A stretch of DNA of 64,000 nucleotides from assembly GCA_965279355.1 (NCBI GenBank), contig OZ257155.1, forward strand, positions 1,961,048-2,025,047, written 5' to 3'. The position numbers and the translations under genes were made by a program. The DNA is from Alphaproteobacteria bacterium. GTDB lineage: Bacteria > Pseudomonadota > Alphaproteobacteria > CACIAM-22H2. Shown here piece by piece: positions 1 to 64,000 of the stretch (positions within the stretch are counted from its first letter, which is position 1; each line of letters opens with the position of its first letter). The notes beneath the pieces were generated by a model. That model was not told the DNA's origin, searched no databases, and worked only from the letters and a program-made list of their open reading frames with translations.

Positions 1-937
1 TGAGGCCGCCATAGAGCATCATCTTGCCCATCGGGTCGGTCCACAGCAGCGAGATGTAACCCGGACTGATCAGGTAGATCGCGAACGAGACAAGGAACGG
101 CAACGCGCCGATGATGGTCGCGGTCATGCGCGCCTCCGACGACATGGCGCGGATCTTGTCGGCCAGCTTCTTGCGGCCGCGCAGCACGTTGGACAGGCCC
201 TGCAGCGTTTCGGCGAGATTGCCGCCGGTCTGCTGCTGCAGATTGAGAACCACCGCGAAGAATTTCATATCCGGCGTCGGCATGCGGCGGCAGGTGTTCT
301 CCAGTGCCTGCTTCTGCGTGATCCCGAGACGCTGACTATCGACAAGCATCCGGAATTCCTCGCTCACCGGCGGCTGGCTTTCGCGGGCGATGATGTTCAG
401 GCACTCGCCCACCGGCAGGCCGGAGCGGATACCGCGGATGATGACGTCGATCGCATCGGCAAAATGCTGCGTGAAGCGCCGCTGGCGGCGGATGGTCAGA
501 ACGCGCAGCGTGTAGCGCGGCAGGCCGAAGCCCATCACCGCCACCACCGCCGGCGCGAAGAGCGGGCGATAGCCGAGCAGCAGATAGATCAGCGTGCCGG
601 CCACGGCACTCGCGGCGCTGATGCCGTAGAACACGCGAAGCGAGGCCGAGAGTCCCGCCTGTTCGATCCTGAGCTTGAGCGCCACCCGCCGCCGCTTTGC
701 GCCCACCCGGTCCGCTTCCTTGAGGCTGACCTGAACCTGCCGCGACAGCTTCGACGCCGCAGGCGCGCCGGACGCGGCGCGACCGCCGATCGCGGCCAGA
801 CGCGACTTCAGCTGGGTCCGCTGCGCCGCATAGAGCATCATCAGATACGTCAGCAGCGTCGGCAGCACGACCGTCACCGTAACGGCCACCAGCAGTGCGC
901 TGTTGGGCAGGCCCGGGATAATGTCGCTAGAGAGCAT
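1..937 (-). CDS. tadB: Flp/Tad pilus assembly inner-membrane protein TadB. The gene starts at 937 and its 3' end is cut by the window edge.
   Basis: Hand translation of the minus strand from ATG 935-937 gives [19 protein letters not shown]... It is a multi-pass membrane protein with the TadB/GspF-like domain and overlaps the cpaF stop by 11 bp. It is absent from the ORF track because no stop falls inside the window. Confidence 0.7.
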   Translation of the reverse strand, partial: MLSSDIIPGLPNSALLVAVTVTVVLPTLLTYLMMLYAAQRTQLKSRLAAIGGRAASGAPAASKLSRQVQVSLKEADRVGAKRRRVALKLRIEQAGLSASLRVFYGISAASAVAGTLIYLLLGYRPLFAPAVVAVMGFGLPRYTLRVLTIRRQRRFTQHFADAIDVIIRGIRSGLPVGECLNIIARESQPPVSEEFRMLVDSQRLGITQKQALENTCRRMPTPDMKFFAVVLNLQQQTGGNLAETLQGLSNVLRGRKKLADKIRAMSSEARMTATIIGALPFLVSFAIYLISPGYISLLWTDPMGKMMLYGGL

Positions 938-2333
938 GCTCAGCCGCCTCCAGCGCCGCGACCAGTTCGCGCTCCTTTCCGAAATAGCGCGCGCGTTCAT
1001 AAAAATTCGGGCGCAGACCCGTGGTGCGGAAATTTCCGGTCAGCCGGCCCGCCCGGTCCTCGCCCGTGATGTCGTAGACGAAGAGATCCTGCAGGGTGAC
1101 GACATCGCCCTCCATGCCGAGAACCTCGGTCACATGGGTGATCTTGCGCGAGCCGTCGCGCAGACGCTGCACCTGGACGATGACGTTCACGGCACCCGCG
1201 ATCTGCTCGCGCACCGTCTTGGTCGGCAGCACGAACCCGCCCATCGCGATCATATTCTCCAGGCGGCTGATCGCCTCGCGCGGGTTGTTGGCGTGCACGG
1301 TGCCCATCGACCCGTCATGGCCGGTGTTCATCGCCTGCAGCAGGTCGAACGCCTCGGGGCCGCGCACTTCGCCGACGATGATGCGCTCGGGCCGCATGCG
1401 CAGACAGTTGCGCACCAGATCGCGCATCGTGACCGAACCCACGCCTTCGAGATTGGGCGGGCGCGTCTCCAGCCGCACCACATGCGGCTGCTGCAGCTGC
1501 AGCTCGGCGGCGTCCTCGCAGGTCACCACGCGCTCGCCGGGATCGATGTAGCGCGTGAGGCAGTTCAGCAGGGTCGTCTTGCCGGAGCCGGTGCCGCCGG
1601 AGATCAGCACGTTCAGGCGGCAATGCCCGATGACCTTGAGAATCTCAGCCAATGGCGGCGGGCAGGTGCCGTACTCGACCAGCTTCTCGAGGGTCAGCTT
1701 GTCTTTCTTGAACTTGCGGATGGTGAGCATCGCGCCGTCGATGGCCAGCGGCGGCACGATCACGTTTACGCGGCTGCCGTCGGCGAGGCGCGCATCGCAG
1801 ATCGGGCTTGCCTCGTCGACACGGCGGCCGACCGCGCTGACGATCCGCTGACAGATATTCATCAGCTGCGCGTTGTCGCGAAAGCGGATATCCGTCAGCT
1901 GGATCTTGCCCTGGGTCTCGATGTAAACCTTGTCATAGCCGTTCACCATGATGTCGGCGATATCGTCCCGGGCCAGCAGCGGCTCCAGCGGCCCCAGGCC
2001 CAGAATGTCGTTGCAGATATCGCCGATCAGCTGCTGCTGCTCGGCGGCACTCACCACGAATTTCTTGATATTGACGATCTCGCTGATGATGTCGGTGAGT
2101 TCCTCGCGCACCACCTCCTGCGAGAACTTCGATAGCTCCTTCAGATCGACGGCATCGAGCAGTGCCGTGAACACGCTGACCTTGATGTCATTAAGGCGGG
2201 CGCTGACCTCGGGGGACTGCGTGGATTTCGGAACCAGCGCGATCGGCGGCGGCGGCTCGGCCGGCATGGCCTCCACGGGCAACGCATTCGCCGCTTTTAC
2301 TTCCGCCAGGGCCGTGTTGCGCTTGCCGAACAT
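927..2333 (-). CDS. cpaF: Flp/Tad pilus assembly secretion ATPase CpaF/TadA
   Basis: 468 aa. Walker [10 protein letters not shown] and the type II/IV secretion NTPase core (ITHVTEV...GMEGDVV) are present. It sits in a tad operon. Confidence 0.9.
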
Positions 2334-2345
2334 GAAACGTCCGCC

Positions 2346-3374
2346 TCAGGCCGCCCACGGCATCAGTTTGTGCAGCAGGCTGGCGCCGTTGATGCGCCGG
2401 CGACGCTCCGCATCCGTCCGTCCGCTGACCAGACCGGTCAGACGTTTGAGCGGATCGATGACGCGCTGGCTTTTGGACGCCTCACCGATCATCTGCCCGG
2501 CATTGGAGACGCGCGCGAACAGCGCGGCATCGGCCGGCACCATCGCCGACACCGCATGCCCAAGCGTGGCCGCGAAGTCCTTGGTCGGAATATCGGTCTT
2601 CGGCTGTCCGCCGACCCGATTGAGGACGACGCGCACCGGCACATCGGTCTGCCGTCCGGCACCCAGCGTATCGAGCAGGGATTTCGCATTGCGCAGGCTG
2701 GCGAGGGTCGGAACCGCGGTAACGACGATCTCGTCCGAGACATCCAGCACATGCCGCACCCAGCCGCCCGAAGCGCGCGGCAGATCGGCAATAACCCAGG
2801 CCGCGTTGCGCCGCAGCGTCCGCAGCAGCGGGTCCAGTGAAGCGCTGTCGATCTCGGCCGATGCGCTGCCGTCACCGGCGCAGGTCAGCAGGGAAAGGTT
2901 GTCGTTATACTTGGCGAGGAACCGCTCAAGCATCTGGTCGTCGAGCCGGTCGGCCTGCGCCAGCGCCTGCGTCACCGTCTGCGGCGACTCGAGGTTGCAG
3001 TAGAGCCCGAGCGTGCCGAACGCCGTATCCAGATCGACGACGGCAGCCTCCCCGTCATAAAGCTTGCCGAGGCACCAGCCGATATTGCCGGCCATGGTGC
3101 TCGAACCGGCACCGCCGCTGGCGCCGATGAAAGAGATCAGCCGTCCCTGCCCCGCGACATCGGGCGCCTGGCTCACCGAGACGATGGCCTCCACCAGATG
3201 GGTCGGGTCCACCGGCATGGGGATGTATTCGCGCACACCCTGTCGCGTGAGCTGGCGATAGAGCGCCACATCGTTGTGATGGCCGAGCAGGATGAGATCC
3301 GTACCGGCCGCGCAGACTTCAGCCAGGCGCTCCAGCTGGTCGAAGATCGCCGGCGGCCGCTCCCGGGTCTCCAC
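2346..3374 (-). CDS. cpaE: Pilus assembly protein CpaE/TadZ, with a receiver-like N-terminus and a ParA/MinD-like ATPase domain. The N-terminal boundary is uncertain.
   Basis: 342 aa from GTG 3372-3374. It has the ParA-like motif GASGGAGSST. The homologous reading frame continues upstream to ~3560 (..LDLHAFALTPEAKLAVDQALRDRRLAKTRLTFFQGG..) with no ATG, GTG or TTG in that stretch. Confidence 0.8.
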   Translation of the reverse strand: METRERPPAIFDQLERLAEVCAAGTDLILLGHHNDVALYRQLTRQGVREYIPMPVDPTHLVEAIVSVSQAPDVAGQGRLISFIGASGGAGSSTMAGNIGWCLGKLYDGEAAVVDLDTAFGTLGLYCNLESPQTVTQALAQADRLDDQMLERFLAKYNDNLSLLTCAGDGSASAEIDSASLDPLLRTLRRNAAWVIADLPRASGGWVRHVLDVSDEIVVTAVPTLASLRNAKSLLDTLGAGRQTDVPVRVVLNRVGGQPKTDIPTKDFAATLGHAVSAMVPADAALFARVSNAGQMIGEASKSQRVIDPLKRLTGLVSGRTDAERRRRINGASLLHKLMPWAA

Positions 3375-3571
3375 GATCAGCAGGCCGGGGCTCGGCTCAC
3401 CTTGATACTTGTGCGTTGCCGCGTCGATGCCGCCCTGAAAGAAGGTCAGCCGTGTCTTGGCGAGGCGGCGATCGCGCAGCGCCTGATCGACGGCCAGTTT
3501 CGCTTCAGGCGTCAGCGCAAAGGCGTGGAGGTCTAGGCGTTGAATGGGAGTTCTCCCGGTTCACGTGGTTG

Positions 3572-4213
3572 CTACTTGCTGGTCACGTTGCCGTTGCTGT
3601 TCTGCAGCGGCGAATACGTCGCGTTGGTCGGCTCGCCGGCACGATAGCGCTGGACGACCCGATTGGAATTCTGGGCATCGGTCGGAGCGGGATCGCGCAT
3701 CCGCACCAGATCGGCGGGATCGGCCACCATCACCCCGAGATTGCGCTGCTGCGCGCAGCCGAAATTCGAGTGGGCCTGGTTGTAGGGATTGAAGCTCGGC
3801 GACGAACTCCAGTCGCCGCAATTGGGCTGGACGGTTGTGTAGCGGTCGTAACTGATGGTGATCCCATCGGCCGAGCCGTCCTCGACCATCACCATGCGGA
3901 TGGCGCTCGCGGAAATGCCGGCCGCGATCAGGCGCTGCCGCATCGCGCGGACCTCCGCTTCCCGGTCAGCCATCCCGGTTGCCACCGTCACTGGCCCGTG
4001 ACCGCGATCGAGATAGGATTTCACCAGAACCGCGAGCCGCGCCTCGTCTTCCGGGCTCAGGCTTTGCGGCGTGGCGAGCGGCAGGGCGATGGTCTGTGCC
4101 CGCACCTGAACCGGATAGTTCTCCCGATAGGATGTCTCCGGCGTCTCGGCGCAGGCGCCCGCCGTCAGAAGCACGAGGAGAGAAAGCGTCGAACGGTTCA
4201 TCATATCGCTCAC
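3572..4213 (-). CDS. cpaD: Pilus assembly lipoprotein CpaD
   Basis: 213 aa with a signal peptide and lipobox-like LLTAGAC. Its position between cpaC and cpaE matches the tad operon. Confidence 0.7.
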   Translation of the reverse strand: MSDMMNRSTLSLLVLLTAGACAETPETSYRENYPVQVRAQTIALPLATPQSLSPEDEARLAVLVKSYLDRGHGPVTVATGMADREAEVRAMRQRLIAAGISASAIRMVMVEDGSADGITISYDRYTTVQPNCGDWSSSPSFNPYNQAHSNFGCAQQRNLGVMVADPADLVRMRDPAPTDAQNSNRVVQRYRAGEPTNATYSPLQNSNGNVTSK

Positions 4214-5733
4214 TCCACGATAAAGCCGTGCGGGCCGCGCGGCGGCGAGACCGGCGCCGGCGCGCTCGGCTTCGTGTAGGCCGCATGCAGGCGGCCCATC
4301 AGGTACATGTTGAGATCGCTGGCCGCGGTGAACCCGTCAGTCGGGAACGCCAGCGCGTTTGGATCGGCCGGCTTTACCAGCAGCGGCGTTACGGCGATCA
4401 CCAGATCGGATTCGCTGCGCTGGAACTGCGTGCTGGAGAACAGGGAGCCAAGGATCGGAATATCCTTGAGCAGCGGGAAACCCTGGATGGTGTTCTGAAT
4501 ATCGTTCTGCAGCAGCCCGGCGATGGCGATGCTGCCGCCCGACGGCAGTTCGACCGTCGTCTCGGCACGCCGCATCGACAGAGCGGGGATCTGGAACCCG
4601 TTGGCGGAGATCTGTCCCTGCGTGGAGAGCTGGCTGACTTCGGTCGCGATGCGGAGATTGATCAGGCCGCCGGACAGCACCAGCGGCGTGAAGGTCAGCC
4701 GGACGCCGAAGTCCTTGTAGGTGACGGCGATGGTCGAGGCGCCACCCGGCACGGCGCTCGGCTGCGGCGACGGCACGGGGAACTGTCCGCCGACCAGGAA
4801 CGACGCCGTCTCACCTGAAACCGACGTCAGGTTCGGCTCGGCCAGGGTCTTGACGAGACCGTTCGATTCCAGCGCCTGCAGCAGCGCGGTGAAGGTCCCG
4901 AGTCCGCCCAGCGGGATAACCGCCCCCAGCGCCGCGAACGGCGTGCTGGCGAACGTGCGGGTCGCACCGGTAAGCGTCAGGCGCGAGCCGCCGATGTTCA
5001 GGTTGAACGGCGGCGAGCCCGGCGTGATGCCGAGTTCCTTCACCACCTGGCGCGACATTTCCGAGACCCGCACCCGGAGCAGCACCTGGCTCTTATCGCG
5101 AATGGTGACGAGGTTGATGATGGCGCTGTCATCGGCGACGTATTGCCGCGCGATCTGGCGCACGTTCTCCGCCACCTGCGGATTGGCGACTGAACCGGAC
5201 AACATCAGGCTTTGGTTAGCCGTGCTCACCTCGATCTGCTCGTTGGGGATCATCCGCTTGATGGCGGCCATCACCGAGGCAGAGTCGAACGCGACATGCA
5301 CGTCGATCTCGTCGATCTGCCGTCCGTCGGCGTCGAAGAAATAGACATTCGTCTCGCCGACCTTGCGGCCGATGATAAAAGCCGTGTCCGGGCTGCGCAG
5401 AACGATGTCGGCGACGGCCGGGTTCGCGACCAGCACATCACGCGCCGGACGTGAAAGTCGGACCATCCGCGACTTGTTGACGTCGAGGGCAAAAATGCGG
5501 GCTGCGCTCTGGACCGAGACCGGAACGATTACCGGCTGAATTTCACGGACCCGCGGCAGGCCGGAAGAAGCGCGCTCCGGCGCCGCGACCGGCGGGATCG
5601 CGGGTACGATTGGAATTTCGCGCGCGTTCGGCAATGGTGCCAGCGGCGCCTGTGCCTGGACCGCCAGCGGTGCCGCCACTGTCAGCGCGATCAGCGCCGC
5701 CTGCAGAACACGGTGAATAGCGCGCATGGTCAA
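4210..5733 (-). CDS. cpaC: Flp pilus secretin CpaC/RcpA
   Basis: 507 aa with a signal peptide and a C-terminal secretin domain of the type II/III secretion secretin family. It overlaps cpaD and cpaB by 4 bp each. Confidence 0.85.
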   Translation of the reverse strand: MTMRAIHRVLQAALIALTVAAPLAVQAQAPLAPLPNAREIPIVPAIPPVAAPERASSGLPRVREIQPVIVPVSVQSAARIFALDVNKSRMVRLSRPARDVLVANPAVADIVLRSPDTAFIIGRKVGETNVYFFDADGRQIDEIDVHVAFDSASVMAAIKRMIPNEQIEVSTANQSLMLSGSVANPQVAENVRQIARQYVADDSAIINLVTIRDKSQVLLRVRVSEMSRQVVKELGITPGSPPFNLNIGGSRLTLTGATRTFASTPFAALGAVIPLGGLGTFTALLQALESNGLVKTLAEPNLTSVSGETASFLVGGQFPVPSPQPSAVPGGASTIAVTYKDFGVRLTFTPLVLSGGLINLRIATEVSQLSTQGQISANGFQIPALSMRRAETTVELPSGGSIAIAGLLQNDIQNTIQGFPLLKDIPILGSLFSSTQFQRSESDLVIAVTPLLVKPADPNALAFPTDGFTAASDLNMYLMGRLHAAYTKPSAPAPVSPPRGPHGFIVE

Positions 5734-6584
5734 TGTCCTTGTCCAACGATGGTGGCGCCGTGATAGACGCGCACGCCATTGCCGTTCTGCTGGTTCTGCA
5801 GCCGGCCGAGAAACGAACTGACCTCGAAATCCTGGACGGTCCCGCCCATCACCTCGGCCGTCTCCGGACGGACAAGGCTGCGCAGCGCCAGAGACAGCGT
5901 GCCCATCTGCATCGCCAGCGACACCTTCTGCGCCTGCATGAGATCAACCTCGAGGGTCGCGGTGCGGCCGAGCTTGGGCTTGGTGTCCATGTCGCGCGTT
6001 TCCTGATCGATCGTCAGGACACGGATATCGCGCAGCACCACGCTGCTGGCCTGCTTGTGCGAGGGACGGGCACCGTCCGTATTGCCGACATAGGTGATGT
6101 TGAATTTCTCGGCGAGCAGAAGGTCGACCGAGTCCCCCGGCACAATGAAGCCGGCATTTCCCGAAACCGCGTCGATCGGAACGCTGATCGCGCGCTTGCC
6201 CGGCGTCAGGGCCGCCGCGAGGAAGCCTGAGTCGCCGGGACGGAGCAGACGCTGCACCGTGATCGGCTCGCCGGCGGCAAAGCCGCGCAGAACCACGCGT
6301 CCCGCCGCGTCGGCCTGGGGCGTGATTCCCTTGGTGCGCAGCAGGAAATTCGGATCGATGCCGTCTTCCGGCCAACGCTGCCAGCGAACATCGTCGGCCT
6401 TCATGATGGACCCGGCCGGAAGATTGCGTGTCGCGACGAGAACCTCGTTGCCGTCCACACGCGGCGCCTGCGGTGCCGGCTGAACCGCCGCCACGGGCCG
6501 GTTCATGAGACCCGGCACCACGAAATACACGAGCCCGGCCAGCGCCAGGGCGAAGACAACGATGGCAACACCGATGGGACGCAT
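5730..6584 (-). CDS. cpaB: Flp pilus assembly protein CpaB/RcpC
   Basis: 284 aa with an N-terminal transmembrane helix and a SAF/CpaB-like domain. Position in the tad operon supports the call. Confidence 0.8.
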   Translation of the reverse strand: MRPIGVAIVVFALALAGLVYFVVPGLMNRPVAAVQPAPQAPRVDGNEVLVATRNLPAGSIMKADDVRWQRWPEDGIDPNFLLRTKGITPQADAAGRVVLRGFAAGEPITVQRLLRPGDSGFLAAALTPGKRAISVPIDAVSGNAGFIVPGDSVDLLLAEKFNITYVGNTDGARPSHKQASSVVLRDIRVLTIDQETRDMDTKPKLGRTATLEVDLMQAQKVSLAMQMGTLSLALRSLVRPETAEVMGGTVQDFEVSSFLGRLQNQQNGNGVRVYHGATIVGQGH

Positions 6585-6596
6585 CGTTGGGCCTCC

Positions 6597-7088
6597 TCAG
6601 AACGACGGCGCGGCGGCGGACTGCAGAAGCAGCACCGCACCGGCCAGCGAGATGGCAATGCCGTAGGGCACGCCGGATGTTTCGGAGAGCGCCTGGCTGT
6701 ACCAGCGGCCGGGCGGAACCATCCGTCCACGGGCGATGCGGCGCGCAAAGATCAGCAGCGCTGTGAGCACCGCGCCGGCTATCGCGGTCAGCAGCAGAAA
6801 GCTTGGGAGATCGTGCCAGCCCATCCACACCGATGTGGCGGCAAGCAGCTTGACGTCACCGCCGCCCCAGATGCCGAGCGCGAAGAGAAAGGCGCCGACG
6901 GTCAGCATCGCGAGGCCGAGCCCGACATGCAGCAGCGATGTGCCGAAGGGCAGCGCCGGTGTGACAAGAAGGAACGCGCCGAGCACGACCAGGCTCAGAA
7001 CATCGGGGATCTCGTAGCGGACGAAATCGTTCATCGCCGCGAGGGCGAGGGCTGCGATGCAGAGAACGATGGCAATAAAGCTCAACAT
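6597..7088 (-). CDS. cpaA: Prepilin peptidase CpaA/TadV (A24 family)
   Basis: 163 aa polytopic membrane protein immediately downstream of flp. Confidence 0.8.
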   Translation of the reverse strand: MLSFIAIVLCIAALALAAMNDFVRYEIPDVLSLVVLGAFLLVTPALPFGTSLLHVGLGLAMLTVGAFLFALGIWGGGDVKLLAATSVWMGWHDLPSFLLLTAIAGAVLTALLIFARRIARGRMVPPGRWYSQALSETSGVPYGIAISLAGAVLLLQSAAAPSF

Positions 7089-7126
7089 GAAAACGCCCTA
7101 CACCGGATGAATGGGAAGCCTCGACC

Positions 7127-7166
7127 GGTGGAGTGTCGGCGACCACCTTGTCGCCGACACTCCACC
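7127..7166 (-). terminator. Strong stem-loop between flp and cpaA, a putative attenuator or partial terminator
   Basis: Perfect 17-bp inverted repeat ggtggagtgtcggcgac / gtcgccgacactccacc with a 6-nt loop. It starts 8 bp after the flp stop. Confidence 0.5.
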
Positions 7167-7173
7167 TGTAAGA

Positions 7174-7398
7174 TCACGGACCTGCGGGCGGCGCCGCGGG
7201 AGCGCCCGCGGTGTTCAGCGCCGTTGAAACGGCGGTGAAGGTGTCGCGGACATCGGTACCGAGCGTCGACACGGCCGTGATGATCACGACGGCGATGGCG
7301 CCGGCGATCAGGCCGTATTCGATGGCGGTGACGCCGGATTTGTCGCGGCCGAGACGACGGGCCTTGAACGCGAGAGCCGAGAGATAAGTGCGAAGCAT
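7174..7398 (-). CDS. flp: Flp/Fap pilin subunit
   Basis: 74 aa: MLRTYLSALAFKARRLGRDKSGVTAIEYGLIAGAIAVVIITAV... This is the Flp prepilin motif (G/TAIEYGLI). It is internal to the longer 7174..7776 track ORF. Confidence 0.8.
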   Translation of the reverse strand: MLRTYLSALAFKARRLGRDKSGVTAIEYGLIAGAIAVVIITAVSTLGTDVRDTFTAVSTALNTAGAPAAPPAGP

Positions 7399-7496
7399 GG
7401 TTGGTCCCTCCTGAAGGTTTGCCCCGCGCGGATCGCACGGCGCTGATGCCGGATGGCACCGTGCGACAAAAATGTGGCAAGCCGGCCGCCGCGTAA

Positions 7497-7512
7497 GTGT
7501 GGAATCGCACAC
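7497..7512. promoter_or_regulatory. Candidate Crp/Fnr-family binding site in the flp / crp-like divergent intergenic region
   Basis: gtgtggaatcgcacac reads as TGTG-N6-CACA, which matches the half-sites of the Crp/Fnr consensus TGTGA-N6-TCACA. Confidence 0.35.
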
Positions 7513-7557
7513 CGGTGAAAGAGTCCTTGTGGGACCTTCGTTTTCGTTACGGAGGAC

Positions 7558-8292
7558 GTGTCCATGCCCAGCCTGTCGGAAGCCCTGTCCCGCACCCAGC
7601 CGATGTCGCTCGCCGGCATCACGATGCTGCGCCACCTCTCCATCGGAGAGCGTGAATCGCTGGAAGGGAAATGCGTGTTCCGCCGCTTCATCGCGAATGA
7701 AACCGTACTGGACCGGTTCAGCGCGAGTGTGGCGGTGTACTTCATCATCTCCGGCACCGCGCGCGTGGTGCATCACGTCGCCGATCAGCAGGAAATCACC
7801 ATCGCTACGATCGGCGCCGGCGACACGATCGGTGAAATCTCCGCAATCGACGGACTCGGCCGCTCGGCGACCGTCATGGCCGTGGATGAATGCGTTGTGG
7901 CCGAACTCTCGGGGGAGGATTTCCGGGCCCTGATCGCGCGGCGCGGCGATATCGCGCTCGATCTGCTGCGTCGGTGGGCCGTCACCATCCGCAAGCTATC
8001 GGACAAGGTCAGCTATCTCTCGACCGGCAGCCCGGACCAGCGTGTCTATTCCGAGCTGATCCGCCTGGCGCGGGTCGAGAAGCCGGGCGCCGACCGCTGG
8101 CTGATCCGCGAGCTGCCCAGCCATCAGGATCTGGCGACCTGGGCGCAGACCAGCCGCGAGGTGGTTTCCGGAGCGGTTGCCGAGTTGGTCCGTCGCGGCG
8201 TCGCAGAGCGCCGCACCAAGACGCTTTACATCAACGACTACGGCGCCTTGCGGGAGATGCTCTCCCGCCCTGCGGCACCGGGCGAGGGCTGA
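7558..8292 (+). CDS. Crp/Fnr-family transcriptional regulator with a cNMP-binding domain and a C-terminal HTH
   Basis: 244 aa with a beta-roll cNMP-binding region (GDTIGEISAIDG) and a C-terminal HTH (RTKTLYINDYGALREM). Confidence 0.8.
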   Translation: MSMPSLSEALSRTQPMSLAGITMLRHLSIGERESLEGKCVFRRFIANETVLDRFSASVAVYFIISGTARVVHHVADQQEITIATIGAGDTIGEISAIDGLGRSATVMAVDECVVAELSGEDFRALIARRGDIALDLLRRWAVTIRKLSDKVSYLSTGSPDQRVYSELIRLARVEKPGADRWLIRELPSHQDLATWAQTSREVVSGAVAELVRRGVAERRTKTLYINDYGALREMLSRPAAPGEG

Positions 8293-8381
8293 TTTCCCCG
8301 ATTTCTCAACGCTGGCGGGCGGTAAGGCTTTACGGCACACTGCACGGGTAACAATCTTGCGCCTCGAAAAGCGAGACACCC

Positions 8382-9083
8382 GTGGGACCGGCCGACCGGC
8401 AAGCTGCCCTGGCGAAAGTCGACATGCTGCGCGGCCTCACGGCCGCCGAGCTGGCCGCCATCGCTGCCAAGTGCACCTGGCGCGAATACGATAAAGAGCA
8501 GCAGATCATCGAGCAGGAGGGCGGCAGCCACGACGTCTATTTCGTCGTGACCGGGGCCGTCCGCATCACCATCTATGCGGTCAGTGGCCGGGAGATCGCT
8601 TTTCGCGATCTCACCGCCGGCACCAGTTTCGGCGAATTGTCGGCCGTTGACGGGCGCACCCGCTCCACCAGCGTGGTCGCTCTCCAGAAGACCTGGCTGG
8701 CTTCGGCGTCCCGCGATCAGTTCCGCGGTCTTCTTCGCACCTATCCGGTGTTCGTCGACAATGTGCTGAAGGGTCTGGTGGCGCTGGTGCGCAACCTGAC
8801 GGAACGGGTCGTCGACTACAGCACGCTCAGTGTCCGTTATCGCATCCAGGCGGAACTGCTGCGCATGGCGCAGGAAAAAGGCACGAAGTACAATCGCACC
8901 GTCATCGCGCCCGCGCCCAAGCACGCCGACATCGCCAGCCGCGTCAGCACGAACCGGGAAGAAGTCGCGCGCGAATTCGGGCGTCTGACCCGCGCCGGAC
9001 TGATCGAACGGCGCCGCGGAGAACTCGTCATCCTGAACGTGACGGGGCTTGCCGACAGTCTGGAAAAAGTGCGCGAAGGCTAG
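8382..9083 (+). CDS. Crp/Fnr-family transcriptional regulator, a second tandem copy
   Basis: 233 aa. The cNMP-binding fold (GTSFGELSAVDG) plus a C-terminal HTH. Confidence 0.8.
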   Translation: MGPADRQAALAKVDMLRGLTAAELAAIAAKCTWREYDKEQQIIEQEGGSHDVYFVVTGAVRITIYAVSGREIAFRDLTAGTSFGELSAVDGRTRSTSVVALQKTWLASASRDQFRGLLRTYPVFVDNVLKGLVALVRNLTERVVDYSTLSVRYRIQAELLRMAQEKGTKYNRTVIAPAPKHADIASRVSTNREEVAREFGRLTRAGLIERRRGELVILNVTGLADSLEKVREG

Positions 9084-9086
9084 GCG

Positions 9087-10367
9087 TCAGGCGAAACCGG
9101 TCAGCGTATCGCGGAAAATCCGCGCCGCGGTTTCGGCATCGTCCGCCGTCATCGTTTCCAGCGGCGAGTGGCTGATCCCGCCATTGCCGCAGCGCACGAA
9201 CAACATGCCGATCTCTGTCAGGCTGCCGAACATCACCGCGTCATGCCCGGCCCCGCTGGCAAGATAGGTCACCGGGACATCGGCCGCTTCGACCGCGCCC
9301 GCCAGGCGCTGCTGCATTTTTTTGGAGCAGGCGATGGCGGGCGAGCGCAGCGCTTCTGTCACATCGATCTTCACATCCCGCCGTTTGGCGACAGCCTGGA
9401 TCTCGGCCAGGATTTCGGCCAGCGCGGTATCGCGGATGCGATCGTCGCCGGAGCGCAGATCGAGCGTCATGTCGCACAGGCCCGGGATCACGTTGATCGC
9501 GCCATCCGGAACCGAAAGTTTGCCGACTGTGCCGACCAAACCCGGCACAGCGCCGCATCGTCGCTCGATATAGAGAATCAGTTCAGCCGCCGCCGCCGCC
9601 GCGTCACGGCGCGCATCCATCGGCACCGTGCCGGCATGACCTGCCGTGCCGGTGATGCGGATTAGAAGCCGCACCGCGCCGGCAATCGCCGTAACAACGC
9701 CAACCGGCAGACCGGACTCCAGCAGCACCGGCCCCTGCTCGATATGGACCTCCAGATAACCGAGGACGACCTCAGGACGGCGCGCCAGTCTGGCGATGGC
9801 CGTCGGATCGCCGCCCGCGCTTTTCACCGCCTCGCGCAGACTGATGCCATCGTCGTCCTTGCGGTCGAGCAGCGCCGGATCGAACCGCCCCACAATCGCG
9901 CTGCTGCCGAGATAGGTCGAACCGAAGCGCACGCCTTCCTCGTCGGCAAAACCGATGATCTCCAGATGGAACGGCAGGCGCTGCCGACGACGGCGCAGGT
10001 CGTCGACCACGGCAATCGGCAGCAGCACGCCCAGCCGCCCGTCGTATTTTCCGCCGTTGCGGACCGTGTCGTAATGCGAGCCGACGATCAGCGTCTTGGC
10101 CTTGGGATTGTCGCTGGCGTAGCGGCCGACGACATTGCCGATCGCATCGATCTCCGCCGTCATCCCGACCTCGGTCATCCAGGCGACGAGCTGCGTTGCC
10201 GTTTGGCGATGCGCGCGTGTCAGATAAGCGCAGGTCAGGTTTTCGGGTGAGTCAGACCAGCGCGCCAGAGTCTCCGCCATCTCCATGATGCGGGGCCCGA
10301 GCGAGGCACTTGAATCGGTGTCTGTCTTCAGAGTTGATGGCATGGATTTCGCTTCGCACCATGCCAT
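9087..10367 (-). CDS. Allantoate amidohydrolase / N-carbamoyl-amino-acid hydrolase family (M20 Zn-hydrolase, AllC-like)
   Basis: 426 aa with M20 motifs (GSHYDTV, ADEEG, GHAG). It is divergent from puuD. The start is uncertain, with alternative Met codons 8 and 28 residues in. Confidence 0.75.
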   Translation of the reverse strand: MAWCEAKSMPSTLKTDTDSSASLGPRIMEMAETLARWSDSPENLTCAYLTRAHRQTATQLVAWMTEVGMTAEIDAIGNVVGRYASDNPKAKTLIVGSHYDTVRNGGKYDGRLGVLLPIAVVDDLRRRRQRLPFHLEIIGFADEEGVRFGSTYLGSSAIVGRFDPALLDRKDDDGISLREAVKSAGGDPTAIARLARRPEVVLGYLEVHIEQGPVLLESGLPVGVVTAIAGAVRLLIRITGTAGHAGTVPMDARRDAAAAAAELILYIERRCGAVPGLVGTVGKLSVPDGAINVIPGLCDMTLDLRSGDDRIRDTALAEILAEIQAVAKRRDVKIDVTEALRSPAIACSKKMQQRLAGAVEAADVPVTYLASGAGHDAVMFGSLTEIGMLFVRCGNGGISHSPLETMTADDAETAARIFRDTLTGFA

Positions 10368-10494
10368 AGCCGTATCCCGGCGTCGATTGCCCGAAACGCC
10401 CGGCCGGCCTCAAAAAAATGTCAGCCAGACTTGAAGATAAGGCCGCCCGGCTGTCATTCTCTCGTATGCATCAGCCGCTGGGGGGCTGAGTTCC

Positions 10495-11694
10495 ATGGAT
10501 CCTATTTTACACGACTGGCTCAGTATGATGGTGCGGTGGCTACACGTCATCGCCGGCATGGGCTGGATCGGCAGCTCGTTCTATTTCATCCATCTCGACC
10601 TCAGCCTGCGCAAGCGCGAGGGCCTGCCGGCCGGCGTGCAAGGCGAGGCGTGGCAGGTGCACGGCGGCGGCTTCTATCACATGGTCAAATACATGGTGGC
10701 CCCGGCCAAGATGCCGGACGAGCTGACCTGGTTCAAATGGGAGGCCTATGCGACCTGGCTGTCGGGTTTTAGCCTGCTCGTCATCGTCTACTATCTCGGC
10801 GCCGATCTCTATCTCATCGACAGCGAACTGTTCCCGCTGACCCAGTGGCAGGCGATCGGCCTCAGCTTCGGCAGCCTTGTGCTGGCCTGGCTCGGCTACG
10901 AAGCGCTGTGCCGCTCACCCATTGGCAAGAACGAGGGACTGCTCGCCGCCGTCGGCTTCGTTTTTCTGGTCGTCCTCACCTGGGGCTTCACGCATGTCTT
11001 TTCGGGACGCGGCGCGTTCACCCAGATCGGTGCGCTGATCGGCACCATGATGGTGGCGAATGTGTTTGCCATCATCATTCCGAACCAGAAAAAGACGATT
11101 GTCGAACTTGTCGCCGGACGCGCACCCAATCCTTTCTGGGGCTGGCAGGGCAAGCAACGCTCCGTCCACAACAACTACCTGACCCTGCCGGTCATCTTCC
11201 TGATGATCAGCAACCACTATCCGCTGCTGTTCGCCACCCGTTACAACTGGCTCATCGTCGCCATCATCCTGGCGCTCGGCGGCGTCATCCGGCACTTCTA
11301 CAACTGCCGCCACGCTGGTAAGCCGCAGCCCTGGTGGACTTGGGGCGTCGCGGCCGTCGGCATGATCGCGGTGTTCTGGCTGTCGACCATGGGCCCGCCG
11401 GAGCGGCAGAGTTCTGCCCTGCCCTCAACACCGGTGACGTTCGCCGCGGCAGAAGAAGTGGTGATGTCCCGCTGCAGCATGTGTCATTCCGGATCGCCGG
11501 TCTGGGCGGGAATTGCCGCCGCGCCGAAGGACATCCGGCTGGATACGCCGGAGCGCATCCACCGCTTCGCATCGCTCATCGACAAAGTCTCGGTGCGCTC
11601 CTCGTCCATGCCGCCCGGCAATATCACCGAGATGACGGCAGAGGAGCGGTCCATTCTTGCCGCGTGGCTTGCCGCGGGCGCCAAGCTAAACTGA
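10495..11694 (+). CDS. puuD: Membrane urate hydroxylase PuuD, an integral membrane protein with a C-terminal cytochrome c domain
   Basis: 399 aa, multi-pass membrane N-terminal part, and CSMCH heme-binding motif near the C-terminus. Confidence 0.8.
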   Translation: MDPILHDWLSMMVRWLHVIAGMGWIGSSFYFIHLDLSLRKREGLPAGVQGEAWQVHGGGFYHMVKYMVAPAKMPDELTWFKWEAYATWLSGFSLLVIVYYLGADLYLIDSELFPLTQWQAIGLSFGSLVLAWLGYEALCRSPIGKNEGLLAAVGFVFLVVLTWGFTHVFSGRGAFTQIGALIGTMMVANVFAIIIPNQKKTIVELVAGRAPNPFWGWQGKQRSVHNNYLTLPVIFLMISNHYPLLFATRYNWLIVAIILALGGVIRHFYNCRHAGKPQPWWTWGVAAVGMIAVFWLSTMGPPERQSSALPSTPVTFAAAEEVVMSRCSMCHSGSPVWAGIAAAPKDIRLDTPERIHRFASLIDKVSVRSSSMPPGNITEMTAEERSILAAWLAAGAKLN

Positions 11695-11698
11695 GCGC

Positions 11699-12640
11699 AT
11701 GGCCAAGAAACCCGCCCCCTATCCCCGCGATCTCGTCGGCTACGGCCGCAACCCGCCGCATGCGCGCTGGCCCGGCCGGGCGAAGATCGCGGTCCAGTTC
11801 GTTGTGAACTACGAGGAAGGCGGCGAGAACAACATCCTGCACGGCGACCCTGCGTCGGAGGCGTTTCTCTCCGACGTGCTGGGCGCGCAGCCGTGGAAGG
11901 GCCAGCGCCACATGAATATCGAATCGATGTTCGAGTACGGCGCGCGGGCCGGCTTCTGGCGGCTCTACCGGATGCTGAACGAGCGCGGCATGCCGGCGAC
12001 GGTCTATGGCGTTGCCACGGCGCTGATGCGCAGCCCCGAGATCGTGGTGGCGATGAAAGAGGCTGGGTGGGAGATCGCCAGCCATGGCCTCAAGTGGATC
12101 GAATACAAGGACATGCCCAAGGCGAAAGAGCGCCAGCAGATGAAGGATGCCATCCGCATCCACACCGAGGCGACCGGCGAACGCCCGCTCGGCTGGTATA
12201 CCGGCCGCAGTTCGATCAACACGCTGCCGCTGGTGCTAGAAGACGGCGGCTTTCTCTATTCGTCTGACTCCTACGCCGACGATCTGCCCTACTGGGTCCA
12301 GGGGCCGAAGGGCCCTCATGTCATCATTCCCTACACGCTGGACGCCAACGACATGCGCTTCATCAACGCGCAGGGCTTTGGCGGCGGCGATGAGTTTTTC
12401 ACTTACCTCAAGGACAGCTTCGACGTGCTGTACGCCGAAGGCGAGACGGCGCCGAAGATGATGACAGTCGGCCTGCATTGCCGCGTCGTCGGACGTCCCG
12501 GCCGCGCCGCCTCGCTCGCCCGCTTTCTCGACTACGTCAAAAAGCACGACCGCGTATGGGTGCCGACGCGGCTCGACATCGCGCGACACTGGCATAAAGA
12601 GCATCGCGGCCTGGCCGACAAAGCGCCCAAGATCGCCTGA
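11699..12640 (+). CDS. puuE: Allantoinase PuuE (polysaccharide deacetylase-type)
   Basis: 313 aa with a polysaccharide deacetylase fold. It lies between puuD and uraD-hiuH. Confidence 0.8.
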   Translation: MAKKPAPYPRDLVGYGRNPPHARWPGRAKIAVQFVVNYEEGGENNILHGDPASEAFLSDVLGAQPWKGQRHMNIESMFEYGARAGFWRLYRMLNERGMPATVYGVATALMRSPEIVVAMKEAGWEIASHGLKWIEYKDMPKAKERQQMKDAIRIHTEATGERPLGWYTGRSSINTLPLVLEDGGFLYSSDSYADDLPYWVQGPKGPHVIIPYTLDANDMRFINAQGFGGGDEFFTYLKDSFDVLYAEGETAPKMMTVGLHCRVVGRPGRAASLARFLDYVKKHDRVWVPTRLDIARHWHKEHRGLADKAPKIA

Positions 12641-13527
12641 TGAACACGATCTCTCTGGAGCAGCTGAACGCCGCGCCCAAGGCCGAGTTCGTCGCGGCGC
12701 TGGGCAATATTTTTGAGCACACACCGCTGGTCGCGGAGATCGCCGCCGACCGGCGGCCGTTCGCGACACTCGACGCACTTCTGCAGGCAATGACCAAGGC
12801 GGTGCGCGGCCTCACGGCGGAGCAGCGGCTGGTGCTGATCAAGGCCCACCCCGACCTGGCCGGCAAGGCGGCGCGCGCCGGCAACCTCACCGCAGAATCG
12901 ACGGCTGAGCAGACCAGCGCCGGTCTCGACCGGCTGACCGAGGACGAATACGCGAATTTCCACCGGCTCAACGACGCCTATAAAAGCCGCTTTGGCATTC
13001 CCTTCATTGTCTGCGTGCGGCGACACACCAAAAGTTCGATCCTGCGCGAATTCGCGCGGCGCCTGAAACACGAGCGCGAGGCCGAACTCGAAACGGCGCT
13101 TGCGGAAATCCTGCGGATCGGCGCGCTACGGATCGACCAGCTCGTCACTGCCTCTGAAAAGCTCAAGCTGTCGGGTCGCATCTCCACCCACGTCCTCGAC
13201 ACCCATCTTGGCAAGCCCGCTGCGGGGGTAGAGGTGGCGCTTTTTGAGTTATCAGCAGACGGCTCGGTGCGCCTGTTGGCGACCGCGACCACCAACTCCG
13301 ATGGCCGCACCGATCACCCCTTGATCGGCGGACGGCCGGTACCGATCGGCGACTACGAGCTGCGCTTCACCATCGGCCCTTACTTCGCCGCGGCGGGCCT
13401 GGCGCTGCCGGAGCCGCCCTTCCTGAATGTCGTGCCGATTCGCTTCTCGGTCGCTGAGGCAGAGGGGCATTACCACGTCCCTCTTCTGGCAACGCCCTGG
13501 AGCTATGTCACCTACCGGGGAAGTTAA
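12640..13527 (+). CDS. Bifunctional OHCU decarboxylase (UraD) / 5-hydroxyisourate hydrolase (HiuH) fusion
   Basis: 295 aa. The N-terminal half has the UraD signature (KAHPDLAGK). The C-terminal transthyretin-like domain ends in the diagnostic YRGS. Its start overlaps the puuE stop as ATGA. Confidence 0.85.
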   Translation: MNTISLEQLNAAPKAEFVAALGNIFEHTPLVAEIAADRRPFATLDALLQAMTKAVRGLTAEQRLVLIKAHPDLAGKAARAGNLTAESTAEQTSAGLDRLTEDEYANFHRLNDAYKSRFGIPFIVCVRRHTKSSILREFARRLKHEREAELETALAEILRIGALRIDQLVTASEKLKLSGRISTHVLDTHLGKPAAGVEVALFELSADGSVRLLATATTNSDGRTDHPLIGGRPVPIGDYELRFTIGPYFAAAGLALPEPPFLNVVPIRFSVAEAEGHYHVPLLATPWSYVTYRGS

Positions 13528-13692
13528 TTTCCGGAATTTGTGACACGCCTATGGGCAAATCTCCGGCTGCTGCCTATTCTGCGGGCGATTGGCTGGCTTA
13601 CCGCTGTCTGCCAGTTGCCTTTTCGTGGCACAACGATTGCTGAAATGGTCTCAATCCGGGCAACCCGGACAATCTTGGAGGAGAGAAAACCG

Positions 13693-14703
13693 ATGAAGCG
13701 CTTCTGGGGAACACTGTGTGCAGTGATCGCGCTCGGCGCGACGGGCACTGCCACCGCGCAGACCACCGATCTGAAATTCGCCCTCGACTGGAAGTTCGAA
13801 GGGCCGTCGGCGCCGTACGTCGTCGCGCTCGACAAGGGCTACTACAAGGCCGAAGGCCTGAACGTCACCATCGATGTCGGCCCGGGCTCGGTTGCCGGCA
13901 TCGGCCGCGTCGCCGCCGGCGTCTACCCGATGGGCTTCTTCGACATCAACTCCCTTGCCAAGTTCCGCAATGAAAACCCGGACAAGGCGGTCAAGGGCGT
14001 CATGATGTTCTATGACGTGCCGCCCTTCGCCATCATCTCGCTCGCCAAGAACGGCATCAACAAGCCGAGTGATCTCGAGGGCAAGATCCTCGGCGCGCCT
14101 GCCCCCGACGGCGCTTTCGCGCAGTGGAAGGCGTTCGTTCATGAATCCAAGTTCGACGCCTCCAAGGTGAAGATCGAGAATGTCGGCTTCCCCGTGCGCG
14201 AGCCGATGCTCGCCAAGGGAGACGTGCACGCCATCACCGGCTTCTCTTTCTCTTCGGTCTTCAACCTGATGCAGGCCGGCGTGAAGAAGGAAGACATCAA
14301 GGTCATGCTGATGTCCGATCACGGCCTGGTGCTTTACGGCAACGCCATCATGGTCAATCCGGACTTCATGAAAGCAAACCCGAAGGCGATCGCCGGCTTC
14401 ATTCGCGCGACGATCAAGGGCATGCAGGACACCGTGAAGAACCCGGCCGAGTCGGTGAAGGCCGTGATGAAGCGCAACGAGACCGGCAATGAGCAGATTG
14501 AGCTGCAACGCCTCCAGATGGCGATGCAGGAAAACATCCTCACGCCTTACGTGAAGGCGAACGGCTTCGGCGGTGTCGACATGACGCGTCTGGCGAAGTC
14601 GATCGACCAGATCGCGCTGACTTATGAATTCAAGAACAAGCCGACGGCGGCTGACATGTTCACCAACGAGTTCCTGCCGCCCGCCGCGGACCGGAAACTC
14701 TAA
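13693..14703 (+). CDS. ABC transporter substrate-binding protein, NMT1/THI5-like (SsuA/TauA family)
   Basis: Signal peptide MKRFWGTLCAVIALGATGTATA followed by a periplasmic binding fold. The start was chosen inside the longer track ORF. Confidence 0.75.
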   Translation: MKRFWGTLCAVIALGATGTATAQTTDLKFALDWKFEGPSAPYVVALDKGYYKAEGLNVTIDVGPGSVAGIGRVAAGVYPMGFFDINSLAKFRNENPDKAVKGVMMFYDVPPFAIISLAKNGINKPSDLEGKILGAPAPDGAFAQWKAFVHESKFDASKVKIENVGFPVREPMLAKGDVHAITGFSFSSVFNLMQAGVKKEDIKVMLMSDHGLVLYGNAIMVNPDFMKANPKAIAGFIRATIKGMQDTVKNPAESVKAVMKRNETGNEQIELQRLQMAMQENILTPYVKANGFGGVDMTRLAKSIDQIALTYEFKNKPTAADMFTNEFLPPAADRKL

Positions 14704-14731
14704 GGATCCGATCGAGACACGAGAACAAGGG

Positions 14732-15520
14732 GTGTCCTCGTTTGTCGAAATCGACGACGTAACGCTCGTCTACAAGGCAGCAGCGGGCAATGTGCTCGCC
14801 CTGCAGGGGACGACGCTGAACGTCGGACAAGGCGAGTTTGCCGCAGTGGTCGGTCCGTCCGGCTGCGGCAAATCCTCCCTCATGAAGCTGGTGACGGGAC
14901 TGGTCCGCCCGGAGAAAGGCGGCATCGTCGTCGCCGGGTCCCAGGTCAACGGCCCGGTCAAGCTGGCCGGCATGGCCTTCCAGAATTCCAGCCTGCTGCC
15001 CTGGCGCACTGTCCTCGACAATGTCCTGCTGCCGCTCGAAATCGTCGAGCCGCATCGCAGCAATTTCCGGCGCGACAAGGCCAAGTACAAGGAGCAGGCC
15101 GAAGCGCTGCTCGCCACGGTGGGGCTTGAAGGCTTCGGCAGCCGCTTTCCGTGGGAACTCTCCGGCGGCATGCAGCAGCGCGCCAATCTGTGCCGCGCGC
15201 TGATCCACCAGCCCGCCCTGCTCATGCTCGACGAGCCGTTCGGCGCCCTCGACGCCTTCACCCGTGAAGAGCTGTGGTGCGTGCTGCGCGATCTCTGGCA
15301 GAAACTCCGCTGCACCGTCATTCTCGTCACGCACGATCTCCGCGAGGCGACGTTCCTCGCCGACACGATCCATGTGATGAGCGCCCGGCCTGGCCATATC
15401 GTGCTGACCAAGCACATCGACCTGCCGCGTCCACGCGAACTCGACGTCTGCTTCAAGCCGGAATTCACCGACATCGTGCACGAGCTGCGCGCCAAGATCG
15501 CCCAGGTGCGCGTGAAATGA
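14732..15520 (+). CDS. ABC transporter ATP-binding protein
   Basis: Walker A GPSGCGKSS, signature LSGGMQQR, Walker B LLMLDEPF. GTG start preceded by aagggg. Confidence 0.85.
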   Translation: MSSFVEIDDVTLVYKAAAGNVLALQGTTLNVGQGEFAAVVGPSGCGKSSLMKLVTGLVRPEKGGIVVAGSQVNGPVKLAGMAFQNSSLLPWRTVLDNVLLPLEIVEPHRSNFRRDKAKYKEQAEALLATVGLEGFGSRFPWELSGGMQQRANLCRALIHQPALLMLDEPFGALDAFTREELWCVLRDLWQKLRCTVILVTHDLREATFLADTIHVMSARPGHIVLTKHIDLPRPRELDVCFKPEFTDIVHELRAKIAQVRVK

Positions 15521-16293
15521 ATCCCTCGACAACGATGGAACGCCTGTCGCCGTGGCTCTTCACCATCGGCCTTTTCGTGTTCTGGGAGGCGGTGTGCCGG
15601 CTCTTCAAGGTCGACCCGTTCATCCTTCCGGCGCCGTCGATCATCTTCGAAGCAACCGTCCAGCACTGGCGGGCGCTGATGCGCCACTCCTTCACCACGC
15701 TGTGGACCACCATCGCCGGCTTCGCCATCGCCGTCGTGTTCGGCGTGGTGCTCGGCCTCGTCGTCGGCTGGTCGCGCGCGATCTATCGCGGGCTCTACCC
15801 CGTGATGATCGGCTTTAATTCGATCCCCAAGGTCGCGGTGGTGCCGATCCTGGTCATCTGGTTCGGCATCGGCGAAGTACCGGCCATCCTCACCGCTTTC
15901 CTGATCTCGTTCTTCCCGATCGTCGTGAACGTCGCGACCGGTCTGGCGACAATCGAGCCGGAGCTTGAGGACGTGCTCCGGGCTCTTGGCGCCAAGAAGC
16001 TCGACATCATGCTGAAGATCGGAATCCCGCGCGCCCAGCCCTATTTCTTCGGCTCGCTCAAGGTGGCGATCACCCTGGCCTTCGTCGGCACGGTGGTGTC
16101 GGAGACAATCGCGGCCAATTCCGGTCTCGGCTTCCTGATGGCCCAGGCCGGATCGAACTTCCAGATGCCCATCGTCTTCGCCGGTCTGCTGCTTCTCGCC
16201 GTCGAGGGCATCGTCATGTACGCCGTCTTCGCGCTGATCGAAGTCCGCTTTACCGGCTGGGCCTTCCGCTCCTCCATGAGCGCCGGTGGCTGA
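15517..16293 (+). CDS. ABC transporter permease (SsuC/TauC-like)
   Basis: A polytopic membrane protein of about 259 aa. Its ATG overlaps the stop of the ATPase gene (ATGA). Confidence 0.8.
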   Translation: MNPSTTMERLSPWLFTIGLFVFWEAVCRLFKVDPFILPAPSIIFEATVQHWRALMRHSFTTLWTTIAGFAIAVVFGVVLGLVVGWSRAIYRGLYPVMIGFNSIPKVAVVPILVIWFGIGEVPAILTAFLISFFPIVVNVATGLATIEPELEDVLRALGAKKLDIMLKIGIPRAQPYFFGSLKVAITLAFVGTVVSETIAANSGLGFLMAQAGSNFQMPIVFAGLLLLAVEGIVMYAVFALIEVRFTGWAFRSSMSAGG

Positions 16294-16409
16294 TTTTCTT
16301 TTGCATCGCAGCAATTAAATGTGACCCGGGTGCGGTTGCGCCCCCGGTGCGAGACGTCTAGCATTGTCCCCAAGAGCTTCAACGCTCACGAACACATTGG
16401 GGAAATGCC

Positions 16410-17480
16410 ATGACGACCTACAACACGCTGATCCTGGGCGCGTCCTACGGATCGCTGCTTGCCACCAAGCTCCTGTTTGCCGGCCATAAGGTGAAGGTGA
16501 TCTGCCTGCCCGCCGAAGCGGAGGTCATCAATGCCGACGGCGCCCGCGTGCGCCTGCCCATCAAGGGCCGCAAGGATCTGGTCGAAATCGATACCCGCAA
16601 GCTGCCCGGCACGCTGACTGCCGCCGGTCCCGGCGACGTCAATCCCGCCGACTACGACCTGATCGCGCTGGCGATGCAGGAGCCGCAATACCGTTCCCCC
16701 GGCGTTCGCGAACTGCTCGATGCCGTCGCCAAATCGCGCAAGCCGTGCATGTCGATCATGAACATGCCGCCGCTGCCGTATCTGAAGCGCATACCCGGCC
16801 TCGATACCGACCAGCTCAAGCACGCCTATACCGACGCGGCCGTCTGGCAGAATTTCGATCCCGCCGCGATGACGCTGTGCAGCCCCGACCCGCAGGCATT
16901 CCGACCGCCGGAGGAGAAGGTCAACGTGCTGCAGGTCACGCTGCCGACCAACTTCAAGGCCGCGCGTTTTGAATCCGACGCGCACACAGCGATTCTGAAG
17001 CAGATGCAGGCGGATATCGAAGCCATCCGTCACGATCCCGGAGACGGAATGAAGATCGAGCTGCCGGTGAAGCTCAAGGTCCACGACTCGATCTTCGTAC
17101 CGCTGGCCAAGTGGTCGATGCTGCTGACCGGCAACTATCGCTGCGTCACCAAGGACGCGGCACGCTCCATCAAGGAAGCCGTGCACACCGATATCGAAGA
17201 ATCGCGCGAGGTCTACAACTGGGTCCGCCAGTTGTGCATGAAGATGGGTGCAGCGCCCGACGATCTGGTGCCGTTCGAGAAATACGCGGCCGCCGCTCAG
17301 GGCCTTGCGCGGCCTTCGTCGGCCGCCAGGGCACTGTTTGCCGGAGCGCCGAATATCGAGCGCGTGGACCGTCTGGTGCAGAGCATCGCCGCCAGCAAGG
17401 GCCTGCGGCATCCCGTGGTCGATGCCACGGTGGCGATGGTCGACGCGCGGCTGGAGCTCAACCGCAAGAAAGCCGCCTGA
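16410..17480 (+). CDS. NAD(P)-binding Rossmann-fold oxidoreductase, ketopantoate-reductase (ApbA/PanE)-like
   Basis: 356 aa with an N-terminal LILGASYGSLLATKL dinucleotide-binding motif. The family assignment is tentative. Confidence 0.45.
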   Translation: MTTYNTLILGASYGSLLATKLLFAGHKVKVICLPAEAEVINADGARVRLPIKGRKDLVEIDTRKLPGTLTAAGPGDVNPADYDLIALAMQEPQYRSPGVRELLDAVAKSRKPCMSIMNMPPLPYLKRIPGLDTDQLKHAYTDAAVWQNFDPAAMTLCSPDPQAFRPPEEKVNVLQVTLPTNFKAARFESDAHTAILKQMQADIEAIRHDPGDGMKIELPVKLKVHDSIFVPLAKWSMLLTGNYRCVTKDAARSIKEAVHTDIEESREVYNWVRQLCMKMGAAPDDLVPFEKYAAAAQGLARPSSAARALFAGAPNIERVDRLVQSIAASKGLRHPVVDATVAMVDARLELNRKKAA

Positions 17481-17489
17481 CGAAGCGGG

Positions 17490-18998
17490 CTAGGTCAGGC
17501 TGGCGAAACGGTTGACCGTCGCCGGGCGCTGCAGCGCCTCGACGATCAGCGGCTCGAAGGCGGGGCGTTCGGCGCGGGTTGTCGCGATGAGTTCGGCGTT
17601 GTCGACATGATTGCGCGCCGCAAAGTCATCGGCTTCCGCCAGCAGGTCTTCTTCGTTGATGCGCGTGCTGCGCCCGCCTTTCAGCACGATTTCCCCGCCG
17701 ACCAGCACCATATCGATGGCGGACCCGTTCTCGTAGATCGCGAGATGATTCCAGATGTCGCCGAGCGGCCGATAATTCGCGTGCGTCAGATCGATCAGGG
17801 TGAGATCCGCATGCGCGCCGGGACGGATCACGCCGATATCGGGATCGCCGAGCACCAGGCCGCCATGCGCGGATGCCATGCGCATGGCCTGGGGCGCGGT
17901 CATCCAGCGGCTGCAATCGGGCTGGCTGATCCGGCTGAGCAGCATCGAGGTCTTGGCCTGCTCGAACATGCTGGTCCGCGTGGAGCTCAGGCTGTCGCAG
18001 CCCAGCGCCACGTTGATCCCCGCCTCCAGTAGTCGCGCCGTCGGTTGCAGTCCGCTGCCGAGCAGGAGATTGCTGACGGGGTTGTTGACCACGTTCACCT
18101 TGCGCTCGGCCGCCAGCTCGATGTCGCGATCGTTGCCCCAGACGAAATGTGCCAGCGACGATTTCGGGCCGATCAGGCCGAACTTGTCGAGATATGCAAC
18201 GAAACTGCCCTGATTGTCCGTCGGTGCCACCAGGGCCTGCGTTTTCGCCTCAAGCAGATGCGTGTGCAGGCCGATGCCGTGCTTTGCCGAGAAATCGCCG
18301 GTCATTTCCAGCAATCGAACCGTGCAGCGCTGCGGACCATCGACGCCGATCATCACCTGCATCCGGTCGCGCTTGTGAAACTGCGCGACGACCTCCTCCA
18401 GCATCGCGAAATACTCTTCGGGCGGACGCGTCTTCATCGCGCCCCAGCGGTCCTGCACGGATTTGGGGAGCCTCGTGCGGTCGATCGGCATCGAGTCCAC
18501 GTAGACCCTGTCCTCATACATCGGGGCGATGGCTGCCCGGACCCCGGCGGTCTTGTAAGCGCCGAACGCCGCGCCGATGGCTTCCACCGTCGGCACCGCG
18601 CCGTGGCGAAAATGGTCGACGGCGGAGGTGATGCCATGCTTGAGCATATCCAGCGCCTGCAGGAGCACTGCGACGCGGATGAAATTAAGATCGGCCGGCG
18701 CGCGGCGTGCCATCGCCTCCATCACAAAGAGATCGAGCGGCGCCCCCGGCACCGTGCCGCGCAGCAGCGACGAGTAGGAATGGGAATGCGAGTTCACCAT
18801 CCCCGGCATCACCAGCCGGTTCCGGCCATCAATCCGGTCCACCGGTCCCGGCCGGGGTGCCGGACTATTGGCGGGAAGCAGGGCCAGGACGCGGCCGTCG
18901 GCCACCCAGAGGTCCATGCCCTCCAGGATTTCATCGTCAATCATGGTGGCGATCCTGGCGCCAGCGATGCACAGCAGATTATCTGAAGATTTGTTCAT
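17490..18998 (-). CDS. Amidohydrolase of the TRZ/ATZ/SsnA subfamily (guanine/8-oxoguanine/aminotriazine deaminase-like)
   Basis: 502 aa with metal-binding VNSHSHSYSS and the amidohydrolase superfamily fold. Confidence 0.7.
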   Translation of the reverse strand: MNKSSDNLLCIAGARIATMIDDEILEGMDLWVADGRVLALLPANSPAPRPGPVDRIDGRNRLVMPGMVNSHSHSYSSLLRGTVPGAPLDLFVMEAMARRAPADLNFIRVAVLLQALDMLKHGITSAVDHFRHGAVPTVEAIGAAFGAYKTAGVRAAIAPMYEDRVYVDSMPIDRTRLPKSVQDRWGAMKTRPPEEYFAMLEEVVAQFHKRDRMQVMIGVDGPQRCTVRLLEMTGDFSAKHGIGLHTHLLEAKTQALVAPTDNQGSFVAYLDKFGLIGPKSSLAHFVWGNDRDIELAAERKVNVVNNPVSNLLLGSGLQPTARLLEAGINVALGCDSLSSTRTSMFEQAKTSMLLSRISQPDCSRWMTAPQAMRMASAHGGLVLGDPDIGVIRPGAHADLTLIDLTHANYRPLGDIWNHLAIYENGSAIDMVLVGGEIVLKGGRSTRINEEDLLAEADDFAARNHVDNAELIATTRAERPAFEPLIVEALQRPATVNRFASLT

Positions 18999-19080
18999 GG
19001 CGTGGCCCCTTGCTCGATGCCGTTATCGAGCAAGATACGGGCCATTTCCGGGGGTCCACTTCCCGGCATTGCGGCGCTGC

Positions 19081-19341
19081 CTAGATTGAACGGCGGGACA
19101 GGAACCAGGCAATGACAGCCGGTACGCCAAAAACAACGACGTGCACCGCGAGTTCGGCGGCGATCGAATAGCCAGCAACAATAACACCGATCCCGCCATT
19201 CACCACCGATACGGCGAGCCACACCCAGATGAAGATCAAGGATCCGTTGGCCGAAATTCCCCGGCGGTTGAGAAGCCGCCCGCCAAAAAAGAAAGCGGCC
19301 AGCAACACAAGACCGGAGACCGTCATGGTCAGCATATGCAT
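19081..19341 (-). CDS. Small membrane protein with 2-3 TM helices, function unknown
   Basis: 86 aa hydrophobic ORF immediately downstream of ltrA-like. Confidence 0.4.
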   Translation of the reverse strand: MHMLTMTVSGLVLLAAFFFGGRLLNRRGISANGSLIFIWVWLAVSVVNGGIGVIVAGYSIAAELAVHVVVFGVPAVIAWFLSRRSI

Positions 19342-19353
19342 GACTGCAAGCTC

Positions 19354-20553
19354 CTAATGCGATGGTGTGTGGCGGCCGGTTTGCGGCCGCAAGGATCGTG
19401 TCTCCCACACCGCGACGACAACAAGAACCACGGTGGATGCGGCGCCCAGCGCCAGCTGGTTCATGGATGTTGCAACCGGCATAAGCAGCGTCAGCAGCGC
19501 CAAGCCGACAAGGTGCGACAGCGGCAATCGTCCAGCGATCACCCGCTTGAACAGGATGTTGCCCAGCAGGTAGAGGGCCGGACCGCCGACAATCGCGGCG
19601 ATGGCCTTGCCGCCGGCCGGATAATCCGGGTGCGCGAGAAGAAATTCATCCGACACCGCGCACAGGATGATTCCGGCGACGATCACCAGATGAATATAGG
19701 TGTACGCAAGCCGCGCCAGACGGCCGGGATCGCTCGCTTCGGCAATGCGATGGCTGCCGCGCTCATGGCCGGTATCGAAATAGATCCACCACATCGCAGC
19801 TGTGCCGATGAACGCCACGACAAACGCGGCAATCGCACCCGCCGTCCATTCGAGCCCATAAAAGGTGGCGCCGGTCACAAGGATAGATTCTCCAAGCGCA
19901 ATGATGACGAACAGTCCGCAGCGCTCCGCCATATGGGCGCCTTCGACATCCCAATCATCGGTGTGAGAGCGGCCCAGGCCGGGCACAAAAAATCCCGCCG
20001 CAGGACCCGCATATTCGATGGCGAGGGCGACGATCCACAGCATCAGGCGAACATCGCCCTCCGCGAACCCGCCGCCGATCCACAGAAGACCGGAGAACGA
20101 GAGCCAGGTCGTGATGCGCTGAAAATTGCGGAGGTTACTGGCGTTGGCGCCGCCCTTGAGGGCCCACAACATGAACAGGCTGCGCCCAACCTGGATGAAC
20201 GCATAGGCCCCGCCGAAAATCAGCCCCGTGGACTCAAACGCCTTGGGCAGCGAGGTCGACAGCAGCAGCCCCGCCATCATGAGGGCCAATAGCATCAATT
20301 TGACGGCTGTCACCTCCGGATCGAGCCAGTTGGTGACCCAGGACGTGTACACCCACGCCCACCAGACCGCCAAAAACATCACGGCGGTCTGGATCGCGCC
20401 GCCGACCGTGAAATGTTCAAGCAAGGAATGAGAGAGCTGGGTGATCGCGAAGACGAAAACCAGATCGAAGAACAGCTCGACGAAGGTAACCTTGCTGTGC
20501 GTGTGCGGCTTGCGGACCCGCAATAGACTGCCGGCACTCCCTGAACTCGCCAT
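19354..20553 (-). CDS. Low temperature requirement A (LtrA) family membrane protein
   Basis: 399 aa with the N-terminal signature VTFVELFFDLVFVFAITQL and multiple TM helices. Confidence 0.75.
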   Translation of the reverse strand: MASSGSAGSLLRVRKPHTHSKVTFVELFFDLVFVFAITQLSHSLLEHFTVGGAIQTAVMFLAVWWAWVYTSWVTNWLDPEVTAVKLMLLALMMAGLLLSTSLPKAFESTGLIFGGAYAFIQVGRSLFMLWALKGGANASNLRNFQRITTWLSFSGLLWIGGGFAEGDVRLMLWIVALAIEYAGPAAGFFVPGLGRSHTDDWDVEGAHMAERCGLFVIIALGESILVTGATFYGLEWTAGAIAAFVVAFIGTAAMWWIYFDTGHERGSHRIAEASDPGRLARLAYTYIHLVIVAGIILCAVSDEFLLAHPDYPAGGKAIAAIVGGPALYLLGNILFKRVIAGRLPLSHLVGLALLTLLMPVATSMNQLALGAASTVVLVVVAVWETRSLRPQTGRHTPSH

Positions 20554-20836
20554 TCTACCCTCAACGATAATCGCGACAACCAGCGCGGCCGGCTCTCCAC
20601 TATATCTCCAGACCGGAACCAGACGCCATCGCCGCTCATTTCGCTATTTTGGCATCGGAAATGCACAGAAGCCGCTCGAAGAACTCGAACATTGGACCGG
20701 CCCTTGTGAAACGACGTAGCAACAGCGATGGGACATTTCAGCCTCCAAATGCGCGAAACACCGCTGCTCCTGCTCGGAGATGTGGCGTAGACCGGCTCCC
20801 GATTGACCACCGCATCAGAAGTACTTTTTTGGGCAT

Positions 20837-21982
20837 GTGGGCCATGCCCGGATTGGATCGCCGGTCGTGACGAAACCGCCCAAGGATATCCAGTTTGGCG
20901 TGTTCCTGCCGATCGCTAACGGCGGCTGGATTGTCTCGAAATCGGCTCCGAAGATTGACGGCTCCTTCGATCTCAATCGACGCACCGCATTGCTGGCAGA
21001 AGAGATCGGAATGGATTTCGCGCTGTCCATGATGAAATGGCGGGGTTTTGGCGGCCCATCGGATTACTGGGGCACATCCGTAGAATCGATGATCCTGATG
21101 TCGGCGCTGTCGCAGATCACGACGCGCCTCAAACTTTGGTGCACGGTCCATACGCTCCTGCATCATCCCGTCGCCATCGCGAAGATGATCGCGACACTCG
21201 ATCATGCGGCGGGCGGTAGAGCCGGAATCAACATCGTGTCTGGATCTTATCGAGACGAATTCGTGCAAATGGGCCTGTGGCCCGACGACCTCGACCATAA
21301 TGGCCGTTATGCGCTGGCGGAGGAGTGGATCACCGTCGTGAAACGCCTCTGGCAGGAACGGAGCGTCGATTTCAGCGGCAAGCACTTCACCCTGACGGAC
21401 TGCGTCTCCGAACCCAAGCCGGTGGCGCGGCCGCACCCGACAATTATTTGCGCCGGAATTTCAGAAACCGGCCTCCAGATGACCGCCCGACACGCCGATG
21501 CAGCCTTCGTCCATGGCAAGGACGACGCGGAAATCGCCGCCAATTCACGGCGGGCAAAGCAGATTGCTGCGGAGCATGGCCGGTCCATCAAGACGTTCAT
21601 CTACTGCACCGTCATCCCCGGAGAGACCAACGCGGAGGCCGAAGCCCGGATGGCACTCTATCGCAGCACGATCGATCTCGAGACGGTCGCCGGAATGGCC
21701 GAGGCCTTCAGCCATACCCCGCGCCGGGACGGCAAGCCCAACACCATGGTGCTGCGGGCACAGGCCGCTTTCATGACAGCGGTCGCCGCCGGTTCGCCAG
21801 AAAACCTGCGCCAAAAGATTGCCGAAACGATCCGCGCCGCCGACCTCGATGGCATGATGTTTATCTTCCCGGATTTCATCGCGGATCAGCGCTTCTTCGG
21901 CGAGCGGGTTCTGCCTGATTTACGCGCAGACCTGAACCTGCAGCGACCTTACGCCGCCACTGGCACCGGGCTTGCACGGTAA
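20837..21982 (+). CDS. LLM-class flavin-dependent monooxygenase, RutA (pyrimidine monooxygenase)-like
   Basis: 381 aa. Recalled RutA blocks are conserved (FALSMMKWRGFGG, VSGSY..EF.QMGLWPDD, HFTLTDC, IICAG..TG...ARHADA). The start may instead be GTG at 20866. Confidence 0.6.
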   Translation: MGHARIGSPVVTKPPKDIQFGVFLPIANGGWIVSKSAPKIDGSFDLNRRTALLAEEIGMDFALSMMKWRGFGGPSDYWGTSVESMILMSALSQITTRLKLWCTVHTLLHHPVAIAKMIATLDHAAGGRAGINIVSGSYRDEFVQMGLWPDDLDHNGRYALAEEWITVVKRLWQERSVDFSGKHFTLTDCVSEPKPVARPHPTIICAGISETGLQMTARHADAAFVHGKDDAEIAANSRRAKQIAAEHGRSIKTFIYCTVIPGETNAEAEARMALYRSTIDLETVAGMAEAFSHTPRRDGKPNTMVLRAQAAFMTAVAAGSPENLRQKIAETIRAADLDGMMFIFPDFIADQRFFGERVLPDLRADLNLQRPYAATGTGLAR

Positions 21983-22045
21983 TGGTCGGAGTTCTTCGTC
22001 CGGGGCGATACGGCAGCGGATGTGATTGTGGAAGAGGAGAAAGTG

Positions 22046-23035
22046 ATGAGCCGTAAACTTTTGGCCGGTCTCGCCGGCGCAGTCCTTCTGCTGAGCACTG
22101 GCGCGGCTAAAGCCGCCGACCAGGTGGTGTTTCAGCTCGGCTGGTTTCCCGGCGGTTACAATTCACCCCCCTATATCGGAGTACAGAAGGGGCTATTTGC
22201 CGCCGAGAACCTTGAAGTAAAAATCCTGTCCGGCCGCGGCTCTGCCGACACGCTGACAAAACTGTCCACCAGTGTCGCCGATTTCGGCGAAGCCGGCCTT
22301 GATGCGCTCATGGCGGCCAAGGCCGAGGGAACAGTGCAAGCGACAGCCGTGATGGCAATGTTCACCCAGCAGCCCGACGCGCTGATTACGACCACGGCGA
22401 CCGGCATCAATACTCTTAAAGACATGCCCGGAAAATCAGTGGGGACGTCACCCTTCACGTCGTCCAATCTACCGTGGCCGCTCGTGTTGAAGCAGGCCGG
22501 CGTCGATCCGTCGACCGTGCGCCTGGTTAAAGTCGATGCCAACGCACTGTTCGGTATGCTGGCGGCGGGTCAGGTCGATGGCATCCTCGTGTGGACCACG
22601 ACAGCACCGGCCGCAATCCCCGCGCTGACAGCGGCCGGGCGCACGATGAAAGTCATTCCGTGGTCGCGCGAAGGCTATGACGGCTATTCGCAGGCGATTG
22701 TCGCCTCCAACAAGACATTGACCGAGCGGCCGGACGTCACCCGACGCTTCCTCAAGGTCCTGCGCCAAACGTTCGAGTTGATGGCGAAAGAGCCGGACGC
22801 CGCAGCCGAAGCGGTAAAGGCACACGCACCACAGGCCGATCTCGGCGCGCTGCGGGCACAGGTCGATGCCACGGTACCGCTGATGATCAACGATATTAGC
22901 CGGCGCGACGGACTTGGCGTGTTCAACCCGACCTTGGTGCAAAAGACCTGGGAATGGGTTGCCAAGGCGCGCGAATATCCGATGGACAAGATGGCGCCGA
23001 TGTCGGTGATCGACACCAAGTTCGTCGGTTCCTGA
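22046..23035 (+). CDS. ABC transporter substrate-binding protein, NMT1/THI5-like; orphan with no adjacent permease or ATPase
   Basis: Signal peptide MSRKLLAGLAGAVLLLSTGAAKA followed by a periplasmic binding fold. Confidence 0.7.
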   Translation: MSRKLLAGLAGAVLLLSTGAAKAADQVVFQLGWFPGGYNSPPYIGVQKGLFAAENLEVKILSGRGSADTLTKLSTSVADFGEAGLDALMAAKAEGTVQATAVMAMFTQQPDALITTTATGINTLKDMPGKSVGTSPFTSSNLPWPLVLKQAGVDPSTVRLVKVDANALFGMLAAGQVDGILVWTTTAPAAIPALTAAGRTMKVIPWSREGYDGYSQAIVASNKTLTERPDVTRRFLKVLRQTFELMAKEPDAAAEAVKAHAPQADLGALRAQVDATVPLMINDISRRDGLGVFNPTLVQKTWEWVAKAREYPMDKMAPMSVIDTKFVGS

Positions 23036-23067
23036 CTCGCGTAAGGCGGCAGGAACAGTCCTGCCGC

Positions 23068-24231
23068 CTACGCCTTGTGAGCGTAGAGCCAGTCGATCAT
23101 CGAGAAATCGGTCGGTGAGCGCCGCGACATCAGATCGTTACGAACGATGGCCGGCACGCCTTCCTGGTGGAAATAAGCACCCATCGCGCGGGCAGTGATC
23201 TGCACCCGCGCAGTGCGCATCGCACGGTCGCCTTCGTAAGCCTTCAGGGCCACCGCGGGATCGGCACTCTGCGAAACATGCCGGGCGAGACACGACGCAT
23301 CCTCGATCGCCTGACAGGCGCCTTGCGCGATGTACTGGAACATCGGATGCGCGGCATCGCCGAGCAGACCGATGCGGTTCTTGGTCCAGGTCAGGATCGG
23401 CTCGCGGTCATGCATGGGCCAGCGCTTGTCGCGCCACATCTGCTTCTGGCAGGTCTGCACATAGTCACAGCACTGCGAAAAATGCGCGTCGAGTTCGTCG
23501 ACCGTACCCCAGTCGTCGGTGCCGGGCCGATAGCGCTTGCTGCGGAACACGGCGACCTGGTTGTAGAGCTCGGCACGGCGGACCGGATACTGCACGAAAT
23601 GCATATCCGGACCGACCCACATCACGACATTGTCGAGACCGGCATGCTTGGACATCTGCTCCATCGGCAAGGTACCGCGATAGGCGACATAGCCCATGCA
23701 GACCGGATCGTCCTTGACGATCAGGCCGCGCACCGTCGACCACAGGCCGTCGGCGCCGATCAGTAGATCCGTCTCATAGACAGTCCCGTCGGCAAACCGC
23801 ACGCGAGCACCCTGCCCCAGATCCTCAACGCCCGTGACCGCACGATTGGCTTCCAGGGTGATCTGCTTGTTGGCCTGACACGCCTGCAAGAGAGCGGTGA
23901 GCAGGTCGCTGCGATGCATGACGATATAGGGATAGCCATAGCGGCTCTGGAAAAGCTCGCCGCAGTCGATGGCGGTGATTTCCTTTTCGCGGATGGCGTC
24001 CATCCACACCAGCCGGCTGGGGAAGACGGCGTTCTTCTTGACCTCGGACAGAACGCCGACCTGGTCGAGAACCCGCATCGCATTGGGGGCAAGCTGCAGC
24101 CCCGCGCCGATTTCGCCGAACTCCGGCGCCTTCTCGACGACATGGACCTTCTTGCCCTTGAGGGCGAGCGCCAGGGCCGCCGTCAGGCCGCCAATGCCGC
24201 CGCCGATAATGAGGATGGGTAAACGGTCCAT
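23068..24231 (-). CDS. FAD-dependent aromatic-ring monooxygenase (salicylate / 3-hydroxybenzoate / 6-hydroxynicotinate hydroxylase family)
   Basis: 387 aa with GGGIGGLTAALAL FAD-binding N-terminus, DG..S motif (GADGLWSTVR), GDAAH.M. Confidence 0.75.
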   Translation of the reverse strand: MDRLPILIIGGGIGGLTAALALALKGKKVHVVEKAPEFGEIGAGLQLAPNAMRVLDQVGVLSEVKKNAVFPSRLVWMDAIREKEITAIDCGELFQSRYGYPYIVMHRSDLLTALLQACQANKQITLEANRAVTGVEDLGQGARVRFADGTVYETDLLIGADGLWSTVRGLIVKDDPVCMGYVAYRGTLPMEQMSKHAGLDNVVMWVGPDMHFVQYPVRRAELYNQVAVFRSKRYRPGTDDWGTVDELDAHFSQCCDYVQTCQKQMWRDKRWPMHDREPILTWTKNRIGLLGDAAHPMFQYIAQGACQAIEDASCLARHVSQSADPAVALKAYEGDRAMRTARVQITARAMGAYFHQEGVPAIVRNDLMSRRSPTDFSMIDWLYAHKA

Positions 24232-24258
24232 GTTTCCTGCCCTTATGTCCGGTTTTTC

Positions 24259-25113
24259 TTAGCTACGCAGGGGCGCGCGGCCCCAGAGATTAAGCGTCCG
24301 CTGCTCATGGGGCCAGCTTCCAGCCGGCCGGCCGGCCGGAACGATCTCGAGTTCCGCCGACAACTCCACCGAGTTGCCGTCCGGATCATCTATGAAGAGA
24401 AAGAGATTGTTGCCGGGGCCGTGACGGCCGGGCCCCCACACCACGGGGATGCGCAGGCCGGCCAGATGATCGCCCCAGTCGCGGATGTCATTCCAGCCGC
24501 TGGTCTCATAGCAGCAATGATCGAAGCCGGATTTGGGCGCCTGGAAGACCGCAAAGCTGTGATGCTCGTCGTCGGAGCGCAGGAAGCAGGCGGTCAGCGA
24601 GCCGTCATCGCGGAATACGCGATCCGAAACCGTGAAGCCAAGCCTCTCTTCGTAGAACTGCGCCACGCGGCTGGATTGGGTGCTCGCCATGACGAAATGC
24701 TGGAGACGGGCCGGCAGAATACCGCCGCTCTCGATCGTGGCCGGACAGCCAAATACGACCCGCGTGCCGTCGGGATCGGTGATCGAGAACGCATCGGCGA
24801 AAAGCGGCGAGCCGCCCTGAACGATGGCCGTACCGGTCTTCTCGATATCGCTGCGCAGCGCCTTCAGGGCGTTGCGATCGCTCACCGCATAGGCCGCATA
24901 AGCCAGACGCTTTGCCTGCCCCGCAGACAGCACGAGGCGGCGATCGGTGGCGGTGCAGATCTTCGCGCCGCCCTCGCCATCGGCGCAATCCATGCCCAGC
25001 GCCTGTTCGTAGAACCTCGCCAAGGCCGCAGGATCGGGAGTTTCCAGTCCAAGATGGTGAAGACGGGACCGCATCGGCATTTCCTCCGTATACGGATGAT
25101 ATATACCGTACAC
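24259..25113 (-). CDS. Two-domain VOC (glyoxalase/extradiol ring-cleavage dioxygenase) family protein
   Basis: 284 aa with two tandem VOC modules. An alternative start lies at MPMRSRL (25080). Confidence 0.65.
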   Translation of the reverse strand: MYGIYHPYTEEMPMRSRLHHLGLETPDPAALARFYEQALGMDCADGEGGAKICTATDRRLVLSAGQAKRLAYAAYAVSDRNALKALRSDIEKTGTAIVQGGSPLFADAFSITDPDGTRVVFGCPATIESGGILPARLQHFVMASTQSSRVAQFYEERLGFTVSDRVFRDDGSLTACFLRSDDEHHSFAVFQAPKSGFDHCCYETSGWNDIRDWGDHLAGLRIPVVWGPGRHGPGNNLFLFIDDPDGNSVELSAELEIVPAGRPAGSWPHEQRTLNLWGRAPLRS

Positions 25114-25241
25114 GGACTATCAATGCAATCCGGCGCCATCCCGGCAAAGGGTCCCGAACAAAAAAGGAAGCGGCGGCGCGCAAGGCCGCAGATTTATCCG
25201 CTCAGGCAGCCCTGCGCCGGGCGACGAAATCAGGCCTCACG

Positions 25242-27563
25242 TCACCCGCGGCGGCGTTTCTCGCAGGCCAGAAGGACGCGCTCGGGAGTGGCCGGCGCAT
25301 CGAGTTGAACCGACCCTTTGCCCGTGCCGACCGCGTTGACCGCATCCTTGAGGGCCAGAAAGGCCGAGATACCCAGCATCAGCGGCGGCTCGCCGACCGC
25401 CTTGGAGCGATGGATCGTCTCCTCGGTATTCGGCGCCGTGAACAGCCTGGCCCGGAAATCCGGCGGCATGTCGCGGGAGGTCGGGATCTTGTAGGTCGAG
25501 GGGGCGTGCGTCTTGAGAGCGCCCTTCTCGTCCCACCATAGTTCTTCCGAGGTCAGCCAGCCGACGCCCTGGATGTAGCCGCCTTCCGCCTGACCGATAT
25601 CGATGGCGGGGTTCAGCGACTTGCCGCAGTCTTGGAGAATATCCGCACGCAGCAGCCGGTATTCGCCGGTGAGCGTATCGACCTCCACTTCGGTCACCGC
25701 CGCGCCATAGGTGTAATAGAAGAACGGACGGCCGCGCTGCTCTTTCGCGTTCCACCAGATCTTCGGTGTCTTGTAGAAGCCGGTGGCGGAGAGCTGGATC
25801 CGGTTGAGATAGGCCAGCTTCACGATGGACGCGAAGCCGTGCTCCTGGTTGCCGATCTGCACCTTGTTGTTATGGAACAGCACGGTCTCCGGCGGCACCT
25901 TGAAATGCTCGGCACAGAAATCGACAAGGCGTCCGCGGATCGTGGTCGCGGCGGCAAGCGCCGCCATGCCGTTGAGATCGGCGCCGGCACTGGCGGCGGT
26001 GGCCGAGGTGTTGGGGACCTTACCCGTTGTCGTGGCGCTAATCTGCACGCATTCGACATCGATCCCGAACGCATCGGCGACGATCTGGGCCACCTTGATG
26101 AACAGGCCCTGCCCCATCTCGGTGCCACCGTGATTGAGATGCACGCTGCCATCGGCATAGACGTGCACCAGGGCGCCGGCCTGATTGAGGAAGGCGGTGG
26201 TGAACGAAATGCCGAACTTGATTGGCGTGATCGCGATGCCGCGCTTGAGAACCTCGCTGCCCTTGTTGAACTCGGTGATCGCCTTGCGGCGGCCGCGATA
26301 GTCGCTGCTGGCCTCGATCTCGTCGAACACCTCGGTCAGCACGTTGTCGGTGACGGTCTGGTGGTAGTGCGTGATGTTGCGGTCGACCTTGCCGTAGAAA
26401 TTGAGCCGGCGGATGTCGAGTGCGTCCTTGCCGACATTGCGCGCGATCTCGTCGATCACATGCTCGATCGCCACCATGCCCTGCGGCCCGCCGAAGCCAC
26501 GGAAGGCCGTGTTGCTGACCGTGTGGGTCTTGCAGCGGCGGCCGATGACGGTCGCGTTTTCCAGGAAATACGCGTTGTCGGCATGGAACATCGCGCGATC
26601 GACAATGGAATTGCTGAGATCGGGCGAGAAGCCGCAGCCGGCCGCCAGATCCATCTCAAGGCTCAGGATGCGGCCGGTATCGTCGAAGCCGACCTCGTAA
26701 CGCGCCAGGAAATGGTGCCGCTTGCCGGTCATGGTCATGTCGTCGTCGCGGTCCATCCGGAATTTCACTGGCCGGCCGGTCGCATTGGCGAGCACCGCCG
26801 CGAGCGACGCGACATGTCCCGCCTGGCTTTCCTTGCCGCCGAAGCCGCCGCCCATGCGGCGCACCTCGATGGTGACCGCGGCACCTGACTTGCCCAGCAC
26901 CTTGGCGACCTGATGCTGCACTTCGGTCGGGTTCTGGGTCGAGGAGTAGACGAGCATGTTGCCGTCCTCCTCGGGAATCGCATAGGCGATCTGCCCCTCG
27001 AGATAGAAATGCTCCTGGCCGCCGATCCTGATCTCCCCCTTCAGCCGGCGCGGAGAGGCCTTAAGGCCAGCGGCACTGTCGCCGCGTTTCATCGTCTGCG
27101 GCGGGCTGACGGTGAAGTCTTTCTCCAGCGCCTCCTCGATGGTGAGGATCGCCGGCAGTTCCTCGTATTCGATGACCACCAGCTTCGCGGCCTCGCGGCC
27201 GGCGCGGATGGTTTCGGCGGCAATCGCCACGATCGCCTGCCCCGCATATTCGACAAGCTCCGGCGTGAGAATCGGATCGCCCGGCAACGGCGATCCGATG
27301 TCGATCTCGCCCGGCACATCCTTCGCCGTCAGCACGGCATGGACACCGGGCACGCGCTTTGCAGCTTCGACATCCAGCCGTTTGATTCTCGCATGCGCCT
27401 TGTCGGACAGGCGGACCACGCAGAACAGCGTTCCCTCCTGCTCGCGCATATCGTCTGTATAGACGGCCTCACCGGAGACGTGTTTGTGCGCGCTGTCATG
27501 CACGCGGTCGTGATGCACGTGGCGCAACGTGTTGGGGGCGAGCGGCGTGGCTACTTCAGACAT
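25242..27563 (-). CDS. xdhB: Xanthine dehydrogenase molybdopterin-binding subunit
   Basis: 773 aa with aldehyde oxidase/xanthine dehydrogenase Mo-pterin domains. Confidence 0.85.
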   Translation of the reverse strand: MSEVATPLAPNTLRHVHHDRVHDSAHKHVSGEAVYTDDMREQEGTLFCVVRLSDKAHARIKRLDVEAAKRVPGVHAVLTAKDVPGEIDIGSPLPGDPILTPELVEYAGQAIVAIAAETIRAGREAAKLVVIEYEELPAILTIEEALEKDFTVSPPQTMKRGDSAAGLKASPRRLKGEIRIGGQEHFYLEGQIAYAIPEEDGNMLVYSSTQNPTEVQHQVAKVLGKSGAAVTIEVRRMGGGFGGKESQAGHVASLAAVLANATGRPVKFRMDRDDDMTMTGKRHHFLARYEVGFDDTGRILSLEMDLAAGCGFSPDLSNSIVDRAMFHADNAYFLENATVIGRRCKTHTVSNTAFRGFGGPQGMVAIEHVIDEIARNVGKDALDIRRLNFYGKVDRNITHYHQTVTDNVLTEVFDEIEASSDYRGRRKAITEFNKGSEVLKRGIAITPIKFGISFTTAFLNQAGALVHVYADGSVHLNHGGTEMGQGLFIKVAQIVADAFGIDVECVQISATTTGKVPNTSATAASAGADLNGMAALAAATTIRGRLVDFCAEHFKVPPETVLFHNNKVQIGNQEHGFASIVKLAYLNRIQLSATGFYKTPKIWWNAKEQRGRPFFYYTYGAAVTEVEVDTLTGEYRLLRADILQDCGKSLNPAIDIGQAEGGYIQGVGWLTSEELWWDEKGALKTHAPSTYKIPTSRDMPPDFRARLFTAPNTEETIHRSKAVGEPPLMLGISAFLALKDAVNAVGTGKGSVQLDAPATPERVLLACEKRRRG

Positions 27564-27566
27564 GGC

Positions 27567-29108
27567 TCACCTCACCATCCGGGCGGTCTGGCCCTGTGTT
27601 TCGAGATAGAAGCGGCGCAGCAGATTGCCGGCCGCAACAAGCCGGTATTCGCTGCTGGCCCGCATGTCGGAGAGCGGCTGATAGTCTTTCGCCAGCGCCG
27701 CAACGGCCATATCGATCATCTCGTTGGACCACGCCTTGCCTCGCAACGCAGCCTCTGCCGCCGCCGCGCGCTTGGGTGTCCCGGCCATGCCGCCGAACGC
27801 GATGCGTATATCAACAACGCGACCGCCATCGAGCTTCACGGCAATGCCGACGGCCACCGCGGAAATATCCTGCTCGTAGCGCTTGCTGAGCTTGTAGGTG
27901 GCGAAGCGCCAGGCCGGATCGAGCGGGATGCGGATGCGCTCGACGATCTCACCGGGCGCAATTGCCGTCTTGCGATAGGCGAGGAAGAAGTCCTCGAGCG
28001 GCATCTCCCGCCGCTTGCCGCCGCTGTAAAGAACAACGATGGTCCCGAGCGCGATCAAGGCCGGCATGCTGTCGCCGATCGGCGAGCCGTTGGCGATATT
28101 GCCGCCCATGGTGCCGGAGTTGCGGATCTGGACCGAGCCCAGCACCCGCAACATCTCTCCGAAGCTCGGCCAATGCTTTTCGAAGGTCGGCAGCAATTCG
28201 CTGTAGGTCACACCGGCGCCGATATCGAGAGAGCCGTCTTTCTCGACGATACCGCGCAGCTCCGCGACCGCGCCGAGATAGATCACGGTGGCGAGGCGGC
28301 GATGCTGCTTGGTGACCCACAGCCCGACATCGGTGCCGCCGGCAAGAAAGATCGCATCAGGATTTGCCGCAACCGCCTCAGACAACTCAGCCAGCGAGCG
28401 CGGGGCGAAGAAACGGCCGTCGTCGTTCTCAACCGCCGTGCTGTTATCCGAGCGCAGCGTGGCAAGACGCTCGGCTGTCTCGTGCTCGGCACCGCTATGG
28501 CGGTCGCCGCGCGGCCGCGCCAGCGCCTGGCGCGCGGCATCGAGAATGGGACGATAGCCGGTGCAGCGGCAGAGATTGCCCCCCAGCGCGTCCTGGATTA
28601 TGTCATCGGCGGCGTTGCCGTCCGGCCGATGGAACAGCGCAAACAGCGACATCACGAAGCCCGGTGTGCAGAAGCCGCACTGGCTGGCATGGCTGTCGAC
28701 CATCGCCTGCTGGACTGGATGGAGCGTCCCGTCGGCAGCCTTGAGGTCCTCGACGGTCAGCAGCTGTTTTCCGTCCAGCACCGGCATGAACAGGATGCAG
28801 GAATTGACGGCGCGATAGCCCATCCGCCCGTCCGGACCGGGCTCCGCCAGCACCACGGTACAGGCCCCGCAATCGCCCTCCGCGCAGCCTTCCTTGGTCC
28901 CAGGGCGGCCGGTGGCGCGCAGCCACTGCAGGACGGTCTGGGTCGGATCGACCGTATCCAGGGTCACCGCGCGCGTGCCCAGAAGGAACCGCACGGGCCG
29001 CCCCGACGCGGCAGACCCGCTCTTGCCCGCCATCACCGCTACATCGTTCGCCATCGGCACCATTACTCCGGACAACAGGTCACCATCGCTCGCACCAACC
29101 TCGCGCAA
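27567..29108 (-). CDS. xdhA: Xanthine dehydrogenase small subunit (2Fe-2S + FAD-binding)
   Basis: 513 aa with ferredoxin-type 2Fe-2S cysteines (CAEGDCGAC..C..C), a CO-dehydrogenase-flavoprotein-like FAD domain. Confidence 0.85.
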   Translation of the reverse strand: MREVGASDGDLLSGVMVPMANDVAVMAGKSGSAASGRPVRFLLGTRAVTLDTVDPTQTVLQWLRATGRPGTKEGCAEGDCGACTVVLAEPGPDGRMGYRAVNSCILFMPVLDGKQLLTVEDLKAADGTLHPVQQAMVDSHASQCGFCTPGFVMSLFALFHRPDGNAADDIIQDALGGNLCRCTGYRPILDAARQALARPRGDRHSGAEHETAERLATLRSDNSTAVENDDGRFFAPRSLAELSEAVAANPDAIFLAGGTDVGLWVTKQHRRLATVIYLGAVAELRGIVEKDGSLDIGAGVTYSELLPTFEKHWPSFGEMLRVLGSVQIRNSGTMGGNIANGSPIGDSMPALIALGTIVVLYSGGKRREMPLEDFFLAYRKTAIAPGEIVERIRIPLDPAWRFATYKLSKRYEQDISAVAVGIAVKLDGGRVVDIRIAFGGMAGTPKRAAAAEAALRGKAWSNEMIDMAVAALAKDYQPLSDMRASSEYRLVAAGNLLRRFYLETQGQTARMVR

Positions 29109-29408
29109 ACGTCCGCGCGCCCTCGCACAAACCGTGCCTGAACCCTCATCAAACGCGCCTTTCCGGCGCTTTTCCAGCGCGATTACGGCCGGGCCGCGTT
29201 GCCGGCTAAGTTACTGGGAAACATAGATTAAATCTTGAGCAGGCCGAGGCGATAAGACGCGCAGACTGCCGCCCGAAGCGGCTGCGGAGAACGCATCGGA
29301 GGGATGCAAAACGAACAAGCCCGCCTTCGCCCCTTTGTAACTTTCGTGCGTTATAGTTTCCGGATTCGGGAGGAAGCCCTTGCAACACTTTTTCAAGGAG
29401 ACTTCCAA

Positions 29409-29615
29409 ATGCGGCTCAATAATTCACTGCCTAACGGCACCGACACGATCTCAGAGAGCTTTCAGTCGCCGAACCTCACGGTGGCGCAGATCGAAATGCT
29501 CGCCAGACATCAGCGCGCCCAGATGATTGCCGAAATGATCGCCGATGCGGTGATCTGGCTCGGCAACCTCCCAAGCCGGATGAAGACCGAGCAGCTGCGA
29601 CCCGCCGCCCGATAA
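29409..29615 (+). CDS. Small hypothetical protein of 68 aa
   Basis: An aggaga RBS lies 7 nt upstream of the ATG. It is internal to the 29304..29615 track ORF. No family was recognised. Confidence 0.4.
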   Translation: MRLNNSLPNGTDTISESFQSPNLTVAQIEMLARHQRAQMIAEMIADAVIWLGNLPSRMKTEQLRPAAR

Positions 29616-29740
29616 GTCCATTCGACATTGTTGAAATGCCACGCCCCGGCGGGAAACCGACAGGTTTCTCTCCGGGGCGGTGGATGTTTTGTCGCAAAAC
29701 CCCTATATAATCCTATTAACTGACCTCTTCGGACCCGATC

Positions 29741-30178
29741 ATGCGTCGCGCAAAAACCCCGCCCAATGTTCTGTTCACCGCCAACGTGCCGTTCAGCTAT
29801 ACCGACGAACAGCTGGGCCAGCTCTTCGATCCGTTCGGTATCGTGCTGAGCAGCCGCGTCATTCGCGATGCGACGACCGGCCAGTCGCGCGGCTTCGGCT
29901 TTGTCGATCTCGCGACCGACAAGGCCAAGACCAAGGCGATCGAAGCGCTCAACGGCAAGGTCATCGAAGGCCGCAAGATCGAAGTCCGCATCGCGGAGAA
30001 TAAAGAGAAAGAGAAGAAGCCGCGCGCGGCCGGCGCCCGTCCGGCGGCACGTCGCCTCATGCTGGCTGCCGCGGCTGAAACGTCGGGTTACGCCGCGCCG
30101 CAGGCGCCACGTCGCACCGTCGTGGTCGAGCGGCGCAAGCTGACCTCGCGCCCGATCTCCCGCCTCATCACCGGCTGA
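29741..30178 (+). CDS. RRM-type RNA-binding protein with a basic Arg/Ala-rich C-terminal tail
   Basis: 145 aa with RNP-2-like LFTANVPF and RNP-1 RGFGFVDL. A short GC hairpin (cgcgcc-gaca-ggcgcg) follows the stop. Confidence 0.75.
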   Translation: MRRAKTPPNVLFTANVPFSYTDEQLGQLFDPFGIVLSSRVIRDATTGQSRGFGFVDLATDKAKTKAIEALNGKVIEGRKIEVRIAENKEKEKKPRAAGARPAARRLMLAAAAETSGYAAPQAPRRTVVVERRKLTSRPISRLITG

Positions 30179-30355
30179 TCCGCGCCGACAGGCGCGCCAC
30201 CTCACAATTGAACCCTTTAACGCTGGCCCTTTTGAACGGCCGGGCGGGTTAATCCCTGTCCGGCTTTTGCCCTGTTTGTCTTAACGATTCCGGCCAGGAT
30301 TGATGGTACAGTTATTGCTTCTTTTTTGTTCAAGCACTTACTGCATCGGGCTTGC

Positions 30356-31765
30356 ATGCCGGCTTTCGACGAAATGGGGAATGATGGGGAGGTCCGCCCG
30401 CCTTACGCCAATGTGCGTGAGTGGATCGCCGCCACCGAGCCGCAGCTCTTCGAACTGAAACGTCACGAAGCAGAATTCATATTCCGCCGGACCGGCATCA
30501 CCTTCGCGGTTTATTCCGAAGGCGGCGATCGCGAACGACTGATTCCGTTCGACATCATCCCGCGCATCATCGACCGCGCGGAGTGGGAGTTTCTTGAGCG
30601 TGGCCTGCACCAGCGCGTCCGCGCGCTGAATGCCTTCATCGCCGACGTTTACGGCAAGCGCGAATTCATCCAGGCCGGCAAGATCCCGGCCGAGCTCATC
30701 TTCCAGAACCCGAATTTCGTGGTCGAGATGACCGGGCTGTCGGTCGCGCAAAATGCTTATACCCATGTCGTTGGCGTGGATCTTGTGCGCGTCAGCCCAA
30801 TGGAATTCTACGTCCTCGAAGACAACTGCCGCACGCCGTCTGGCGTCTCCTACATGCTAGAAAACCGCGAAGTCATGATGCGGCTCTTTCCTGACCTGTT
30901 CTCGAAGCATCGCGTGCGTCCGGTCTCGCACTATCCTGAAGAGCTGCTCGATACCCTTCGCTCGGTTGCACCGGCGAACTGCAAGGGCGACCCGCAGGTC
31001 GCGCTCCTGACGCCGGGTTCCTACAACAGCGCTTATTACGAGCACACGTTCCTCGCCGACGAGATGGGCATCGAACTCGTCGAGGGTGCCGACCTGTTTG
31101 TTGAGGATCTCGTGGTCTATATGCGTACGACCCGCGGGCCGCAGCGCGTTGACGTCCTCTATCGCCGTATCGATGACGCCTTTATCGATCCGCTGGTCTT
31201 CCGTCCCGATTCAGCGTTGGGCGTGCCGGGGCTGATGGCGGCCTATCGCGCCGGCAACATCACCATCACCAATGCGCCGGGTGCCGGCATAGCCGACGAC
31301 AAGGCCGTCTATACCTACGTCCCCGACATGATTCGCTTCTTCCTCGGCGAAGAGCCGATCCTGCGCAACGTACCGACATGGAAATGCGGCGTGCCGAATG
31401 AATGCGCCTATGTGCTGGAACACCTGCATGAACTGGTCGTGAAGGACGTCCATGGTTCCGGCGGCTACGGCATGCTGGTCGGTCCTCACGCCACTGCCGA
31501 GGAGCGCACCGAATTCGCGTTGCGCATCCGGGCAACCCCGGGCGCCTACATCGCGCAACCGACACTCAGCCTTTCGACCTGCCCCACCTTCGTCAATCAG
31601 GGGATCGCGCCCCGCCATGTCGACCTGCGTCCTTACGTGCTGGTCGGCAAGGATATCTGCACCGTCCCCGGCGGCCTTACGCGCGTGGCGTTGCGCGAAG
31701 GTTCGCTGGTCGTCAATTCCAGCCAGGGCGGCGGCACCAAAGACACCTGGATCCTCGATACCTGA
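30356..31765 (+). CDS. Circularly permuted ATP-grasp (type 2) family protein, with DUF404/DUF407-type architecture
   Basis: About 470 aa. It is the first gene of the conserved operon of ATP-grasp, alpha-E, transglutaminase and Ntn-protease genes. The start could instead be TTG at 30326. Confidence 0.7.
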   Translation: MPAFDEMGNDGEVRPPYANVREWIAATEPQLFELKRHEAEFIFRRTGITFAVYSEGGDRERLIPFDIIPRIIDRAEWEFLERGLHQRVRALNAFIADVYGKREFIQAGKIPAELIFQNPNFVVEMTGLSVAQNAYTHVVGVDLVRVSPMEFYVLEDNCRTPSGVSYMLENREVMMRLFPDLFSKHRVRPVSHYPEELLDTLRSVAPANCKGDPQVALLTPGSYNSAYYEHTFLADEMGIELVEGADLFVEDLVVYMRTTRGPQRVDVLYRRIDDAFIDPLVFRPDSALGVPGLMAAYRAGNITITNAPGAGIADDKAVYTYVPDMIRFFLGEEPILRNVPTWKCGVPNECAYVLEHLHELVVKDVHGSGGYGMLVGPHATAEERTEFALRIRATPGAYIAQPTLSLSTCPTFVNQGIAPRHVDLRPYVLVGKDICTVPGGLTRVALREGSLVVNSSQGGGTKDTWILDT

Positions 31766-31768
31766 GCC

Positions 31769-32710
31769 ATGCTGAGCCGGACCGCTGATAGCCTCTACTG
31801 GCTCGCCCGCTACATCGAACGGGCCGAAAATACCGCGCGCCTTCTCGATGTCGGCATGCGCGTCTCGGCGATGTCATTGCACCCGGAAGGTGCCGGCAGC
31901 GAATGGCATTCGACGATCGTCGCCGCGGGCTGCGAAGAAGGCTTCTACAAGAAATACAAGGTTGCGACCGCGGAAAGCGTGCTCGACTATCTCGGGCGCG
32001 ACCCCGAGAACCCGTCCTCTATCCTGTGCTGCATGGAAACGGCCCGACAGAATTCGCGCGCGGTTCGCACCGCCCTGACCGTCGAAATGTGGGAAGCGGT
32101 GAACTCATCCTGGCTCGAAGCACGCTCGTTCACCGAAGGCGATTTCAGCACAGAACGGATCAGCCGCTTCCTCGACTGGGTGAAACAGCGCTCGCTGCTG
32201 TTCAGCGGCGCGGCCGGCGGCACCATGATGCGGAACGACGCGTACTGGTTCGCGCGGCTCGGCACCTTCATCGAACGGGCCGACAATACGGCCCGTATCC
32301 TCGATGTGAAATACAACGTCCTGCTCCCCCGCTACGAGAGCGTCGGCGGGACCATGGACTATTATCAGTGGACGGCGATCCTGCGCTCGGTGTCGGCCTC
32401 GCGTGCCTATCACTGGGTCTACCGCGACCGCGTGAAGCCGTGGCTGATCGCCGAACTGCTGATCCTGCGCCCTGAAATGCCGCGGTCGCTGATCACCTGC
32501 ATGCGCGAGATCGTGCAATATCTAGATCTGCTGGCAATCGCCTACGGTGAGCGCGGCGAATGCCACCACGTGGCCAGCAGCATCTACGCTAAGCTGGCCG
32601 ACAGCACGACCGACGAAGTGTTCGGCCAGGGGCTGCATGAATTTCTGACCGAATTCATCGATCAGAACACCGCTTTGGCCGGTAAGATCGCCCGCCAGTA
32701 TCTGGCCTAA
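31769..32710 (+). CDS. Alpha-E domain protein (DUF403)
   Basis: 313 aa with N-terminal LSRTADSLYWLARYIERAENTARLLDV, typical of alpha-E proteins partnered with CP ATP-grasp enzymes. Confidence 0.7.
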   Translation: MLSRTADSLYWLARYIERAENTARLLDVGMRVSAMSLHPEGAGSEWHSTIVAAGCEEGFYKKYKVATAESVLDYLGRDPENPSSILCCMETARQNSRAVRTALTVEMWEAVNSSWLEARSFTEGDFSTERISRFLDWVKQRSLLFSGAAGGTMMRNDAYWFARLGTFIERADNTARILDVKYNVLLPRYESVGGTMDYYQWTAILRSVSASRAYHWVYRDRVKPWLIAELLILRPEMPRSLITCMREIVQYLDLLAIAYGERGECHHVASSIYAKLADSTTDEVFGQGLHEFLTEFIDQNTALAGKIARQYLA

Positions 32711-32717
32711 GCCGACA

Positions 32718-33530
32718 ATGCACATCAGTGTCCGCCACACCACCTCGTATAACTACGAGCCTCCCGTCGACTGGACGGTCCAGCTTCTGCGGCTGTGCCC
32801 GACACCGCACGCCGGACAGAAGATTGCCAAATGGACACTGCGTACCGGCGAAGGCGAAGACCTGCCTTCAACCGTCGACGGCTACGGCAACATTGTCCAT
32901 CTTCTCAGCATTCATCGGCCGCACGACAATGTAATTGTAATCGCTGCAGGCGAGGTCGAAACAACCAATACACATGGCGTCCTCAAGGGGACCCATGAGG
33001 TTCTGCCGACGGCCTATTATCTGCGCACGACGGAGCTCACACAGGCCGACGAGGACATCCGTGCCATTGAGGCGTCGCTGGCGCGCAAGAGCCGCCTTAG
33101 CATGCTTCATCAGATGATGGCGACGATCACCCAGCGCGTCGCCTTCGTGGTCGGCAGCACCGAAGTCGATACGCCGGCAGCAGAGGCGCTCAAACGCGGC
33201 GAAGGGGTCTGCCAGGATCACGCGCATATCTTCATCACCGGCGCGCGCCTGCTTGGCTGCCCGGCACGCTATGTCAGCGGTTACCTCTGGGACGGCGACG
33301 ACAGTCATTCAAGCGTCGCCAGCCATGCCTGGGCGGAAGCCTATGTCGAGGATCTGGGCTGGGTCGGCTTCGATCCCGCCAACGGAATCTGCCCTACGGA
33401 GGCCTATATCCGCGTCGCGACGGGCCTGGACTATCGCGAGGCTGCGCCGGTCCGCGGCGTGCGGCGGGGAATCGTCAATGAAACCCTTGCCGTGGAGGTC
33501 GATGTCCAGCAGGTTCAGGCCCAGCAATAA
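32718..33530 (+). CDS. Transglutaminase-like family protein (bacterial TGase N-terminal domain plus a papain-like core)
   Basis: 270 aa. The catalytic Cys context GVCQDHAHIF and the downstream His/Asp are present. Confidence 0.7.
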   Translation: MHISVRHTTSYNYEPPVDWTVQLLRLCPTPHAGQKIAKWTLRTGEGEDLPSTVDGYGNIVHLLSIHRPHDNVIVIAAGEVETTNTHGVLKGTHEVLPTAYYLRTTELTQADEDIRAIEASLARKSRLSMLHQMMATITQRVAFVVGSTEVDTPAAEALKRGEGVCQDHAHIFITGARLLGCPARYVSGYLWDGDDSHSSVASHAWAEAYVEDLGWVGFDPANGICPTEAYIRVATGLDYREAAPVRGVRRGIVNETLAVEVDVQQVQAQQ

Positions 33531-33557
33531 GGGTTCGGACGAGTCGGGGATGCGCCT

Positions 33558-34295
33558 ATGACGTACTGCGTCGGTCTACGCCTGCGCGACGGTCTTGTGA
33601 TGCTGTCGGACACCCGCACCAATGCGGGCGTCGACAACATCGCCACTTTCACCAAAATGCATGTGGTAGACGTGCCCGGCGAGCGGACCTTCTGCCTGCT
33701 GACGGCCGGTAATCTCGCGGTCACGCAGGCGGTCGTGCATCGCGTCGCCGAGCGGGATGGCGGCGATCCCTCCAGGGAAGTCGACACGCTTTACTCCGTT
33801 CCGACAATGTTCCGCGCGGCTGAACTGGTCGGAAAGGCAATCCGGGAGCAGTACGATTTTCTCCAGGATGCCATGAAGCAGCAGAATTTCGGCTTCGATG
33901 CGTCGATGCTGCTGGGCGGCCAGATCAAAGGCCAGGAAATGCGGCTCTACCAGATCTATGCCGCCGGCAATTTCATCGAGGCAACGACCGACACGCCGTA
34001 TCTGCAGATCGGCGAGCATAAATATGGCAAGCCGATCCTCGATCGCGCCGCCAGCTACGACACGCCGCTGGACGGCGGCATCAAACTGGCGCTGGTGTCG
34101 ATGGATTCAACCCTGCGGTCGAACCTGACTGTCGGCCTGCCGATGGATTTGTTCGCATACAAGCGCGACGCACTGAAGACGGAACTGCACCGGCGCATCA
34201 CCGAGGATGACAAATATTTTCGCCAGCTGCGCGAGCACTGGTCAGTGGCGCTGCGGGAGGCCTATCGCGCCTTCCCGCCACCCGACTGGACCTGA
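33558..34295 (+). CDS. Proteasome-type (Ntn hydrolase, T1-like) protease associated with the ATP-grasp/alpha-E/transglutaminase system
   Basis: 245 aa. It begins MTYCVGLRLRDGLVMLSDTRTNAG; the Thr after the initiator Met would be the candidate Ntn nucleophile. Confidence 0.65.
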   Translation: MTYCVGLRLRDGLVMLSDTRTNAGVDNIATFTKMHVVDVPGERTFCLLTAGNLAVTQAVVHRVAERDGGDPSREVDTLYSVPTMFRAAELVGKAIREQYDFLQDAMKQQNFGFDASMLLGGQIKGQEMRLYQIYAAGNFIEATTDTPYLQIGEHKYGKPILDRAASYDTPLDGGIKLALVSMDSTLRSNLTVGLPMDLFAYKRDALKTELHRRITEDDKYFRQLREHWSVALREAYRAFPPPDWT

Positions 34296-34348
34296 GACCG
34301 ACCTTCTCGGCGCGCTTACCGGTCTGCGTCACAACGGAAAAATTGGTT

Positions 34349-34846
34349 TCAGGCTTCGCAAAGGAAGACGCAGAGGTCAGTCTCCGGTGGCTTTATGCCG
34401 AAATCAAAGAACATCTGGCTTACCCAGCCGCGATGATACGTCTTGTGATTGACGATATGCAGAAACATGCCCCCGCGTGTCATTTCCCCCGCCTTGCCTG
34501 AAACAAAATTGAATTGCAGGCGACGGGCGAGACTCTCCGGATCCTGCGCTTGGGCCCAATCGATATACCACCGATTGATCTCGGACTGCTCCTTCACGAG
34601 TTCCCCAAGATCGGGGTGCAGCACGTCGCGGCGTGTCGAGAACCCGTGCTTCTCGCCCAACAAATGGGCGCGCCAGATCAGATCGACCTGATAGTTGTGA
34701 TTGAGCGTGCCAATCATGGAGCCGAATAACGTCGAACTCGTCTGATACGCTGCGCCGTCCGGCAAGGCCGCCATGGCTTTGAACAAAACCTGATCTGCCC
34801 AGTCGCTGTACCGGGCGAGCATCACGGCGGTCTCTTTAGTCATCAT
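34349..34846 (-). CDS. DinB/YfiT-like (DinB_2) putative metal-dependent hydrolase
   Basis: 165 aa four-helix-bundle DinB family protein with H..H..H spacing. It is the last gene of the minus-strand transporter operon. Confidence 0.55.
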   Translation of the reverse strand: MMTKETAVMLARYSDWADQVLFKAMAALPDGAAYQTSSTLFGSMIGTLNHNYQVDLIWRAHLLGEKHGFSTRRDVLHPDLGELVKEQSEINRWYIDWAQAQDPESLARRLQFNFVSGKAGEMTRGGMFLHIVNHKTYHRGWVSQMFFDFGIKPPETDLCVFLCEA

Positions 34847-34904
34847 GCTATCGCACTGAGGAACGAAGGCGGCGCCCTCGCCGCCTTCCGCTATCGGACC
34901 GGGC

Positions 34905-35855
34905 TTACAGTCCGGTCTTCTCGACTTCCTCGACGAACTTCGTCACTACGAAGTCTTCGGTCGGCATCTTGCGGATCATCTTGTTTTCCATCATCAGCTT
35001 ACCGAAGGCGTCGACACGCTTGAGGAAGGCCGCATCCATCTTCCACTCGGTGTTGATGTTCTTGATGGCAGCCCGGAAGAATTCCGGCTTCAGACCGAAG
35101 GTCGTCACGCCATCCTTTTCCCAGGCATCGTGATTCTTCTTCAGGAATTCCGTCGCGCGCGCATGCGTGCGAACGAAATCCAGCGCCATCTTTGGATCCT
35201 TCTTGATCGACGCCTCGTTCGCCATCATGGCGGTCACGAGATCGCCCGTCGGCGTGCCGTAGGGATATTCGACAAGTTGTCCGGTGCCGTCGAGCAGGCT
35301 CATGCTGGAGCCGGGCTCGGTTCCGACATAGGCGTCGAGATCGCCGCGGGCCAAAGCCGCATACATTTCACCGAGGCCGAGGCGGATCGGCTGAATATCG
35401 GAAAGACTCATTTTCTCCTGCTTCAGGCGCTCGGCAATCACGAGCTCCTGTGTAGAGCCTGGCTGGATACCGACCTTTTTGCCCTTGAGATCGGCCAGCG
35501 ACTTCATGGTGCTGCCACCCTTGGCAATCACCGCCATGGAGCCGCCGGTAAGGTTGGCCACGATGACAACCGGCTCACCGGCCGCGTTACCGAGAATCGC
35601 TGCAAACACACCGCCCAGCGCGAAATCCGCCGAGCCCGTCGCGACGGCGTTCTTTGCGTCCGCCGGTGTGTTCACGTAGACGATGTCGAATTTGTAACCG
35701 GCCGGCGCCAGTTCCTGATAGTGCAGCGCGTGTGCATTGCCGACGAGTTTCAGAACCGCGACCTTGATCGTTTTTTCCTGGGCCACTGTGGGTCCGGCAG
35801 TGAGAGCCAATGCGGCTGCGGCAAGTACGCCCGTAACAGTGCGACGGCTGATCAT
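34905..35855 (-). CDS. ABC transporter substrate-binding protein, NMT1/THI5-like (paralog of 37545..38504)
   Basis: 316 aa with a signal peptide. It is similar to the binding protein at 37545. Confidence 0.75.
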   Translation of the reverse strand: MISRRTVTGVLAAAALALTAGPTVAQEKTIKVAVLKLVGNAHALHYQELAPAGYKFDIVYVNTPADAKNAVATGSADFALGGVFAAILGNAAGEPVVIVANLTGGSMAVIAKGGSTMKSLADLKGKKVGIQPGSTQELVIAERLKQEKMSLSDIQPIRLGLGEMYAALARGDLDAYVGTEPGSSMSLLDGTGQLVEYPYGTPTGDLVTAMMANEASIKKDPKMALDFVRTHARATEFLKKNHDAWEKDGVTTFGLKPEFFRAAIKNINTEWKMDAAFLKRVDAFGKLMMENKMIRKMPTEDFVVTKFVEEVEKTGL

Positions 35856-35873
35856 TCAGAGGATTCCTTCCGG

Positions 35874-36650
35874 TCAGGCCGCCTTGCGGCCGTGGTGGCT
35901 GTGCAGCTTGGAGCCAAGCATGCGGCGGATTTCGTTGAAGTCGGGCGCCGAGACGTCGCGCGGGCGCTGCAAGGTCACCCGGTAATCGTTTTCGATCTTG
36001 CCCGGCGAGGGCGTCATGACCACCACGCGGTCGGAGAGGTAGATCGCCTCTTCGATGGAATGCGTGACGAAGATTACGGTGAGGCCGGTGCGCTGCCAGA
36101 TATCCAGCAGTTCTTCCTGCAGACGCTCACGTGTGAGGGCGTCCAGCGCGCCGAACGGCTCGTCCATCAGCAGCATGTCGGCGTCGTTAGCCAGCACACG
36201 GGCAATCGCCACGCGCTGCTTCATGCCGCCGGAAAGCTGATGCGGATAGGCATCGGCAAATTTGCGCAGTCCCACGATGTCGATGAAACCTTCGACCTTC
36301 TCACGGATCTCGCTCTTGGGACGGCTACGTTCGGTCGGACCGAAAGCGATGTTGTCGCGGACGCTGAGCCAGGGAAACAATACGTAGTCCTGGAACACCA
36401 TGCCGCGGTCGGGACCGGGCTCGGTGACGGCCTTGCCCCAGATCTTCGCAACACCGGATGTTGCCGTCTCGAAGCCGGCCACGATGCGCAGGAGGGTCGA
36501 TTTTCCGCAGCCGGACGCGCCGATCAGGCAGACGAACTCGCCCTTGTTGATGGTCAGGTTGACGTCGCGCAGCGCGTGAATATGCGTGCCGTTGAGCTCA
36601 AATTCCTTCGAGAGGTGTTCGACCTGGAGGATGGGCTGTGTCGTGCTCAT
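35874..36650 (-). CDS. ABC transporter ATP-binding protein
   Basis: Walker A GASGCGKST, signature LSGGMKQR, Walker B LLMDEPF. Confidence 0.85.
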   Translation of the reverse strand: MSTTQPILQVEHLSKEFELNGTHIHALRDVNLTINKGEFVCLIGASGCGKSTLLRIVAGFETATSGVAKIWGKAVTEPGPDRGMVFQDYVLFPWLSVRDNIAFGPTERSRPKSEIREKVEGFIDIVGLRKFADAYPHQLSGGMKQRVAIARVLANDADMLLMDEPFGALDALTRERLQEELLDIWQRTGLTVIFVTHSIEEAIYLSDRVVVMTPSPGKIENDYRVTLQRPRDVSAPDFNEIRRMLGSKLHSHHGRKAA

Positions 36651-36654
36651 GGCG

Positions 36655-37503
36655 TCACCGGCTGTGTTGGGGGCTCCAGCTCAGCATGCGGCTGCTGAAC
36701 TGGGTGATCAGCTTGTCCGAGAGGAACCCGGCGATGCCGATGACGATCATCCCGCAGATGACAAGGTCGGTTCGCGAGAGCGTCCGGGCATCCATGATGA
36801 CGGCGCCGAGGCCCTGCGGCACGCCGGTCATCTCGCCGACGACGATCACCATCCACGCGAAACCATGCCCGAGGCGAAGGCCGGTGAAGATGCTGGGCAG
36901 AGCCGCGGGCAGCACAACGCGACGAAACACGTTGGTGCCCTGGCAACCGAGCATGGCAGCTGCCTCAAATAGCTTGGGATCGACATTGCGGACGCCGAAC
37001 ACGGTATTGAGCAGGATCGGGAAAAACGCGCCGAGAAAGACCAGCGAGAACGCGGATGTCCCGCCAAGGCCAAACAGAATCATGGAGAGCGGCAGCCAGG
37101 CCGTCACCGGGATCGGCCGAAGCATCTGCAGTGTCGGATCGAGGAGTTGACGGGCGAGAAGAACCCGACCGATCAGCAGTCCGAGCGGCACGGCAACCAT
37201 CGTCGCCAGCAGGAAGCCGCCATAAACCCGCGACAGCGACATAATGAGATGGATATGCAAGGTCCGGCTGAAGGCATCGTCCCAGATGCCGCCAACCGCG
37301 AAGTCCCACATCATTATCGCCACTTCGGTTGGTGGCGGGATGAGGCGGCTCTTGGTGTACATCACCGCCAATTGCCAGAACACGACAAAGAGAACCGGGA
37401 CGATCATCGCCAGCAGCGTCGGCCGCAGACGCGTCATCAGGGGAACAGCCGGAGCCGCGGCGGCCGGTGTGGTGGCGGTTCCGGATGTTCCGATCGTTGC
37501 CAT
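36655..37503 (-). CDS. ABC transporter permease
   Basis: 282 aa polytopic membrane protein of the SsuC/TauC-like permease family. Confidence 0.8.
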   Translation of the reverse strand: MATIGTSGTATTPAAAAPAVPLMTRLRPTLLAMIVPVLFVVFWQLAVMYTKSRLIPPPTEVAIMMWDFAVGGIWDDAFSRTLHIHLIMSLSRVYGGFLLATMVAVPLGLLIGRVLLARQLLDPTLQMLRPIPVTAWLPLSMILFGLGGTSAFSLVFLGAFFPILLNTVFGVRNVDPKLFEAAAMLGCQGTNVFRRVVLPAALPSIFTGLRLGHGFAWMVIVVGEMTGVPQGLGAVIMDARTLSRTDLVICGMIVIGIAGFLSDKLITQFSSRMLSWSPQHSR

Positions 37504-37544
37504 TCTCTATTCCTGTGCTCTGAAGCCGATACGGGCGCCTGCCC

Positions 37545-38504
37545 TCAGACGGCGCCCTTCGCCACCTCGTCGTTGAACTTCGGATTGAGGAAGACCGCAA
37601 AGTCCGGCAGTGCGCGAATCTGCTTCAGCTCCAGCATCTGCTGGGCATAGGTCTTGGTACGCGTGATCATCGTCTCGTCCATGCGCCAGGTCAGCTCGAC
37701 ATTGCCAACGGCCTTCTCCAGGGCCGGGCGCTGGGCGCCAAGCTTGGCCATCGCCATGGTGATCTTCTCTTCCCTGCTACCCTGGGCATGTTCGGTTGCC
37801 TGGCGGTGCATCTTCAGGAAGGCGCGGATGAGGTCAGGGTTGTCCTTGGTCATGCGCTCGTGCGTGCAGGTCACCATGTTGAGCGAGCCCATCGCGGTCG
37901 AATATGGATACTCGACCAGCTTGCCTTCGCCGGTGGCGAGGCTCAGGCCCGGTGTCGGCTCGGCGCCGACATAGGCGTCGACGTCACCGCGAACCAGCGC
38001 GGTATGCATTTCGCCGAACGGCACGCGGACTGGCGTGATGTCCTTGACCGACAGACCTTCCATGCGCAGGCGCTCCATGATGAAGACTTCCTGCGTCGAG
38101 CCCGGCCAGATCGCGACTTTATGGCCCTTGAGATCCTTGATCGAAGAGATGGCCACGCTGCTCTTGGCAATCACCCCCATGCCGCCGTTGCAGGCGCCGG
38201 CAATCACGACAACCGGCTCGCCGGCCGCGCCGCCGAGGATCGCCGCCGCGGCGCCGAACATGCCGAAATCGACCGAGCGCGTGACGACCGCGTTCTTGCC
38301 GTCGGTCGGGCTGTCGAAGGTGGTGACTTCGATCTTGTAACCGGGGATCGCGAACTTCTCGTAGAAGTGCGGCGTGATGGAGTGGATGAGGCGAAGACCG
38401 CCGATCTTCAGAACCTTCTCCTGAGCACGGCCGATGGACGGTGCAGCGAGAATTGCGGAGGCGCCGGCGGCACCGGCGAGCAGATGACGGCGTGAAATCT
38501 TCAT
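37545..38504 (-). CDS. ABC transporter substrate-binding protein, NMT1/THI5-like
   Basis: The start is placed at MKISRRHLLAGAAGASAILAAPSIGRA, which reads as a Tat-like signal. It is internal to the longer track ORF. Confidence 0.75.
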   Translation of the reverse strand: MKISRRHLLAGAAGASAILAAPSIGRAQEKVLKIGGLRLIHSITPHFYEKFAIPGYKIEVTTFDSPTDGKNAVVTRSVDFGMFGAAAAILGGAAGEPVVVIAGACNGGMGVIAKSSVAISSIKDLKGHKVAIWPGSTQEVFIMERLRMEGLSVKDITPVRVPFGEMHTALVRGDVDAYVGAEPTPGLSLATGEGKLVEYPYSTAMGSLNMVTCTHERMTKDNPDLIRAFLKMHRQATEHAQGSREEKITMAMAKLGAQRPALEKAVGNVELTWRMDETMITRTKTYAQQMLELKQIRALPDFAVFLNPKFNDEVAKGAV

Positions 38505-38593
38505 GGGGACCTCTCCTGGGGAACTGGGTTGTTTGGAGGAGAGAACAGCAACCGTCGTGCCAAGCCTGCCTTGCCGAAAAATCAACGGAATCC

Positions 38594-38613
38594 GTATGCA
38601 TTTATGTATGCAA
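38594..38613. promoter_or_regulatory. Candidate operator (inverted/direct repeat) in the divergent region between the GntR gene and the transporter operon
   Basis: gtatgcatttatgtatgcaat contains tgcat-N6-atgca and a gtatgca direct repeat, in an AT-rich stretch. Confidence 0.25.
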
Positions 38614-38727
38614 TTCCTTATTAATGGTCATTCATTAGGCAATTGCGCGATTTCGATCCGCTAGCCGAGGCAGACGGGCGGAAAATCGGCTGAATCGCGC
38701 GGCGCGGCTTTTGCTGTAGAGGTCGCC

Positions 38728-39435
38728 ATGAGTTTGGATCGCCCATCTGCCTCCATTGCCCGTGTCGATCCCCGGACCCGCGCCGAGGAGATTCGCGCCC
38801 GACTGGCGGATGACATCGCGCATGGCCGGCTGGCGCCCGGCGTACCGCTGGAGGAAACGGAGCTGGCGCAGCGCTTCGGTGTCTCGCGCACTCCCGTGCG
38901 GGAAGCCATCCGTCAGCTGGAAGCGATCGGCCTCGCCGTCGCGCGGCCCCATCGGGGTGCCGTCGTCGCCGCCGTCACGGCGGAACGGCTGGATGAAATG
39001 TTCACGGTGTTGGGCGAGCTGGAAGCCGTCTGCGGACGCGAATGCGCCGCGCGCATGAGCCGCGAGGAGCGCCGGACGTTAGAAAACCTGCATCGCGAGA
39101 TGGGCGACGGGGTCAGTCGCGGCGATCCCGATGCCTATGCGCATCTGAATGACCGTTTCCACGAGACGATCGCCAGCGGCAGCCACAATACATTCCTGAT
39201 CGAGATGACCGCCGCCGTGCGCAGTCGGCTCGTTCCCTTCCGGCAGGCGCAGTTCCATGCGTCACTGCAGCGCCTCTCCCATTCCTGGGCCGAGCATAAC
39301 CAGGTCGTGCAGGCGATCCTGCGGGGCGACGGTACGGGTGCCGCTGAAGCAATGCGTCATCATGTCCGCACCTCCCGCCGCTCCTACGATGTCGTCGCGG
39401 CCCGCCCCGGCAACACCTCGCTCAATGAACGCTAG
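38728..39435 (+). CDS. GntR-family transcriptional regulator (FadR/FCD subfamily)
   Basis: 235 aa with an N-terminal winged HTH (ELAQRFGVSRTPVREAIRQLE) and a C-terminal FCD-like helical domain. Confidence 0.8.
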   Translation: MSLDRPSASIARVDPRTRAEEIRARLADDIAHGRLAPGVPLEETELAQRFGVSRTPVREAIRQLEAIGLAVARPHRGAVVAAVTAERLDEMFTVLGELEAVCGRECAARMSREERRTLENLHREMGDGVSRGDPDAYAHLNDRFHETIASGSHNTFLIEMTAAVRSRLVPFRQAQFHASLQRLSHSWAEHNQVVQAILRGDGTGAAEAMRHHVRTSRRSYDVVAARPGNTSLNER

Positions 39436-39513
39436 GCCGGTGTCCTACCACCTGCTAGCCGATCGGCAATCCGCTTTCGTCATCACCAGCACAACAGCTT
39501 ACGGGCCCACCTT

Positions 39514-41322
39514 ATGATCCGCAGCCTCGATCTCTCCGCCCTTGCCGCCCTCTATGCCGCAAAGTCGGTCACCGCGACCGATGTCGCACGGGAAGTCCTC
39601 GCCCGCGTCAAGGCAGCCGGCGACGATCATGTCTGGATCAGCCGCGTGTCCGACACGGCGCTGTTCGACCGCGCGAATGAACTCAGCCGGCTGGCACCGG
39701 AAGAGCGCGCGAAACTGCCGCTCTTCGGCATTCCGTTCGCGGTGAAGGACAATATCGATGTCGCCGGCCTCCCGACGACCGCCGCCTGCCCCGACTTCGC
39801 TTACAAACCGACACGCAGCGCGACTTGCGTCGAGCGGCTGGAAGCGGCCGGTGCCATGCTGATCGGCAAAACCAATCTCGACCAGTTCGCGACCGGTCTG
39901 GTCGGCGTGCGCTCGCCTTATGGCGTGCCGCGCAATCCCATTGATGCGCGTTACGTACCGGGCGGTTCGAGTTCCGGCTCGGCGGTCGCGGTGTCGTCGG
40001 GTCTTGTCTCGTTTGCGCTCGGGACCGATACGGCGGGATCGGGACGCGTGCCGGCCGGTCTCAACAACATCGTCGGCCTCAAGCCGACGCGCGGGCTGAT
40101 CAGCGCCGCCGGCGTGCTGCCCGCCTGCCGCACCCTGGACTGCGTCTCGGTCTTCGCGCTCACTGCCGACGATGCGCATGCCGTGCTGCAGGCGGCAGGC
40201 GGTCTCGACGAACGCGATTCGTTTTCGCGCGAGGCGAAACCGGGTCCGGTCGCACGGCCGGAAACATTCCGCTTCGCCCTGCCCCGGCCGGATCAGCGCG
40301 CCTTCTTCGGCGACAATGCGGCTAAGGCGGCATTTGAGGCGGATATCGAGCGGCTGATCACCATGGGCGGCACGCCGGTGCTGATCGACTACGCCCCCTT
40401 CCTCGCGACCGCCAAGCTGCTCTACGAAGGCCCGTGGGTGGCCGAGCGCTACACGGTTGTACGCCAGCTCATCGAGAGCAAACCGGAGGCGCTGCACCCG
40501 GTGACGCTGCAGATCATCTCGGGCGGCGCCAGCTATCAGGCCGCCGACGCCTTCGAAAGTTTCTACCGGCTGGAAGAGCTGCGGGCGGAGACGCGGCGCA
40601 TCCTGGCCGGCATCGATATCATGGTCGTGCCGACATCGGGCACCGTCTACACTGTCGCCGAACTCGAAGCGGATCCGATCCGGCTCAACAGCAACCTCGG
40701 CTACTACACGAACTTCGTGAACTTCCTCGACTACAGCGCACTCGCGGTGCCGAGCGGGTTCCGGCCCAATGGCGGCATGCCGCACGGCATCACGCTGATC
40801 GCGCCGGCCTGGTCGGAAGGATTGCTGACCGCATTCGGCGCGGAGTTTCACCAGCAGATCGGCGGCAAGATGGGCGCCACGGGCATCGACCTGCCGCCGC
40901 GGAGCAAGGCCGCCATTGCGGCGCCGGCCAACACCATCGATGTCGTCATCGTCGGGGCGCATCTCACGGGACAGCCGCTCAATCCGCAGCTCACCGATAT
41001 CGGCGCCAGCTTCCGCCGCGTCTGCCGCACCGCGGCGAGCTACAGGCTGTATGCCTTGCCGGGAATGCCGGCGCGTCCGGGCCTTATCAGGGTTCCCGGC
41101 GGCGGCTGCGCCATAGAGGCGGAAATCTGGGCGGTCCCGGCCGACAAACTCGGCGGATTCCTCACCGGCATCGCGGCACCGCTGGGCCTCGGCAAGGTGA
41201 TGCTGGAGGATGGATCGACGGCGACCGGCTTCATCTGCGAGCCGATCGGCATTGCCGATGCGACGGAAATCACGTCCTTCGGTGGCTGGCGGGCCTACCG
41301 CGCGCGCAGCTCGGCGGCCTGA
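39514..41322 (+). CDS. atzF: Allophanate hydrolase (amidase-signature N-domain plus an AtzF/DUR1,2-type C-terminal domain)
   Basis: 602 aa. The AS-family motif GGSSSGSAVAV and the catalytic K/S/S context are present. The length matches two-domain allophanate hydrolases. Confidence 0.75.
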   Translation: MIRSLDLSALAALYAAKSVTATDVAREVLARVKAAGDDHVWISRVSDTALFDRANELSRLAPEERAKLPLFGIPFAVKDNIDVAGLPTTAACPDFAYKPTRSATCVERLEAAGAMLIGKTNLDQFATGLVGVRSPYGVPRNPIDARYVPGGSSSGSAVAVSSGLVSFALGTDTAGSGRVPAGLNNIVGLKPTRGLISAAGVLPACRTLDCVSVFALTADDAHAVLQAAGGLDERDSFSREAKPGPVARPETFRFALPRPDQRAFFGDNAAKAAFEADIERLITMGGTPVLIDYAPFLATAKLLYEGPWVAERYTVVRQLIESKPEALHPVTLQIISGGASYQAADAFESFYRLEELRAETRRILAGIDIMVVPTSGTVYTVAELEADPIRLNSNLGYYTNFVNFLDYSALAVPSGFRPNGGMPHGITLIAPAWSEGLLTAFGAEFHQQIGGKMGATGIDLPPRSKAAIAAPANTIDVVIVGAHLTGQPLNPQLTDIGASFRRVCRTAASYRLYALPGMPARPGLIRVPGGGCAIEAEIWAVPADKLGGFLTGIAAPLGLGKVMLEDGSTATGFICEPIGIADATEITSFGGWRAYRARSSAA

Positions 41323-41452
41323 CGGCGGATCGTTTCGCCGTCCTGCACGCGCGCCGGAACGGCCTGCATCTTCGGCTCATTATCGAAGAACGGCGCCATG
41401 TTCTCACCGAACAGGCTGGTGCCCATGGCTTGCAGAAGGCGGTCGAGCCATC

Positions 41453-42493
41453 TCATGCAGCGGCCTCCGGCAGTTCGGCCTGCGGCAGCGGCGCCAGATC
41501 GCCCTGCTTCACCAGCAGTTCGCGCAGCATGCGCCGCATGATCACGCCGGGGCGATCGGACGCCATGCTCTTCTCGCTCTCCGAGAAATCCTCAAGCGGC
41601 ACGTCGGCTTCGGTGGTTTCAAGGATGATCTTGTCCTCAAGCGTCACCTCGCGATCGAAGGCGATGATATCCGCCGCCGGTGCCTGTTCCTCGGTGTCGT
41701 TGCGATAGCAGAACTGCACCACCATGGACTTGTGATCGTCGATCGGCGTCGCGCAGGTGATGATCGAATGGCGAAGGCCGTTCGGATAGGTGATGCCCAG
41801 CTTGCGAGAAAACGGCATCCACCAAACGTTTTTGCGTGTGCGCGTCGTGATGCCGTTATCCATCTGCAGATTCTTTTTCTGGATATCGGTGTTCTTCACA
41901 TTCGACACGGCGGTGTAGTTGAAGCCGCCGTCGAACGGCATGATCTCGGGCTGCACATGCGTCGGGTCCGACTGGATGCCGAAGGTCTTGCGGTGCACGA
42001 AGGCGGGGTGCGCGATGTCGAAGGAGTTTTCCATCAGGCGCAGGCCCGAACACTCCCACATCTCGTAAAACTGGTCGATCCTGCGGAAGCCGGGCTCGCC
42101 GGCCTCGGTGATGTCGGGGATGCCATAGAGCGGCTCGTCGAGGGCTACCCAGACATAGCCGTAACGTTCCTCGGCCCGGTACGCTGGAATCCGCATGTTC
42201 TTTGGTTGGCGCTCAACGTCCATCTGCGGAATGCGGACGCACAGTCCCGTGCGATCGAAGGTCCAGCCGTGATAGCCGCAGACCACGTTGCCGTTCTCGC
42301 AGAAGCCTTTGCTTAGCCTGGCCGTGCGATGGCAGCAGCGGTCAAGGGTCGCCGCCGGCTTACCGGCCGCGTCGAGCCAAAGGACGATATCGGTTTCCAG
42401 CAGCCGGAACGGCTTCGGCCCGTCCTTCAGGTCCTCGACCTTGATGACGGGGTACCAAAAGCGACGGAAAACCGGATGTTTGGTGACCAGCAT
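41453..42493 (-). CDS. Rieske [2Fe-2S] non-heme-iron oxygenase alpha subunit (VanA/phthalate-family monooxygenase-like)
   Basis: 346 aa with the Rieske motif CCHR-X16-CGYHGW and a C-terminal mononuclear-iron catalytic domain. Confidence 0.8.
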   Translation of the reverse strand: MLVTKHPVFRRFWYPVIKVEDLKDGPKPFRLLETDIVLWLDAAGKPAATLDRCCHRTARLSKGFCENGNVVCGYHGWTFDRTGLCVRIPQMDVERQPKNMRIPAYRAEERYGYVWVALDEPLYGIPDITEAGEPGFRRIDQFYEMWECSGLRLMENSFDIAHPAFVHRKTFGIQSDPTHVQPEIMPFDGGFNYTAVSNVKNTDIQKKNLQMDNGITTRTRKNVWWMPFSRKLGITYPNGLRHSIITCATPIDDHKSMVVQFCYRNDTEEQAPAADIIAFDREVTLEDKIILETTEADVPLEDFSESEKSMASDRPGVIMRRMLRELLVKQGDLAPLPQAELPEAAA

Positions 42494-42628
42494 GCAGAAC
42501 TCCGCTTCCCATGGCGGTGGAACTTCTGCGTCTGCAGTCGCAATCGCTATGCCAACCGGACCGCAACGCGCGGATCAGTTATCCGGCGCATCAAGCCCTT
42601 GGACGAGCATCAAGATTCGAGGCCACGA

Positions 42629-42643
42629 TTGCCGTCAAGGCAA
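42629..42643. promoter_or_regulatory. LysR-type T-N11-A palindrome
   Basis: ttgccgtcaaggcaa is a perfect dyad. It lies about 135 bp upstream of the Rieske oxygenase start and just downstream of the lysR stop. Confidence 0.3.
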
Positions 42644-42658
42644 TGCCAGTGGCGACGC

Positions 42659-43579
42659 CTAGTCCTCGATTTTGGCCAAAGCCCCGGCAAGCGCCTTGCT
42701 GAGTACGGTCGCGGCCGGCGAAAGCGGGCTATCGATCCGGGAACAGAGGATCAGCTTCTGCGGCTTCAGTTGCGGCTCAGCCAGCGGCACGAAGACGAGA
42801 TTGCCCTTTTTCTCCTCGACGGGGATACCGAGCCGGGTCTCAAACGCCACCCCGGTATTCGCGGACGCCAGCAGGTTCATGAGGTAGACCGAGTTTGTCA
42901 CCGCCCGCACCGTCAGCTTGACGGCGCTGTTGCGCATCGCCGCTTCGATCGAAGGGCGCATTGTCATCGACGGGTCGGTCAGAAAGACGGGCTCGCCGAC
43001 GAAATCGCGAAAGCGGACGGACTTGGCCGAAGCAAAGCGATGCTTGGGCGACATCACGGCGCCCAGTCGCAGCCTGGCCGACGCCAGGACCTGCAATTTT
43101 GGTGTGATCGGCATGTCGAAGGCCAGTACGAGGTCGGCTTCGCCGTTGACCACGGCATGAAAGGCCTGGGTCGACCCGGAGACCAGCACATTGGTCGAGA
43201 TGCGCGGCGACTTGGCCCAGAAATCGGTAAGCAGGCGCGGCAGGAACCCGGCGGCCACGCTCTCGACCGTGGCCAGCGCAACCTCACCGCGATGCAGGCC
43301 GCGCAGATCCTGAATGGCGGCCCGACCGCGTTCGAACTCGCTGGCGCTGGCGCGCGCATGCTGGGTCAGAATCTCGCCGGCGCTGGTGAGCTGCAGGCCG
43401 CGCGGCAACCGCTCGAAGAGCGGCGCGCCCAGTTCATGCTCGAGCTTGGCGATCTGCCGGCTGACCGCCGACGGCGCGACGTTTAGGGAATCCGCAGCCG
43501 CCCGGATCGAGCCCAGCCGTGCAACGGTCTGAAAATAAGTGATCGCGGTCGACAGCAGGCGCTGGGGACGAATGGACAT
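42659..43579 (-). CDS. LysR-family transcriptional regulator
   Basis: About 306 aa with an N-terminal HTH (TYFQTVARLGSIRAAADSLNVAPSAVSRQIAKLE) and a LysR substrate-binding domain. Confidence 0.85.
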   Translation of the reverse strand: MSIRPQRLLSTAITYFQTVARLGSIRAAADSLNVAPSAVSRQIAKLEHELGAPLFERLPRGLQLTSAGEILTQHARASASEFERGRAAIQDLRGLHRGEVALATVESVAAGFLPRLLTDFWAKSPRISTNVLVSGSTQAFHAVVNGEADLVLAFDMPITPKLQVLASARLRLGAVMSPKHRFASAKSVRFRDFVGEPVFLTDPSMTMRPSIEAAMRNSAVKLTVRAVTNSVYLMNLLASANTGVAFETRLGIPVEEKKGNLVFVPLAEPQLKPQKLILCSRIDSPLSPAATVLSKALAGALAKIED

Positions 43580-43691
43580 GCAAAAAGGCTCCGGACGGAC
43601 GATGCACAATCAGTATGCATCGTTCCGCCCGGTCCGGAAACTTGTAATGACCGACTGGCCCTCAACGGGCCGGATTATTTAGCGTGACCCG

Positions 43692-44702
43692 CTAGTTGGT
43701 AGCGCGCATCCCGAAGCCCTTGTTCACGAACTGCAGCGAATAGCCCTTCTTGTAATCCATGGTGGGCGGATTCAGGCCGGCGGCCACGGTCATATCGAAG
43801 AACGCCTTCCAGCGCTCGTCGCTCATGGCGCCGATTCCAAGCTTCGCCGCGTCGCCACCGGCCACAAGGCCGCGGTCTTTCATGATCGCGATGCCGTTCG
43901 TGATGACGGCCTGCGACATTTCCGGATTGGCCTCCATGATCAGCTTGTTGCCTGGCGCCGGGTCGCCGTACAGGTAGCTGTAGCAGCCTTCGATCGTGGC
44001 GTTCACGAATCGCTGCACCATTTCCGGCTTCTGTTCGACCAGCGCCTTCGATGTCTCGATCGTGTAGGCGTAGTCGTCATAGCCATAGTCGGCGAGCAGG
44101 AAGATATTGGTGTCGTAGCCCTGCAGCTTGAGCTGATAGGGCTCATTGGTGATGAAGCCCTGCTGTCCGGTCATCTTGTCGTTCAGGAAGCCCGCGAAAT
44201 TGTAGGTGTGCGGCTTGATCTGCTCGTCGGTGAAGCCCCATTTGACCTTGGCGAAATTCCACCACGTCGCCCTCGAGCTGGTCGACAGGAAAATCGGCTT
44301 ACCCTTGAGCGATTCCACCGTGTCCAGGCCGACACCCTTATGGGTCATGATGACCTGCGGGTTCTTCTGGAACACCGTGGCGATCACCACCATCGGAATG
44401 TTCTGGCTCACGTAGTTGAACGCATTGAACGAGTTCGAGCCCATCCCGAACTCGACCTTGCCGGCCATCAGGATCGACGGCGCGGCGATCTGCGGACCGC
44501 CCGGCTGGACCGTCACATCGAGGTTGTGCTTGGCATAGATGCCGGCACCCACCGCCTGGTAGTAGCAGCCATGCTCGGCCTGCGGTCGCCAGCTCAGCTG
44601 GAATTTGATCGCGTCCTTCGCTCCGGCGCTTTCGCCAAACCCGGGAAGCGCCGCAACAACAACCGCCGCGCCAAGAAGCCATCTACGATATGTCTGGATC
44701 AT
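43692..44702 (-). CDS. ABC transporter substrate-binding protein, NMT1/THI5-like (paralog group with 47005 and 50146)
   Basis: It shares the conserved blocks WRPQAEHG.YYQAVGAGIY and a ..DYKKGYSLQFVNK C-terminus with the other two. There is no adjacent permease. Confidence 0.75.
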   Translation of the reverse strand: MIQTYRRWLLGAAVVVAALPGFGESAGAKDAIKFQLSWRPQAEHGCYYQAVGAGIYAKHNLDVTVQPGGPQIAAPSILMAGKVEFGMGSNSFNAFNYVSQNIPMVVIATVFQKNPQVIMTHKGVGLDTVESLKGKPIFLSTSSRATWWNFAKVKWGFTDEQIKPHTYNFAGFLNDKMTGQQGFITNEPYQLKLQGYDTNIFLLADYGYDDYAYTIETSKALVEQKPEMVQRFVNATIEGCYSYLYGDPAPGNKLIMEANPEMSQAVITNGIAIMKDRGLVAGGDAAKLGIGAMSDERWKAFFDMTVAAGLNPPTMDYKKGYSLQFVNKGFGMRATN

Positions 44703-44743
44703 CAACCTCTCCTTCAAATGCCGGCGCGGGGGCGTCGGCAGGG

Positions 44744-45802
44744 CTATTCCGCAGCCTGCACGCTGCCCTGAAATGAGGGCGCAACGACGGATGTGATATC
44801 CGTCTCGCCATGCTGGCGCAGCAACTCAAGCATGCGGCGGCGCATGACAAGGCCGGGCTTGTCGGACGGCATATGGAACTCAGTGCCGCTGCGGATATCG
44901 AGCGACACATCGGGTTCCGTCGATTCCAAGATCGGGCGGTCCTCGTCCGTGACCCTGCGGTCGAATTCGATGATGTCGGCCGCCTTTGCCTGTTCCTCGG
45001 TGTCGTTGCGGAACACGAACTGAACGATCTGCGACGACGTGTCATCGATCGGCGTCGCACTGGTCACGATCGAATGTTTTGTGCCGCTCGGATAGGTGAT
45101 CCCGAGCTTGCGGGTGAACGGCATGAACCACTTAGACTGGGTGATACGCACGGTGCGTGCGCCCGTCGTGCCGGTGATGGACGTGGCGAGATCGCTGCGG
45201 TTCATCACCGGAATCTCGGATTTGAACTCGAATCCGTAGTCGGTCTCATTGATATCGTACGTCGCCGGTAGCGGCTCCTGCACGTTGCCGAAAGTTTCCC
45301 GGTGCACATAGGCGACATGCGCGTTATCGAACGAGTTCTCCATTAGCCGCAGACCGGCGCAGTTCCAGACTTCATAGAACTGGTCGATCTGGCGAAAGCC
45401 GGGCGCGTCGGCCTCCTCGAAATGCGGGATGTCGGCCAGAGGTTCGCCGAGGCATACCCAGACATGGCCGTACTTCACCGACGCCTTATAGCTCGGGATG
45501 GAATAGTTGACCTTGCGGGTCTGGTTGCGCTGCTGCGGGATCTTCACGACCGCGCCGGTGCCGTCGAACGTCCAGCCGTGATAGCCGCAAACCAGTTGGC
45601 CATTTTCGAGAAAGCCGCGCGACAGTTTGGCCGAGCGGTGGCAGCAGCGATCTTCGACCGCGCTGGGCTGTCCGGCCGCATCCAGCCAGACCACAATGTC
45701 CTGGCCCAGCAGACGAAACGGCTTCGGCCCGTCAGCGAGATGCCCCACGGGTATTACGGGATACCAGAAACGTTTCAGAACATTCTGCTTGGTGACCAGC
45801 AC
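44744..45802 (-). CDS. Rieske non-heme-iron oxygenase alpha subunit (paralog of 41453..42493)
   Basis: 352 aa with Rieske motif CCHR-X16-CGYHGW. Long identical stretches are shared with the first copy (FWYPVI, PFTRKLGITYP, VQFVFRNDTEEQA). Confidence 0.8.
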   Translation of the reverse strand: MLVTKQNVLKRFWYPVIPVGHLADGPKPFRLLGQDIVVWLDAAGQPSAVEDRCCHRSAKLSRGFLENGQLVCGYHGWTFDGTGAVVKIPQQRNQTRKVNYSIPSYKASVKYGHVWVCLGEPLADIPHFEEADAPGFRQIDQFYEVWNCAGLRLMENSFDNAHVAYVHRETFGNVQEPLPATYDINETDYGFEFKSEIPVMNRSDLATSITGTTGARTVRITQSKWFMPFTRKLGITYPSGTKHSIVTSATPIDDTSSQIVQFVFRNDTEEQAKAADIIEFDRRVTDEDRPILESTEPDVSLDIRSGTEFHMPSDKPGLVMRRRMLELLRQHGETDITSVVAPSFQGSVQAAE

Positions 45803-45850
45803 GGCTTTTCTCCCAATCTCTTCAGTCCGAAATCTGCAAATTCCAAGCCA

Positions 45851-46849
45851 TCAGGTGGCCCCTTCGAGGGCCAGCTTCTTGGGCATGGAGGCGTTCAGCT
45901 TTTCCTGGGTGTGGACGGATGCGCGCACCGGCGGATATTTCACCGGACGGCTCGCATCGGTACAGGTCGGCAGGCAGGATATGATCGCGTCCTCGTTGGG
46001 ACCGGAGAACAGAACCAGTGACAGGCGCTTGGTCGAGCCTGTGAGGTGGCGCGGGGGATTGATGACTCGGTGCAGGGTCGAAACCCAGCGATCGTTGGTC
46101 CAGCGCGCCATCAGGTCGCCGACATTGATCACGAACGACCTGGCGACCGGCATCACATCGAGCCATTCGCCTGTCTTGGTAAAAACCTGCAAGCCCCCGG
46201 GGGCGTCGTCCTGGCGCAGAATGGTGAGGCCGCCATAGTCGGAATGTGCGCCGTAACGAAGCTGGCCGGGTTTCGGTTCATCCGGCTGATCGGGATAAGC
46301 GACGGCCCGCAAGGTGCCACGCTGCCGATCCATGAAGGGCAGGAAATAATCCTCGGTCAGGTCGAGCGCCAGCGCCGAAAGCCGCATCAGCGTGACCGAT
46401 AAAGACTTTACCGCCATATAGTATTCACGCACGGCATTAGTGAGTTGCGGCGGTGTATCCGGATAGACGTTTCCCGTGATCGAGCTGACTTTGCCCCGGA
46501 GCTCGCCGGGCTCTTCGCGATCGATGCCAGCGAATACCAGCGCCTCGCAGAGGTCGGGTGGACGATCGTCACCGCGGGTGCGCGCAACGCTTTCTATTCC
46601 CACTGGGAGATAGCCCTTGGTTTTGACGCGGTCGGTAACGGACCACCGCATCTTCTCTTCCAGCGGAAGATCGAAAAAACGGCTCAGCACATTGTAAGCG
46701 CCGGTGGCCGTCGGCTCGGGAACGCCGTGGCCTACAATCGTCGCAAAGCCGACCTCCTCGAATGCCCGCCCCCATTCCCTCGCCACAGCCCTCCGCTGCT
46801 CGATGTTGCCCTGGAGGAATGGCTGAATATCAATTCGCGGAACACTCAT
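45851..46849 (-). CDS. 2-oxoglutarate/Fe(II)-dependent dioxygenase (isopenicillin-N-synthase-like)
   Basis: 332 aa with the HxD...H facial triad context (GAHSDYGGLTIL ... STLHRV). Confidence 0.75.
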   Translation of the reverse strand: MSVPRIDIQPFLQGNIEQRRAVAREWGRAFEEVGFATIVGHGVPEPTATGAYNVLSRFFDLPLEEKMRWSVTDRVKTKGYLPVGIESVARTRGDDRPPDLCEALVFAGIDREEPGELRGKVSSITGNVYPDTPPQLTNAVREYYMAVKSLSVTLMRLSALALDLTEDYFLPFMDRQRGTLRAVAYPDQPDEPKPGQLRYGAHSDYGGLTILRQDDAPGGLQVFTKTGEWLDVMPVARSFVINVGDLMARWTNDRWVSTLHRVINPPRHLTGSTKRLSLVLFSGPNEDAIISCLPTCTDASRPVKYPPVRASVHTQEKLNASMPKKLALEGAT

Positions 46850-47004
46850 GCTTCGACTCCAACACGCGCCCTAATCGGGGCGCCCTGCCCATCAATGCGC
46901 CAGTCCCGCGTTAACGCCAGACTGATAGGCCTGATTTGCGCACCAATGGCCCGGTCCTTGCTTCGTAACGGAGCAAGGCTCGTACCAATGACGGGAGACA
47001 TCCG

Positions 47005-48003
47005 ATGAACCGGCGCACCACTTTTTCGCAATGCCTCACAGCTGCCGGCGTCCTATTTGGGGCCGTGGTGAGCGCGCCGTCCCTTGCGGCGGATAAATTC
47101 GTTTACGGCCTGAGCTGGCATCCGCAGATGGAGCATTGCGGCTGGTTTCAGGCGAAGGCGACGGGCCTGTATGAAAAGGCCGGACTGGAAGTCGAGCTAT
47201 ATCCCGGTGGACCTGGCGTCAACATGGCGCAGCTTGTCGCAGCCGGAAAGGTCGACGCCGGAATGGGTACCGCGCTTACGTCCCTCAACATGCGCAACAG
47301 CGGCATCCCCGGCGTCACCGTCGCGGCAATGCTGCAAAAGACACCGCAAACGCTGGTCGCGCATGCCGACCCGACGCTCAAGACACTCGAAGACCTGAAA
47401 ACCCGCAAGATCTCGGTCGCGAACTTTTCGCGCCAGCAGTTCTGGCTCTTCCTCAAGTCGAAATATGGGTTCGACGATACCCAACTGCGTCCCTACACCT
47501 ACAATCCGTCGATGTTCGTTGCCGACAAGGCAATGGTGCAGCAGGGCTACATCACCGAAGACGAGTTCTTTCTCGGCAAGGCACTGGGTTCTGAAATAAA
47601 GACATTCCTGATGGCCGATTACGGCTGGCCCGACTACGCCAGCACAATCTTTACGACAGAGGCCGTGACCCAGGGCCGACGCGGGGTTCTTCAGAAATTC
47701 GTCGATGCGACCATTACCGGCTGGGCGCAGTGCATCAACGGCAATGCGAGGCCGGCGATGGAAGCGATTCGCGCAGCGGCATCCGAGCAATCGTTTGAGC
47801 TTTCGGAATTCAAGCTGTCGCAGATGAAGAAATACGCACTCATCACCGGCGGCGATGCCGCCATGTCCGGCATTGGCGCTATGTCCGAAGCCCGCTGGAA
47901 ATCCATCTTCGACATGATGGCCGAAGGCGGCGTCTATCCCAAAGACCTCGACTACAAAAAAGCCTACACCCTCGACTTCGTGAACAAAAAAGTCGGGATG
48001 TAA
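47005..48003 (+). CDS. ABC transporter substrate-binding protein, NMT1/THI5-like
   Basis: 332 aa with a signal peptide. It is a paralog of 43692 and 50146 and has no adjacent permease. Confidence 0.75.
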   Translation: MNRRTTFSQCLTAAGVLFGAVVSAPSLAADKFVYGLSWHPQMEHCGWFQAKATGLYEKAGLEVELYPGGPGVNMAQLVAAGKVDAGMGTALTSLNMRNSGIPGVTVAAMLQKTPQTLVAHADPTLKTLEDLKTRKISVANFSRQQFWLFLKSKYGFDDTQLRPYTYNPSMFVADKAMVQQGYITEDEFFLGKALGSEIKTFLMADYGWPDYASTIFTTEAVTQGRRGVLQKFVDATITGWAQCINGNARPAMEAIRAAASEQSFELSEFKLSQMKKYALITGGDAAMSGIGAMSEARWKSIFDMMAEGGVYPKDLDYKKAYTLDFVNKKVGM

Positions 48004-48876
48004 GTGCACGCCCATCCAACCGGAGTACTTGCCGTGAAACTGCGCCGCCTGTGGCAGGAAATGACGACCGAGGAATTTCGCGCGCTCGATGCCGAGCGGG
48101 TGATCGCGATCCTGCCGGTCGCCGCGATCGAACAGCACGGCCCGCACCTGCCGGTCGAGGTCGATACCAGAATCAACGCCGGAATCCTGTCCCGCGCGGT
48201 GGAACTGATGCCGGCGGAACTGCCGGTCACGATCCTGCCCGCGATGACGGTCGGGAAAAGCAGCGAGCACACGGCGTTTCCCGGTACCCTGACCCTGACG
48301 GCCGAGACGACGATCCGGCTTTGGACCGAGATCGGCGAATCCGTGGCGCGTGCCGGTATCAAGAAGATGGTCATCTTCAACAGCCATGGCGGGCAGCCGC
48401 AGATCGCCGACATCGTCGCGCGCGACCTACGGGTGCGGCTCGGAATGTTCGTGGTGACCGTCAGCTCCTACAGCCTCGGCCGGCCGGAGGGCATGTTCCC
48501 GGAGCATGAACTCAAGCACGGCATTCATGGCGGCACCGTCGAAACGTCGCTGATGCTGCGGCTGCGCCCCGACCTGGTGCAGATGGACAAGGCCAAGAAT
48601 TTCGAATCGCTCTCCGCCCGCATGGAGACCGAATACGAGATGCTGACGCCGGAAGGCAAAGTCGGCTTCGGCTGGCAGACCCAGGATCTGAACCCGGATG
48701 GCGCCTGCGGTGACGCGTCAGCGGCGGATGCCGGCCGCGGATCGATCCTGCTGGATCACTGCGCGCAACGGTTAGTGTCGCTGCTCTGGGAGATCGACCG
48801 TTTCCCACTCTCCGCCATCGGTGTCAAATCCGAGCCGACACGCCGCGGGCCCATTCGCATCGTGACCAGCAACTGA
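48004..48876 (+). CDS. Creatininase-family amidohydrolase
   Basis: The creatinine amidohydrolase motif AIEQHGPHLP and binuclear-metal ligands are present. The start is uncertain (GTG 48004, GTG 48034 or ATG 48061). Confidence 0.7.
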   Translation: MHAHPTGVLAVKLRRLWQEMTTEEFRALDAERVIAILPVAAIEQHGPHLPVEVDTRINAGILSRAVELMPAELPVTILPAMTVGKSSEHTAFPGTLTLTAETTIRLWTEIGESVARAGIKKMVIFNSHGGQPQIADIVARDLRVRLGMFVVTVSSYSLGRPEGMFPEHELKHGIHGGTVETSLMLRLRPDLVQMDKAKNFESLSARMETEYEMLTPEGKVGFGWQTQDLNPDGACGDASAADAGRGSILLDHCAQRLVSLLWEIDRFPLSAIGVKSEPTRRGPIRIVTSN

Positions 48877-48901
48877 TCGCGAGACGCACGGAGATCATCC
48901 G

Positions 48902-49888
48902 ATGAATGTCTACCGCCCGGCGCGACCGGCCCTCCTGCCCGTCATCGACCTGTCCGGCGGCTTTTCGCCGTCGCTGGCGTCGCGACAGAGAGTCGCCGGG
49001 GAAATCGGAGCGGCGAGCCGGACGCATGGCTTTTTCTATGTCAGGAACCACAATGTTCCGCAGTACCTGATCGACAACCTGTTCGAGACAGCACGCCAGT
49101 TCTTCGCCATGCCGGCGGACGAGAAAGCGAAATGCACAGCCACGACGCCTTTCACGGCGCGTGGTTATGAAGGGTTCAACACCCAGGCTTTCGATCCCGA
49201 CGCGCCGGCGGACTACAAGGAAGGTTTCGTCCTCGGCATCGAACGGGGTCCCGATCATCCCTACGTCAAGGTCGGTGTACACAACCAGGGCGCCAATCTC
49301 TGGCATCCGGGGCAACCGGTGTTTCGCGCCGCGTCCGAAGACTATTTCAACGCGACCTTCCGGCTCGGTGTCGATCTCATGCGCCTGGTGGCGTTGTCGC
49401 TCGAACTCCCGGAAGATTTCTTCGACTCCCACTTCACCGATCCCATCGCCAATCTCCGGGTTCTGCACTATCCGGCGCACCCCAAGGACGCCCCGCCAGG
49501 CCAGCTCGGTTGCGGCGCGCACACTGACTGGGGCGCTTTGACCGTCCTGCTACAGGACGACTGCGGCGGGCTCGAGGTCCAGGGTGTCGACGGTGAGTGG
49601 ATTTTCGCCGAACCGGTCGAGGGCACCTTCGTCGTCAATCTCGGCGACCTGCTGGCGCGCTGGACCAACGATCTCTATCAATCCACGCCGCATCGCGTGA
49701 TGAACAACCGTTCCGGCCGTGACCGCTACTCGGCCGCCATGTTCCTTGACCCCAACCACTATTCGCAAATCGAGTGCCTGCCGAGCTGCCAGTCGGCGGG
49801 CCATCCGCCGAAATACCCGGTGTGCAGCGCCGGCGAGCACAATCTCGAAATGTACCGGCGCACGCACCCGACGGCGCCGACGGCTTAA
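48902..49888 (+). CDS. 2-oxoglutarate/Fe(II)-dependent dioxygenase (paralog of 45851..46849)
   Basis: 328 aa. It shares GAHTDWGALTVLLQDD and STPHRV blocks with the other copy. Confidence 0.75.
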   Translation: MNVYRPARPALLPVIDLSGGFSPSLASRQRVAGEIGAASRTHGFFYVRNHNVPQYLIDNLFETARQFFAMPADEKAKCTATTPFTARGYEGFNTQAFDPDAPADYKEGFVLGIERGPDHPYVKVGVHNQGANLWHPGQPVFRAASEDYFNATFRLGVDLMRLVALSLELPEDFFDSHFTDPIANLRVLHYPAHPKDAPPGQLGCGAHTDWGALTVLLQDDCGGLEVQGVDGEWIFAEPVEGTFVVNLGDLLARWTNDLYQSTPHRVMNNRSGRDRYSAAMFLDPNHYSQIECLPSCQSAGHPPKYPVCSAGEHNLEMYRRTHPTAPTA

Positions 49889-50145
49889 GCCACACTTCCG
49901 AAGATACAAAGGACGCCGGCAGCGGCAGTTGCTGTTTTGCTCCTCGGTTCCATGCCGCCAAGGCAACGGCGCGATTCTCGGACACCGTCCCGGATCATCG
50001 GACCAAAAAACCGCCATATGCGGGCGATCCCGTACGGACTGCGGATTAAACCGCAGCCAGCGTCACGATGCCGAACACCGCAAGGCTTGGTACGGCAATT
50101 GCTGTTCCTCCATCACCATAGGTTGTCCTGAACCAGGAGGTCGCA

Positions 50146-51138
50146 ATGGCTACCCATTCCCTGACACGCCGTACCGCTCTATCCCTCGCCGGTCTCGCGC
50201 TGCTGACGCCTGCCATCGCAGCCGCGCAGGACAAGGTTTCTTTCCAGACGAACTGGCGCGCCCAGGCCGAGCACGGCGGTTTCTATCAGGCGGTGGGCGC
50301 CGGCATCTACAAGAAGCACGGCCTTGAGGTGGAAATCCGCATGGGCGGGCCGCAGCAGGATCCCAATGCCCTGCTCCTCGCCGGCCGCGTCGACTTCATC
50401 ATGAACAACGCCTTCGGCGGCTTCAACTACGTGCGGGAAAACCTGCCCTTCATCGTGATCGCCTCGATGATGCAGAAGGATCCGCAGGTGCTGATCTCGC
50501 ATCCCGGCGTCGGCCATGACAGCCTCGCCGCCATGAAGGGCAAGCCGGTCCTCGTCGGCGCGGTGGCGCGCAACAGCTTCTACCCGTTCCTGAAGGCCAA
50601 GTTCGGATTCACCGATGAGATGATCCGACCCTATACGTTCAACATGGGGCCGTTCCTCGCCGACAAGAATGCGATCCAGCAGGGCTTCCTGACCAGCGAA
50701 GTGTTCTCCGCCGAACTCGCCGGCGTAAAGCCGGTCGTTCACCTGCTCGCCGACTCAGGCTTCGACAATTATCAGACAACGATCAATACATCGCTGAAAC
50801 TGATCGAAGCCAAGCCCGATCTCGTGCAGCGTTTCGTCAACGCCTCGATCGAAGGCTGGTACAGCTACATCTATAGCGATCCGACACCAGGCAACAAACT
50901 GATCAAAGCCGACAATCCGGATATGACCGACGACAAGATCGCCTACGCCATCGCAAAAATGAAGGAGTACGGCATCGTCGACTCAGGGGATTCAAAGACG
51001 CTCGGTATCGGCGCCATGACCGATGCGCGCTGGCAGCGGTTTTATAAAACCTATGTAGACGCCGGAATCTATCCGGCCACCCTGGACTATCGCAAGGCGT
51101 ACACCCTGCAGTTCGTCAACAAAAAGGTGGGAATGTGA
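50146..51138 (+). CDS. ABC transporter substrate-binding protein, NMT1/THI5-like
   Basis: 330 aa with a Tat/Sec-type signal (RRTALSLAGLALLTPAIAAAQ). It is the first gene of an SBP-ATPase-permease operon. Confidence 0.8.
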   Translation: MATHSLTRRTALSLAGLALLTPAIAAAQDKVSFQTNWRAQAEHGGFYQAVGAGIYKKHGLEVEIRMGGPQQDPNALLLAGRVDFIMNNAFGGFNYVRENLPFIVIASMMQKDPQVLISHPGVGHDSLAAMKGKPVLVGAVARNSFYPFLKAKFGFTDEMIRPYTFNMGPFLADKNAIQQGFLTSEVFSAELAGVKPVVHLLADSGFDNYQTTINTSLKLIEAKPDLVQRFVNASIEGWYSYIYSDPTPGNKLIKADNPDMTDDKIAYAIAKMKEYGIVDSGDSKTLGIGAMTDARWQRFYKTYVDAGIYPATLDYRKAYTLQFVNKKVGM

Positions 51139-51962
51139 GACCAGCTCTCGTTACGACGCCTCCCGCACCGCTTCCGGTCGGAGAAGTAGCCCGCGAACGG
51201 CCGGTCGTCAGCCTCACCGGTGTCAGCAAGCGCTTCTCGAACGGCACGCTGGCGGTGAAAGACTTCTCGCTGGCGGTCCAGCAGAACAGCTTCATCAGCC
51301 TGCTTGGTCCGTCGGGCTGCGGCAAGAGTACGGTGCTGCGCATGATCGCCGGTCTCGGCGATCCGTCGGCGGGCACGATTGACTGGCCGCTGGCGGCTTA
51401 CGACGCCGCCGGCAAGCCGATGCCCGATCTGGGCTTCGTCTTCCAGGAGCCGACGCTGATGCCGTGGGCGACCTCCATCAAGAACGTGATGCTGCCGCTG
51501 ATCCTGGCAGGAAAGTCCAAATCGGAGGCAAAGGACCAGGCCCTCGATGCGCTGGCGCAGGTCGGCCTGTCCGGCTTCGAGAATGCGTATCCGCGCGAGT
51601 TGTCGGGCGGCATGAAGATGCGCGTGTCGATCGCCCGCGCCATCGTCACCAAGCCGCGCGTGCTGCTGATGGACGAGCCGTTCGCGGCGCTGGACGAGAT
51701 CACCCGCTTCAAGCTGAACAACGACCTCCAGGAACTCTGGCAGAAGCTGAAGTTCACCGTGATCTTCGTGACGCACTCAGTCTTCGAGTCTGTCTATCTT
51801 TCGGAGCGCATCGTGGTCATGGCGGCCCGTCCTGGCCGTGTCATGACCGAGCTTGCCATCGGCGCGGCCTATCCCCGCGATGAAGCGTTCCGCACCTCAG
51901 CCAACTACGCGGAATACTGCCGCGTCGTGTCCCGCACCCTTGGTGAGGCGATTGCCGCATGA
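51135..51962 (+). CDS. ABC transporter ATP-binding protein
   Basis: Walker A GPSGCGKST, signature LSGGMKMR, Walker B LLMDEPF. It overlaps the binding-protein gene by 4 bp. Confidence 0.85.
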   Translation: MRPALVTTPPAPLPVGEVARERPVVSLTGVSKRFSNGTLAVKDFSLAVQQNSFISLLGPSGCGKSTVLRMIAGLGDPSAGTIDWPLAAYDAAGKPMPDLGFVFQEPTLMPWATSIKNVMLPLILAGKSKSEAKDQALDALAQVGLSGFENAYPRELSGGMKMRVSIARAIVTKPRVLLMDEPFAALDEITRFKLNNDLQELWQKLKFTVIFVTHSVFESVYLSERIVVMAARPGRVMTELAIGAAYPRDEAFRTSANYAEYCRVVSRTLGEAIAA

Positions 51963-52840
51963 CAACCATCTCCACGGCCCTGCCCAGCCTGGCCTCCGAC
52001 GGCACCGATTCCGGTCTCATCGCCGTCCCGCACGAAAAACGCTTCCTCGGCATCGCGGTTTCGACCTGGCCGAAGATCCTGGCGCCGATGTTCATCGGCA
52101 TCCTGGCGCTCGCGGCCTGGGAAATCACCGTCACCGTCTACAAGGTGCCGGCCTACATCCTGCCGGGTCCGATCCTGATCGTGCAGACCCTGTTCAAGGA
52201 CTGGCACACGCTGTCGACCTCGCTCTGGGTGACGTTGCAGATCACCTTCGCGGCGCTGGCCATCGCGGCCTCGCTTGGCGTGTTCATCTCGGTGCTGTTC
52301 AGCCAGTCGAAATGGGTCGAGTTCTCGTTCTTCCCGTATGCCGTCATCCTTCAGGTGACGCCGATCGTCGCCATCGCACCGCTGATCATCATCTGGGTCG
52401 ACAACATCCAGATCGCGCTGCTGATCTGCGCCTGGATCGTCGCGTTCTTTCCGATCCTGTCGAACACGATCCTGGGCCTGAACAGCGCCGACCATAACCT
52501 GCTGAACCTGTTCCAGCTCTATCGCGCCTCGCGCGGCCAGGTGCTGCGGCATCTGCGTATTCCCGCCGCCATGCCGTATTTCCTCGGCGGCCTGCGCATC
52601 TCCGGCGGCCTGTCGCTGATCGGCGCGGTCGTAGCGGAGTTCGTGGCCGGCACCGGCGGTCGCGCCTCAGGCCTTGCCTATCGCATCCTCGAGTCAGGAT
52701 ACCAGTTGCAGATTCCGCGCATGTTCGCGGCTCTGCTGCTGATCTCGCTCACCGGCATCGCGATCTTTCTGGTGTTGTCTCTGATCTCGCATCTCTGCCT
52801 GCGCAAATGGCACGAGAGCGCCATCCGTCGAGAGAATTGA
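51959..52840 (+). CDS. ABC transporter permease
   Basis: 293 aa polytopic membrane protein. It overlaps the ATPase gene by 4 bp. Confidence 0.8.
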   Translation: MTTISTALPSLASDGTDSGLIAVPHEKRFLGIAVSTWPKILAPMFIGILALAAWEITVTVYKVPAYILPGPILIVQTLFKDWHTLSTSLWVTLQITFAALAIAASLGVFISVLFSQSKWVEFSFFPYAVILQVTPIVAIAPLIIIWVDNIQIALLICAWIVAFFPILSNTILGLNSADHNLLNLFQLYRASRGQVLRHLRIPAAMPYFLGGLRISGGLSLIGAVVAEFVAGTGGRASGLAYRILESGYQLQIPRMFAALLLISLTGIAIFLVLSLISHLCLRKWHESAIRREN

Positions 52841-52841
52841 G

Positions 52842-54188
52842 ATGAGCGGTTTCGTTGCGATCCCCGATGCGCCGTCCTATTGGCTGCGGAACGGCAAGGT
52901 CTCGGCCTCGCTGCTCGCGGCACCAACCGGCAAGCCCGCCGACCGTGAAGGTCTGGTCGATGTCGACCTCGAAATCAGCGGCGGCAAAGTCGCCGCGATT
53001 GCGCCCGGCGGCACGTTTGTCGCGGCGGGCGCGGTCGATCTCAAGGGCGGGCAGATCTGGCCCGGCTTTGTCGATATCCACACCCATATGGACAAGGGCC
53101 ATATCTGGCCGCGCGCTGAAAACCCCGACGGCACATTCTTCGGCGCCTTTACCGCAACCGCGACCGACCGCCCGAACTGGCATCCCGCCGATGTGAAGCG
53201 GCGGTTCGATTTCGGTCTCCGCACCGCTTACGCGCACGGAACCGTTGCGATCCGCACCCATCTCGATTCCTGGGACCCGCAGGCGAAAATCTCGTGGAGC
53301 GTGTTCCGCGAGATCCGCGACGAATGGGCGGGCCGCATCGACCTGCAGGCAAGCTCCATCGTGCCGATGGATGCGTTCGGCCTGCCGTTTGGCGTCGAAC
53401 TGGCCGACACGGTCGCGAAATCGGGCGGCGTTCTCGGCGCCGTGACCCGCCTGAACGGCGGCCTGCACGACAGCGTGCCGCCGGAGTTCCAGCCGCTGCT
53501 TGATCGGATTTTCGACCTCGCCGAGGAACGGAATCTCGATCTCGACTTCCATGTCGACGAAAGCGGCGAACAGGGTGCGGCAGCCCTCGGCCACATCGCG
53601 CGGACCGCGATCCGTCGCAAATTCAAGAACAAGATACATTGCGGCCATTGCTGCAGCCTCGCCGTGCAGCCGGAAGAACTGGTGAAAGAGACGCTGAAGG
53701 CCTGCGCAGACTCAGGCCTCGCTGTGGTCAGCCTGCCGATGTGCAACATGTACCTGCAGGACCGCGTGCCGGGCCGCACGCCGCGCTGGCGCGGCGTCAC
53801 CCTGCTGCATGAGCTGAAGGCGAGCGGCGTGCCGGTCTCGGTCGCCAGCGACAACTGCCGCGATCCGTTCTACGGTTTTGGCGATCACGACGCCATGGAA
53901 GTGTTCACCCAGGCGACGCGCATCGCCCATTTTGACCGTCCCTATGGCGACTGGCCGCGCGCCGTAACCGCGACGCCGGCCGGCGTGATGAAGCTGGGCG
54001 ACCGCGGCACGATCAAGGTCGGCGGTCCCGCCGATCTCGTGCTGTTCCACGGACGCACCATGAGCGAACTGCTGTCGCGCCGTCAGAGCGACCGCGTCGT
54101 GCTGCGTGCCGGCAAGGCGATCGATACAACTCTGCCTGAGTACAGCGAGCTCGACGAGCTCTTCGTCGCCGCCGAAGCGGCCGCCTGA
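52842..54188 (+). CDS. Cytosine deaminase-like amidohydrolase (CodA/AtzC family)
   Basis: 448 aa with the HTH metal site (VDIHTHMDKGH) and the ..LDFHVDE.. motif typical of the cytosine deaminase/AtzC clade. Confidence 0.7.
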   Translation: MSGFVAIPDAPSYWLRNGKVSASLLAAPTGKPADREGLVDVDLEISGGKVAAIAPGGTFVAAGAVDLKGGQIWPGFVDIHTHMDKGHIWPRAENPDGTFFGAFTATATDRPNWHPADVKRRFDFGLRTAYAHGTVAIRTHLDSWDPQAKISWSVFREIRDEWAGRIDLQASSIVPMDAFGLPFGVELADTVAKSGGVLGAVTRLNGGLHDSVPPEFQPLLDRIFDLAEERNLDLDFHVDESGEQGAAALGHIARTAIRRKFKNKIHCGHCCSLAVQPEELVKETLKACADSGLAVVSLPMCNMYLQDRVPGRTPRWRGVTLLHELKASGVPVSVASDNCRDPFYGFGDHDAMEVFTQATRIAHFDRPYGDWPRAVTATPAGVMKLGDRGTIKVGGPADLVLFHGRTMSELLSRRQSDRVVLRAGKAIDTTLPEYSELDELFVAAEAAA

Positions 54189-54190
54189 CC

Positions 54191-55567
54191 ATGGGCGTGG
54201 ATGGGCTTCCCGTCCGGCCGTCCACGGCAGCGCTTGCCGATCTCAAAGCAGCCCTTGCCGGGCTGCAGATCATCGACGATCCGTCGACAGTACGGCTGCG
54301 CAGCCGAGATTTCTTCTGGTACAGCCCGCTTCTGAAGGAAGAGCTCAACAGCAAATCGGCCGACCTCATCGTCGTGCCGCAAAATGAAGAAGACGTGCTG
54401 CGGGTCGCGCGCGAATGCGTGGCGCGGCGCATCCCGATCGTGGTACGCGGCGGCGCCACTGGCAATTACGGACAGATGGTGCCGCTGGCCGGCGGCGTGC
54501 TGCTCGACATGGCGGCGATGAATCGCGTTCTCTGGCTGCGTCCCGGCATGGGGCGCTTCCAGGCCGGCGCCAAGCTGATCGATATCGACATCGCGGCGAT
54601 CCCCACCGGCTGGGAATTGCGGATGCATCCCTCGACCAAGCGTACCGCGACCATAGGCGGCTTTGCCTGCGGCGGCGCAGCGGGGGTCGGCTCGATCCTC
54701 TACGGTCAGCTGCGCGACCGCGGGTCGATCGCGGCGCTGCGCGTGGTCACGATGGAAGACGAGCCGCGCATCATAGAGCTGCGCGGCGACGAGATCCGCA
54801 ACGCGCTGCATGCCTATGGCACCAACGGCATCGTCACCGAAGTCGAGGTCGCCCTCGCCCCGGCTTGGCCGTGGCTGGACATGATTGCGGTGTTCGACGA
54901 CTTCGGGAAGATCGCTCAGTTCGCTCAACTTTGTGGTGAATCTGGCGGCATCGTCACCAAGCTTATCACTCTGATCGCCTGGCCTATTACAAGCTATTTC
55001 AAGGGGTTGAAGGAATTTCTGCCCGAGGGCAAACACATGGTCATCGCCATGGTGGCAAAGGGCAGTCGCGAGCCGTTTCTGAGCCTCGTGGCGGAGTTCG
55101 GCGGCAGCGTTACCTACGAGAAGAAGACACCGGCCGACGGCGATCCTACCCAAATACCGCTCTACGAATACACCTGGAACCACACGACGTTGCAGGTGCT
55201 CAAGACCGACCGCACCGTCACCTACCTGCAGACCATCTTCCCGCCGGGGCAGAACCTCGAGCGCGTCGACCACATGTACAAGAAGTTCGGCGACGAGGTG
55301 CTGATGCATTGCGAATTCCAGCGCCGCCAGGGCCGTATCTCCTGCAGCGCGCTGCAGATCGTGCGCTACTCCACGCCTGAGCGCCTGCGCGAGATCATCC
55401 GCTATCACGAGGAGAACGGCACCCGCATCTCCAACCCGCATACCTACATCCTCGAGGACAAGGGCCCCAAGGTCATCGACGCCGATCACCAGCTCACCTT
55501 CAAGCGCCTCACCGACCCTTACGGCCTGATGAACCCCGGCAAGATGAGCCGCTGGACGCCCGCATGA
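54191..55567 (+). CDS. FAD-linked oxidase (PCMH-type FAD-binding domain; vanillyl-alcohol oxidase/BBE-like superfamily)
   Basis: 458 aa with the N-terminal FAD_binding_4-like region (VVPQNEEDVLRVARECVARRIPIVVRGGATGNYGQ). Confidence 0.65.
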   Translation: MGVDGLPVRPSTAALADLKAALAGLQIIDDPSTVRLRSRDFFWYSPLLKEELNSKSADLIVVPQNEEDVLRVARECVARRIPIVVRGGATGNYGQMVPLAGGVLLDMAAMNRVLWLRPGMGRFQAGAKLIDIDIAAIPTGWELRMHPSTKRTATIGGFACGGAAGVGSILYGQLRDRGSIAALRVVTMEDEPRIIELRGDEIRNALHAYGTNGIVTEVEVALAPAWPWLDMIAVFDDFGKIAQFAQLCGESGGIVTKLITLIAWPITSYFKGLKEFLPEGKHMVIAMVAKGSREPFLSLVAEFGGSVTYEKKTPADGDPTQIPLYEYTWNHTTLQVLKTDRTVTYLQTIFPPGQNLERVDHMYKKFGDEVLMHCEFQRRQGRISCSALQIVRYSTPERLREIIRYHEENGTRISNPHTYILEDKGPKVIDADHQLTFKRLTDPYGLMNPGKMSRWTPA

Positions 55568-56943
55568 TGAACGCAGCCGAACGCTCCGCCTTCGTCCGCG
55601 CGATCGCACCGCTGCCAGTCATCGACGACCCGGCGCTGGTGAAACAGAAGTCGCGCGACTTCTACTGGTACAGCCCGATCCTCAAGGACCAGCTCCGCAG
55701 CGTGACCGCCGATCTCATCGTCGTGCCCCGCACCGTCGACGACGTCATCGCCGTCGCCCGCGAATGCGTGCGCAAACGCATTCCGCTCACGGTACGCGGC
55801 GGCGGCACCGGCAATTACGGCCAGGCGATGCCCCTCGACGGCGGCATCGTGCTCGACATGTCGGCGATGACCGCGATCAAAAAACTGGAAGACGGCGTCG
55901 TCACCGTCGAGCCCGGACTCAAGATCATCGATCTCGAAACCGCCACGCTGCCCGAAGGCTGGGAGATGCGCTTCCATCCCTCGACCCGCCGCACCGCGAC
56001 CATCGGCGGCTTCATCGCCGGCGGCTCGACCGGGGTCGGCGCCATCAATTACGGCCTGCTGCGCGATCGCGGCAACGTGCTGGCGCTCAAGGTCGTGACG
56101 ATGGAAGAGGAGCCGCGCGTGCTGGAGCTACGCGGCGACGACGTGCAGAAGGTCATCCACGCCTACGGCACCAACGGCATCGTCGTCGAGCTGGAGATCC
56201 CGCTCGCCCGCGCCTGGCCGTGGGTCGACGTGCTGGTCTCCTTCCCCGAATTCTCCGCCGCCGCGAAGTTCGGTCAGGCGCTCGCGGAATCCGAAGGCAT
56301 CATCAAGAAGCTGATCACCCCGGTCGACTGGGGTGCGGCGCAATACTTCAAGCCGCTGCAGCCCTTCCTGGTCGAGGGCCACGCGGTGGTCGTCACCATG
56401 ATCGCCGAACCATCGATGGAATCCTTCCAGGCGCTGGTCGGCGAGACCGGCGGCACCTGCGTCTATATCCGGGCCCCCGAAGCCGCCGCGCACGATGCCG
56501 TGCCGCCGCTCTACGAATTCACCTGGAACCATACGACCCTGCACGCGCTCAAGGCCGACCGCAGCATCACCTATCTGCAGACGCTGTTTCCGGCGCCGAA
56601 CCATCTCGAACTCGTCGCGCATATGCGCCAGAAATTCGGCGACGAAACGCCGATGCATCTGGAACTGGTGCGGTTGGACGGCCAGATCGGCTGCTTCGGC
56701 CTGCAGCTCGTCCGCTTCACGACGCCCGAGCGCCTCGACGAGATCATCGCCTATCACGAGGCGAAAGGCTGCCCGGTCTTCAACCCGCACACCTATGTGC
56801 TGGAAGACGGGGGCATGAAGGACATCGACCAGGACCAGCTCGGCTTCAAGCACCTCGCCGATCCGCACGGCCTGCTGAACCCGCGCAAGATGCGGGGGTG
56901 GACCGAGGATTCGAAATCGAAGTGGGTCAGAGCTGCGTCATAG
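55564..56943 (+). CDS. FAD-linked oxidase, tandem paralog of 54191..55567
   Basis: 459 aa, collinear with the first copy. They share IVVPRTVDDV..ARECV..RIP.TVRGGGTGNYGQ, YEFTWNHTTL and NPHTYVLED. The genes overlap by 4 bp. Confidence 0.65.
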   Translation: MMNAAERSAFVRAIAPLPVIDDPALVKQKSRDFYWYSPILKDQLRSVTADLIVVPRTVDDVIAVARECVRKRIPLTVRGGGTGNYGQAMPLDGGIVLDMSAMTAIKKLEDGVVTVEPGLKIIDLETATLPEGWEMRFHPSTRRTATIGGFIAGGSTGVGAINYGLLRDRGNVLALKVVTMEEEPRVLELRGDDVQKVIHAYGTNGIVVELEIPLARAWPWVDVLVSFPEFSAAAKFGQALAESEGIIKKLITPVDWGAAQYFKPLQPFLVEGHAVVVTMIAEPSMESFQALVGETGGTCVYIRAPEAAAHDAVPPLYEFTWNHTTLHALKADRSITYLQTLFPAPNHLELVAHMRQKFGDETPMHLELVRLDGQIGCFGLQLVRFTTPERLDEIIAYHEAKGCPVFNPHTYVLEDGGMKDIDQDQLGFKHLADPHGLLNPRKMRGWTEDSKSKWVRAAS

Positions 56944-57514
56944 CGGTCCACGCCCGGTCGAGAAACCGGCGGCGTCGCTCCATCGTCCCCCGATTCATAT
57001 CGTAGAACGCGACATAATTGGCGCGGCAGCCGAAACCGCACAGCGCCTTGAAGTAGCGCGTGATGTGGCCGCGCGGCAGGTCGCCGACGATCAGCCGCAC
57101 ATGCCACCATGGCCGCCCATAGGTCGCGACGCCGACGATCCGTTTGATGTTGGTCAGTGCCGGCCGCGCGATGCCGTCCTCGCCCAGGGTGAATGACACG
57201 CCCGGCACCAGCACCCGGTCGAACCAGCCCTTGAGGATGGCCGGCACGCCGAAACTCCAGGTCGGAAACACGAACACCACGGCGTCGGCCCGCTGCAGCC
57301 GTACGGCGTAACTGTCGACCAGTGCCCGGTTGCGCGTCAGGTCGTGATAATCCTGCCGCTCCGCCGCGCTCAACACCGGATCGAATTTCTCGGCATAGAG
57401 ATCGCAATCGTCGACCTCATGCCCGGCGGCGCGCAGCGCATTGAGGACCGTCCGGTGGACTTCGGCGTTGAAACTGTCGCCCAGCGGGTGGGCGTAGAGG
57501 ACGAGGACTTTCAT
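56927..57514 (-). CDS. Flavodoxin-like fold NAD(P)H-dependent oxidoreductase (NQO/MdaB-like)
   Basis: 195 aa. It begins MKVLVLYAHP, typical of FMN-dependent NAD(P)H quinone/azo reductases. Confidence 0.6.
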   Translation of the reverse strand: MKVLVLYAHPLGDSFNAEVHRTVLNALRAAGHEVDDCDLYAEKFDPVLSAAERQDYHDLTRNRALVDSYAVRLQRADAVVFVFPTWSFGVPAILKGWFDRVLVPGVSFTLGEDGIARPALTNIKRIVGVATYGRPWWHVRLIVGDLPRGHITRYFKALCGFGCRANYVAFYDMNRGTMERRRRFLDRAWTAMTQL

Positions 57515-57542
57515 ATCCTCGGCAGTGCAAGAGGAGTGCCGC

Positions 57543-59204
57543 TTATGGTCCCGCGACGACCGGCAGCATCACTCGCGATGGCGTCTGACCGCCGTGCCGC
57601 AACGTCACCGTGATGATGCGCTGATCGATCAGCCGCGCCGTGGCCGGCGGGGCGCCGTCGCCGGTGTTCACGGGATGCGCCGGGAAACTGCCGGGCGAGA
57701 CCGACAGGCGCAGCGCCGAGCCGGCCTTGATGCAGGCGCAGGTCGCGCGCATTGAAATCGTCACCGGCGACGTCGGTTTGTCCAGTCTCGCATAGCCTTC
57801 GGTGAGGTTGATCACGCGGCCGTCGGGCTTCACTTCGGACAGGATCGCGCAGACATCGAAGCTCGGCTGGTCCGCTTCGACAAACAGGATGGCGGCGACG
57901 TTGCCTGCCAGATGCAGATCGGTTTTCTGCACCGGCATGGTGAAGGTGGCGACATCAGGGCGCATGTCGGCGGAGGCGCGGTTGGCGGGGCCGAGCGGAT
58001 AGGCCTTGTGGCCGCCGACAGTTGGCGTCGGGCGCCAGGGATCGAAGACGAGGACATCCTCGCCGGCTGGACCGGCGCTCTCCGTGAGAACACCATCCCT
58101 GGGATCGAGACCGGCGCGGCCGCAGCTGCGCAGATGCATGTCCTTCGCCGCCGCTGCCGGCCAGGAGTCGAACTCACTCCATGAGCCGCCCATTTCGAAC
58201 AGGCGCACCGGCTTCTGCTTCATCACGCCGGTGTCGATCCCTTTCAGCCAATGATCGAACCACTGGATCTGTAGATGATCGATCATGTTGATCGCGGTGT
58301 CGCCGAACTCCACCTCACCGACCTTGGTCGCCCACGGGATATGCACCCAAGGACCGACGACTAGTTTCTGGTTGGCGACCTTGCGGCGGACCATGTCCTG
58401 ATAGCAGCCCAGGGTGCCGCTCAGCATGCCGTCGTACCAGCCGCCGATATGCAGCATCGGCACGTCGATTTTATCGGCATGGAAGCGGGGCGATATCTTC
58501 TCCCAGAACGGACCCGGTTCGGGATGCGAGACCCAGGCCGGATAGTGACCGAACTGGCCGTAGCGCTGCATCACATCCGGCATCGCCGGGATGGCGTCAT
58601 TCAACGGCATGGCGCGCGCGGCCGAAACCAGCGCGCGGTGCGCGTCGACATTACCGGCACGGCGCGTGGCTTCGGCGGAGAGCTGCGCGCCCCAGCCCAG
58701 GCCGGCATAGAACCGGAACGCATCGCCCTCGAAGGCGATATCGCTGTAGACATCCCAGGCGGACATCGCGGGGCACAGCGCCTTGAGCGCCGGATGCTTC
58801 GTCGCGGCAGCAAAGAGCTGCGTCATGCCCTGATAGGAAAAGCCGTACATGCCGATGACGCCGCTCGACCCCGGCAGCTTTGCCGCCCAGTCCAGCGTAT
58901 CGGCGCCGTCAGCGACTTCGGATTCGAAGATGCGGAATTCGCCTTCCGAGGTGCCGCGCCCGCGCACGTCCTGAATGACGACGATATAGCCGTGCTGCGC
59001 GTACCAGCTGGGATGGGCATAGACGACGGTGGACGCGATTGAGCGCCCATACGGCTGGCGCATCAGCAGGACCGGAAACGGACCCGCGGCATCGGGCCTG
59101 TAGATATCGGCCTCGAGCCGCACGCCGTCGCGCGTCTTCATCGACACCGTTTCGCGCGGCTTCAGCTTATAGCGCGCCGCCGCCGGCTTGCGGTCATCCG
59201 GCAT
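57543..59204 (-). CDS. CocE/NonD-family alpha/beta hydrolase (S15 X-Pro dipeptidyl-peptidase-like)
   Basis: 553 aa with nucleophile elbow GFSYQG and the C-terminal beta-sandwich domain typical of CocE/NonD proteins. Confidence 0.7.
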   Translation of the reverse strand: MPDDRKPAAARYKLKPRETVSMKTRDGVRLEADIYRPDAAGPFPVLLMRQPYGRSIASTVVYAHPSWYAQHGYIVVIQDVRGRGTSEGEFRIFESEVADGADTLDWAAKLPGSSGVIGMYGFSYQGMTQLFAAATKHPALKALCPAMSAWDVYSDIAFEGDAFRFYAGLGWGAQLSAEATRRAGNVDAHRALVSAARAMPLNDAIPAMPDVMQRYGQFGHYPAWVSHPEPGPFWEKISPRFHADKIDVPMLHIGGWYDGMLSGTLGCYQDMVRRKVANQKLVVGPWVHIPWATKVGEVEFGDTAINMIDHLQIQWFDHWLKGIDTGVMKQKPVRLFEMGGSWSEFDSWPAAAAKDMHLRSCGRAGLDPRDGVLTESAGPAGEDVLVFDPWRPTPTVGGHKAYPLGPANRASADMRPDVATFTMPVQKTDLHLAGNVAAILFVEADQPSFDVCAILSEVKPDGRVINLTEGYARLDKPTSPVTISMRATCACIKAGSALRLSVSPGSFPAHPVNTGDGAPPATARLIDQRIITVTLRHGGQTPSRVMLPVVAGP

Positions 59205-59631
59205 GGCGCGCGCCTGCGATCACCGCTTTGTCTTCCGCATCCAGCGTGACCGGAATGCCATTGCGGATCAGCTGCGCGAAATCCTCATTAGGCACCATAA
59301 CGGTCAGGCAGTAGAGCTTGCCGGCACCGGTGTTCTCGACCACATGCGTGCCGCCCGGGCGGACCATCAGCGCGTCACCGGCCTTCACGACCTTCTCGGC
59401 GCCGTCGCAATACGCGATCCCCTCGCCTGCCAGGACGAAGAACATCTCATGGGCGCGCTGGTGGACGTTGGGCGGAGTCTTGCCACCCTTCTCGAAAATC
59501 TCGATCACGCAGGTGAGATCGACATTGTCGCCCTCGGGATCGAAGATCATCGCGAAGTAGTTCGAATCGCCCGCCGCGATGCGATAGGCGCGGCATTCCG
59601 TCATGGTCTTCGCAATCAGATGGGATGTCAT
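59194..59631 (-). CDS. Cupin domain protein
   Basis: About 145 aa small-barrel cupin (..HQRAHEMFFVLAGEG.. ...GGTHVVEN). Its ATG overlaps the stop of the upstream isochorismatase-like gene (ATGA). Confidence 0.6.
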   Translation of the reverse strand: MTSHLIAKTMTECRAYRIAAGDSNYFAMIFDPEGDNVDLTCVIEIFEKGGKTPPNVHQRAHEMFFVLAGEGIAYCDGAEKVVKAGDALMVRPGGTHVVENTGAGKLYCLTVMVPNEDFAQLIRNGIPVTLDAEDKAVIAGARHAG

Positions 59632-60401
59632 TTCTTGAATCCCTTGCGGATGGCCGCACCCGACGCGACGAAACCGAAGCACTGCTTCACGTTATAGACC
59701 GTCGCGTCCCAGCAGAATTGCGGCGATGTGGTCGCCGAGCAGTCGGAAACCATGATGCAGTCGTAGCCCAGGAAATTCGCGTCCTGGAGCGTGCACAACA
59801 CGCATTGGTCGGCATTCACGCCGCCGAACAACAGCGTGGTGATGCCGAGATTGCGCAGCACTGAGTCGAGTTCGGTGTCCCAGAAGCCGCTCATCCGGTA
59901 CTTGTCGATGTGGATGTCGTCCTTGTGCGGTTTTAGGCCATCGACGATGGCTGCCGCCCAGCTTCCCTTCTGCAGCACCGGCGCCTTGCTCTTTGGCAAC
60001 GGATCGCCAAGACCGACGCCCTTGCCGGTCGGCTTGTAGACATGCAGCAGCGACGGGCTGAGGTTGAGCTTGTCGGGACGGTTGCCCCAGTTCACCCAGA
60101 TCACGGGAACATCGGCGCCGCGCAGTACCGGTAGCAGCGCGTTCAGCGGTTTGATCGGCTGGCGCGCGGGTGTCACATCGACACCAATGTGCGCGAGCCA
60201 GCCCTTGGGCGAACAGAAATCGTTCTGCATATCGATGACGATCATCGCGGTGCGCGCGGCATCGATGACCAGCTTCTGCGGCTCGGCATCGATGGATATG
60301 GGACGGATTTTGCGCCCCTGCCGCGTCATGTCGACCTTGGTCTCGGACACCTGCCAGGCGGTCACCGGCGCCGATCCCAGGGACACTAAACCTCTAGCCA
60401 A
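59628..60401 (-). CDS. Isochorismatase-like cysteine hydrolase (family of RutB, biuret hydrolase and N-carbamoylsarcosine amidase)
   Basis: 257 aa with the catalytic D-K-C arrangement context (IVIDMQNDF ... GGVNADQCVLCT). Confidence 0.7.
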   Translation of the reverse strand: MARGLVSLGSAPVTAWQVSETKVDMTRQGRKIRPISIDAEPQKLVIDAARTAMIVIDMQNDFCSPKGWLAHIGVDVTPARQPIKPLNALLPVLRGADVPVIWVNWGNRPDKLNLSPSLLHVYKPTGKGVGLGDPLPKSKAPVLQKGSWAAAIVDGLKPHKDDIHIDKYRMSGFWDTELDSVLRNLGITTLLFGGVNADQCVLCTLQDANFLGYDCIMVSDCSATTSPQFCWDATVYNVKQCFGFVASGAAIRKGFKK

Positions 60402-60502
60402 ATCAGCCTCCTAGCCGTCCCTGCCCGAAAATTAGGCAGACATCATCTCGCCCGGGTGAACTTGCAAGAGGGGTGCCGGACGCCTCACCCGCGTCTCTTC
60501 CG

Positions 60503-60633
60503 TCACCCCGCACTTGATGCGGGGCCCATCGTGCCGAGGGTGCGGTCGCTCCCATGAGCGCGCCGACGTCGGCACATCCATACCGATGTCATCGAAAGCG
60601 GAGACATGGGCCCCGCATCAAGTGCGGGGTGAC
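60503..60633. repeat. Perfect 28-bp inverted repeat flanking a ~75-bp spacer; each arm is itself a 7-bp-stem hairpin. MITE/REP-like element or complex terminator
   Basis: Arm1 gtcaccccgcacttgatgcggggcccat (60503-60530) is the exact reverse complement of arm2 atgggccccgcatcaagtgcggggtgac (60606-60633). Confidence 0.6.
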
Positions 60634-60665
60634 AGAAATGGAGAGAGACAGAGCCTCGACCGCCC

Positions 60666-61043
60666 CTACCCCATCAGACTCACATGCGCCGACACGACCC
60701 GCCAGCCGTCCGGGGTGCGCATCCAGGTCTGGGACTGGCGGCCGATCTTGGGCGTGCTGTCGCGGCGGAATTCGGTGTTGGCGGTCGCCATGTCGCGGCC
60801 GTAAGTCGTGATCACCGTGTTCTGGATGGTGCGCGCGAGGCCGGCCGAGGGACGCCCAGCGCGGAAGGCCTGGATCTGTTCGTAGCCGTAGAGATTTTCA
60901 CCGGCGCCGTAGCGGATGGTGAGCGGGCTTTTCCAGAACAGCTCGTCCAGAACATCGACTTCGTTGTTGACCAGCGCTTTTTCGTAGCGCGCAAACGCCG
61001 CCTGCATTTCGGCGACGACATCGGGCAGATTGATCTCAAGCAT
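60666..61043 (-). CDS. AtzH-like NTF2/SnoaL-fold small protein (DUF3225-type)
   Basis: 125 aa immediately downstream of the AtzE-like amidase. The gene order G-E-H matches the Pseudomonas sp. ADP atzGEH arrangement. Confidence 0.5.
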
Positions 61044-61056
61044 TCCTGTTGTTCCC

Positions 61057-62448
61057 TTACAGCGCAGCCACAGGTGCGGCGGCGACTCCCAGACGTTCCA
61101 GCTCGGCGGCGACGCGCAGCACCGTCGCCTCTTCCCACGGACGGCCGATAACCTGAATGCCCATCGGCATGCCGGGTCCCGCGATCGGCACCGCCGCCAC
61201 CGGCAGGCCGATGAAGGAGATCGGCTGGGTGTAGAGGCCGAGATTGCTGCGGACCACCACCTCCTTGCCGGCGGCGATCATCATTTTCTGTTCGAGCTCG
61301 GGGGCCGTGACCGGCGTGGACGGTGCCAGCACCACATCCACGGTCTTGAACAGTTCCGCCACCTGATGGCGATACCAGTGACGGAAGCGCTGCGCGCGAT
61401 TGACCCAGGCGGCGGGAATCAGCGCGCCCGCCAGCAGGCGGTCGCGCGTCTCGAAATCGAAGTCCTTGGCACGAACGCGGATGCGGTCCAGATGCAGCGC
61501 CGCCCCTTCCGATGCCGTGATGACGAACGCGGCGGCACGCGCGCGCGCGGCTTCGGGAAACTCGACGGTGCGTGTAACACCCAGCGCCTTCGCGGCCTTG
61601 GCGACAGCGGCCGTCGCGTCGGCGCCGAGATTGTCGGCGAAATAACCGCCGGCCACGGCGATGCGTAGCCCGCCAACACCTTCACCGATTGATGGGAGCG
61701 CCAGTTCGACCGGACGATTGGCGCAGGCCGTGTCTTCGGGATCGGGGCCCTGCATCGAGTCATAGGACAGCGCGAGATCGCGCGCGGTGCGGGCCAGCGG
61801 TCCCAGATGGTCGAGACTGGCGACGAACGGAAAGCTGCGGCGCCGGGACAGGCGGCCGAAGCTCGGCTTCAGGCCGAAAATGCCGCACAGCGACGACGGC
61901 ACGCGGATCGAGCCGTTGGTATCGGAGCCGAGCGCCAGCGGCACAAGGCTGGCGCCGACCGCCGTGCCGGAGCCGCCCGACGAACCGCCGGACATGCGGC
62001 CCAGATCGTGCGGATTGCGCGAGTGATCGTAATGTTCGTTGCGTCCCGTGAAGTCATAGGCGTATTCGCCCATGTTGAGCGCGCCGACCAGAATGGCGCC
62101 TGCCGCCTCAAGCCGCTCGATCAGCACCGCGTCGTGCTTGGCGGGCGCAAGCTCGCGGTTGATCTTCGATCCCGCAAGCGTGGTGACACCTGAAATGTCG
62201 AACAGGTTCTTGACCGCGAACGGAACGCCGGCCAGCGGGCCGGGTTTCTCGCCGCGCGCGATCCGCTCGTCCATCTCCTTCGCGCGTTTACGGGCCCGGT
62301 CGCCCGTGACTTCGGTAAAGGCGTTCAGCTTGGGATTGAGAGCGGCGATGCGGGTCAGTGTCGCGTCGATCACCGCCGTCGCGGTGAGCGTGCGGCCCTG
62401 CATGTCGGCGGCGATTTCGGCAACGCTTTTCACGGAAAGGTCGCTCAT
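61057..62448 (-). CDS. AtzE-like amidase-signature hydrolase (1-carboxybiuret hydrolase family)
   Basis: 463 aa with AS-family core [11 protein letters not shown] and upstream K. It overlaps the GatC-like small-subunit gene by 4 bp. No gatB is nearby. Confidence 0.65.
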
Positions 62449-62630
62449 CGCGGGGTGAACACCGCGGCCGGTTCCTCGCTCTCGTCGAGCGGGAAGTCGC
62501 TCACGAATTTCGCCATCGCGATGATGAGCGCGAAATTCTCCTGCACCACCGGCATGTATTCCGGCGCGATGGGGAGCGCCATGGTTTTCGCCAGGGTCTC
62601 GATTTGGGCCTTGAGATCGGTGTCTGTCAT
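62445..62630 (-). CDS. AtzG-like small subunit (GatC-like, about 60 aa)
   Basis: 61 aa acidic helical protein translationally coupled to the AtzE-like gene. Confidence 0.5.
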   Translation of the reverse strand: MTDTDLKAQIETLAKTMALPIAPEYMPVVQENFALIIAMAKFVSDFPLDESEEPAAVFTPR

Positions 62631-62639
62631 GGATGCAGC

Positions 62640-63980
62640 CTAGAGTGCGATTTGAAGATCGTCGAGTTCCCGGTAATCGGGCAATTTGCGGTCGATGGGA
62701 CGGCCATTGCGCAGCACGACACGGTCGGACTGCGGCCGGGCCAGCAGCTCGCTCATGGAGCGCGCGTGGAAGAGGATGAGATCGGCGTTCATGCCGGGCT
62801 TGATGCGACCCAGTTCGGGAAGGCGCATGACATCGGCCGGGGTGCGCGTCACCACGCGCGGCCAGTCGGTGTGCGGATAGTCGAGATGGGCGATGCGGAC
62901 TGCCTGGTTATAGGTGTCGTGCATGTCGAGATCGCCGAACTCGTGGAAGGAGTCGCGCGTGTTGTCGCTGCCGACGGTCACAGTCACACCGCGCGCACGC
63001 AGCTCATGCAGCAGCGTCACGCCCCGCCAGCGCGGTGTGACCCCCGCATTGCGCGCCTGCACATACATGTTGCAGGTCGGCATGCTGGCCACCGCGAGGC
63101 CTGAATCGGCGCAGGCATCCAGCGTGTCTTTCACCAGCTGATCGGGCTGGATGGACAGGCTGCAGCAATGGCCGGTGACGATCTTTCCCTTGAAGCCGCG
63201 TTTGATCGCGGTGCGGGCGATGAAGCCCAGCGCCACGGCGCGGGGATCGCCGCCCTCGTCGACATGGAAATCGAGATCGAGATTCCGTTCCTCGGCCAGC
63301 TTGAAGAAATTATCCAGCATCGCCTGCAGGTCGGCAGGCATGCCGTTCTCATGGTCGCTATGGACCAGGCGCGTGACGCAGCCGAGATTGCCGCCGGCGT
63401 CGGCGACCATGTCGGCCAGCTTCGGGCCGAACGGCGACATGAAGGTGTCGATGGAAACGAGGCTGGTCGCCTGCAACGCGATCTTCCCGGCCCATTCGTC
63501 GCGCAGGTCGCGGAAGACCTTGTACGAAATGGCGGCCTGCGATTCGTAGACATCGAGATGCGTGCGCAGCGCGGCCGTGCCATGCACATAGGCGCAGCGC
63601 AGCGCAAAATCGGCTCTCCGCTTGACGTCGTCATAGGACCAGCGGCGCGTGCGGTCATCGACGATGGTCTTGACCGCGGTCGGGAACGAGCCGTCGACGC
63701 TGGGGGCCCGCGGCCAGATATGGCCCTTGTCGAGATGGGTGTGGATGTCGACGTAACACGGCCAGATCTGGTCGTTGTCGAGATCGATCCCGCCATCGGA
63801 GCCCAGCGTGCCGGCCGGGGCGACGGACGTCACCCGGCCGCCGGCAATATCCATATCGATGTCGATCAGGCCGCTGGAGTCGACCGGGCCCGGCGGCGGC
63901 ATGTCGAGAAGGGCCGCCAGGACCCGCGCCCGGCGCAGGCGCAGATCACCGGTGTCAGGCAGTTTGAGGTAGTCGGACAT
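62640..63980 (-). CDS. Cytosine deaminase-like amidohydrolase (CodA/AtzC family), paralog of 52842..54188
   Basis: 446 aa collinear with the other copy (VDIHTHLDKGHIWPRA, ERNLDLDFHVDE, RWRGVTLLHEL). Confidence 0.7.
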   Translation of the reverse strand: MSDYLKLPDTGDLRLRRARVLAALLDMPPPGPVDSSGLIDIDMDIAGGRVTSVAPAGTLGSDGGIDLDNDQIWPCYVDIHTHLDKGHIWPRAPSVDGSFPTAVKTIVDDRTRRWSYDDVKRRADFALRCAYVHGTAALRTHLDVYESQAAISYKVFRDLRDEWAGKIALQATSLVSIDTFMSPFGPKLADMVADAGGNLGCVTRLVHSDHENGMPADLQAMLDNFFKLAEERNLDLDFHVDEGGDPRAVALGFIARTAIKRGFKGKIVTGHCCSLSIQPDQLVKDTLDACADSGLAVASMPTCNMYVQARNAGVTPRWRGVTLLHELRARGVTVTVGSDNTRDSFHEFGDLDMHDTYNQAVRIAHLDYPHTDWPRVVTRTPADVMRLPELGRIKPGMNADLILFHARSMSELLARPQSDRVVLRNGRPIDRKLPDYRELDDLQIAL

Positions 63981-64000
63981 GCCCGGTGTACAGCAAGCGC

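Follow-up and report, generated by a model that had tools for sequence, protein, structure and literature searches.

Seven NMT1/THI5-like binding proteins and three ABC importers in a predicted N-heterocycle-scavenging region of an alphaproteobacterial chromosome

Binding proteins and importers of the window

The window -- the whole 64,000-nucleotide stretch analysed here, part of a 4,958,815-bp NCBI/ENA contig -- codes for three separate type-I ABC importers of the NitT/TauT family, each with one permease gene and one ATPase gene, and for seven solute-binding proteins (SBPs), here called S1 to S7 in genomic order. All seven SBP ORFs match Pfam NMT1 (PF09084) at 74-127 bits, against a cutoff of 20.5 bits, as the initial annotation had proposed; all are of the NitT/TauT type (NMT1/THI5) and all seven have signal-peptide-like N-termini. 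Searching the window by tblastn with every SBP, ATPase and permease protein, together with Pfam, gave exactly seven SBP, three ATPase and three permease loci, so that the earlier count of only three permease/ATPase pairs holds; no further copies or fragments of these genes were detected there by tblastn. Engine 1 has S1 as its primary SBP, engine 2 has S4, and engine 3 has S7. The recorded proteins of the contig match the starts of S1 and S2 and the ORFs of S3, S4, S6 and S7; the longest ORFs of S4 and S5 extend to 38585 and 44717, respectively. The reading frames of S3, S5 and S6 are intact and their GC3 is normal. At least 10 NMT1-type SBPs, including three more S2 paralogues, are encoded in the genome, seven of them within 37 kb of its 4.96 Mb.

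Pairwise comparison reveals clear subfamily structure within what is not a set of unrelated families. S5 and S7 are 52% identical, S5 and S6 40%, and S6 and S7 38%; S3 and S4 share 42%; S1 and S2, as singletons, do not exceed 29% identity to any other SBP, and 29% is also the upper limit between subfamilies. The motifs first quoted for the S5/S6/S7 group stand in part: they were judged exact only for S5 and S7 (though the C-terminus of S7 has DYRK, vs the quoted DYKK), while S6 differs, reading WHPQMEHCGWFQAKATGLY; the C-terminal FVNKxxGM is common to all three. Among SBPs of solved structure, even the nearest do not exceed 18% identity to those of the window.

The S1 module and the stand-alone S2

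The first importer and the S2 locus comprise the following genes:

13693-14703, + strand: S1, NMT1-family SBP of a purine-catabolism-linked importer (Pfam NMT1, 127 bits; signal peptide)
14732-15520, + strand: ATPase1, ABC ATPase (Pfam ABC_tran)
15517-16293, + strand: Perm1, single permease (Pfam BPD_transp_1)
20837-21982, + strand: RutA-like luciferase-family monooxygenase, directly upstream of S2 (Pfam Bac_luciferase)
22046-23035, + strand: S2, the sole stand-alone NMT1-family SBP (Pfam NMT1, 113 bits)

The longest ORF for ATPase1 begins at 14624, the likely start being the GTG at 14732, as indicated by orthologue lengths of 262-269 aa and the list of start codons; its stop is overlapped by the ATG of Perm1 at 15517 (ATGA). 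Perm1 is 78% identical to the permease of a related locus, L161. The S1 orthologues recovered (70-81% identical) are always found in PuuD/PuuE/OHCU-HIU/XdhAB clusters, between the urate-oxidase/PuuE/OHCU-HIU genes and XdhAB. S1 belongs to a conserved purine-catabolism module, and its cargo is most likely a purine base such as xanthine or urate, for the adjacent XdhAB/urate-oxidase pathway.

S2 alone is a true orphan at its locus, with no ATPase or permease gene within 5.7 kb. The protein encoded just upstream scores 270 bits with NCBIfam RutA, under the 498-bit cutoff, and its closest PDB entry is RutA itself (228 bits); in the related locus L158, an orthologue with 66% identity neighbours an S2-type SBP gene. 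Elsewhere, S2 homologues come with a dedicated ATPase and permease. The identity of this permease to Perm1 is only 34-37%, and to Perm2 and Perm3 it is lower, so that none of the window's importers is an obvious partner for S2. S2 probably relies on a translocator encoded at another locus of the genome, next to one of its three paralogues. The initial annotation had counted four orphans; the subtraction of three pairs from seven SBPs is correct, but the term fits only S2, since S3, S5 and S6 each adjoin an engine of their own subfamily.

The S3/S4 operon and the S5/S6/S7 cluster

The second importer and its divergent neighbours are arranged as follows:

34905-35855, - strand: S3, accessory SBP closing the S4 operon at its 3' end (Pfam NMT1, 79 bits)
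35874-36650, - strand: ATPase2 (Pfam ABC_tran)
36655-37503, - strand: Perm2 (Pfam BPD_transp_1)
37545-38504, - strand: S4, primary SBP of the second importer (Pfam NMT1, 84 bits)
38728-39435, + strand: GntR regulator, divergent from the S4 operon (Pfam)
39514-41322, + strand: allophanate hydrolase, divergent from the S4 operon (Pfam; NCBIfam, 828 bits against a 487-bit cutoff)

The four genes of this operon (S4, permease, ATPase, S3) share a strand and are separated by 41, 4 and 18 nt, in agreement with the earlier proposal that S3 and S4 form a second group encoded in one operon. The signal of S4 is Tat-like (SRRHLL). S4, permease and ATPase form a conserved core in related loci, often adjoining an allophanate hydrolase and a GntR regulator, neighbours which recur in L078, L088, L089, L093, L099, L107 and L108; Perm2 is conserved beside S4-type SBPs, and ATPase2 orthologues (61-73% identical) come after S4-type SBP and permease genes in related metagenome loci. 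A second SBP at the place of S3 is rare among them; one short locus, L106, has a 74% match to S3. SsuABC and TauABC belong to the same NitT/TauT family, and S3 and S4 are closest to SsuA, but at 113-124 bits, below the 163.5-bit cutoff (SsuA_fam being the closest curated family to S4, at 124 bits). No sulfonate monooxygenase is encoded in the S3/S4 operon; the linkage to allophanate hydrolase instead suggests a ureide or urea-like compound as the ligand of S3 and S4.

The third importer lies in a larger cluster:

41453-42493, - strand: second VanA-like Rieske oxygenase, downstream of S5 (Pfam)
42659-43609, - strand: LysR regulator, downstream of S5 (Pfam)
43692-44702, - strand: S5, accessory SBP of group A (S5/S6/S7), last gene of the divergent operon 2OG-Rieske-S5 (Pfam NMT1, 99 bits)
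44744-45802, - strand: Rieske oxygenase, co-oriented with S5 (Pfam)
45851-46849, - strand: 2OG/Fe(II) oxygenase, co-oriented with S5 (Pfam)
47005-48003, + strand: S6, accessory group-A SBP, first gene of S6-creatininase-like-2OG (Pfam NMT1, 98 bits)
48004-48876, + strand: creatininase-family hydrolase (Pfam)
48902-49888, + strand: 2OG/Fe(II) oxygenase (Pfam)
50146-51138, + strand: S7, primary SBP of the third importer (Pfam NMT1, 74 bits)
51135-51962, + strand: ATPase3 (Pfam)
51959-52840, + strand: Perm3 (Pfam)
52842-54188, + strand: PRK07583 "cytosine-deaminase-like" amidohydrolase of the S7 operon (NCBIfam, 635 bits against a 403-bit cutoff)
54191-55567 and 55564-56943, + strand: tandem FAD_binding_4 oxidases of the S7 operon

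S6, 2.1 kb upstream of S7, lies with its creatininase-like and 2OG genes on the same strand as the S7 operon, in which S7, ATPase3 and Perm3, translationally coupled with 4-nt overlaps, are followed by the CodA-like gene and the two flavin oxidase genes; S5 is in a divergent operon. The 257-bp gap between the S6 genes and S7 contains a weak terminator-like hairpin; site counts were not above shuffled expectation. No common operator of at least 14 nt was found among the upstream regions. The AF2 model of S7 has a pLDDT of 90, with residues 1-24 disordered, and its closest folds are the thiamin SBP 4nmy and ThiY (3ix1).

S7-related SBP genes are followed by an ATPase gene in 70 of 74 cases and by a permease gene in 64 of 66. 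The conserved core in related loci consists of creatininase-like gene, S7, ATPase, permease, deaminase and flavin oxidases, the creatininase-like gene lying directly upstream of S7-type operons in many genomes. ATPase3 and Perm3 are 74-81% identical to their counterparts in the three closest loci, L001-L003, and it is only in these that S5/S6-type genes are found; in every case they lie within the S7 cluster and bring no translocator with them. The orthologues of S5 and S6 are 63-70% identical; in L003 an orthologue of the Rieske oxygenase at 41453-42493 comes after S5, and in L002, which has one S6 orthologue, three SBPs are encoded with one translocator. The S6 clade is rare, with three full-length representatives at 55% identity or more among 1.84 billion. 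In comparison with related loci, S3, S5 and S6 are rare, lineage-specific additions to conserved cores.

The enzymes adjoining S5, S6 and S7, which combine NdmA-like Rieske and thymine-hydroxylase-like 2OG oxygenases with a deaminase and flavin oxygenases, suggest substituted purines or pteridines as cargo. For the Rieske oxygenase at 44744-45802, the closest solved structures are SxtT/SxtDIOX and the methylxanthine demethylases NdmA and NdmB (about 104 bits); the 2OG enzyme at 48902-49888 is nearest to 9ovh, 6jyv and thymine dioxygenase; and in a PDB search the amidohydrolase at 52842-54188 falls between CodA and AtzC. The oxidase at 55564-56943 is 50% identical (507 bits) to PDB 6v42, which like 6v43 is by its title a flavin oxygenase of folate catabolism, and the folate/pteridine hint is based on the title of that one entry.

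Probable partners of the accessory binding proteins

Thiamin-type SBPs such as ThiY of ThiXYZ and 4nmy share the NMT1/THI5-like fold, are the closest solved proteins to S1, S2 and S7, and bind pyrimidine-containing heterocycles. They are, however, only 16-18% identical to the window SBPs, whose context is purine and ureide catabolism, with no thiamin genes or TPP riboswitch nearby. A parallel in gene content is found in other Proteobacteria, where xanthine riboswitches (the "NMT1 motif") control genes for NMT1-like SBPs, tauA, pcbC-like 2OG dioxygenases, Rieske oxygenases and amidohydrolases, at times with two NMT1 genes per operon and with a link to oxidised purines (Yu & Breaker 2020, PMC7373994). 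This is the same gene guild; no xanthine riboswitch was found in the window, which encodes LysR and GntR regulators instead. Curated cutoffs are passed for XdhAB, PuuE, allantoate amidohydrolase, allophanate hydrolase, the AtzE family and HpxZ, and the window is read as belonging to a chromosomal island that scavenges purines, ureides and other N-heterocycles. Purine, pteridine or ureide substrates are indicated by the enzymes encoded alongside, the ligands being predictions, and the N-heterocycle-type substrates first envisaged are plausible.

The ATPases of the three engines are 36-41% identical to one another and the permeases 25-30%, and one SBP subfamily travels with each engine across genomes. 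Because the engines are mutually distant and co-vary with the SBP subfamilies, pairing is likely by subfamily: S1 with Perm1/ATPase1, S3 and S4 with Perm2/ATPase2, and S5, S6 and S7 with Perm3/ATPase3. For the accessory SBPs, each a paralogue of the SBP encoded with the nearest translocator, this assignment is based on paralogy and gene position, and sharing of an importer, as the initial annotation had it, is probable for S3, S5 and S6.

Shared translocators have precedents. Paralogous HisJ and LAO (ArgT) of Salmonella and E. coli, encoded beside one translocator, HisQMP2, both dock on it and differ in ligand preference, though they belong to the amino-acid (PAAT) family and are about 70% identical, against 38-52% for the window paralogues. 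In Pseudomonas, one translocator, CbcWV, serves the paralogous SBPs CbcX, CaiX and BetX, which have different ligands, much as proposed here; caiX lies in its ligand's catabolic operon and uses the core transporter from there (PMC5806209), whereas most accessory SBPs of the window are beside the translocator. The Cbc proteins are of another family (OpuAC/ProX type, for quaternary amines), and their sharing was demonstrated genetically; that in the window is inferred.

The extra SBPs might instead be isoforms for one ligand, for instance high- and low-affinity or differently regulated copies, as with the multiple PstS homologues of Synechococcus. Many family-conserved residues are kept in S3/S4 and S5/S6/S7, and of the 97 columns conserved in at least 90% of 77 S7-type proteins, 45 are identical in all S5 and S6 members. 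The S5 clade nevertheless differs at 9 of these columns and the S6 clade at 27, which is consistent with ligand diversification; the paralogues are old and kept as distinct clades across genomes; and each accessory SBP has its own oxygenase set in its operon (Rieske and 2OG for S5, creatininase-like and 2OG for S6). Such separate enzymes would fit if each accessory SBP had a substrate of its own that requires its own first enzyme, and we regard isoforms as unlikely. The earlier remark that a different oxygenase or hydrolase adjoins each SBP holds. Slightly less likely still is that the extra SBPs each work with some other translocator of the 4.96-Mb genome, their closeness to engines 2 and 3 being incidental: this is the likely case for S2, whose homologues' type of ATPase and permease is absent from the window, but S3 is the terminal gene of the S4 operon, and every related locus recovered has its S5/S6-type genes within the S7 cluster, with no second translocator.

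SBPs can signal to chemoreceptors or kinases, and the enzymes THI5 and DszB are among the structural neighbours, so that some of these proteins might act as periplasmic sensors, ligand buffers or enzymes; but all seven carry export signals, no chemoreceptor or sensor-kinase gene lies nearby, and THI5 is cytoplasmic and at most 18% identical, making such roles improbable. That all four supernumerary SBPs feed one common importer, as first suggested, is the most improbable reading, in spite of the promiscuous docking on CbcWV and of L158, where a single ATPase/permease pair lies between an S2-type and a group-A SBP, since S2, S3, S5 and S6 span three subfamilies and the three translocators are equally divergent, each with one SBP subfamily across genomes.

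We therefore favour, with somewhat better than even confidence, three importers to which paralogous SBPs have been added beside the engine of their own subfamily, in an island for N-heterocycle scavenging. S3, S5 and S6 would be old paralogues of a primary SBP, joined to the same gene cluster (S3 by S4; S5 and S6 by S7). Each SBP would be exported to the periplasm, capture its own ligand and dock on its subfamily's engine, and several related compounds could in this way enter through a single engine; the oxygenase or hydrolase encoded beside an accessory SBP would then convert that SBP's ligand to a common-pathway intermediate. The multi-SBP arrangement is ordinary but well organised: not a new kind of system, the island is a neat case of a known strategy.

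Binding proteins and their translocators

Using the Pfam NMT1 profile (PF09084), seven solute-binding proteins (SBPs) of the NitT/TauT family, numbered S1-S7 in window order, have been identified at 74-127 bits (cutoff 20.5), so that all seven genes described as NMT1/THI5-like in the initial annotation score above the gathering threshold. The G+C content of the window is 60-66%, which makes long spurious ORFs common; genes were picked by codon-position G+C (GC3 > 0.72) and annotated with Pfam and NCBIfam. The exact sequences of six of the seven SBPs are on record from one 4,958,815-bp NCBI/ENA contig; S5 is on record only with a different start codon.

SBP and ABC translocator genes (position in the window, strand, assignment)
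13693-14703, +, S1, Pfam NMT1
about 14732-15520, +, ATPase1, Pfam ABC_tran
15517-16293, +, Perm1, Pfam BPD_transp_1, ATGA overlap with ATPase1
22046-23035, +, S2, Pfam NMT1
34905-35855, -, S3, Pfam NMT1
35874-36650, -, ATPase2, Pfam ABC_tran
36655-37503, -, Perm2, Pfam BPD_transp_1
37545-38504, -, S4, Pfam NMT1
43692-44702, -, S5, Pfam NMT1
47005-48003, +, S6, Pfam NMT1
50146-51138, +, S7, Pfam NMT1
51135-51962, +, ATPase3, Pfam ABC_tran
51959-52840, +, Perm3, Pfam BPD_transp_1

A tblastn search of the entire window, with each of the SBPs, ATPases and permeases as query, gives exactly 7, 3 and 3 loci, with no extra copies or fragments, in agreement with the three ABC_tran/BPD_transp_1 pairs detected by Pfam and with the earlier count of three. 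SBPs thus outnumber translocators, 7 vs 3. S1, S3, S4 and S7 are each encoded with a permease and an ATPase, while S6 lies on the same strand as S7, 2.1 kb upstream, and S5 in a divergent operon. Four SBPs had been called orphans; S3, S5 and S6 each stand beside the engine of their own subfamily, and S2 is the only true orphan of the seven.

Pairwise BLASTP identities of 38-52% bear out the two paralogue groups proposed at the outset: group A (S5/S7 52%, S5/S6 40%, S6/S7 38%) and group B (S3/S4 42%). Neither S1 nor S2 exceeds 29% identity to any other SBP. The motifs quoted for group A are exact in S5 and S7 but looser in S6. The three translocators are mutually distant as well (ATPases 36-41% identical, permeases 25-30%), a divergence that matches that among the SBP subfamilies.

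A heuristic scan finds signal-peptide-like N-termini in all seven SBPs: the n-region is positive, the core hydrophobic (12-aa hydropathy 1.9-2.6), and AxA-like sites are present. This argues that the SBPs are periplasmic receptors; S3, S4, S5 and S7 also carry twin-arginine (RR) motifs there. A THI5-like cytoplasmic enzyme is ruled out by these export-signal-like N-termini. The AlphaFold model of S7, the SBP chosen for modelling (pLDDT 90; residues 1-24 disordered), has the two-lobed class II periplasmic binding-protein fold, and its top Foldseek matches are thiamin-bound 4nmy and ThiY 3ix1 (TM 0.72-0.80, identity 16-18%). The same two are the nearest solved structures, all of them remote, for S1, S2 and S7, and SsuA 2x26 is the nearest for S4.

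All seven SBPs fall short of the curated NCBIfam cutoffs; the closest approach is that of S3 and S4 to SsuA_fam, at 113-124 bits (S4 best, 124) vs a cutoff of 163.5. An SsuA/TauA sulfonate-binding identity (TIGR01728, TIGR01729, NF008588) was rejected on gene context and because every SBP falls below the curated cutoff or has no match; a ThiY-type SBP for HMP/FAMP or thiamin was rejected at identities of 18% or less, with gene context against it. No thiamin genes are present in the window, and an Rfam scan found no TPP riboswitch.

The S1 and S2 families and group B

The S1 family is large and well conserved (orthologues 70-81% identical; more than 6,500 relatives found), and in every locus examined the SBP-ATPase-permease unit lies among purine-catabolism genes. 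Loci that extend far enough upstream contain a urate oxidase of the PuuD type, PuuE allantoinase and an OHCU decarboxylase/HIU hydrolase; XdhAB follows immediately downstream in the related loci L161, L162 and L164. S1 of the window has the same neighbours, with XdhAB, PuuE and allantoate amidohydrolase above curated cutoffs. These conserved neighbours make a purine base or urate the natural candidate for the ligand.

Directly after Perm1 lies a 356-aa ORF (16410-17480, +) with coding-like GC3 and a Rossmann-like N-terminus (LILGASYGSLLATKL), matching no Pfam or NCBIfam family, relaxed thresholds included; it is missing from orthologous S1 loci, where XdhA follows the permease. In the region 23068-29108 (-), the genes after XdhA-XdhB are not those for XdhC or guanine deaminase but encode an extradiol-dioxygenase-like protein of the glyoxalase fold and a class-A flavin monooxygenase. 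The latter resembles 3-hydroxybenzoate-6-monooxygenase/HpxO and, at 415 bits, falls slightly short of the 459-bit cutoff. The catabolic island is split at 30326-34295 (+) by a conserved four-gene set encoding a circularly permuted ATP-grasp, an alpha-E domain protein, a transglutaminase-like protein and a proteasome-type subunit homologue. A gene for a small RRM-domain RNA-binding protein (29741-30178) and the Flp/Tad pilus cluster at the left end of the window (900-7800; CpaF-like ATPase, secretin, RcpC, CpaD, prepilin peptidase, Flp pilin) have no relation to the SBPs.

S2 directly follows the gene for a RutA-like monooxygenase, with no translocator genes within 5.7 kb. Its family is small (47 matches at E <=1e-30), and three paralogues, 54-62% identical, are encoded elsewhere on the same genome. 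The closest homologues in other organisms lie in loci with the gene order 2OG/Fe(II) oxygenase (2OG), S2-like SBP, ATPase, permease and FAD monooxygenase, beside an amidohydrolase 67% identical to the product of window gene 17490-18998. Dedicated translocators are found also in two further S2-type loci, L158 and L160. Since the permeases of S2-homologue loci are only 34-37% identical to Perm1, and less so to Perm2 and Perm3, no importer of the window appears to be the orthologous partner of S2. The guild is thus combined differently in other organisms. In L158 (JGI Ga0577626_0002689) a single ATPase/permease pair has an S2-type SBP on one side and, on the other, a group-A SBP accompanied by a Rieske oxygenase and a creatininase-like gene; in L160 one pair is flanked by two S2-type SBPs and a 2OG oxygenase. 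With two SBPs per pair in both, the SBP surplus recurs in related clusters.

For group B, 32 metagenome loci share a core of S4-type SBP, permease and ATPase; genes for a GntR regulator and allophanate hydrolase often precede this core, and one for a PuuE-like deacetylase often follows it. Because a second SBP is rare in these loci, and S3 starts 18 nt after ATPase2 in the window, S3 is probably an accessory receptor appended to the S4 operon. The divergent S4/GntR intergenic region (38505-38727) holds a tandem GTATGCA(T/A)TT repeat (CCGTATGCATTTATGTATGCAATTCC), a plausible GntR operator; the gap between the LysR gene and S5 (43610-43691) holds the similar GTATGCAT.

Group A and its enzyme neighbourhood

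More than 8,000 relatives of S7 were found. A scan of species-representative genomes gave 77 loci, all with relatives of at most 69% identity, which were annotated by tblastn with the window proteins. Of the 74 loci that extend far enough to include it, 70 have an ATPase after the S7-type SBP; for the permease the count is 64 of 66. Among the 47 loci of at least 15 kb, frequent neighbours include the PRK07583 amidohydrolase (21), a flavodoxin_2 reductase (18), FAD_binding_4 oxidases (FAD4; 13) and a creatininase-family hydrolase (Creat; 12). S5-type genes are confined to L001-L003 and S6-type genes to L002, always within an S7 cluster and with no separate translocator. The order in L002 is S6, Rieske, 2OG, S5 and Creat, then a gap of 278 nt before S7, ATPase, permease, deaminase and two FAD4 genes. 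In L041 and L058, which have no extra SBP, Creat stands 280 nt before the run that begins with S7. In the window this run is preceded by S6, Creat and 2OG, at a distance of 257 nt, and 2OG-Rieske-S5 is divergent. By this synteny, S5 and S6 appear to be accessory paralogues inserted into a conserved importer-plus-enzyme module. They are probably old but rare, since in a neighbour-joining tree their clades lie at the base of the large S7 clade and relatives are few; among 1.84 billion cluster representatives, just three full-length sequences reach 55% identity to S6. In an alignment of the 77 S7-type proteins, 97 columns are at least 90% conserved; 9 of these are changed in the S5 clade and 27 in the S6 clade, substitutions compatible with a changed specificity but no proof of it.

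The nearest relatives of the Rieske oxygenase (44744-45802) are SxtT/SxtDIOX and the methylxanthine N-demethylases NdmA and NdmB, and those of the 2OG oxygenase (48902-49888) are 9ovh, 6jyv and thymine dioxygenase, while the PRK07583 amidohydrolase falls between cytosine deaminase and AtzC. The tandem FAD_binding_4 oxidases (54191-56943) are 55% identical to each other, and by sequence the second (55564-56943) is 50% identical (507 bits) to PDB 6v42/6v43; the title of 6v42, a flavin oxygenase involved in folate catabolism, was all that a poor model of the FAD oxidase (pLDDT 39) served to retrieve. This likeness suggests that the conserved S7 module may handle pteridines. A literature search found no papers on the 6v42 enzyme or the conserved S7 cluster; the pterin/lumazine pathway of Cupriavidus (PMC12391406) differs from the window in its enzymes and has NCS-type permeases.

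Genes at the right end of the window (position, strand, assignment)
60666-61043, -, HpxZ/AtzH, 216 bits
61057-62448, -, AtzE-family amidase
62445-62630, -, HpxX/AtzG-like ORF of 61 aa, 18 bits only, 4-nt overlap with the next gene
62640-63980, -, second PRK07583 amidohydrolase paralogue

The four genes make up a putative oxalurate/1-carboxybiuret-type module, of which the HpxX/AtzG-like ORF, the amidase and HpxZ are the oxalurate-type part. Next come the genes for a hydrolase of isochorismatase type, which resembles RutB/BiuH but scores below cutoffs, and for a cupin. The intergenic region that separates HpxZ from the isochorismatase-like gene contains a 32-nt inverted repeat (60498-60529/60606-60637; 97% complementary, 76 nt between the arms), each arm with its own GC-rich hairpin (CCCCGCACTTGATGCGGGG); its 25-nt core does not recur in the window, and the repeat is a possible REP/MITE-like element or operator.

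Regulation and interpretation

Xanthine riboswitches (NMT1-motif RNA) control NMT1-like SBPs, pcbC-like dioxygenases, Rieske oxygenases and amidohydrolases, in operons that sometimes have two NMT1 genes each (Yu and Breaker, PMC7373994). The gene guild of the window matches this regulon (NMT1-like SBP, pcbC-like 2OG, Rieske, amidohydrolase), but a search of the sequence ahead of the SBP and dioxygenase genes found no such riboswitch, either at the Rfam gathering score or with E relaxed to 10; the regulators encoded here belong instead to the LysR and GntR families. A promoter/terminator scan of 41-58 kb gave no more sites than expected from shuffled sequence; a single weak hairpin follows the 2OG gene (49917-49934). 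The SBP upstream regions share no operator of 14 nt or more.

The gene content, the paralogy and the synteny, which is conserved in related loci, are observed; they are best read as three importers, each specific to one SBP subfamily and two of them with recruited accessory receptors, and one stand-alone receptor whose engine lies elsewhere. The SBPs, their subfamilies and the three pairs stand as first interpreted; one importer common to four orphans does not. The multi-receptor logic of this reading is established for the CbcWV engine and for HisJ/LAO, and the window shares with both types of importer the surplus of SBPs over translocators and the paralogy of the SBPs. CbcWV works with the SBPs CbcX, CaiX and BetX, one engine with several receptors (PMC5806209). 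We infer that the accessory SBPs dock on the shared engine and that ligands differ among the SBPs, the identities of those ligands being putative likewise; clade-specific substitutions and the different adjacent enzymes are indirect hints of differing specificities.

A more specific proposal, which we consider improbable, is that the module of creatininase-like hydrolase, S7, ATPase, permease, PRK07583 deaminase and two flavin oxygenases, widespread and uncharacterised, serves uptake and catabolism of pteridines, folate-breakdown products or modified purines, and that this lineage has enlarged it with the two accessory receptors S5 and S6. S5 and S6 would each bring tailoring oxygenases (the NdmA-like Rieske and the thymine-hydroxylase-like 2OG) that would funnel substituted analogues into the S7 core. 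Were this true, the result would be a modular system of cassettes, each a receptor with its tailoring enzymes, that share one ABC engine.

No concept is changed by these results; their main value is a set of clear ligand-discovery targets. Several large SBP subfamilies are flagged that have no assigned ligand, and their conserved neighbourhoods lead to specific predictions that can be tested: S1 would bind purine bases, S4 ureides, and S5-S7 rings resembling pteridines or purines. This should help transporter annotation, in which such SBPs now appear as 'ABC transporter substrate-binding protein' or are mislabelled as sulfonate-, nitrate- or thiamin-related. If the pairing of receptors with engines is right, a soil bacterium would widen its uptake range cheaply, adding a new receptor and one or two tailoring enzymes rather than a whole new transporter.

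Follow-up and report, generated by a model that had tools for sequence, protein, structure and literature searches.

A putative lineage-specific supercluster around a widespread, experimentally uncharacterised catabolic cluster in an alphaproteobacterium

Among solved structures, the second Rieske oxygenase of this locus comes closest, at E about 1e-28, to the methylxanthine N-demethylases NdmA/NdmB and to SxtT/SxtDIOX, the saxitoxin hydroxylases. The isochorismatase-fold hydrolase has RutB, BiuH and one more cysteine hydrolase as its nearest characterised relatives, all of which cleave ureides. The genes cannot be divided neatly among separate characterised pathways, and our literature search found no paper describing the cluster, which bears out the initial annotation's statement that no characterised pathway matches the set. 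With confidence slightly better than even, we read the region as a lineage-specific supercluster around a widespread, conserved and experimentally uncharacterised catabolic cluster, and not as one operon or island.

Layout and regulation of the block

The window, the whole 64,000-nucleotide stretch analysed, holds a 30-kb block of some 30 genes, grouped into an inferred nine or so transcription units (Table 1). The initial annotation had described 28 co-oriented gene blocks; the genes instead lie in five strand runs with four switches. Its gene content held up, as Pfam and NCBIfam profiles placed every claimed family where it had put them: pairs of Rieske (58% identity), 2OG/Fe (just 36%), FAD_binding_4 (56%) and CodA/AtzC-like enzymes (59%); single creatininase-family, isochorismatase, CocE/NonD, cupin, allophanate hydrolase and AtzG-E-H genes; five NMT1 binding proteins, two ATPase and permease pairs, and GntR and LysR regulators. 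It had not listed the Flavodoxin_2 reductase or the DinB-family gene; the latter forms the left edge of the block, shows no linkage to the core at any other locus and probably lies outside the pathway.

Table 1. Features of the block, with positions in the window
Feature	Position	Strand	Match or remark
Strand run 1	34349-38585	minus	
DinB-family protein	34349..34846	minus	Pfam DinB 72 bits
SBP_a, NMT1/SsuA-like binding protein, left transporter module	34905..35855	minus	Pfam NMT1 79 bits
ABC ATPase_a	35874..36650	minus	Pfam ABC_tran
ABC permease_a	36655..37503	minus	Pfam BPD_transp_1
SBP_b, NMT1/SsuA-like binding protein	37545..38585	minus	Pfam NMT1 84 bits
Strand run 2	38728-41322	plus	
GntR/FCD regulator	38728..39435	plus	Pfam GntR+FCD
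Allophanate hydrolase, AtzF-type	39514..41322	plus	NCBIfam TIGR02713 equivalog 783 bits, cutoff 511; amidase and AH_C domains (Pfam Amidase+AH_C)
Strand run 3	41453-46849	minus	
Rieske non-haem iron oxygenase 1	41453..42493	minus	Pfam Rieske+VanA_C
LysR-type regulator	42659..43609	minus	Pfam HTH_1+LysR_substrate
SBP_c, NMT1 binding protein	43692..44717	minus	Pfam NMT1 99 bits
Rieske oxygenase 2	44744..45802	minus	Pfam Rieske/VanA_C
2OG_1, 2OG/Fe(II) oxygenase (DIOX_N type)	45851..46849	minus	Pfam DIOX_N+2OG-FeII_Oxy
Strand run 4	47005-56943	plus	
SBP_d, NMT1 binding protein	47005..48003	plus	Pfam NMT1 98 bits
Creatininase-family metallohydrolase	48034..48876	plus	Pfam Creatininase 241 bits
2OG_2, 2OG/Fe(II) oxygenase	48902..49888	plus	Pfam DIOX_N/2OG-FeII
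Terminator-like hairpin	49917..49934	plus	3' of 2OG_2; pattern match only
SBP_e, NMT1 binding protein, core importer	50146..51138	plus	Pfam NMT1
ABC ATPase_b, core importer	51135..51962	plus	Pfam ABC_tran
ABC permease_b, core importer	51959..52840	plus	Pfam BPD_transp_1
AH_1, PRK07583-clade amidohydrolase, CodA/AtzC-like	52842..54188	plus	NCBIfam NF005759 635 bits
FAD_1, VAO/PCMH-type flavoenzyme	54191..55567	plus	Pfam FAD_binding_4
FAD_2, VAO/PCMH-type flavoenzyme	55564..56943	plus	FAD_binding_4; PDB 6V42/6V43
Strand run 5	56927-63980	minus	
Flavodoxin-fold NAD(P)H oxidoreductase, quinone-reductase-like	56927..57514	minus	Pfam Flavodoxin_2 121 bits
CocE/NonD-family alpha/beta hydrolase	57543..59204	minus	NCBIfam TIGR00976 452 bits
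Single-domain cupin	59194..59682	minus	Pfam Cupin_2
Isochorismatase-fold cysteine hydrolase, ureide-cleaving group (RutB/BiuH/TrtA-like)	59628..60401	minus	Pfam 130 bits
32-nt inverted repeat	60498..60637		arms 60498-60529 and 60606-60637
AtzH/HpxZ-like NTF2-fold protein	60666..61043	minus	Pfam AtzH-like 207 bits; NCBIfam HpxZ equivalog 216 bits, cutoff 135; PDB AtzH 6BJT 4e-47, 2RCD 5e-52
AtzE-family amidase	61057..62448	minus	NCBIfam NF006631 equivalog 700 bits, cutoff 461
AtzG-like small subunit, 61 aa	62445..62630	minus	Pfam AtzG-like PF13318 58 bits
AH_2, PRK07583-clade amidohydrolase	62640..63980	minus	NCBIfam NF005759 593 bits

The G+C content of the block (0.59-0.66) does not differ from that of the remainder of the window, and the block has neither an integrase nor a transposase, so it is a gene cluster and not, compositionally, the "island" that had been proposed. 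No called gene matches a cyanuric acid hydrolase-type family in the window, which stops 20 bases upstream of its final gene; this agrees with the earlier observation that no cyanuric acid hydrolase is present, and no AtzD-type ring-opening enzyme is seen. The interval from 34 to 64 kb encodes no ferredoxin reductase to partner the Rieske oxygenases. RidA is also absent from the block, though it is frequent in the core elsewhere, just as RutC belongs to the Rut pathway.

The GntR gene, whose product does not reach any NCBIfam equivalog cutoff, is transcribed divergently from the left transporter, lies immediately upstream of the gene for allophanate hydrolase, and probably controls both; its promoter region has two GTATGCA repeats 12 bp apart, a motif without window-wide enrichment. 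The LysR protein is likely the regulator of the core: in R. leguminosarum and R. tumorigenes a LysR gene separates the creatininase-family gene from the transporter operon, and homologs at 36-42% are found in loci L015, L038, L041 and L055. Searches for a shared operator motif and for riboswitches found none. The hairpin, one of a class of pattern matches occurring overall at chance frequency, probably separates two plus-strand operons, and the 32-nt inverted repeat, of which the window has just two copies where chance would give 0.07, lies at the junction of the conserved cluster with the AtzGEH module.

Enzyme families and their nearest relatives

Because cutoffs were failed or key residues lost, the names "creatininase", "CodA-like" and BiuH/RutB are not literal here. 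The creatininase-family enzyme (longest open reading frame from a GTG at 48004; homologs favour a start at 48034) keeps five of six active-site residues, the equivalents of Glu34, His36, Asp45, His120 and His178. Its Glu122 metal ligand is replaced by Gly and it scores 92 bits against an equivalog cutoff of 235, so it was rejected as a true creatininase; it also scores under the MftE equivalog cutoff. AH_1, with PDB matches to CodA (1e-25) and AtzC (6e-23), retains the catalytic H61, H63, H214, E217, H246 and D313, with D314 changed to Asn, and AH_2, which heads the AH_2-AtzG-AtzE-AtzH operon, likewise retains all CodA metal and catalytic residues. Literal cytosine deaminase was rejected, as these enzymes lack CodA's cytosine-binding Gln156; AH_1 is a predicted hydrolytic deaminase, and by their residues both amidohydrolases and the creatininase-family enzyme look catalytically competent. 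Every metagenome relative found is closer to AH_1 than to AH_2. The isochorismatase-fold hydrolase matches RutB (2e-32) and BiuH (7e-28) in the PDB, and was rejected as either at 144 bits (cutoff 378) and 125 bits (cutoff 370), respectively. The CocE/NonD hydrolase matches cocaine esterase at 3e-64.

Separate orthologs of the two Rieske oxygenases lie in tandem in loci L088, L090 and L101. Rieske oxygenase 1 stands alone; each of the other oxygenases belongs to a short operon that includes a binding protein, one of SBP_c, Rieske oxygenase 2 and 2OG_1, and one that begins with SBP_d and continues with the creatininase-family gene and 2OG_2. Orthologs of Rieske oxygenase 2 (72%) occur in loci L001 and L002, where SBP_c orthologs (65-69%) adjoin a Rieske gene. 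The nearest solved relatives of 2OG_2 are a reconstructed ancestor (9OVH), PaIPNS (6JYV), which has no known function, and thymine-7-hydroxylase (1e-46). FAD_1 and FAD_2 are tandem genes, with separate orthologs in tandem in many loci; they are 46% and 54% (E = 4e-151) identical to the "FAD/FMN-containing dehydrogenase" of PDB 6V42 (for FAD_2, also 6V43). Protein 6V42 shares about 75% identity with Mesorhizobium-cluster orthologs and 90% with a Hoeflea protein. Among the binding proteins, SBP_a and SBP_b share 42% identity and SBP_c and SBP_e 52%; SBP_a reaches 113 bits for NCBIfam SsuA_fam, under the cutoff of 163.5.

Conservation of the core and re-association of the shell

The core consists of the creatininase-family hydrolase, an NMT1-ABC importer, a PRK07583 amidohydrolase, a 6V42-type flavoenzyme and the flavodoxin-fold reductase. 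Relatives of its creatininase-family gene number at least 598 across species-representative genomes, and the core operon is also found in Hoeflea, R. leguminosarum, R. tumorigenes, Paroceanicella (where a 2OG oxygenase adjoins the creatininase-family gene), Mesorhizobium, Roseibium and Skermanella. In 56 long loci anchored on the creatininase-family gene, its neighbours are the importer ATPase (75%), permease (71%) and binding protein (68%), the FAD oxidase (59%), the amidohydrolase (46%) and the flavodoxin-fold reductase (38%), the last often in two copies per anchored locus. Isochorismatase, cupin and CocE genes occur in 12-21% of long loci (CocE in 12%), Rieske and 2OG genes in 7-9%, and AtzEGH in no more than 4%. 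Isochorismatase is accompanied by the cupin in all 11 long loci that carry it, and the cupin by isochorismatase in 69% of 16; the creatininase-family gene is present in all long loci with Rieske, 2OG or isochorismatase genes and in 8 of 9 with CocE. Linkage of AtzE/H to the core is seen in only about 5 of 83 anchored loci, and of AtzF in one, plus strain CB782.

The 30-kb block is thus nested and is not conserved as one unit. The initial annotation had set conservation as a unit against scattering, and on that choice the block is scattered: its closest relatives (loci L002 and L165-L167; 77-84% amino-acid identity) keep the central part only, with housekeeping genes at the borders, and lack AtzF, AtzGEH and the left module. 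Every peripheral module rejoins the core independently elsewhere, in differing gene orders. AtzE-AtzH-AtzF is packed in L061 against permease, ATPase, binding protein, FAD oxidase, reductase, creatininase-family and amidohydrolase genes; AtzG-E-H adjoins the creatininase-family gene in L013; creatininase-family, cupin, isochorismatase and AtzH genes are consecutive in L030, AtzH directly after isochorismatase; and AtzH is joined to the core in L019. Left-module transporter homologs (55-63% identity) are found in L017, including ATPase_a (63%, adjoining the creatininase-family gene), permease_a (59%) and SBP_b (55%). Rhizobium leguminosarum CB782 has genes for urea carboxylase and allophanate hydrolase immediately beside the core.

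A proposed catabolic route

Most likely, the core cluster imports a small nitrogen-rich ring compound and degrades it to urea or allophanate, and then to ammonia. The enzyme set fits a urea- or ureide-containing compound, as did the earlier reading of uptake, oxidation, deamination and hydrolysis to allophanate. Apart from family membership and catalytic-residue conservation, all of the following steps are inferred. In our best reading, a urea-containing heterocycle is taken up, oxidatively dealkylated, deaminated and oxidised by a flavoenzyme, after which its ring is opened by hydrolysis and the ureide cleaved. The two ABC importers would receive this heterocycle and close congeners from the NMT1-type binding proteins. 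The Ndm-like Rieske and thymine-7-hydroxylase-like 2OG/Fe oxygenases would remove or oxidise N- or C-alkyl substituents, funnelling several congeners into one core substrate. An exocyclic amino group could then be deaminated by the PRK07583 amidohydrolases, the ring or side chain oxidised by the 6V42-type flavoenzymes, and a quinonoid or otherwise oxidised intermediate handled by the flavodoxin-fold reductase; the roles given to the redox enzymes are guesswork. The creatininase-family metallohydrolase would open the ring at a cyclic amide or remove a formyl or acyl group, cleavage of the linear ureide would fall to the RutB/BiuH-like cysteine hydrolase together with the cupin and CocE-family hydrolase, and AtzG-E-H and allophanate hydrolase would take carboxy-ureide and allophanate intermediates on to ammonia and CO2.

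As to the ring, a pyrimidine-type substrate is somewhat more likely than a triazine-, hydantoin- or imidazolone-type one. Against our best explanation we weighed that a substrate degraded by hydrolysis alone, for example an s-triazine, would have no need of redox enzymes, as well as the division of the block between two distinct regulators and nine or more transcription units, with no shared operator motif or riboswitch found, the lack of RidA and of a ferredoxin-reductase partner, and the non-conservation of the 30-kb unit together with the rarity of AtzE/H and AtzF linkage. For the urea-containing heterocycle that we favour, the idea that its degradation ends in urea or allophanate is strengthened by the independent links between core and allophanate hydrolase in L061 and CB782.

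Composition and setting of the block

From an ORF listing combined with GC3 and frame statistics we called about 30 genes within 34349-63980, and assigned them to families with Pfam and NCBIfam. Every enzyme, transport and regulator family named in the initial annotation is present by these models, and two genes missing from its list, a Flavodoxin_2 NAD(P)H oxidoreductase and a DinB-family gene, are added here (see the table). The transport genes are five NMT1-type binding proteins, SBP_a to SBP_e (identities 52% for c/e, 40% for c/d, 38% for d/e and 42% for a/b), and two pairs of ATPase and permease. The longest ORF for the creatininase-family gene has a GTG start at 48004, abutting the stop of the upstream binding-protein gene; a 99%-identical database protein has 280 aa, which places the start at 48034. 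The last gene is AH_2, the second of two paralogous amidohydrolases (AH_1 and AH_2), and the window ends 20 bases upstream of it.

In layout, the block departs from its first description. The genes are not co-oriented but switch strand four times, with orientation and gaps implying about nine transcription units. Nor is this an island in the compositional sense: its G+C is that of the rest of the window and it holds no integrase or transposase, so we refer to it as a gene cluster.

Regulatory signals were sought across the block. There is no Rfam riboswitch match at gathering thresholds or at E <= 1, no convincing operator motif is common to the promoter regions (GTATGCA occurs at chance frequency), and the promoter and terminator scans both performed at chance level, the sole well-placed terminator-scan site being a hairpin 3' of 2OG_2, the second 2OG/Fe oxygenase. 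Where the conserved cluster meets the AtzGEH module, the isochorismatase and AtzH genes are separated by 264 bp that contain a 32-nt inverted repeat whose arms are 97% complementary and 76 nt apart. Each arm includes the palindrome CCCCGCA-CTTGA-TGCGGGG, and the two arms are the only copies in the window. The repeat is compatible with a module boundary, and could represent either an element of MITE/REP type or a large hairpin with a regulatory role.

The upstream half of the window carries a near-complete canonical purine-to-allantoin route (9087-29108). With two NMT1-type binding proteins in this purine region and five in the block, the 64-kb window has seven in all. Between the purine genes and the block is a conserved four-gene set unrelated to either (30326-34295), encoding a circularly permuted ATP-grasp protein, an Alpha-E domain protein, a transglutaminase-like protein and a proteasome-type subunit-like protein, with an RRM-domain protein just upstream (29741-30178). 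The window opens with Flp/Tad pilus genes (1-7088: T2SSF, CpaF-type ATPase, ParA/BcsQ-like ATPase, CpaD, secretin CpaC, RcpC/CpaB and prepilin peptidase), after which come two Crp/Fnr-type regulators (7558-9083).

Table. Features of the purine region and of the block, with window coordinates
Feature	Position	Region	Assignment	Remarks
M20 amidohydrolase	9087-10367	purine		
PuuD-type membrane urate oxidase	10495-11694	purine		C-terminal cytochrome c-like match weak, sub-threshold
PuuE-type allantoinase	11699-12640	purine		
OHCU decarboxylase-HIU hydrolase fusion	12640-13527	purine		
NMT1 binding protein, ATPase, permease	13540-16293	purine		
Amidohydrolase	17490-18998	purine		
Luciferase-like monooxygenase, NMT1 binding protein	20837-23035	purine		
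FAD monooxygenase	23068-24231	purine		
Glyoxalase-family protein	24259-25113	purine		
XdhB/XdhA (xanthine dehydrogenase)	25242-29108	purine		
DinB-family gene	34349-34846	block	Pfam	
GntR regulator	38728-39435	block	Pfam	
Allophanate hydrolase (AtzF)	39514-41322	block	TIGR02713, 783 bits (cutoff 511)	plus strand
Rieske/VanA_C oxygenases	41453-42493, 44744-45802	block	Pfam	58% identical to each other
LysR regulator	42659-43609	block	Pfam	
DIOX_N/2OG-Fe(II) oxygenases	45851-46849, 48902-49888	block	Pfam	36% identical to each other
Creatininase-family protein	48034-48876	block	Pfam	
Hairpin (terminator scan)	49917-49934	block		
PRK07583 CodA/AtzC-like amidohydrolases (AH_1, AH_2)	52842-54188, 62640-63980	block	NCBIfam	59% identical to each other
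Tandem FAD_binding_4 flavoenzymes	54191-55567, 55564-56943	block	Pfam	56% identical to each other
Flavodoxin_2 NAD(P)H oxidoreductase	56927-57514	block	Pfam	
CocE/NonD hydrolase	57543-59204	block	Pfam/NCBIfam	
Cupin	59194-59682	block	Pfam	
Isochorismatase-fold hydrolase	59628-60401	block	Pfam	
Inverted repeat, 32 nt	60498-60529, 60606-60637	block		two arms
AtzH	60666-61043	block	PF11533 (AtzH-like), 207 bits	
AtzE	61057-62448	block	NF006631, 700 bits (cutoff 461)	
AtzG	62445-62630	block	PF13318, 58 bits	61 aa

Conservation of the core and probable coupling of its peripheral modules

Synteny was anchored on the creatininase-family gene, whose protein gave 7954 matches at E <= 1e-20 among 8000 candidates scored and at least 598 loci in species-representative genomes; the core flavoenzyme has 6972 close homologs. 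The window's proteins were mapped onto 83 of these creatininase-anchored loci and onto 80 metagenome loci anchored on the amidohydrolase. The arrangement is nested, as shown by the percentages that follow, which refer to the 56 creatininase-anchored loci of 18 kb or more. The core comprises ATPase_b (75%), permease_b (71%), an NMT1 binding protein (68%), the FAD oxidase (59%), the amidohydrolase (46%) and the Flavodoxin_2 reductase (38%), around which lie a second shell of cupin (21%), isochorismatase (20%) and CocE (12%) genes and a third of Rieske (9%) and 2OG oxygenase (7%) genes. AtzE/H is rare (4%), and GntR, DinB, SBP_a/b-type binding proteins and AtzF are absent (0%), an absence that is only partly informative because the left module falls partly outside the 10-kb flank geometry.

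The full core set, at 47005-57514 in the window, is also found in L164, L169, L170, L171 and many other loci. In Hoeflea, RidA and the creatininase-family gene are divergent from the binding protein, ATPase, permease, amidohydrolase, FAD oxidase and two reductases; in R. tumorigenes and R. leguminosarum bv. trifolii CB782 (RLEG12_09990-10045), a LysR gene separates the creatininase-family gene from the transporter; and in Paroceanicella the core is a single operon with a 2OG oxygenase adjoining the creatininase-family gene. Further carriers are Mesorhizobium loti, Gluconobacter cerinus NBRC 3267 and Pigmentiphaga litoralis. RidA, frequent in the core elsewhere, is missing from the window, as are the fumarylacetoacetate-hydrolase-family protein and metallo-beta-lactamase beside the core of one Hoeflea locus (L164, 12625-14648).

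The closest relatives of the window share 77-84% protein identity with it. Two of them, L002 and L165, retain the Rieske, 2OG, binding-protein, creatininase-family, importer and amidohydrolase genes, one FAD oxidase, the cupin and the isochorismatase, and two others, L166 and L167, have a more compact cluster without the FAD oxidase and the binding protein. Beyond the cluster, L002, L166 and L167 have one more Rieske gene and an amidase, and then the housekeeping genes ispG and hisS (hemA and prfA are also among them in L166 and L167); the L165 locus stops at the amidase. In L001 the core is kept through the isochorismatase, where that locus stops. AtzF and AtzGEH are in none of L002, L165, L166 and L167, which makes the 30-kb block, taken as a whole, lineage-specific, contrary to the earlier expectation that related genomes would conserve it as a unit. 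In the search for AH_2 orthologs, all metagenome-scan matches proved nearer to AH_1 than to AH_2. The closest relatives also carry a second amidohydrolase of ~415 aa, a 370-aa protein with a faint LVIVD match and a 388-aa amidase (L165, 2891-5299; L166, 17602-19977), all absent from the window.

Despite this lineage-specific assembly, the peripheral modules are probably coupled to the core in function: each of them adjoins it in unrelated lineages, and the gene order differs each time. AtzE, AtzH and AtzF in L061 are tight against the permease, ATPase, binding protein, FAD oxidase, reductase, creatininase-family gene and amidohydrolase, all within 12 kb. AtzG-E-H lies 1.3 kb from the creatininase-family gene in L013, the creatininase-family gene, cupin, isochorismatase and AtzH are consecutive in L030, and AtzH adjoins the importer in L019. 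Homologs of the left-module transporter (55-63% identity) adjoin the creatininase-family gene in L017, and a urea carboxylase and an allophanate hydrolase abut the core in R. leguminosarum CB782. AtzE/H was observed near the core five times in the 83 loci where a rough estimate (20-kb neighbourhood, 5-Mb genome) would expect ~0.3.

Identity of the enzymes and resemblance to known systems

The creatininase-family protein fails the creatininase equivalog TIGR04448 (92.3 bits, cutoff 235) and the MftE equivalog (104 bits, cutoff 172). Aligned to 3A6H, it keeps the equivalents of Glu34, His36, Asp45, His120 and His178, and has Gly in place of Glu122 ('SHGGQ' vs 'GHYEN'); from P. putida creatininase, we take Glu34, His36, Asp45, His120 and Glu122 to be the binuclear metal site and His178 to be catalytic. 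Its sequence identifies it as a predicted metal hydrolase of this family and not a creatininase (EC 3.5.2.10).

In an alignment of AH_1, AH_2 and three orthologs with E. coli CodA, His61, His63, His214, Glu217, His246 and Asp313 are all invariant, the position of the cytosine-binding Gln156 is of Pro/Met/Ile type, and Asp314 is replaced by Asn. Both proteins pass PRK07583 (AH_1 with 635 bits, AH_2 with 593), a model named 'cytosine deaminase' for whose clade we found no experimentally tested member, whereas with the E. coli-type CodA model PRK09230 the score is 113 bits (cutoff 483). Among PDB structures, CodA/5-methylcytosine deaminase and AtzC are about equally good matches to the pair. AH_1 and AH_2 look like competent deaminases, whose specificity may not be the one that the CodA name carries.

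PDB 6V42/6V43, 'FAD/FMN-containing dehydrogenase', shares 46% identity with the first of the two FAD enzymes and 54% with the second. Since 6V42 is ~75% identical to the enzyme of a Mesorhizobium cluster and 90% identical to a Hoeflea protein, it is a solved ortholog of the cluster flavoenzyme; the entry gives no function, and our literature search found no publication for 6V42/6V43. The nearest solved relatives of 2OG_2 are the reconstructed ancestor 9OVH, PaIPNS 6JYV (function not known) and thymine-7-hydroxylase. For both Rieske enzymes, the nearest are the methylxanthine N-demethylases NdmA/NdmB and saxitoxin hydroxylases; the Rieske and VanA_C-type architecture is shared with NdmA/NdmB, but the similarity is distant (E ~1e-28), and the NCBIfam scan gave only distant sub-threshold matches. 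A ferredoxin-reductase-type gene for this pair, such as one of NdmD type, is present neither at 34-64 kb of the window nor in L165-L167. The trigonelline/homarine pathway, with TgnB as a putative Rieske enzyme, was tried as a candidate and rejected.

The isochorismatase-fold hydrolase is nearest to RutB (2e-32) and then to BiuH (7e-28) in the PDB, and it fails both equivalogs (RutB TIGR03614, 144 vs 378 bits; BiuH NF050097, 125 vs 370 bits); its fold and nearest relatives agree with the BiuH/RutB group. With the Rut pathway (RutA-G), the block has in common this RutB-like cysteine hydrolase, a flavin/NAD(P)H reductase, an alpha/beta hydrolase and a carbamate- or urea-type release of nitrogen, to which the RutC-like RidA can be added for the core elsewhere. 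It differs in having no RutA-type luciferase-like monooxygenase, in using an ABC importer instead of RutG, and in its additional deaminase, VAO-type flavoenzyme and creatininase-family enzymes. The triuret/biuret pathway, TrtA-TrtB-BiuH-AtzF (PMC12625717; for the BiuH of Rhizobium leguminosarum, PMC5806882), likewise pairs an isochorismatase-fold ureide hydrolase with an allophanate hydrolase, but no TrtB was identified in the block, which has many oxidative enzymes besides. In archaeal MAGs, biuH is collocated with creatininase-like and GatA-like genes to which no function was given (PMC12625717).

The terminal modules are closest to the cyanuric acid operon atzDGEHF of Pseudomonas sp. ADP (PMC6219798). 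Homologs of AtzG, AtzE, AtzH and AtzF are all present, the order of AtzG-E-H and its overlap and abutment are those of the operon, and the end proposed here is also the conversion of allophanate to ammonia and CO2. As the initial annotation had stated, there is no cyanuric acid hydrolase: the Pfam family of AtzD/TrzD (the barbiturase family) is unmatched in the ~30 genes of the block and the other called genes of the window. AtzF lies outside the AtzGEH operon, 19 kb from AtzH and on the other strand, behind GntR, and an AtzC-like amidohydrolase heads AtzGEH. The AtzH-like protein is slightly nearer to the uncharacterised structure 2RCD (5e-52) than to authentic AtzH (6BJT, 4e-47), and passes the NCBIfam model HpxZ NF033625, 'oxalurate catabolism' (216 bits, cutoff 135), an assignment that we found only as a proposal in the open literature searched. 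The HPX oxalurate module is thus matched by HpxZ and by the HpxY/AtzE family, but in Enterobacteriaceae an oxamate amidohydrolase of HpxW type (gamma-glutamyltransferase family) and genes of the allantoate pathway lie next to it (PMC6219798); no gamma-glutamyltransferase-family gene is among the called genes of the window, and the PRK07583 amidohydrolase heads the operon here. In beta-proteobacteria, Esquirol et al. described clusters in which atzG-atzE-atzH, with no role assigned, accompanies genes for allophanate hydrolase, ABC transporters and amidases, and proposed that these clusters catabolise an unidentified nitrogenous compound (PMC6219798). The block similarly combines AtzGEH, allophanate hydrolase and ABC importers without AtzD, but its triad, like those of L061, L013 and L030, is attached to a cluster of creatininase-family, PRK07583 and 6V42-type genes that PMC6219798 does not describe.

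A candidate pathway and rival readings

We read the region as a pathway of uptake, oxidation, deamination, ring opening and ureide cleavage, which, taken as a whole, we think on balance probable. The substrate would be taken up by the NMT1-ABC importers, and its alkyl substituents would be removed or oxidised by the Rieske and 2OG enzymes; most of their genes share an operon with a binding protein of their own, which suggests a funnel for congeners. Hydrolytic deamination by AH_1 and AH_2 would be followed by a flavin-dependent oxidation, with the NAD(P)H reductase dealing with an oxidised intermediate. The frequency of RidA in the core elsewhere suggests, by analogy with the Rut pathway, that an enamine or imine may be formed. 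The creatininase-family enzyme would then hydrolyse the ring open, or deacylate, and the RutB/BiuH-like hydrolase, the cupin and the CocE-family hydrolase would cleave the ureide. The resulting carboxy-ureide and allophanate would be disposed of by AtzGEH and AtzF, or, in carriers that release urea, by urea carboxylase and allophanate hydrolase instead. Of the catabolism first claimed for this DNA, the ureide/allophanate ending with no characterised match thus survives, and the single conserved island does not. The parts all come from known enzyme superfamilies, and their combination is not described in the literature searched, where we found nothing relevant to it and no paper on the core cluster; the earlier statement that no characterised pathway matches the set holds.

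A more far-reaching reading is that the core is a widespread pathway, new to the literature searched, for a natural urea-containing heterocycle, in which the creatininase-family hydrolase opens the ring in place of AtzD/barbiturase-type enzymes and AtzG-E-H has its natural, pre-herbicide home. An alternative oxidative pyrimidine route via a barbiturate- or alloxan-like intermediate would be an example. We hold this to be doubtful as it stands; if true, it would answer a question raised when AtzH was described. Bacterial species with the core cluster number in the hundreds and metagenome sequences in the thousands, and the crystal structure of one member, 6V42, carries a generic name only; in the literature searched, we found no paper that assigns a substrate. 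Once the substrate is identified, a large set of genes now called 'creatininase', 'cytosine deaminase' or 'FAD-linked oxidase', probably wrongly, would gain an annotation, and a new way in which organic nitrogen is turned over in soil, the rhizosphere and water could come to light. The association with AtzG-E-H and allophanate hydrolase provides a testable context for the natural role of AtzEGH, which its discoverers left open. The 30-kb assembly is itself idiosyncratic; with all shells and both terminal modules, the window is the richest version among the loci compared and a good guide to candidate substrates.

The region may instead be a mosaic in which independent pathways have become neighbours by chance, with the left ABC importer, GntR and AtzF as a urea/allophanate (or guanidine-type) module, AH_2-AtzG-E-H as an oxalurate/purine-end-product module serving the upstream purine genes, and an unrelated catabolic cluster in the centre. 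Mixed strands and separate regulators, the low co-occurrence of AtzE/H/F with the core, the lack of these modules in the closest relatives and the inverted repeat exactly at the isochorismatase/AtzH junction would all be expected of a mosaic, as would the HpxZ name of the AtzH-like protein and the full XDH, urate oxidase, HIUase-OHCU decarboxylase and allantoinase set at 9-29 kb. We nonetheless consider a mosaic unlikely, if a serious competitor, because each peripheral module adjoins the core in unrelated lineages in other gene orders (L061, L013, L030, L019, L017 and CB782), AtzE/H is found there more often than the rough estimate predicts, and the ATP-grasp/transglutaminase cluster stands between the purine genes and the block. 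Of 167 loci, moreover, only 2-3 have purine catabolism genes close to the core, so their adjacency in the window is not a conserved link, and a purine-end-product role for the core was rejected as such.

Two more specific assignments fare worse. Degradation of an s-triazine (an ammeline-, ammelide- or cyanuric-acid-like compound, or a natural triazine such as 5-azacytosine), with the AtzC-like pair deaminating the ring, the creatininase-family enzyme replacing cyanuric acid hydrolase, and AtzGEH and AtzF finishing, would account for the presence of AtzG, AtzE, AtzH and AtzF, all above family thresholds. It would also suit the amidohydrolases, which match AtzC nearly as well as CodA and have at CodA position 314 an Asn that AtzC presumably shares, and the lack of an AtzD-type gene in the block, which holds up to the window end, 20 bases upstream of AH_2. 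Yet the amidohydrolase's most conserved partners are the FAD oxidase and the NAD(P)H reductase, when triazine hydrolysis needs no redox enzymes; AtzEGH is rare beside the core; and the abundance of the cluster in diverse soil, freshwater and marine genomes suggests a common natural substrate, all of which makes a triazine very unlikely. The chances of a creatinine- or N-methylhydantoin-type imidazolone are slimmer still. Such a compound would be N-demethylated by a Rieske enzyme and deaminated by the CodA-like enzyme acting as a creatinine deaminase, after which the creatininase-family enzyme would open its ring and the isochorismatase-fold enzyme would cleave the N-carbamoyl amino acid, much as N-carbamoylsarcosine amidase does; all three folds of the two known creatinine routes are indeed present, and structures related to N-carbamoylsarcosine amidase are among the isochorismatase matches. 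Against it are the failed creatininase equivalog and the replaced metal ligand Glu122, the lack of creatinase, N-methylhydantoinase and sarcosine oxidase, and the AtzEGH, AtzF, FAD oxidase and cupin genes that it leaves unexplained.

Two Roseibium loci (L021 and L025) have, at about position 10000, a creatininase-clade homolog (52-53% identity) without the importer, amidohydrolase and FAD genes. This lone homolog sits near PuuD, PuuE and OHCU/HIU homologs, a context which hints that some members of the creatininase clade may act in purine catabolism.

Follow-up and report, generated by a model that had tools for sequence, protein, structure and literature searches.

An AtzG-AtzE-AtzH-like module without AtzD, set beside a conserved catabolic island in an alphaproteobacterial chromosome

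Gene Content of the Locus

The window (the whole 64-kb stretch of DNA that was analyzed) carries three adjacent minus-strand genes that encode an AtzG-like protein, an AtzE-family amidase and an AtzH/HpxZ-family protein of 61, 463 and 125 amino acids, respectively (Table 1). An earlier note on this DNA had singled out these three reading frames, and their positions, strand and lengths all hold. The overlap it had described between the small GatC-like frame and the amidase is likewise seen, as the stop codon of atzG and the start codon of atzE share the sequence ATGA. A spacer of only 13 nt separates atzE from atzH. The unit opens with a PRK07583-type amidohydrolase gene, 9 nt upstream of atzG. 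Its product contains the HxH and HxxE motifs (from sequence and alignment), has AtzC (2qt3, 80 bits) and CodA (75 bits) as best PDB matches and is 59% identical to a paralog encoded within the island described below. Downstream of atzH, the genes for an isochorismatase-family cysteine hydrolase, a cupin, a CocE/NonD hydrolase and a flavodoxin-like oxidoreductase follow on the same strand, with coordinates that abut or overlap at each junction.

An allophanate hydrolase (AH) gene, preceded by a gene for a GntR-family regulator, is located about 19–20 kb from the triad on the opposite strand, convergent with the atzGEH unit. The earlier note had already placed an allophanate hydrolase beside a GntR regulator at some 20 kb, which is confirmed here. 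AH and the triad are separated by about 19 kb of DNA that forms a conserved catabolic island, with oxygenase, transporter, amidohydrolase and oxidoreductase genes. In addition, the window comprises a purine-catabolism cluster at 32–51 kb from the triad, which encodes xanthine dehydrogenase, a PuuD-type urate oxidase, a PuuE allantoinase, an allantoate amidohydrolase and an OHCU decarboxylase/HIU hydrolase fusion. Neither the island nor the purine-catabolism genes had been mentioned in the earlier note.

Table 1. Positions of the annotated features in the window.
Feature	Position	Strand	Remarks
GntR-family regulator	38728-39435	+	Directly upstream of AH
Allophanate hydrolase (AH)	39514-41322	+	NF006043, 828 bits (cut-off 487); 49% identity to pADP-1 AtzF
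Rieske/VanA-type oxygenases	41453-42493, 44744-45802		Island
LysR	42659-43609		Island
NMT1-type binding proteins	43692, 47005, 50146		Island
2OG oxygenases	45851, 48902		Island
Creatininase-family protein	48004-48876		Island
ABC ATPase and permease	51135-52840		Island
PRK07583 amidohydrolase	52842-54188		Island
Two FAD_binding_4 oxidoreductases	54191-56943		Island
Flavodoxin-like NAD(P)H oxidoreductase	56927-57514	-	Downstream, same strand
CocE/NonD hydrolase	57543-59204	-	Downstream, same strand
Cupin	59194-59631/59682	-	Downstream, same strand
Isochorismatase-family cysteine hydrolase	59628-60401	-	ATG at 60326 is the probable true start
Inverted-repeat (MITE/REP-like) element, 140 nt	60498-60637		In the gap from atzH to the isochorismatase-family gene
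atzH/hpxZ-family NTF2-like (DUF3225) protein, 125 aa	60666-61043	-	PF11533, NF033625
atzE-family Ser-cisSer-Lys amidase, 463 aa	61057-62448	-	NCBIfam NF006631, TIGR02715
atzG-like gene, 61 aa	62445-62630	-	Pfam PF13318 (AtzG-like); GatC-derived small subunit, predicted amidase partner/solubilizer
PRK07583-type "cytosine deaminase-like" amidohydrolase, 446 aa	62640-63980	-	NF005759, 593 bits (cut-off 403)

Family Assignment of the Triad

The amidase scores 700.5 bits against the AtzE family model NF006631 (cut-off 461) and 671.3 bits against TIGR02715 (cut-off 425.75), while GatA, the second-best family, remains at 262 bits and below its cut-off of 481. The structural matches agree, with 502.6 bits for AtzE (6c62_A), twice the 247 bits of the best GatA structure. 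The catalytic triad of the AtzE family is kept as K80 (AVKNLFD), S156 (GGSSGGS) and S180 (GSDTNGSIR) in the alignment to AtzE of Pseudomonas sp. ADP. Identity amounts to 54% with this characterized AtzE, 49% with Klebsiella HpxY and 60–67% with alphaproteobacterial homologs, and the next-best database relative is 68% identical. In a neighbor-joining tree, the amidase nests in a clade of AH-linked homologs (70% bootstrap), with ADP AtzE as sister and Klebsiella HpxY outside. Family scores, PDB scores and tree placement thus bear out the earlier reading of the amidase as AtzE rather than GatA. A GatC-GatA paralog in tRNA-dependent transamidation would be in line with the descent of AtzEG from GatCA (PMC6219798) and with the second rank of the GatA family. 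Yet, given the margin by which AtzE outscores GatA, a catabolic setting and the lack of GatB in the scanned window ORFs, we consider this role extremely improbable.

The 61-aa product matches the Pfam AtzG-like profile PF13318 with 57.8 bits (gathering threshold 24). It fails the NCBIfam HpxX model (18.2 bits, cut-off 70), and its direct match to AtzG of pADP-1 (6c62_C) is weak (E = 0.007). The 125-aa protein scores 206.6 bits against PF11533 (AtzH-like) and 216.5 bits against the NCBIfam HpxZ model NF033625 (cut-off 135). The AtzH/DUF3225 fold that the earlier note had expected is supported by PDB matches to 2rcd (178 bits, E = 5e-52) and AtzH itself (6bjt, 162.5 bits, E = 4e-47), as well as by three residues. 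AtzH catalysis requires Tyr22 and Arg46, and Arg73 is also listed (PMC6219798); the alignment places Y20, R44 and R71 of the window protein at these positions. The same residues are kept in Klebsiella HpxZ and therefore do not discriminate between the substrates of AtzH and HpxZ.

The gene order of the triad equals that of pADP-1 (atzD-atzG-atzE-atzH-atzF; structures 6C62 and 6BJT), as had been claimed, and both systems share the three families, the translationally coupled small ORF, the Ser-cisSer-Lys motifs and the three AtzH residues. Judged on sequence, we regard the locus as a genuine AtzG-AtzE-AtzH module by family, catalytic residues, gene order and translational coupling. Members of the AtzE family form an obligate heterotetramer with AtzG and act as 1-carboxybiuret amidohydrolases; the window proteins would likewise associate into a heteromer, which may act on 1-carboxybiuret or a close analog. 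The two systems differ in their surroundings: in the window, the slot of atzD upstream is taken by the PRK07583 amidohydrolase, no atzF directly follows atzH, and the locus is chromosomal (4.96-Mb contig) instead of residing on a catabolic plasmid. A nucleotide search against plasmids returned only short, distant matches.

Absence of AtzD and the Allophanate Hydrolase Partner

In the s-triazine pathway, AtzEG deamidates 1-carboxybiuret and AtzH accelerates the flux to AtzF (PMC6219798). The earlier note had found no cyanuric acid hydrolase in the window, and this is borne out: tblastn with pADP-1 AtzD gave no match at E ≤ 1e-3 in the 64 kb, and no ring-opening amidohydrolase domain was found in the substantial window ORFs scanned. 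Nor did AtzD occur at a distance of up to 10 kb from the triad in any of 80 related genomes, and among the 168 fetched loci only pADP-1 itself gave a match. Clusters of atzG-atzE-atzH without atzD were reported in 2018, when it was noted that atzD seldom accompanies atzGEH and that the genetic context reveals little about function (PMC6219798). PGAP annotation routinely names such sets. The window triad is therefore a further member of a published class, and an ordinary one apart from the island around it.

The classical cyanuric-acid pathway would require an atzD or trzD elsewhere in the genome, with triad and AH as the lower half of s-triazine degradation. The gene order of pADP-1, the identity to a characterized AtzE, the AtzC-like amidohydrolase directly upstream and the AH in the window would all suit such a pathway. 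Nevertheless, we deem it quite improbable given the lack of AtzD in the 64 kb and within 10 kb of related triads, the rarity of atzD beside atzGEH clusters in general and the nature of the upstream enzyme, which is a PRK07583 protein instead of AtzC and has its paralog inside the island.

Neighboring genes were counted in the 59 related loci with full flanks. AtzH adjoins in 53 of them, AH occurs within 10 kb of atzGEH in 49 and a GntR regulator is nearby in 40. AtzG was detected in 44 of 80 loci by tblastn, and likewise in 44 of 80 by a small-ORF search combined with HMMs. The AH and GntR homologs are about 50% and 52% identical to the window copies, respectively, and in these loci AH and atzGEH are usually convergent, as they are in the window. 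Because AH and GntR recur at these frequencies, the window pair is considered the normal partner of the triad, displaced from it, and the link drawn in the earlier note gains strength. The closest relatives are the modules of Bradyrhizobium, Xanthobacteraceae, Azorhizobium, Methylobacterium and Terrarubrum, which fall in the same clade and are AtzD-less as well; they correspond to the "allophanate hydrolase-associated" atzGEH class of Esquirol et al. 2018 (PMC6219798). They differ from the window in that AH and GntR adjoin the triad, with GntR after atzH, whereas in the window GntR lies upstream of AH and about 19 kb of island DNA intervenes. Since the module is tied to AH and GntR across the Alphaproteobacteria, its product is probably allophanate, made without AtzD. 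In the window, an AH about 19 kb away could serve another pathway, which weighs against the role proposed below.

The Isochorismatase-Cupin Block and Triuret

One AtzD-free source of 1-carboxybiuret is triuret, itself a product of urate oxidation: TrtA makes carboxybiuret, which AtzEG is able to degrade (PMC7948467). This chemistry draws attention to the isochorismatase-family neighbor, which the earlier note had assigned to the biuret-hydrolase family and had cited, together with the CodA/AtzC-like amidohydrolase, in support of carboxy-urea chemistry. Both enzymes are present, but the narrower assignment was not supported. The protein reaches 144 bits against the RutB equivalog model (cut-off 378) and 125 bits against that of BiuH (cut-off 370), thus failing both; no TrtA-specific model was among the matches. 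Its PDB scores are highest for RutB (116 bits), followed by BiuH (6azo, 103 bits; 6xjm, 101 bits) and TrtA (6xix, 80 bits), and the Asp-Lys-Cys motifs are kept. Its orthologs (65–83% identity) are almost always found beside genes for a cupin, a creatininase-family protein and an FAD oxidase, and without AtzE or AH, which suggests a different native substrate. An identification as TrtA or BiuH is therefore not supported. As the cut-offs are failed and the protein belongs to a widespread cupin-linked module of its own, it backs the link to ureido-amide chemistry only loosely.

Triuret is a fertilizer impurity. In a triuret/biuret scavenging pathway, the isochorismatase would act like TrtA or BiuH and convert triuret into 1-carboxybiuret, which would then pass through AtzEG, AtzH and AH, as a sub-case of the role that we favor below. 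The matches to BiuH and TrtA with conserved motifs point in this direction, as does the presence of isochorismatase-family genes near the triad in 14 of the 59 related loci and in Terrarubrum. However, these genes are only about 33% identical to the window protein, which itself is closest to RutB and has the separate gene context described above. We therefore rate triuret scavenging as unlikely.

The Conserved Island

The island is syntenic with the metagenome contig L087 (ENA ERZ27257032 k141_441139) at 44–84% amino-acid identity, with most genes at 67–84%, and partial versions are found in L085, L086 and L029. It joins AtzE or AH in four different arrangements: AH, island and atzHEG in the window; atzE, AH and island genes in L029; the island followed by atzE-atzG in L087; and ggt-atzGEH followed by island genes in the metagenome contig L106 (JGI Ga0070665_100001744). 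In both L087 (an AtzG-like gene and AtzE) and L106 (a small ORF, AtzE and AtzH), the amidase genes lie directly upstream of the isochorismatase-cupin-CocE/NonD-flavodoxin-like block, with transporter, amidohydrolase and FAD-oxidase genes nearby, as in the window. L087 keeps the order of this block at 67–79% identity and lacks AtzH and the second PRK07583 gene. In L106, a GGT-like gene occupies the slot of the window PRK07583 gene, and its AtzE, at about 55% identity, branches deeply as a lineage of its own. AtzE accompanies the isochorismatase-cupin module in only one of 80 metagenome loci, in addition to L087 and the window, and is accessory, not core, to the island. The AtzE proteins of the window and L087 share a replacement of glutamate by arginine at an otherwise invariant position (E136R) that corresponds to E132 of ADP AtzE; this change may alter their specificity.

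These observations allow for a reading in which the triad forms the acyl-urea end of a conserved pathway of about 19 kb that acts on an N-heterocycle or cyclic ureide. Ring oxidation and opening, in place of AtzD, would then make the AtzEG substrate, and E136R would mark a shifted specificity. Candidate rings may be of the creatinine, hydantoin or parabanate type, or a methylated pyrimidine. PRK07583 would fill the slot that AtzD has in pADP-1 and GGT/HpxW in Enterobacteriaceae. We put this reading forward tentatively, as possible.

Purine Catabolism and Oxalurate

In Klebsiella and other Enterobacteriaceae, the triad occurs in the same order and without AtzD as hpxW-hpxX-hpxY-hpxZ, a ggt-atzGEH class annotated for oxalurate catabolism. 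An HpxXYZ-type oxalurate branch in the window would take oxalurate that arises from allantoin via ureidoglycolate, break it down to oxamate, ammonia and CO2 and so serve the purine genes. Several features are compatible with this: the purine-catabolism setting shared with Klebsiella, the shared order (hpxX-atzE-hpxZ) and L106, which unites a GGT/HpxW-like gene, the triad and the same island. NCBIfam, moreover, calls the 125-aa protein "oxalurate catabolism protein HpxZ". This name was dropped as evidence, as PGAP gives it to the genuine AtzH of pADP-1 as well and the model hence does not discriminate. The other Klebsiella components argue against an oxalurate branch. No GGT/HpxW-family domain and no ureidoglycolate dehydrogenase (Ldh_2) domain occurs in the window ORFs scanned, and a 184-aa C-terminal fragment of Klebsiella HpxW used as query found no match in the window. 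The small ORF stays below the HpxX cut-off, and the amidase belongs to the AH-linked clade instead of that of HpxY. Finally, the purine genes are distant from the triad here and absent near it in all 80 related loci, which rules them out as general companions of the triad. Taken together, we consider an oxalurate branch rather unlikely for the window.

Proposed Role of the Module

Our preferred explanation, held with moderate confidence, is that an anionic acyl-urea, either 1-carboxybiuret or an analog such as oxalurate, is supplied by an enzyme other than AtzD and undergoes deamidation and decarboxylation by the triad, and that AH completes the degradation. AtzG would stabilize AtzE to form a heteromeric Ser-cisSer-Lys amidase, which would cleave the terminal carbamoyl amide of the small acyl-urea into ammonia and an N-carboxylated intermediate. 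The NTF2-like AtzH would strip the carboxyl group from this intermediate before it decays to a dead-end product, and the resulting allophanate would go to AH at 39.5 kb for release of the remaining nitrogen. The substrate of AtzEG would most probably come from the island of about 19 kb, with some N-heterocycle or ureide as its target, so that 38.7–64 kb would represent a single nitrogen-scavenging supercluster.

Several observations weigh against this explanation. No known enzyme that makes 1-carboxybiuret was identified in the window, where the isochorismatase is nearer to RutB than to TrtA. In L106, the triad is paired with a GGT/HpxW-like gene in place of AH, an indication of an oxalurate-type substrate at least there. 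The shared E-to-R change possibly alters the specificity of AtzE, and AtzE seldom occurs with the isochorismatase-cupin module. The distance of AH and the hairpin between atzH and the island genes count on the same side.

The locus leaves the identity of the module unchanged. It does provide two leads on what AtzEGH-type modules did naturally, before herbicides, namely the tie to AH and GntR across the Alphaproteobacteria and an island attached in a few genomes, which supplies both genes and candidate substrates. If the substrate of the island is identified, a natural source of the AtzEG substrate could be named, which would help to explain from where the lower half of the s-triazine pathway was recruited.

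Transcriptional Organization

An Rfam scan of the window was negative for riboswitches and for other RNA families, and promoter and terminator scans remained at chance level. A common transcript of atzH and the island genes is only putative, as the 264 nt between atzH and the isochorismatase-family gene contain a very stable hairpin. This hairpin is formed by the inverted repeat, which occurs as a single copy in the window and consists of 32-nt arms that are 97% complementary and separated by 76 nt. No U-tract follows it. On the transcribed strand, the element folds into one hairpin of −102.6 kcal/mol (z = −10.6).

Family Identity of the Triad

An earlier note described three co-linear ORFs of 61, 463 and 125 amino acids resembling AtzG, AtzE and AtzH, and these are indeed present on the minus strand with exactly those sizes. 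The TGA stop of the small ORF overlaps the ATG of the amidase (ATGA), a spacer of 13 nt separates the amidase from the 125-aa gene, and a 446-aa amidohydrolase gene stops 9 nt before the 61-aa ORF. Judged from sequence, the family assignment of the three ORFs is unambiguous. The amidase stays under the cut-off of the GatA model (262 bits, cut-off 481; NCBIfam), its nearest solved structure is AtzE (6c62_A; 502.6 bits versus 247 bits for the best GatA), and the catalytic residues Lys80, cis-Ser156 and Ser180 are found. The 61-aa ORF weakly matches AtzG (6c62_C; E = 0.007), and the 125-aa ORF matches an uncharacterised homologue (2rcd; 178 bits) and AtzH (6bjt; 162.5 bits). Y20, R44 and R71 of the 125-aa protein correspond to Tyr22, Arg46 and Arg73 of AtzH, the first two of which are reported to be essential to catalysis (PMC6219798). 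Profile scores, structure matches and catalytic residues thus rule out a grouping of the amidase with GatA and give the 125-aa protein the DUF3225/AtzH fold.

The amidase shares 54% identity with ADP AtzE, 49% with Klebsiella HpxY and 60–67% with alphaproteobacterial homologues. Among 5.8 billion proteins its next-best relative is 68% identical, and the sole identical sequence is a singleton. Across 79 alphaproteobacterial AtzE sequences, 147 alignment columns reach 95% conservation or more and have the same residue in ADP AtzE; the window amidase departs from seven of them, against a background median of 1 and a maximum of 9. Two deviations, E136R (ADP E132; FTTEN to FTGRN) and the one at G386, recur in the AtzE that L087 (ENA metagenome contig ERZ27257032 k141_441139) carries within its island, while ADP AtzE, Klebsiella HpxY and L106 (JGI locus Ga0070665_100001744) retain both residues.

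Features of the window, with profile scores where available
Feature	Position	Strand	Remark
Tad/Flp pilus assembly cluster	1–7088	−	TadC, CpaF, CpaE, CpaD, CpaC secretin, CpaB, CpaA prepilin peptidase
Two Crp/Fnr-type regulators	7558–9083		After Tad/Flp cluster
Allantoate amidohydrolase	9087–10367	−	
PuuD-type membrane urate oxidase	10495–11694		
PuuE allantoinase	11699–12640		
OHCU decarboxylase/HIU hydrolase fusion	12640–13527		
NMT1-type ABC transporter	13540–16293		After purine cluster
356-aa ORF	16410–17480	+	GC3 0.83
Putative catabolic unit	20837–25113		
Xanthine dehydrogenase XdhB	25242–27563	−	
Xanthine dehydrogenase XdhA	27567–29108	−	
Circularly permuted ATP-grasp, alpha-E, transglutaminase-like, proteasome-type subunit cluster	30326–34295	+	Counterpart of L074 cluster
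GntR regulator	38728–39435		Directly upstream of AH
Allophanate hydrolase (AH)	39514–41322		828 bits, cut-off 487; 49% identity to AtzF
Island	41453–60401		
PRK07583 'cytosine deaminase-like' amidohydrolase	52842–54188	+	Within island
Inverted repeat, 140 nt	60498–60637		
AtzH-like, 125 aa	60666–61043	−	Pfam AtzH-like 206.6 bits; NCBIfam HpxZ 216.5 bits, cut-off 135
AtzE-family amidase, 463 aa	61057–62448	−	NCBIfam AtzE family 700.5 bits, cut-off 461
AtzG-like, 61 aa	62445–62630	−	Pfam AtzG-like 57.8 bits, cut-off 24
Second PRK07583 amidohydrolase	62640–63980	−	Upstream of atzG

Absence of AtzD from the Window and the Displaced Allophanate Hydrolase

The claim that the window holds no ring-opening cyanuric acid hydrolase is borne out. 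With the genuine AtzD of pADP-1, the Pseudomonas sp. ADP plasmid, as tblastn query, there was no match in the window at E ≤ 1e-3 and none in 168 fetched loci except pADP-1 itself, and no ring-opening amidohydrolase, GGT/HpxW or GatB appeared when virtually every sizeable window ORF was scanned with Pfam and NCBIfam. AtzD-less sets have been described before: atzG-atzE-atzH clusters occur in more than 30 genomes, namely as enterobacterial ggt-atzGEH, as allophanate-hydrolase-associated clusters, as Bordetella/Achromobacter clusters with atzH apart from atzG-atzE, and in further unique contexts, and the cluster has been proposed to be older than the cyanuric acid operon (Esquirol et al. 2018, PMC6219798). 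PGAP routinely labels such sets DUF4089, 'AtzE family amidohydrolase' and 'oxalurate catabolism protein HpxZ'; since the genuine pADP-1 AtzH is also named HpxZ, this name is uninformative on the substrate. The observation of an AtzD-less triad is confirmed and its interpretation supported, for a phenomenon already published and routinely annotated. The present analysis adds figures for the AH/GntR linkage, the purine-catabolism context, and the finding that the '20 kb' separating triad and AH is a conserved island with several recorded junctions to AtzE/AH.

For comparison, 80 species-representative loci with AtzE homologues (59–67% identity to the window amidase) were collected, mostly from Bradyrhizobium, Xanthobacteraceae, Azorhizobium, Methylobacterium and Azospirillum. 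Neighbourhoods were counted in those 59 loci whose flanks reach 5 kb or more on each side. AtzH is present in 56 and directly adjacent in 53, an AH homologue (about 50% identity) lies within 10 kb in 49, a GntR homologue (about 52%) occurs in 40 and an isochorismatase-family gene in 14. The commonest layout is atzG-atzE-atzH-gntR, convergent with AH. The window shares this convergence: gntR and AH run towards atzH, atzE and atzG on the opposite strand, with about 19 kb in between. In neighbour-joining trees the window amidase nests in the AH-linked clade (70% bootstrap), with ADP AtzE as its sister and Klebsiella HpxY outside. Given this linkage and placement, the view that the matching AH lies 20 kb off beside a GntR regulator is well founded, as the module's normal partner, displaced.

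A Conserved Island Joined to AtzE and AH

The island comprises two Rieske/VanA-type oxygenases, a LysR regulator, two 2OG oxygenases, three NMT1-type binding proteins with an ABC ATPase and permease, a creatininase-family protein and two FAD_binding_4 oxidoreductases, together with a flavodoxin-like oxidoreductase, a CocE/NonD hydrolase, a cupin and an isochorismatase-family hydrolase on the triad's strand. L087 is syntenic with it, most genes sharing 67–84% amino-acid identity, and carries an AtzE homologue (63%) and an AtzG-like gene at the corresponding position; AtzH and the second PRK07583 gene are both missing there. In L029, a Rhodoplanes MAG, the order is atzE, AH and island genes, and in L106 a GGT/HpxW-like gene, a 69-aa ORF, AtzE (699 bits), AtzH, the isochorismatase-family gene, the cupin and the rest of the island. 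The island is thus joined with AtzE/AH in four differing arrangements, and this speaks for a functional link over a chance neighbourhood. Such a link is not strict. The isochorismatase-cupin pair is found widely (more than 500 relatives, 62–83% identity), and a true AtzE stands beside it in L106 only, one of 80 metagenome loci. In L074, a Xanthobacteraceae MAG, AtzE and AH adjoin an ATP-grasp, alpha-E, transglutaminase and proteasome-like cluster (L074 5363–9341) that the window also carries; this is a hint of where the AH module may have stood ancestrally.

The isochorismatase-family protein, which the earlier note linked to biuret hydrolases, keeps the Asp-Lys-Cys motifs. Its best structural relatives, RutB (116 bits), BiuH (103 and 101 bits) and TrtA (80 bits), all hydrolyse ureido or carbamoyl amides, so that the chemistry class fits. 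The curated cut-offs are missed for both RutB (144 versus 378 bits) and BiuH (125 versus 370 bits). Identity as a biuret or triuret hydrolase is not demonstrable. In three further metagenome loci (L094, L095 and L099), a variant of the isochorismatase-cupin pair is preceded by an AH homologue (about 51%), a second amidase and a PuuE-like polysaccharide deacetylase (56% to the window PuuE); this is another tie of the module to ureide or allophanate chemistry.

The two PRK07583 paralogues are 59% identical, one in each of the facing operons. They are distant from AtzC and CodA (75–80 bits) and keep the HxH and HxxE motifs that are usual in the deaminase branch; no member of this family seems to have an established substrate. 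A 256-aa fragment in a JGI metagenome (P0144) is 97% identical to the product of the gene upstream of atzG.

Between atzH and the isochorismatase-family gene lie 264 nt that contain the inverted repeat, whose 32-nt arms are 97% complementary; the window has one copy of it. In RNA form the element folds as one hairpin (−102.6 kcal/mol, z = −10.6), and a U-tract is lacking behind it. It may be a MITE/REP-like insertion at the junction between gene blocks or the mark of a rearrangement junction, and may affect mRNA processing.

Candidate Substrates

By analogy with the characterised pADP-1 enzymes, AtzG would stabilise AtzE, AtzE would deamidate the terminal carbamoyl amide of an anionic acyl-urea, AtzH would strip the N-carboxyl group, and AH would mineralise the resulting allophanate. 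Because the window encodes urate oxidase, the OHCU decarboxylase/HIU hydrolase fusion, allantoinase, allantoate amidohydrolase and xanthine dehydrogenase, an Hpx-type role on oxalurate is a serious rival. However, neither HpxW nor ureidoglycolate dehydrogenase was found in the window ORFs scanned, the 61-aa ORF fails the HpxX model, the amidase belongs to the AH-linked clade, and the triad lacks purine-gene neighbours in the 80 related loci. Urate that is oxidised chemically gives triuret and cyanuric acid, which converge on carboxybiuret (PMC7948467). On a rough estimate, 1-carboxybiuret is the likeliest candidate substrate, at less than even odds, another acyl-urea made by the island is almost as likely, and oxalurate is somewhat less so.

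Other Features of the Window

The 356-aa ORF between the purine-cluster transporter and a TRZ/ATZ-type amidohydrolase has a strong coding signal and is matchless in Pfam, NCBIfam and PDB sequences. Seven NMT1/THI5-like (NitT/TauT-type) periplasmic binding-protein genes occur in the 64 kb (at 13540, 22022, 34905, 37545, 43692, 47005 and 50146), several with their own ATPase and permease, and the window looks like a general organic-nitrogen scavenging neighbourhood. Beside xanthine dehydrogenase, a RutA-like luciferase-type monooxygenase (270 bits, under the cut-off of 498), an NMT1 binding protein, an FAD monooxygenase (3-hydroxybenzoate 6-monooxygenase-like, also HpxO-like) and an extradiol dioxygenase may form a further heterocycle or aromatic catabolic unit.
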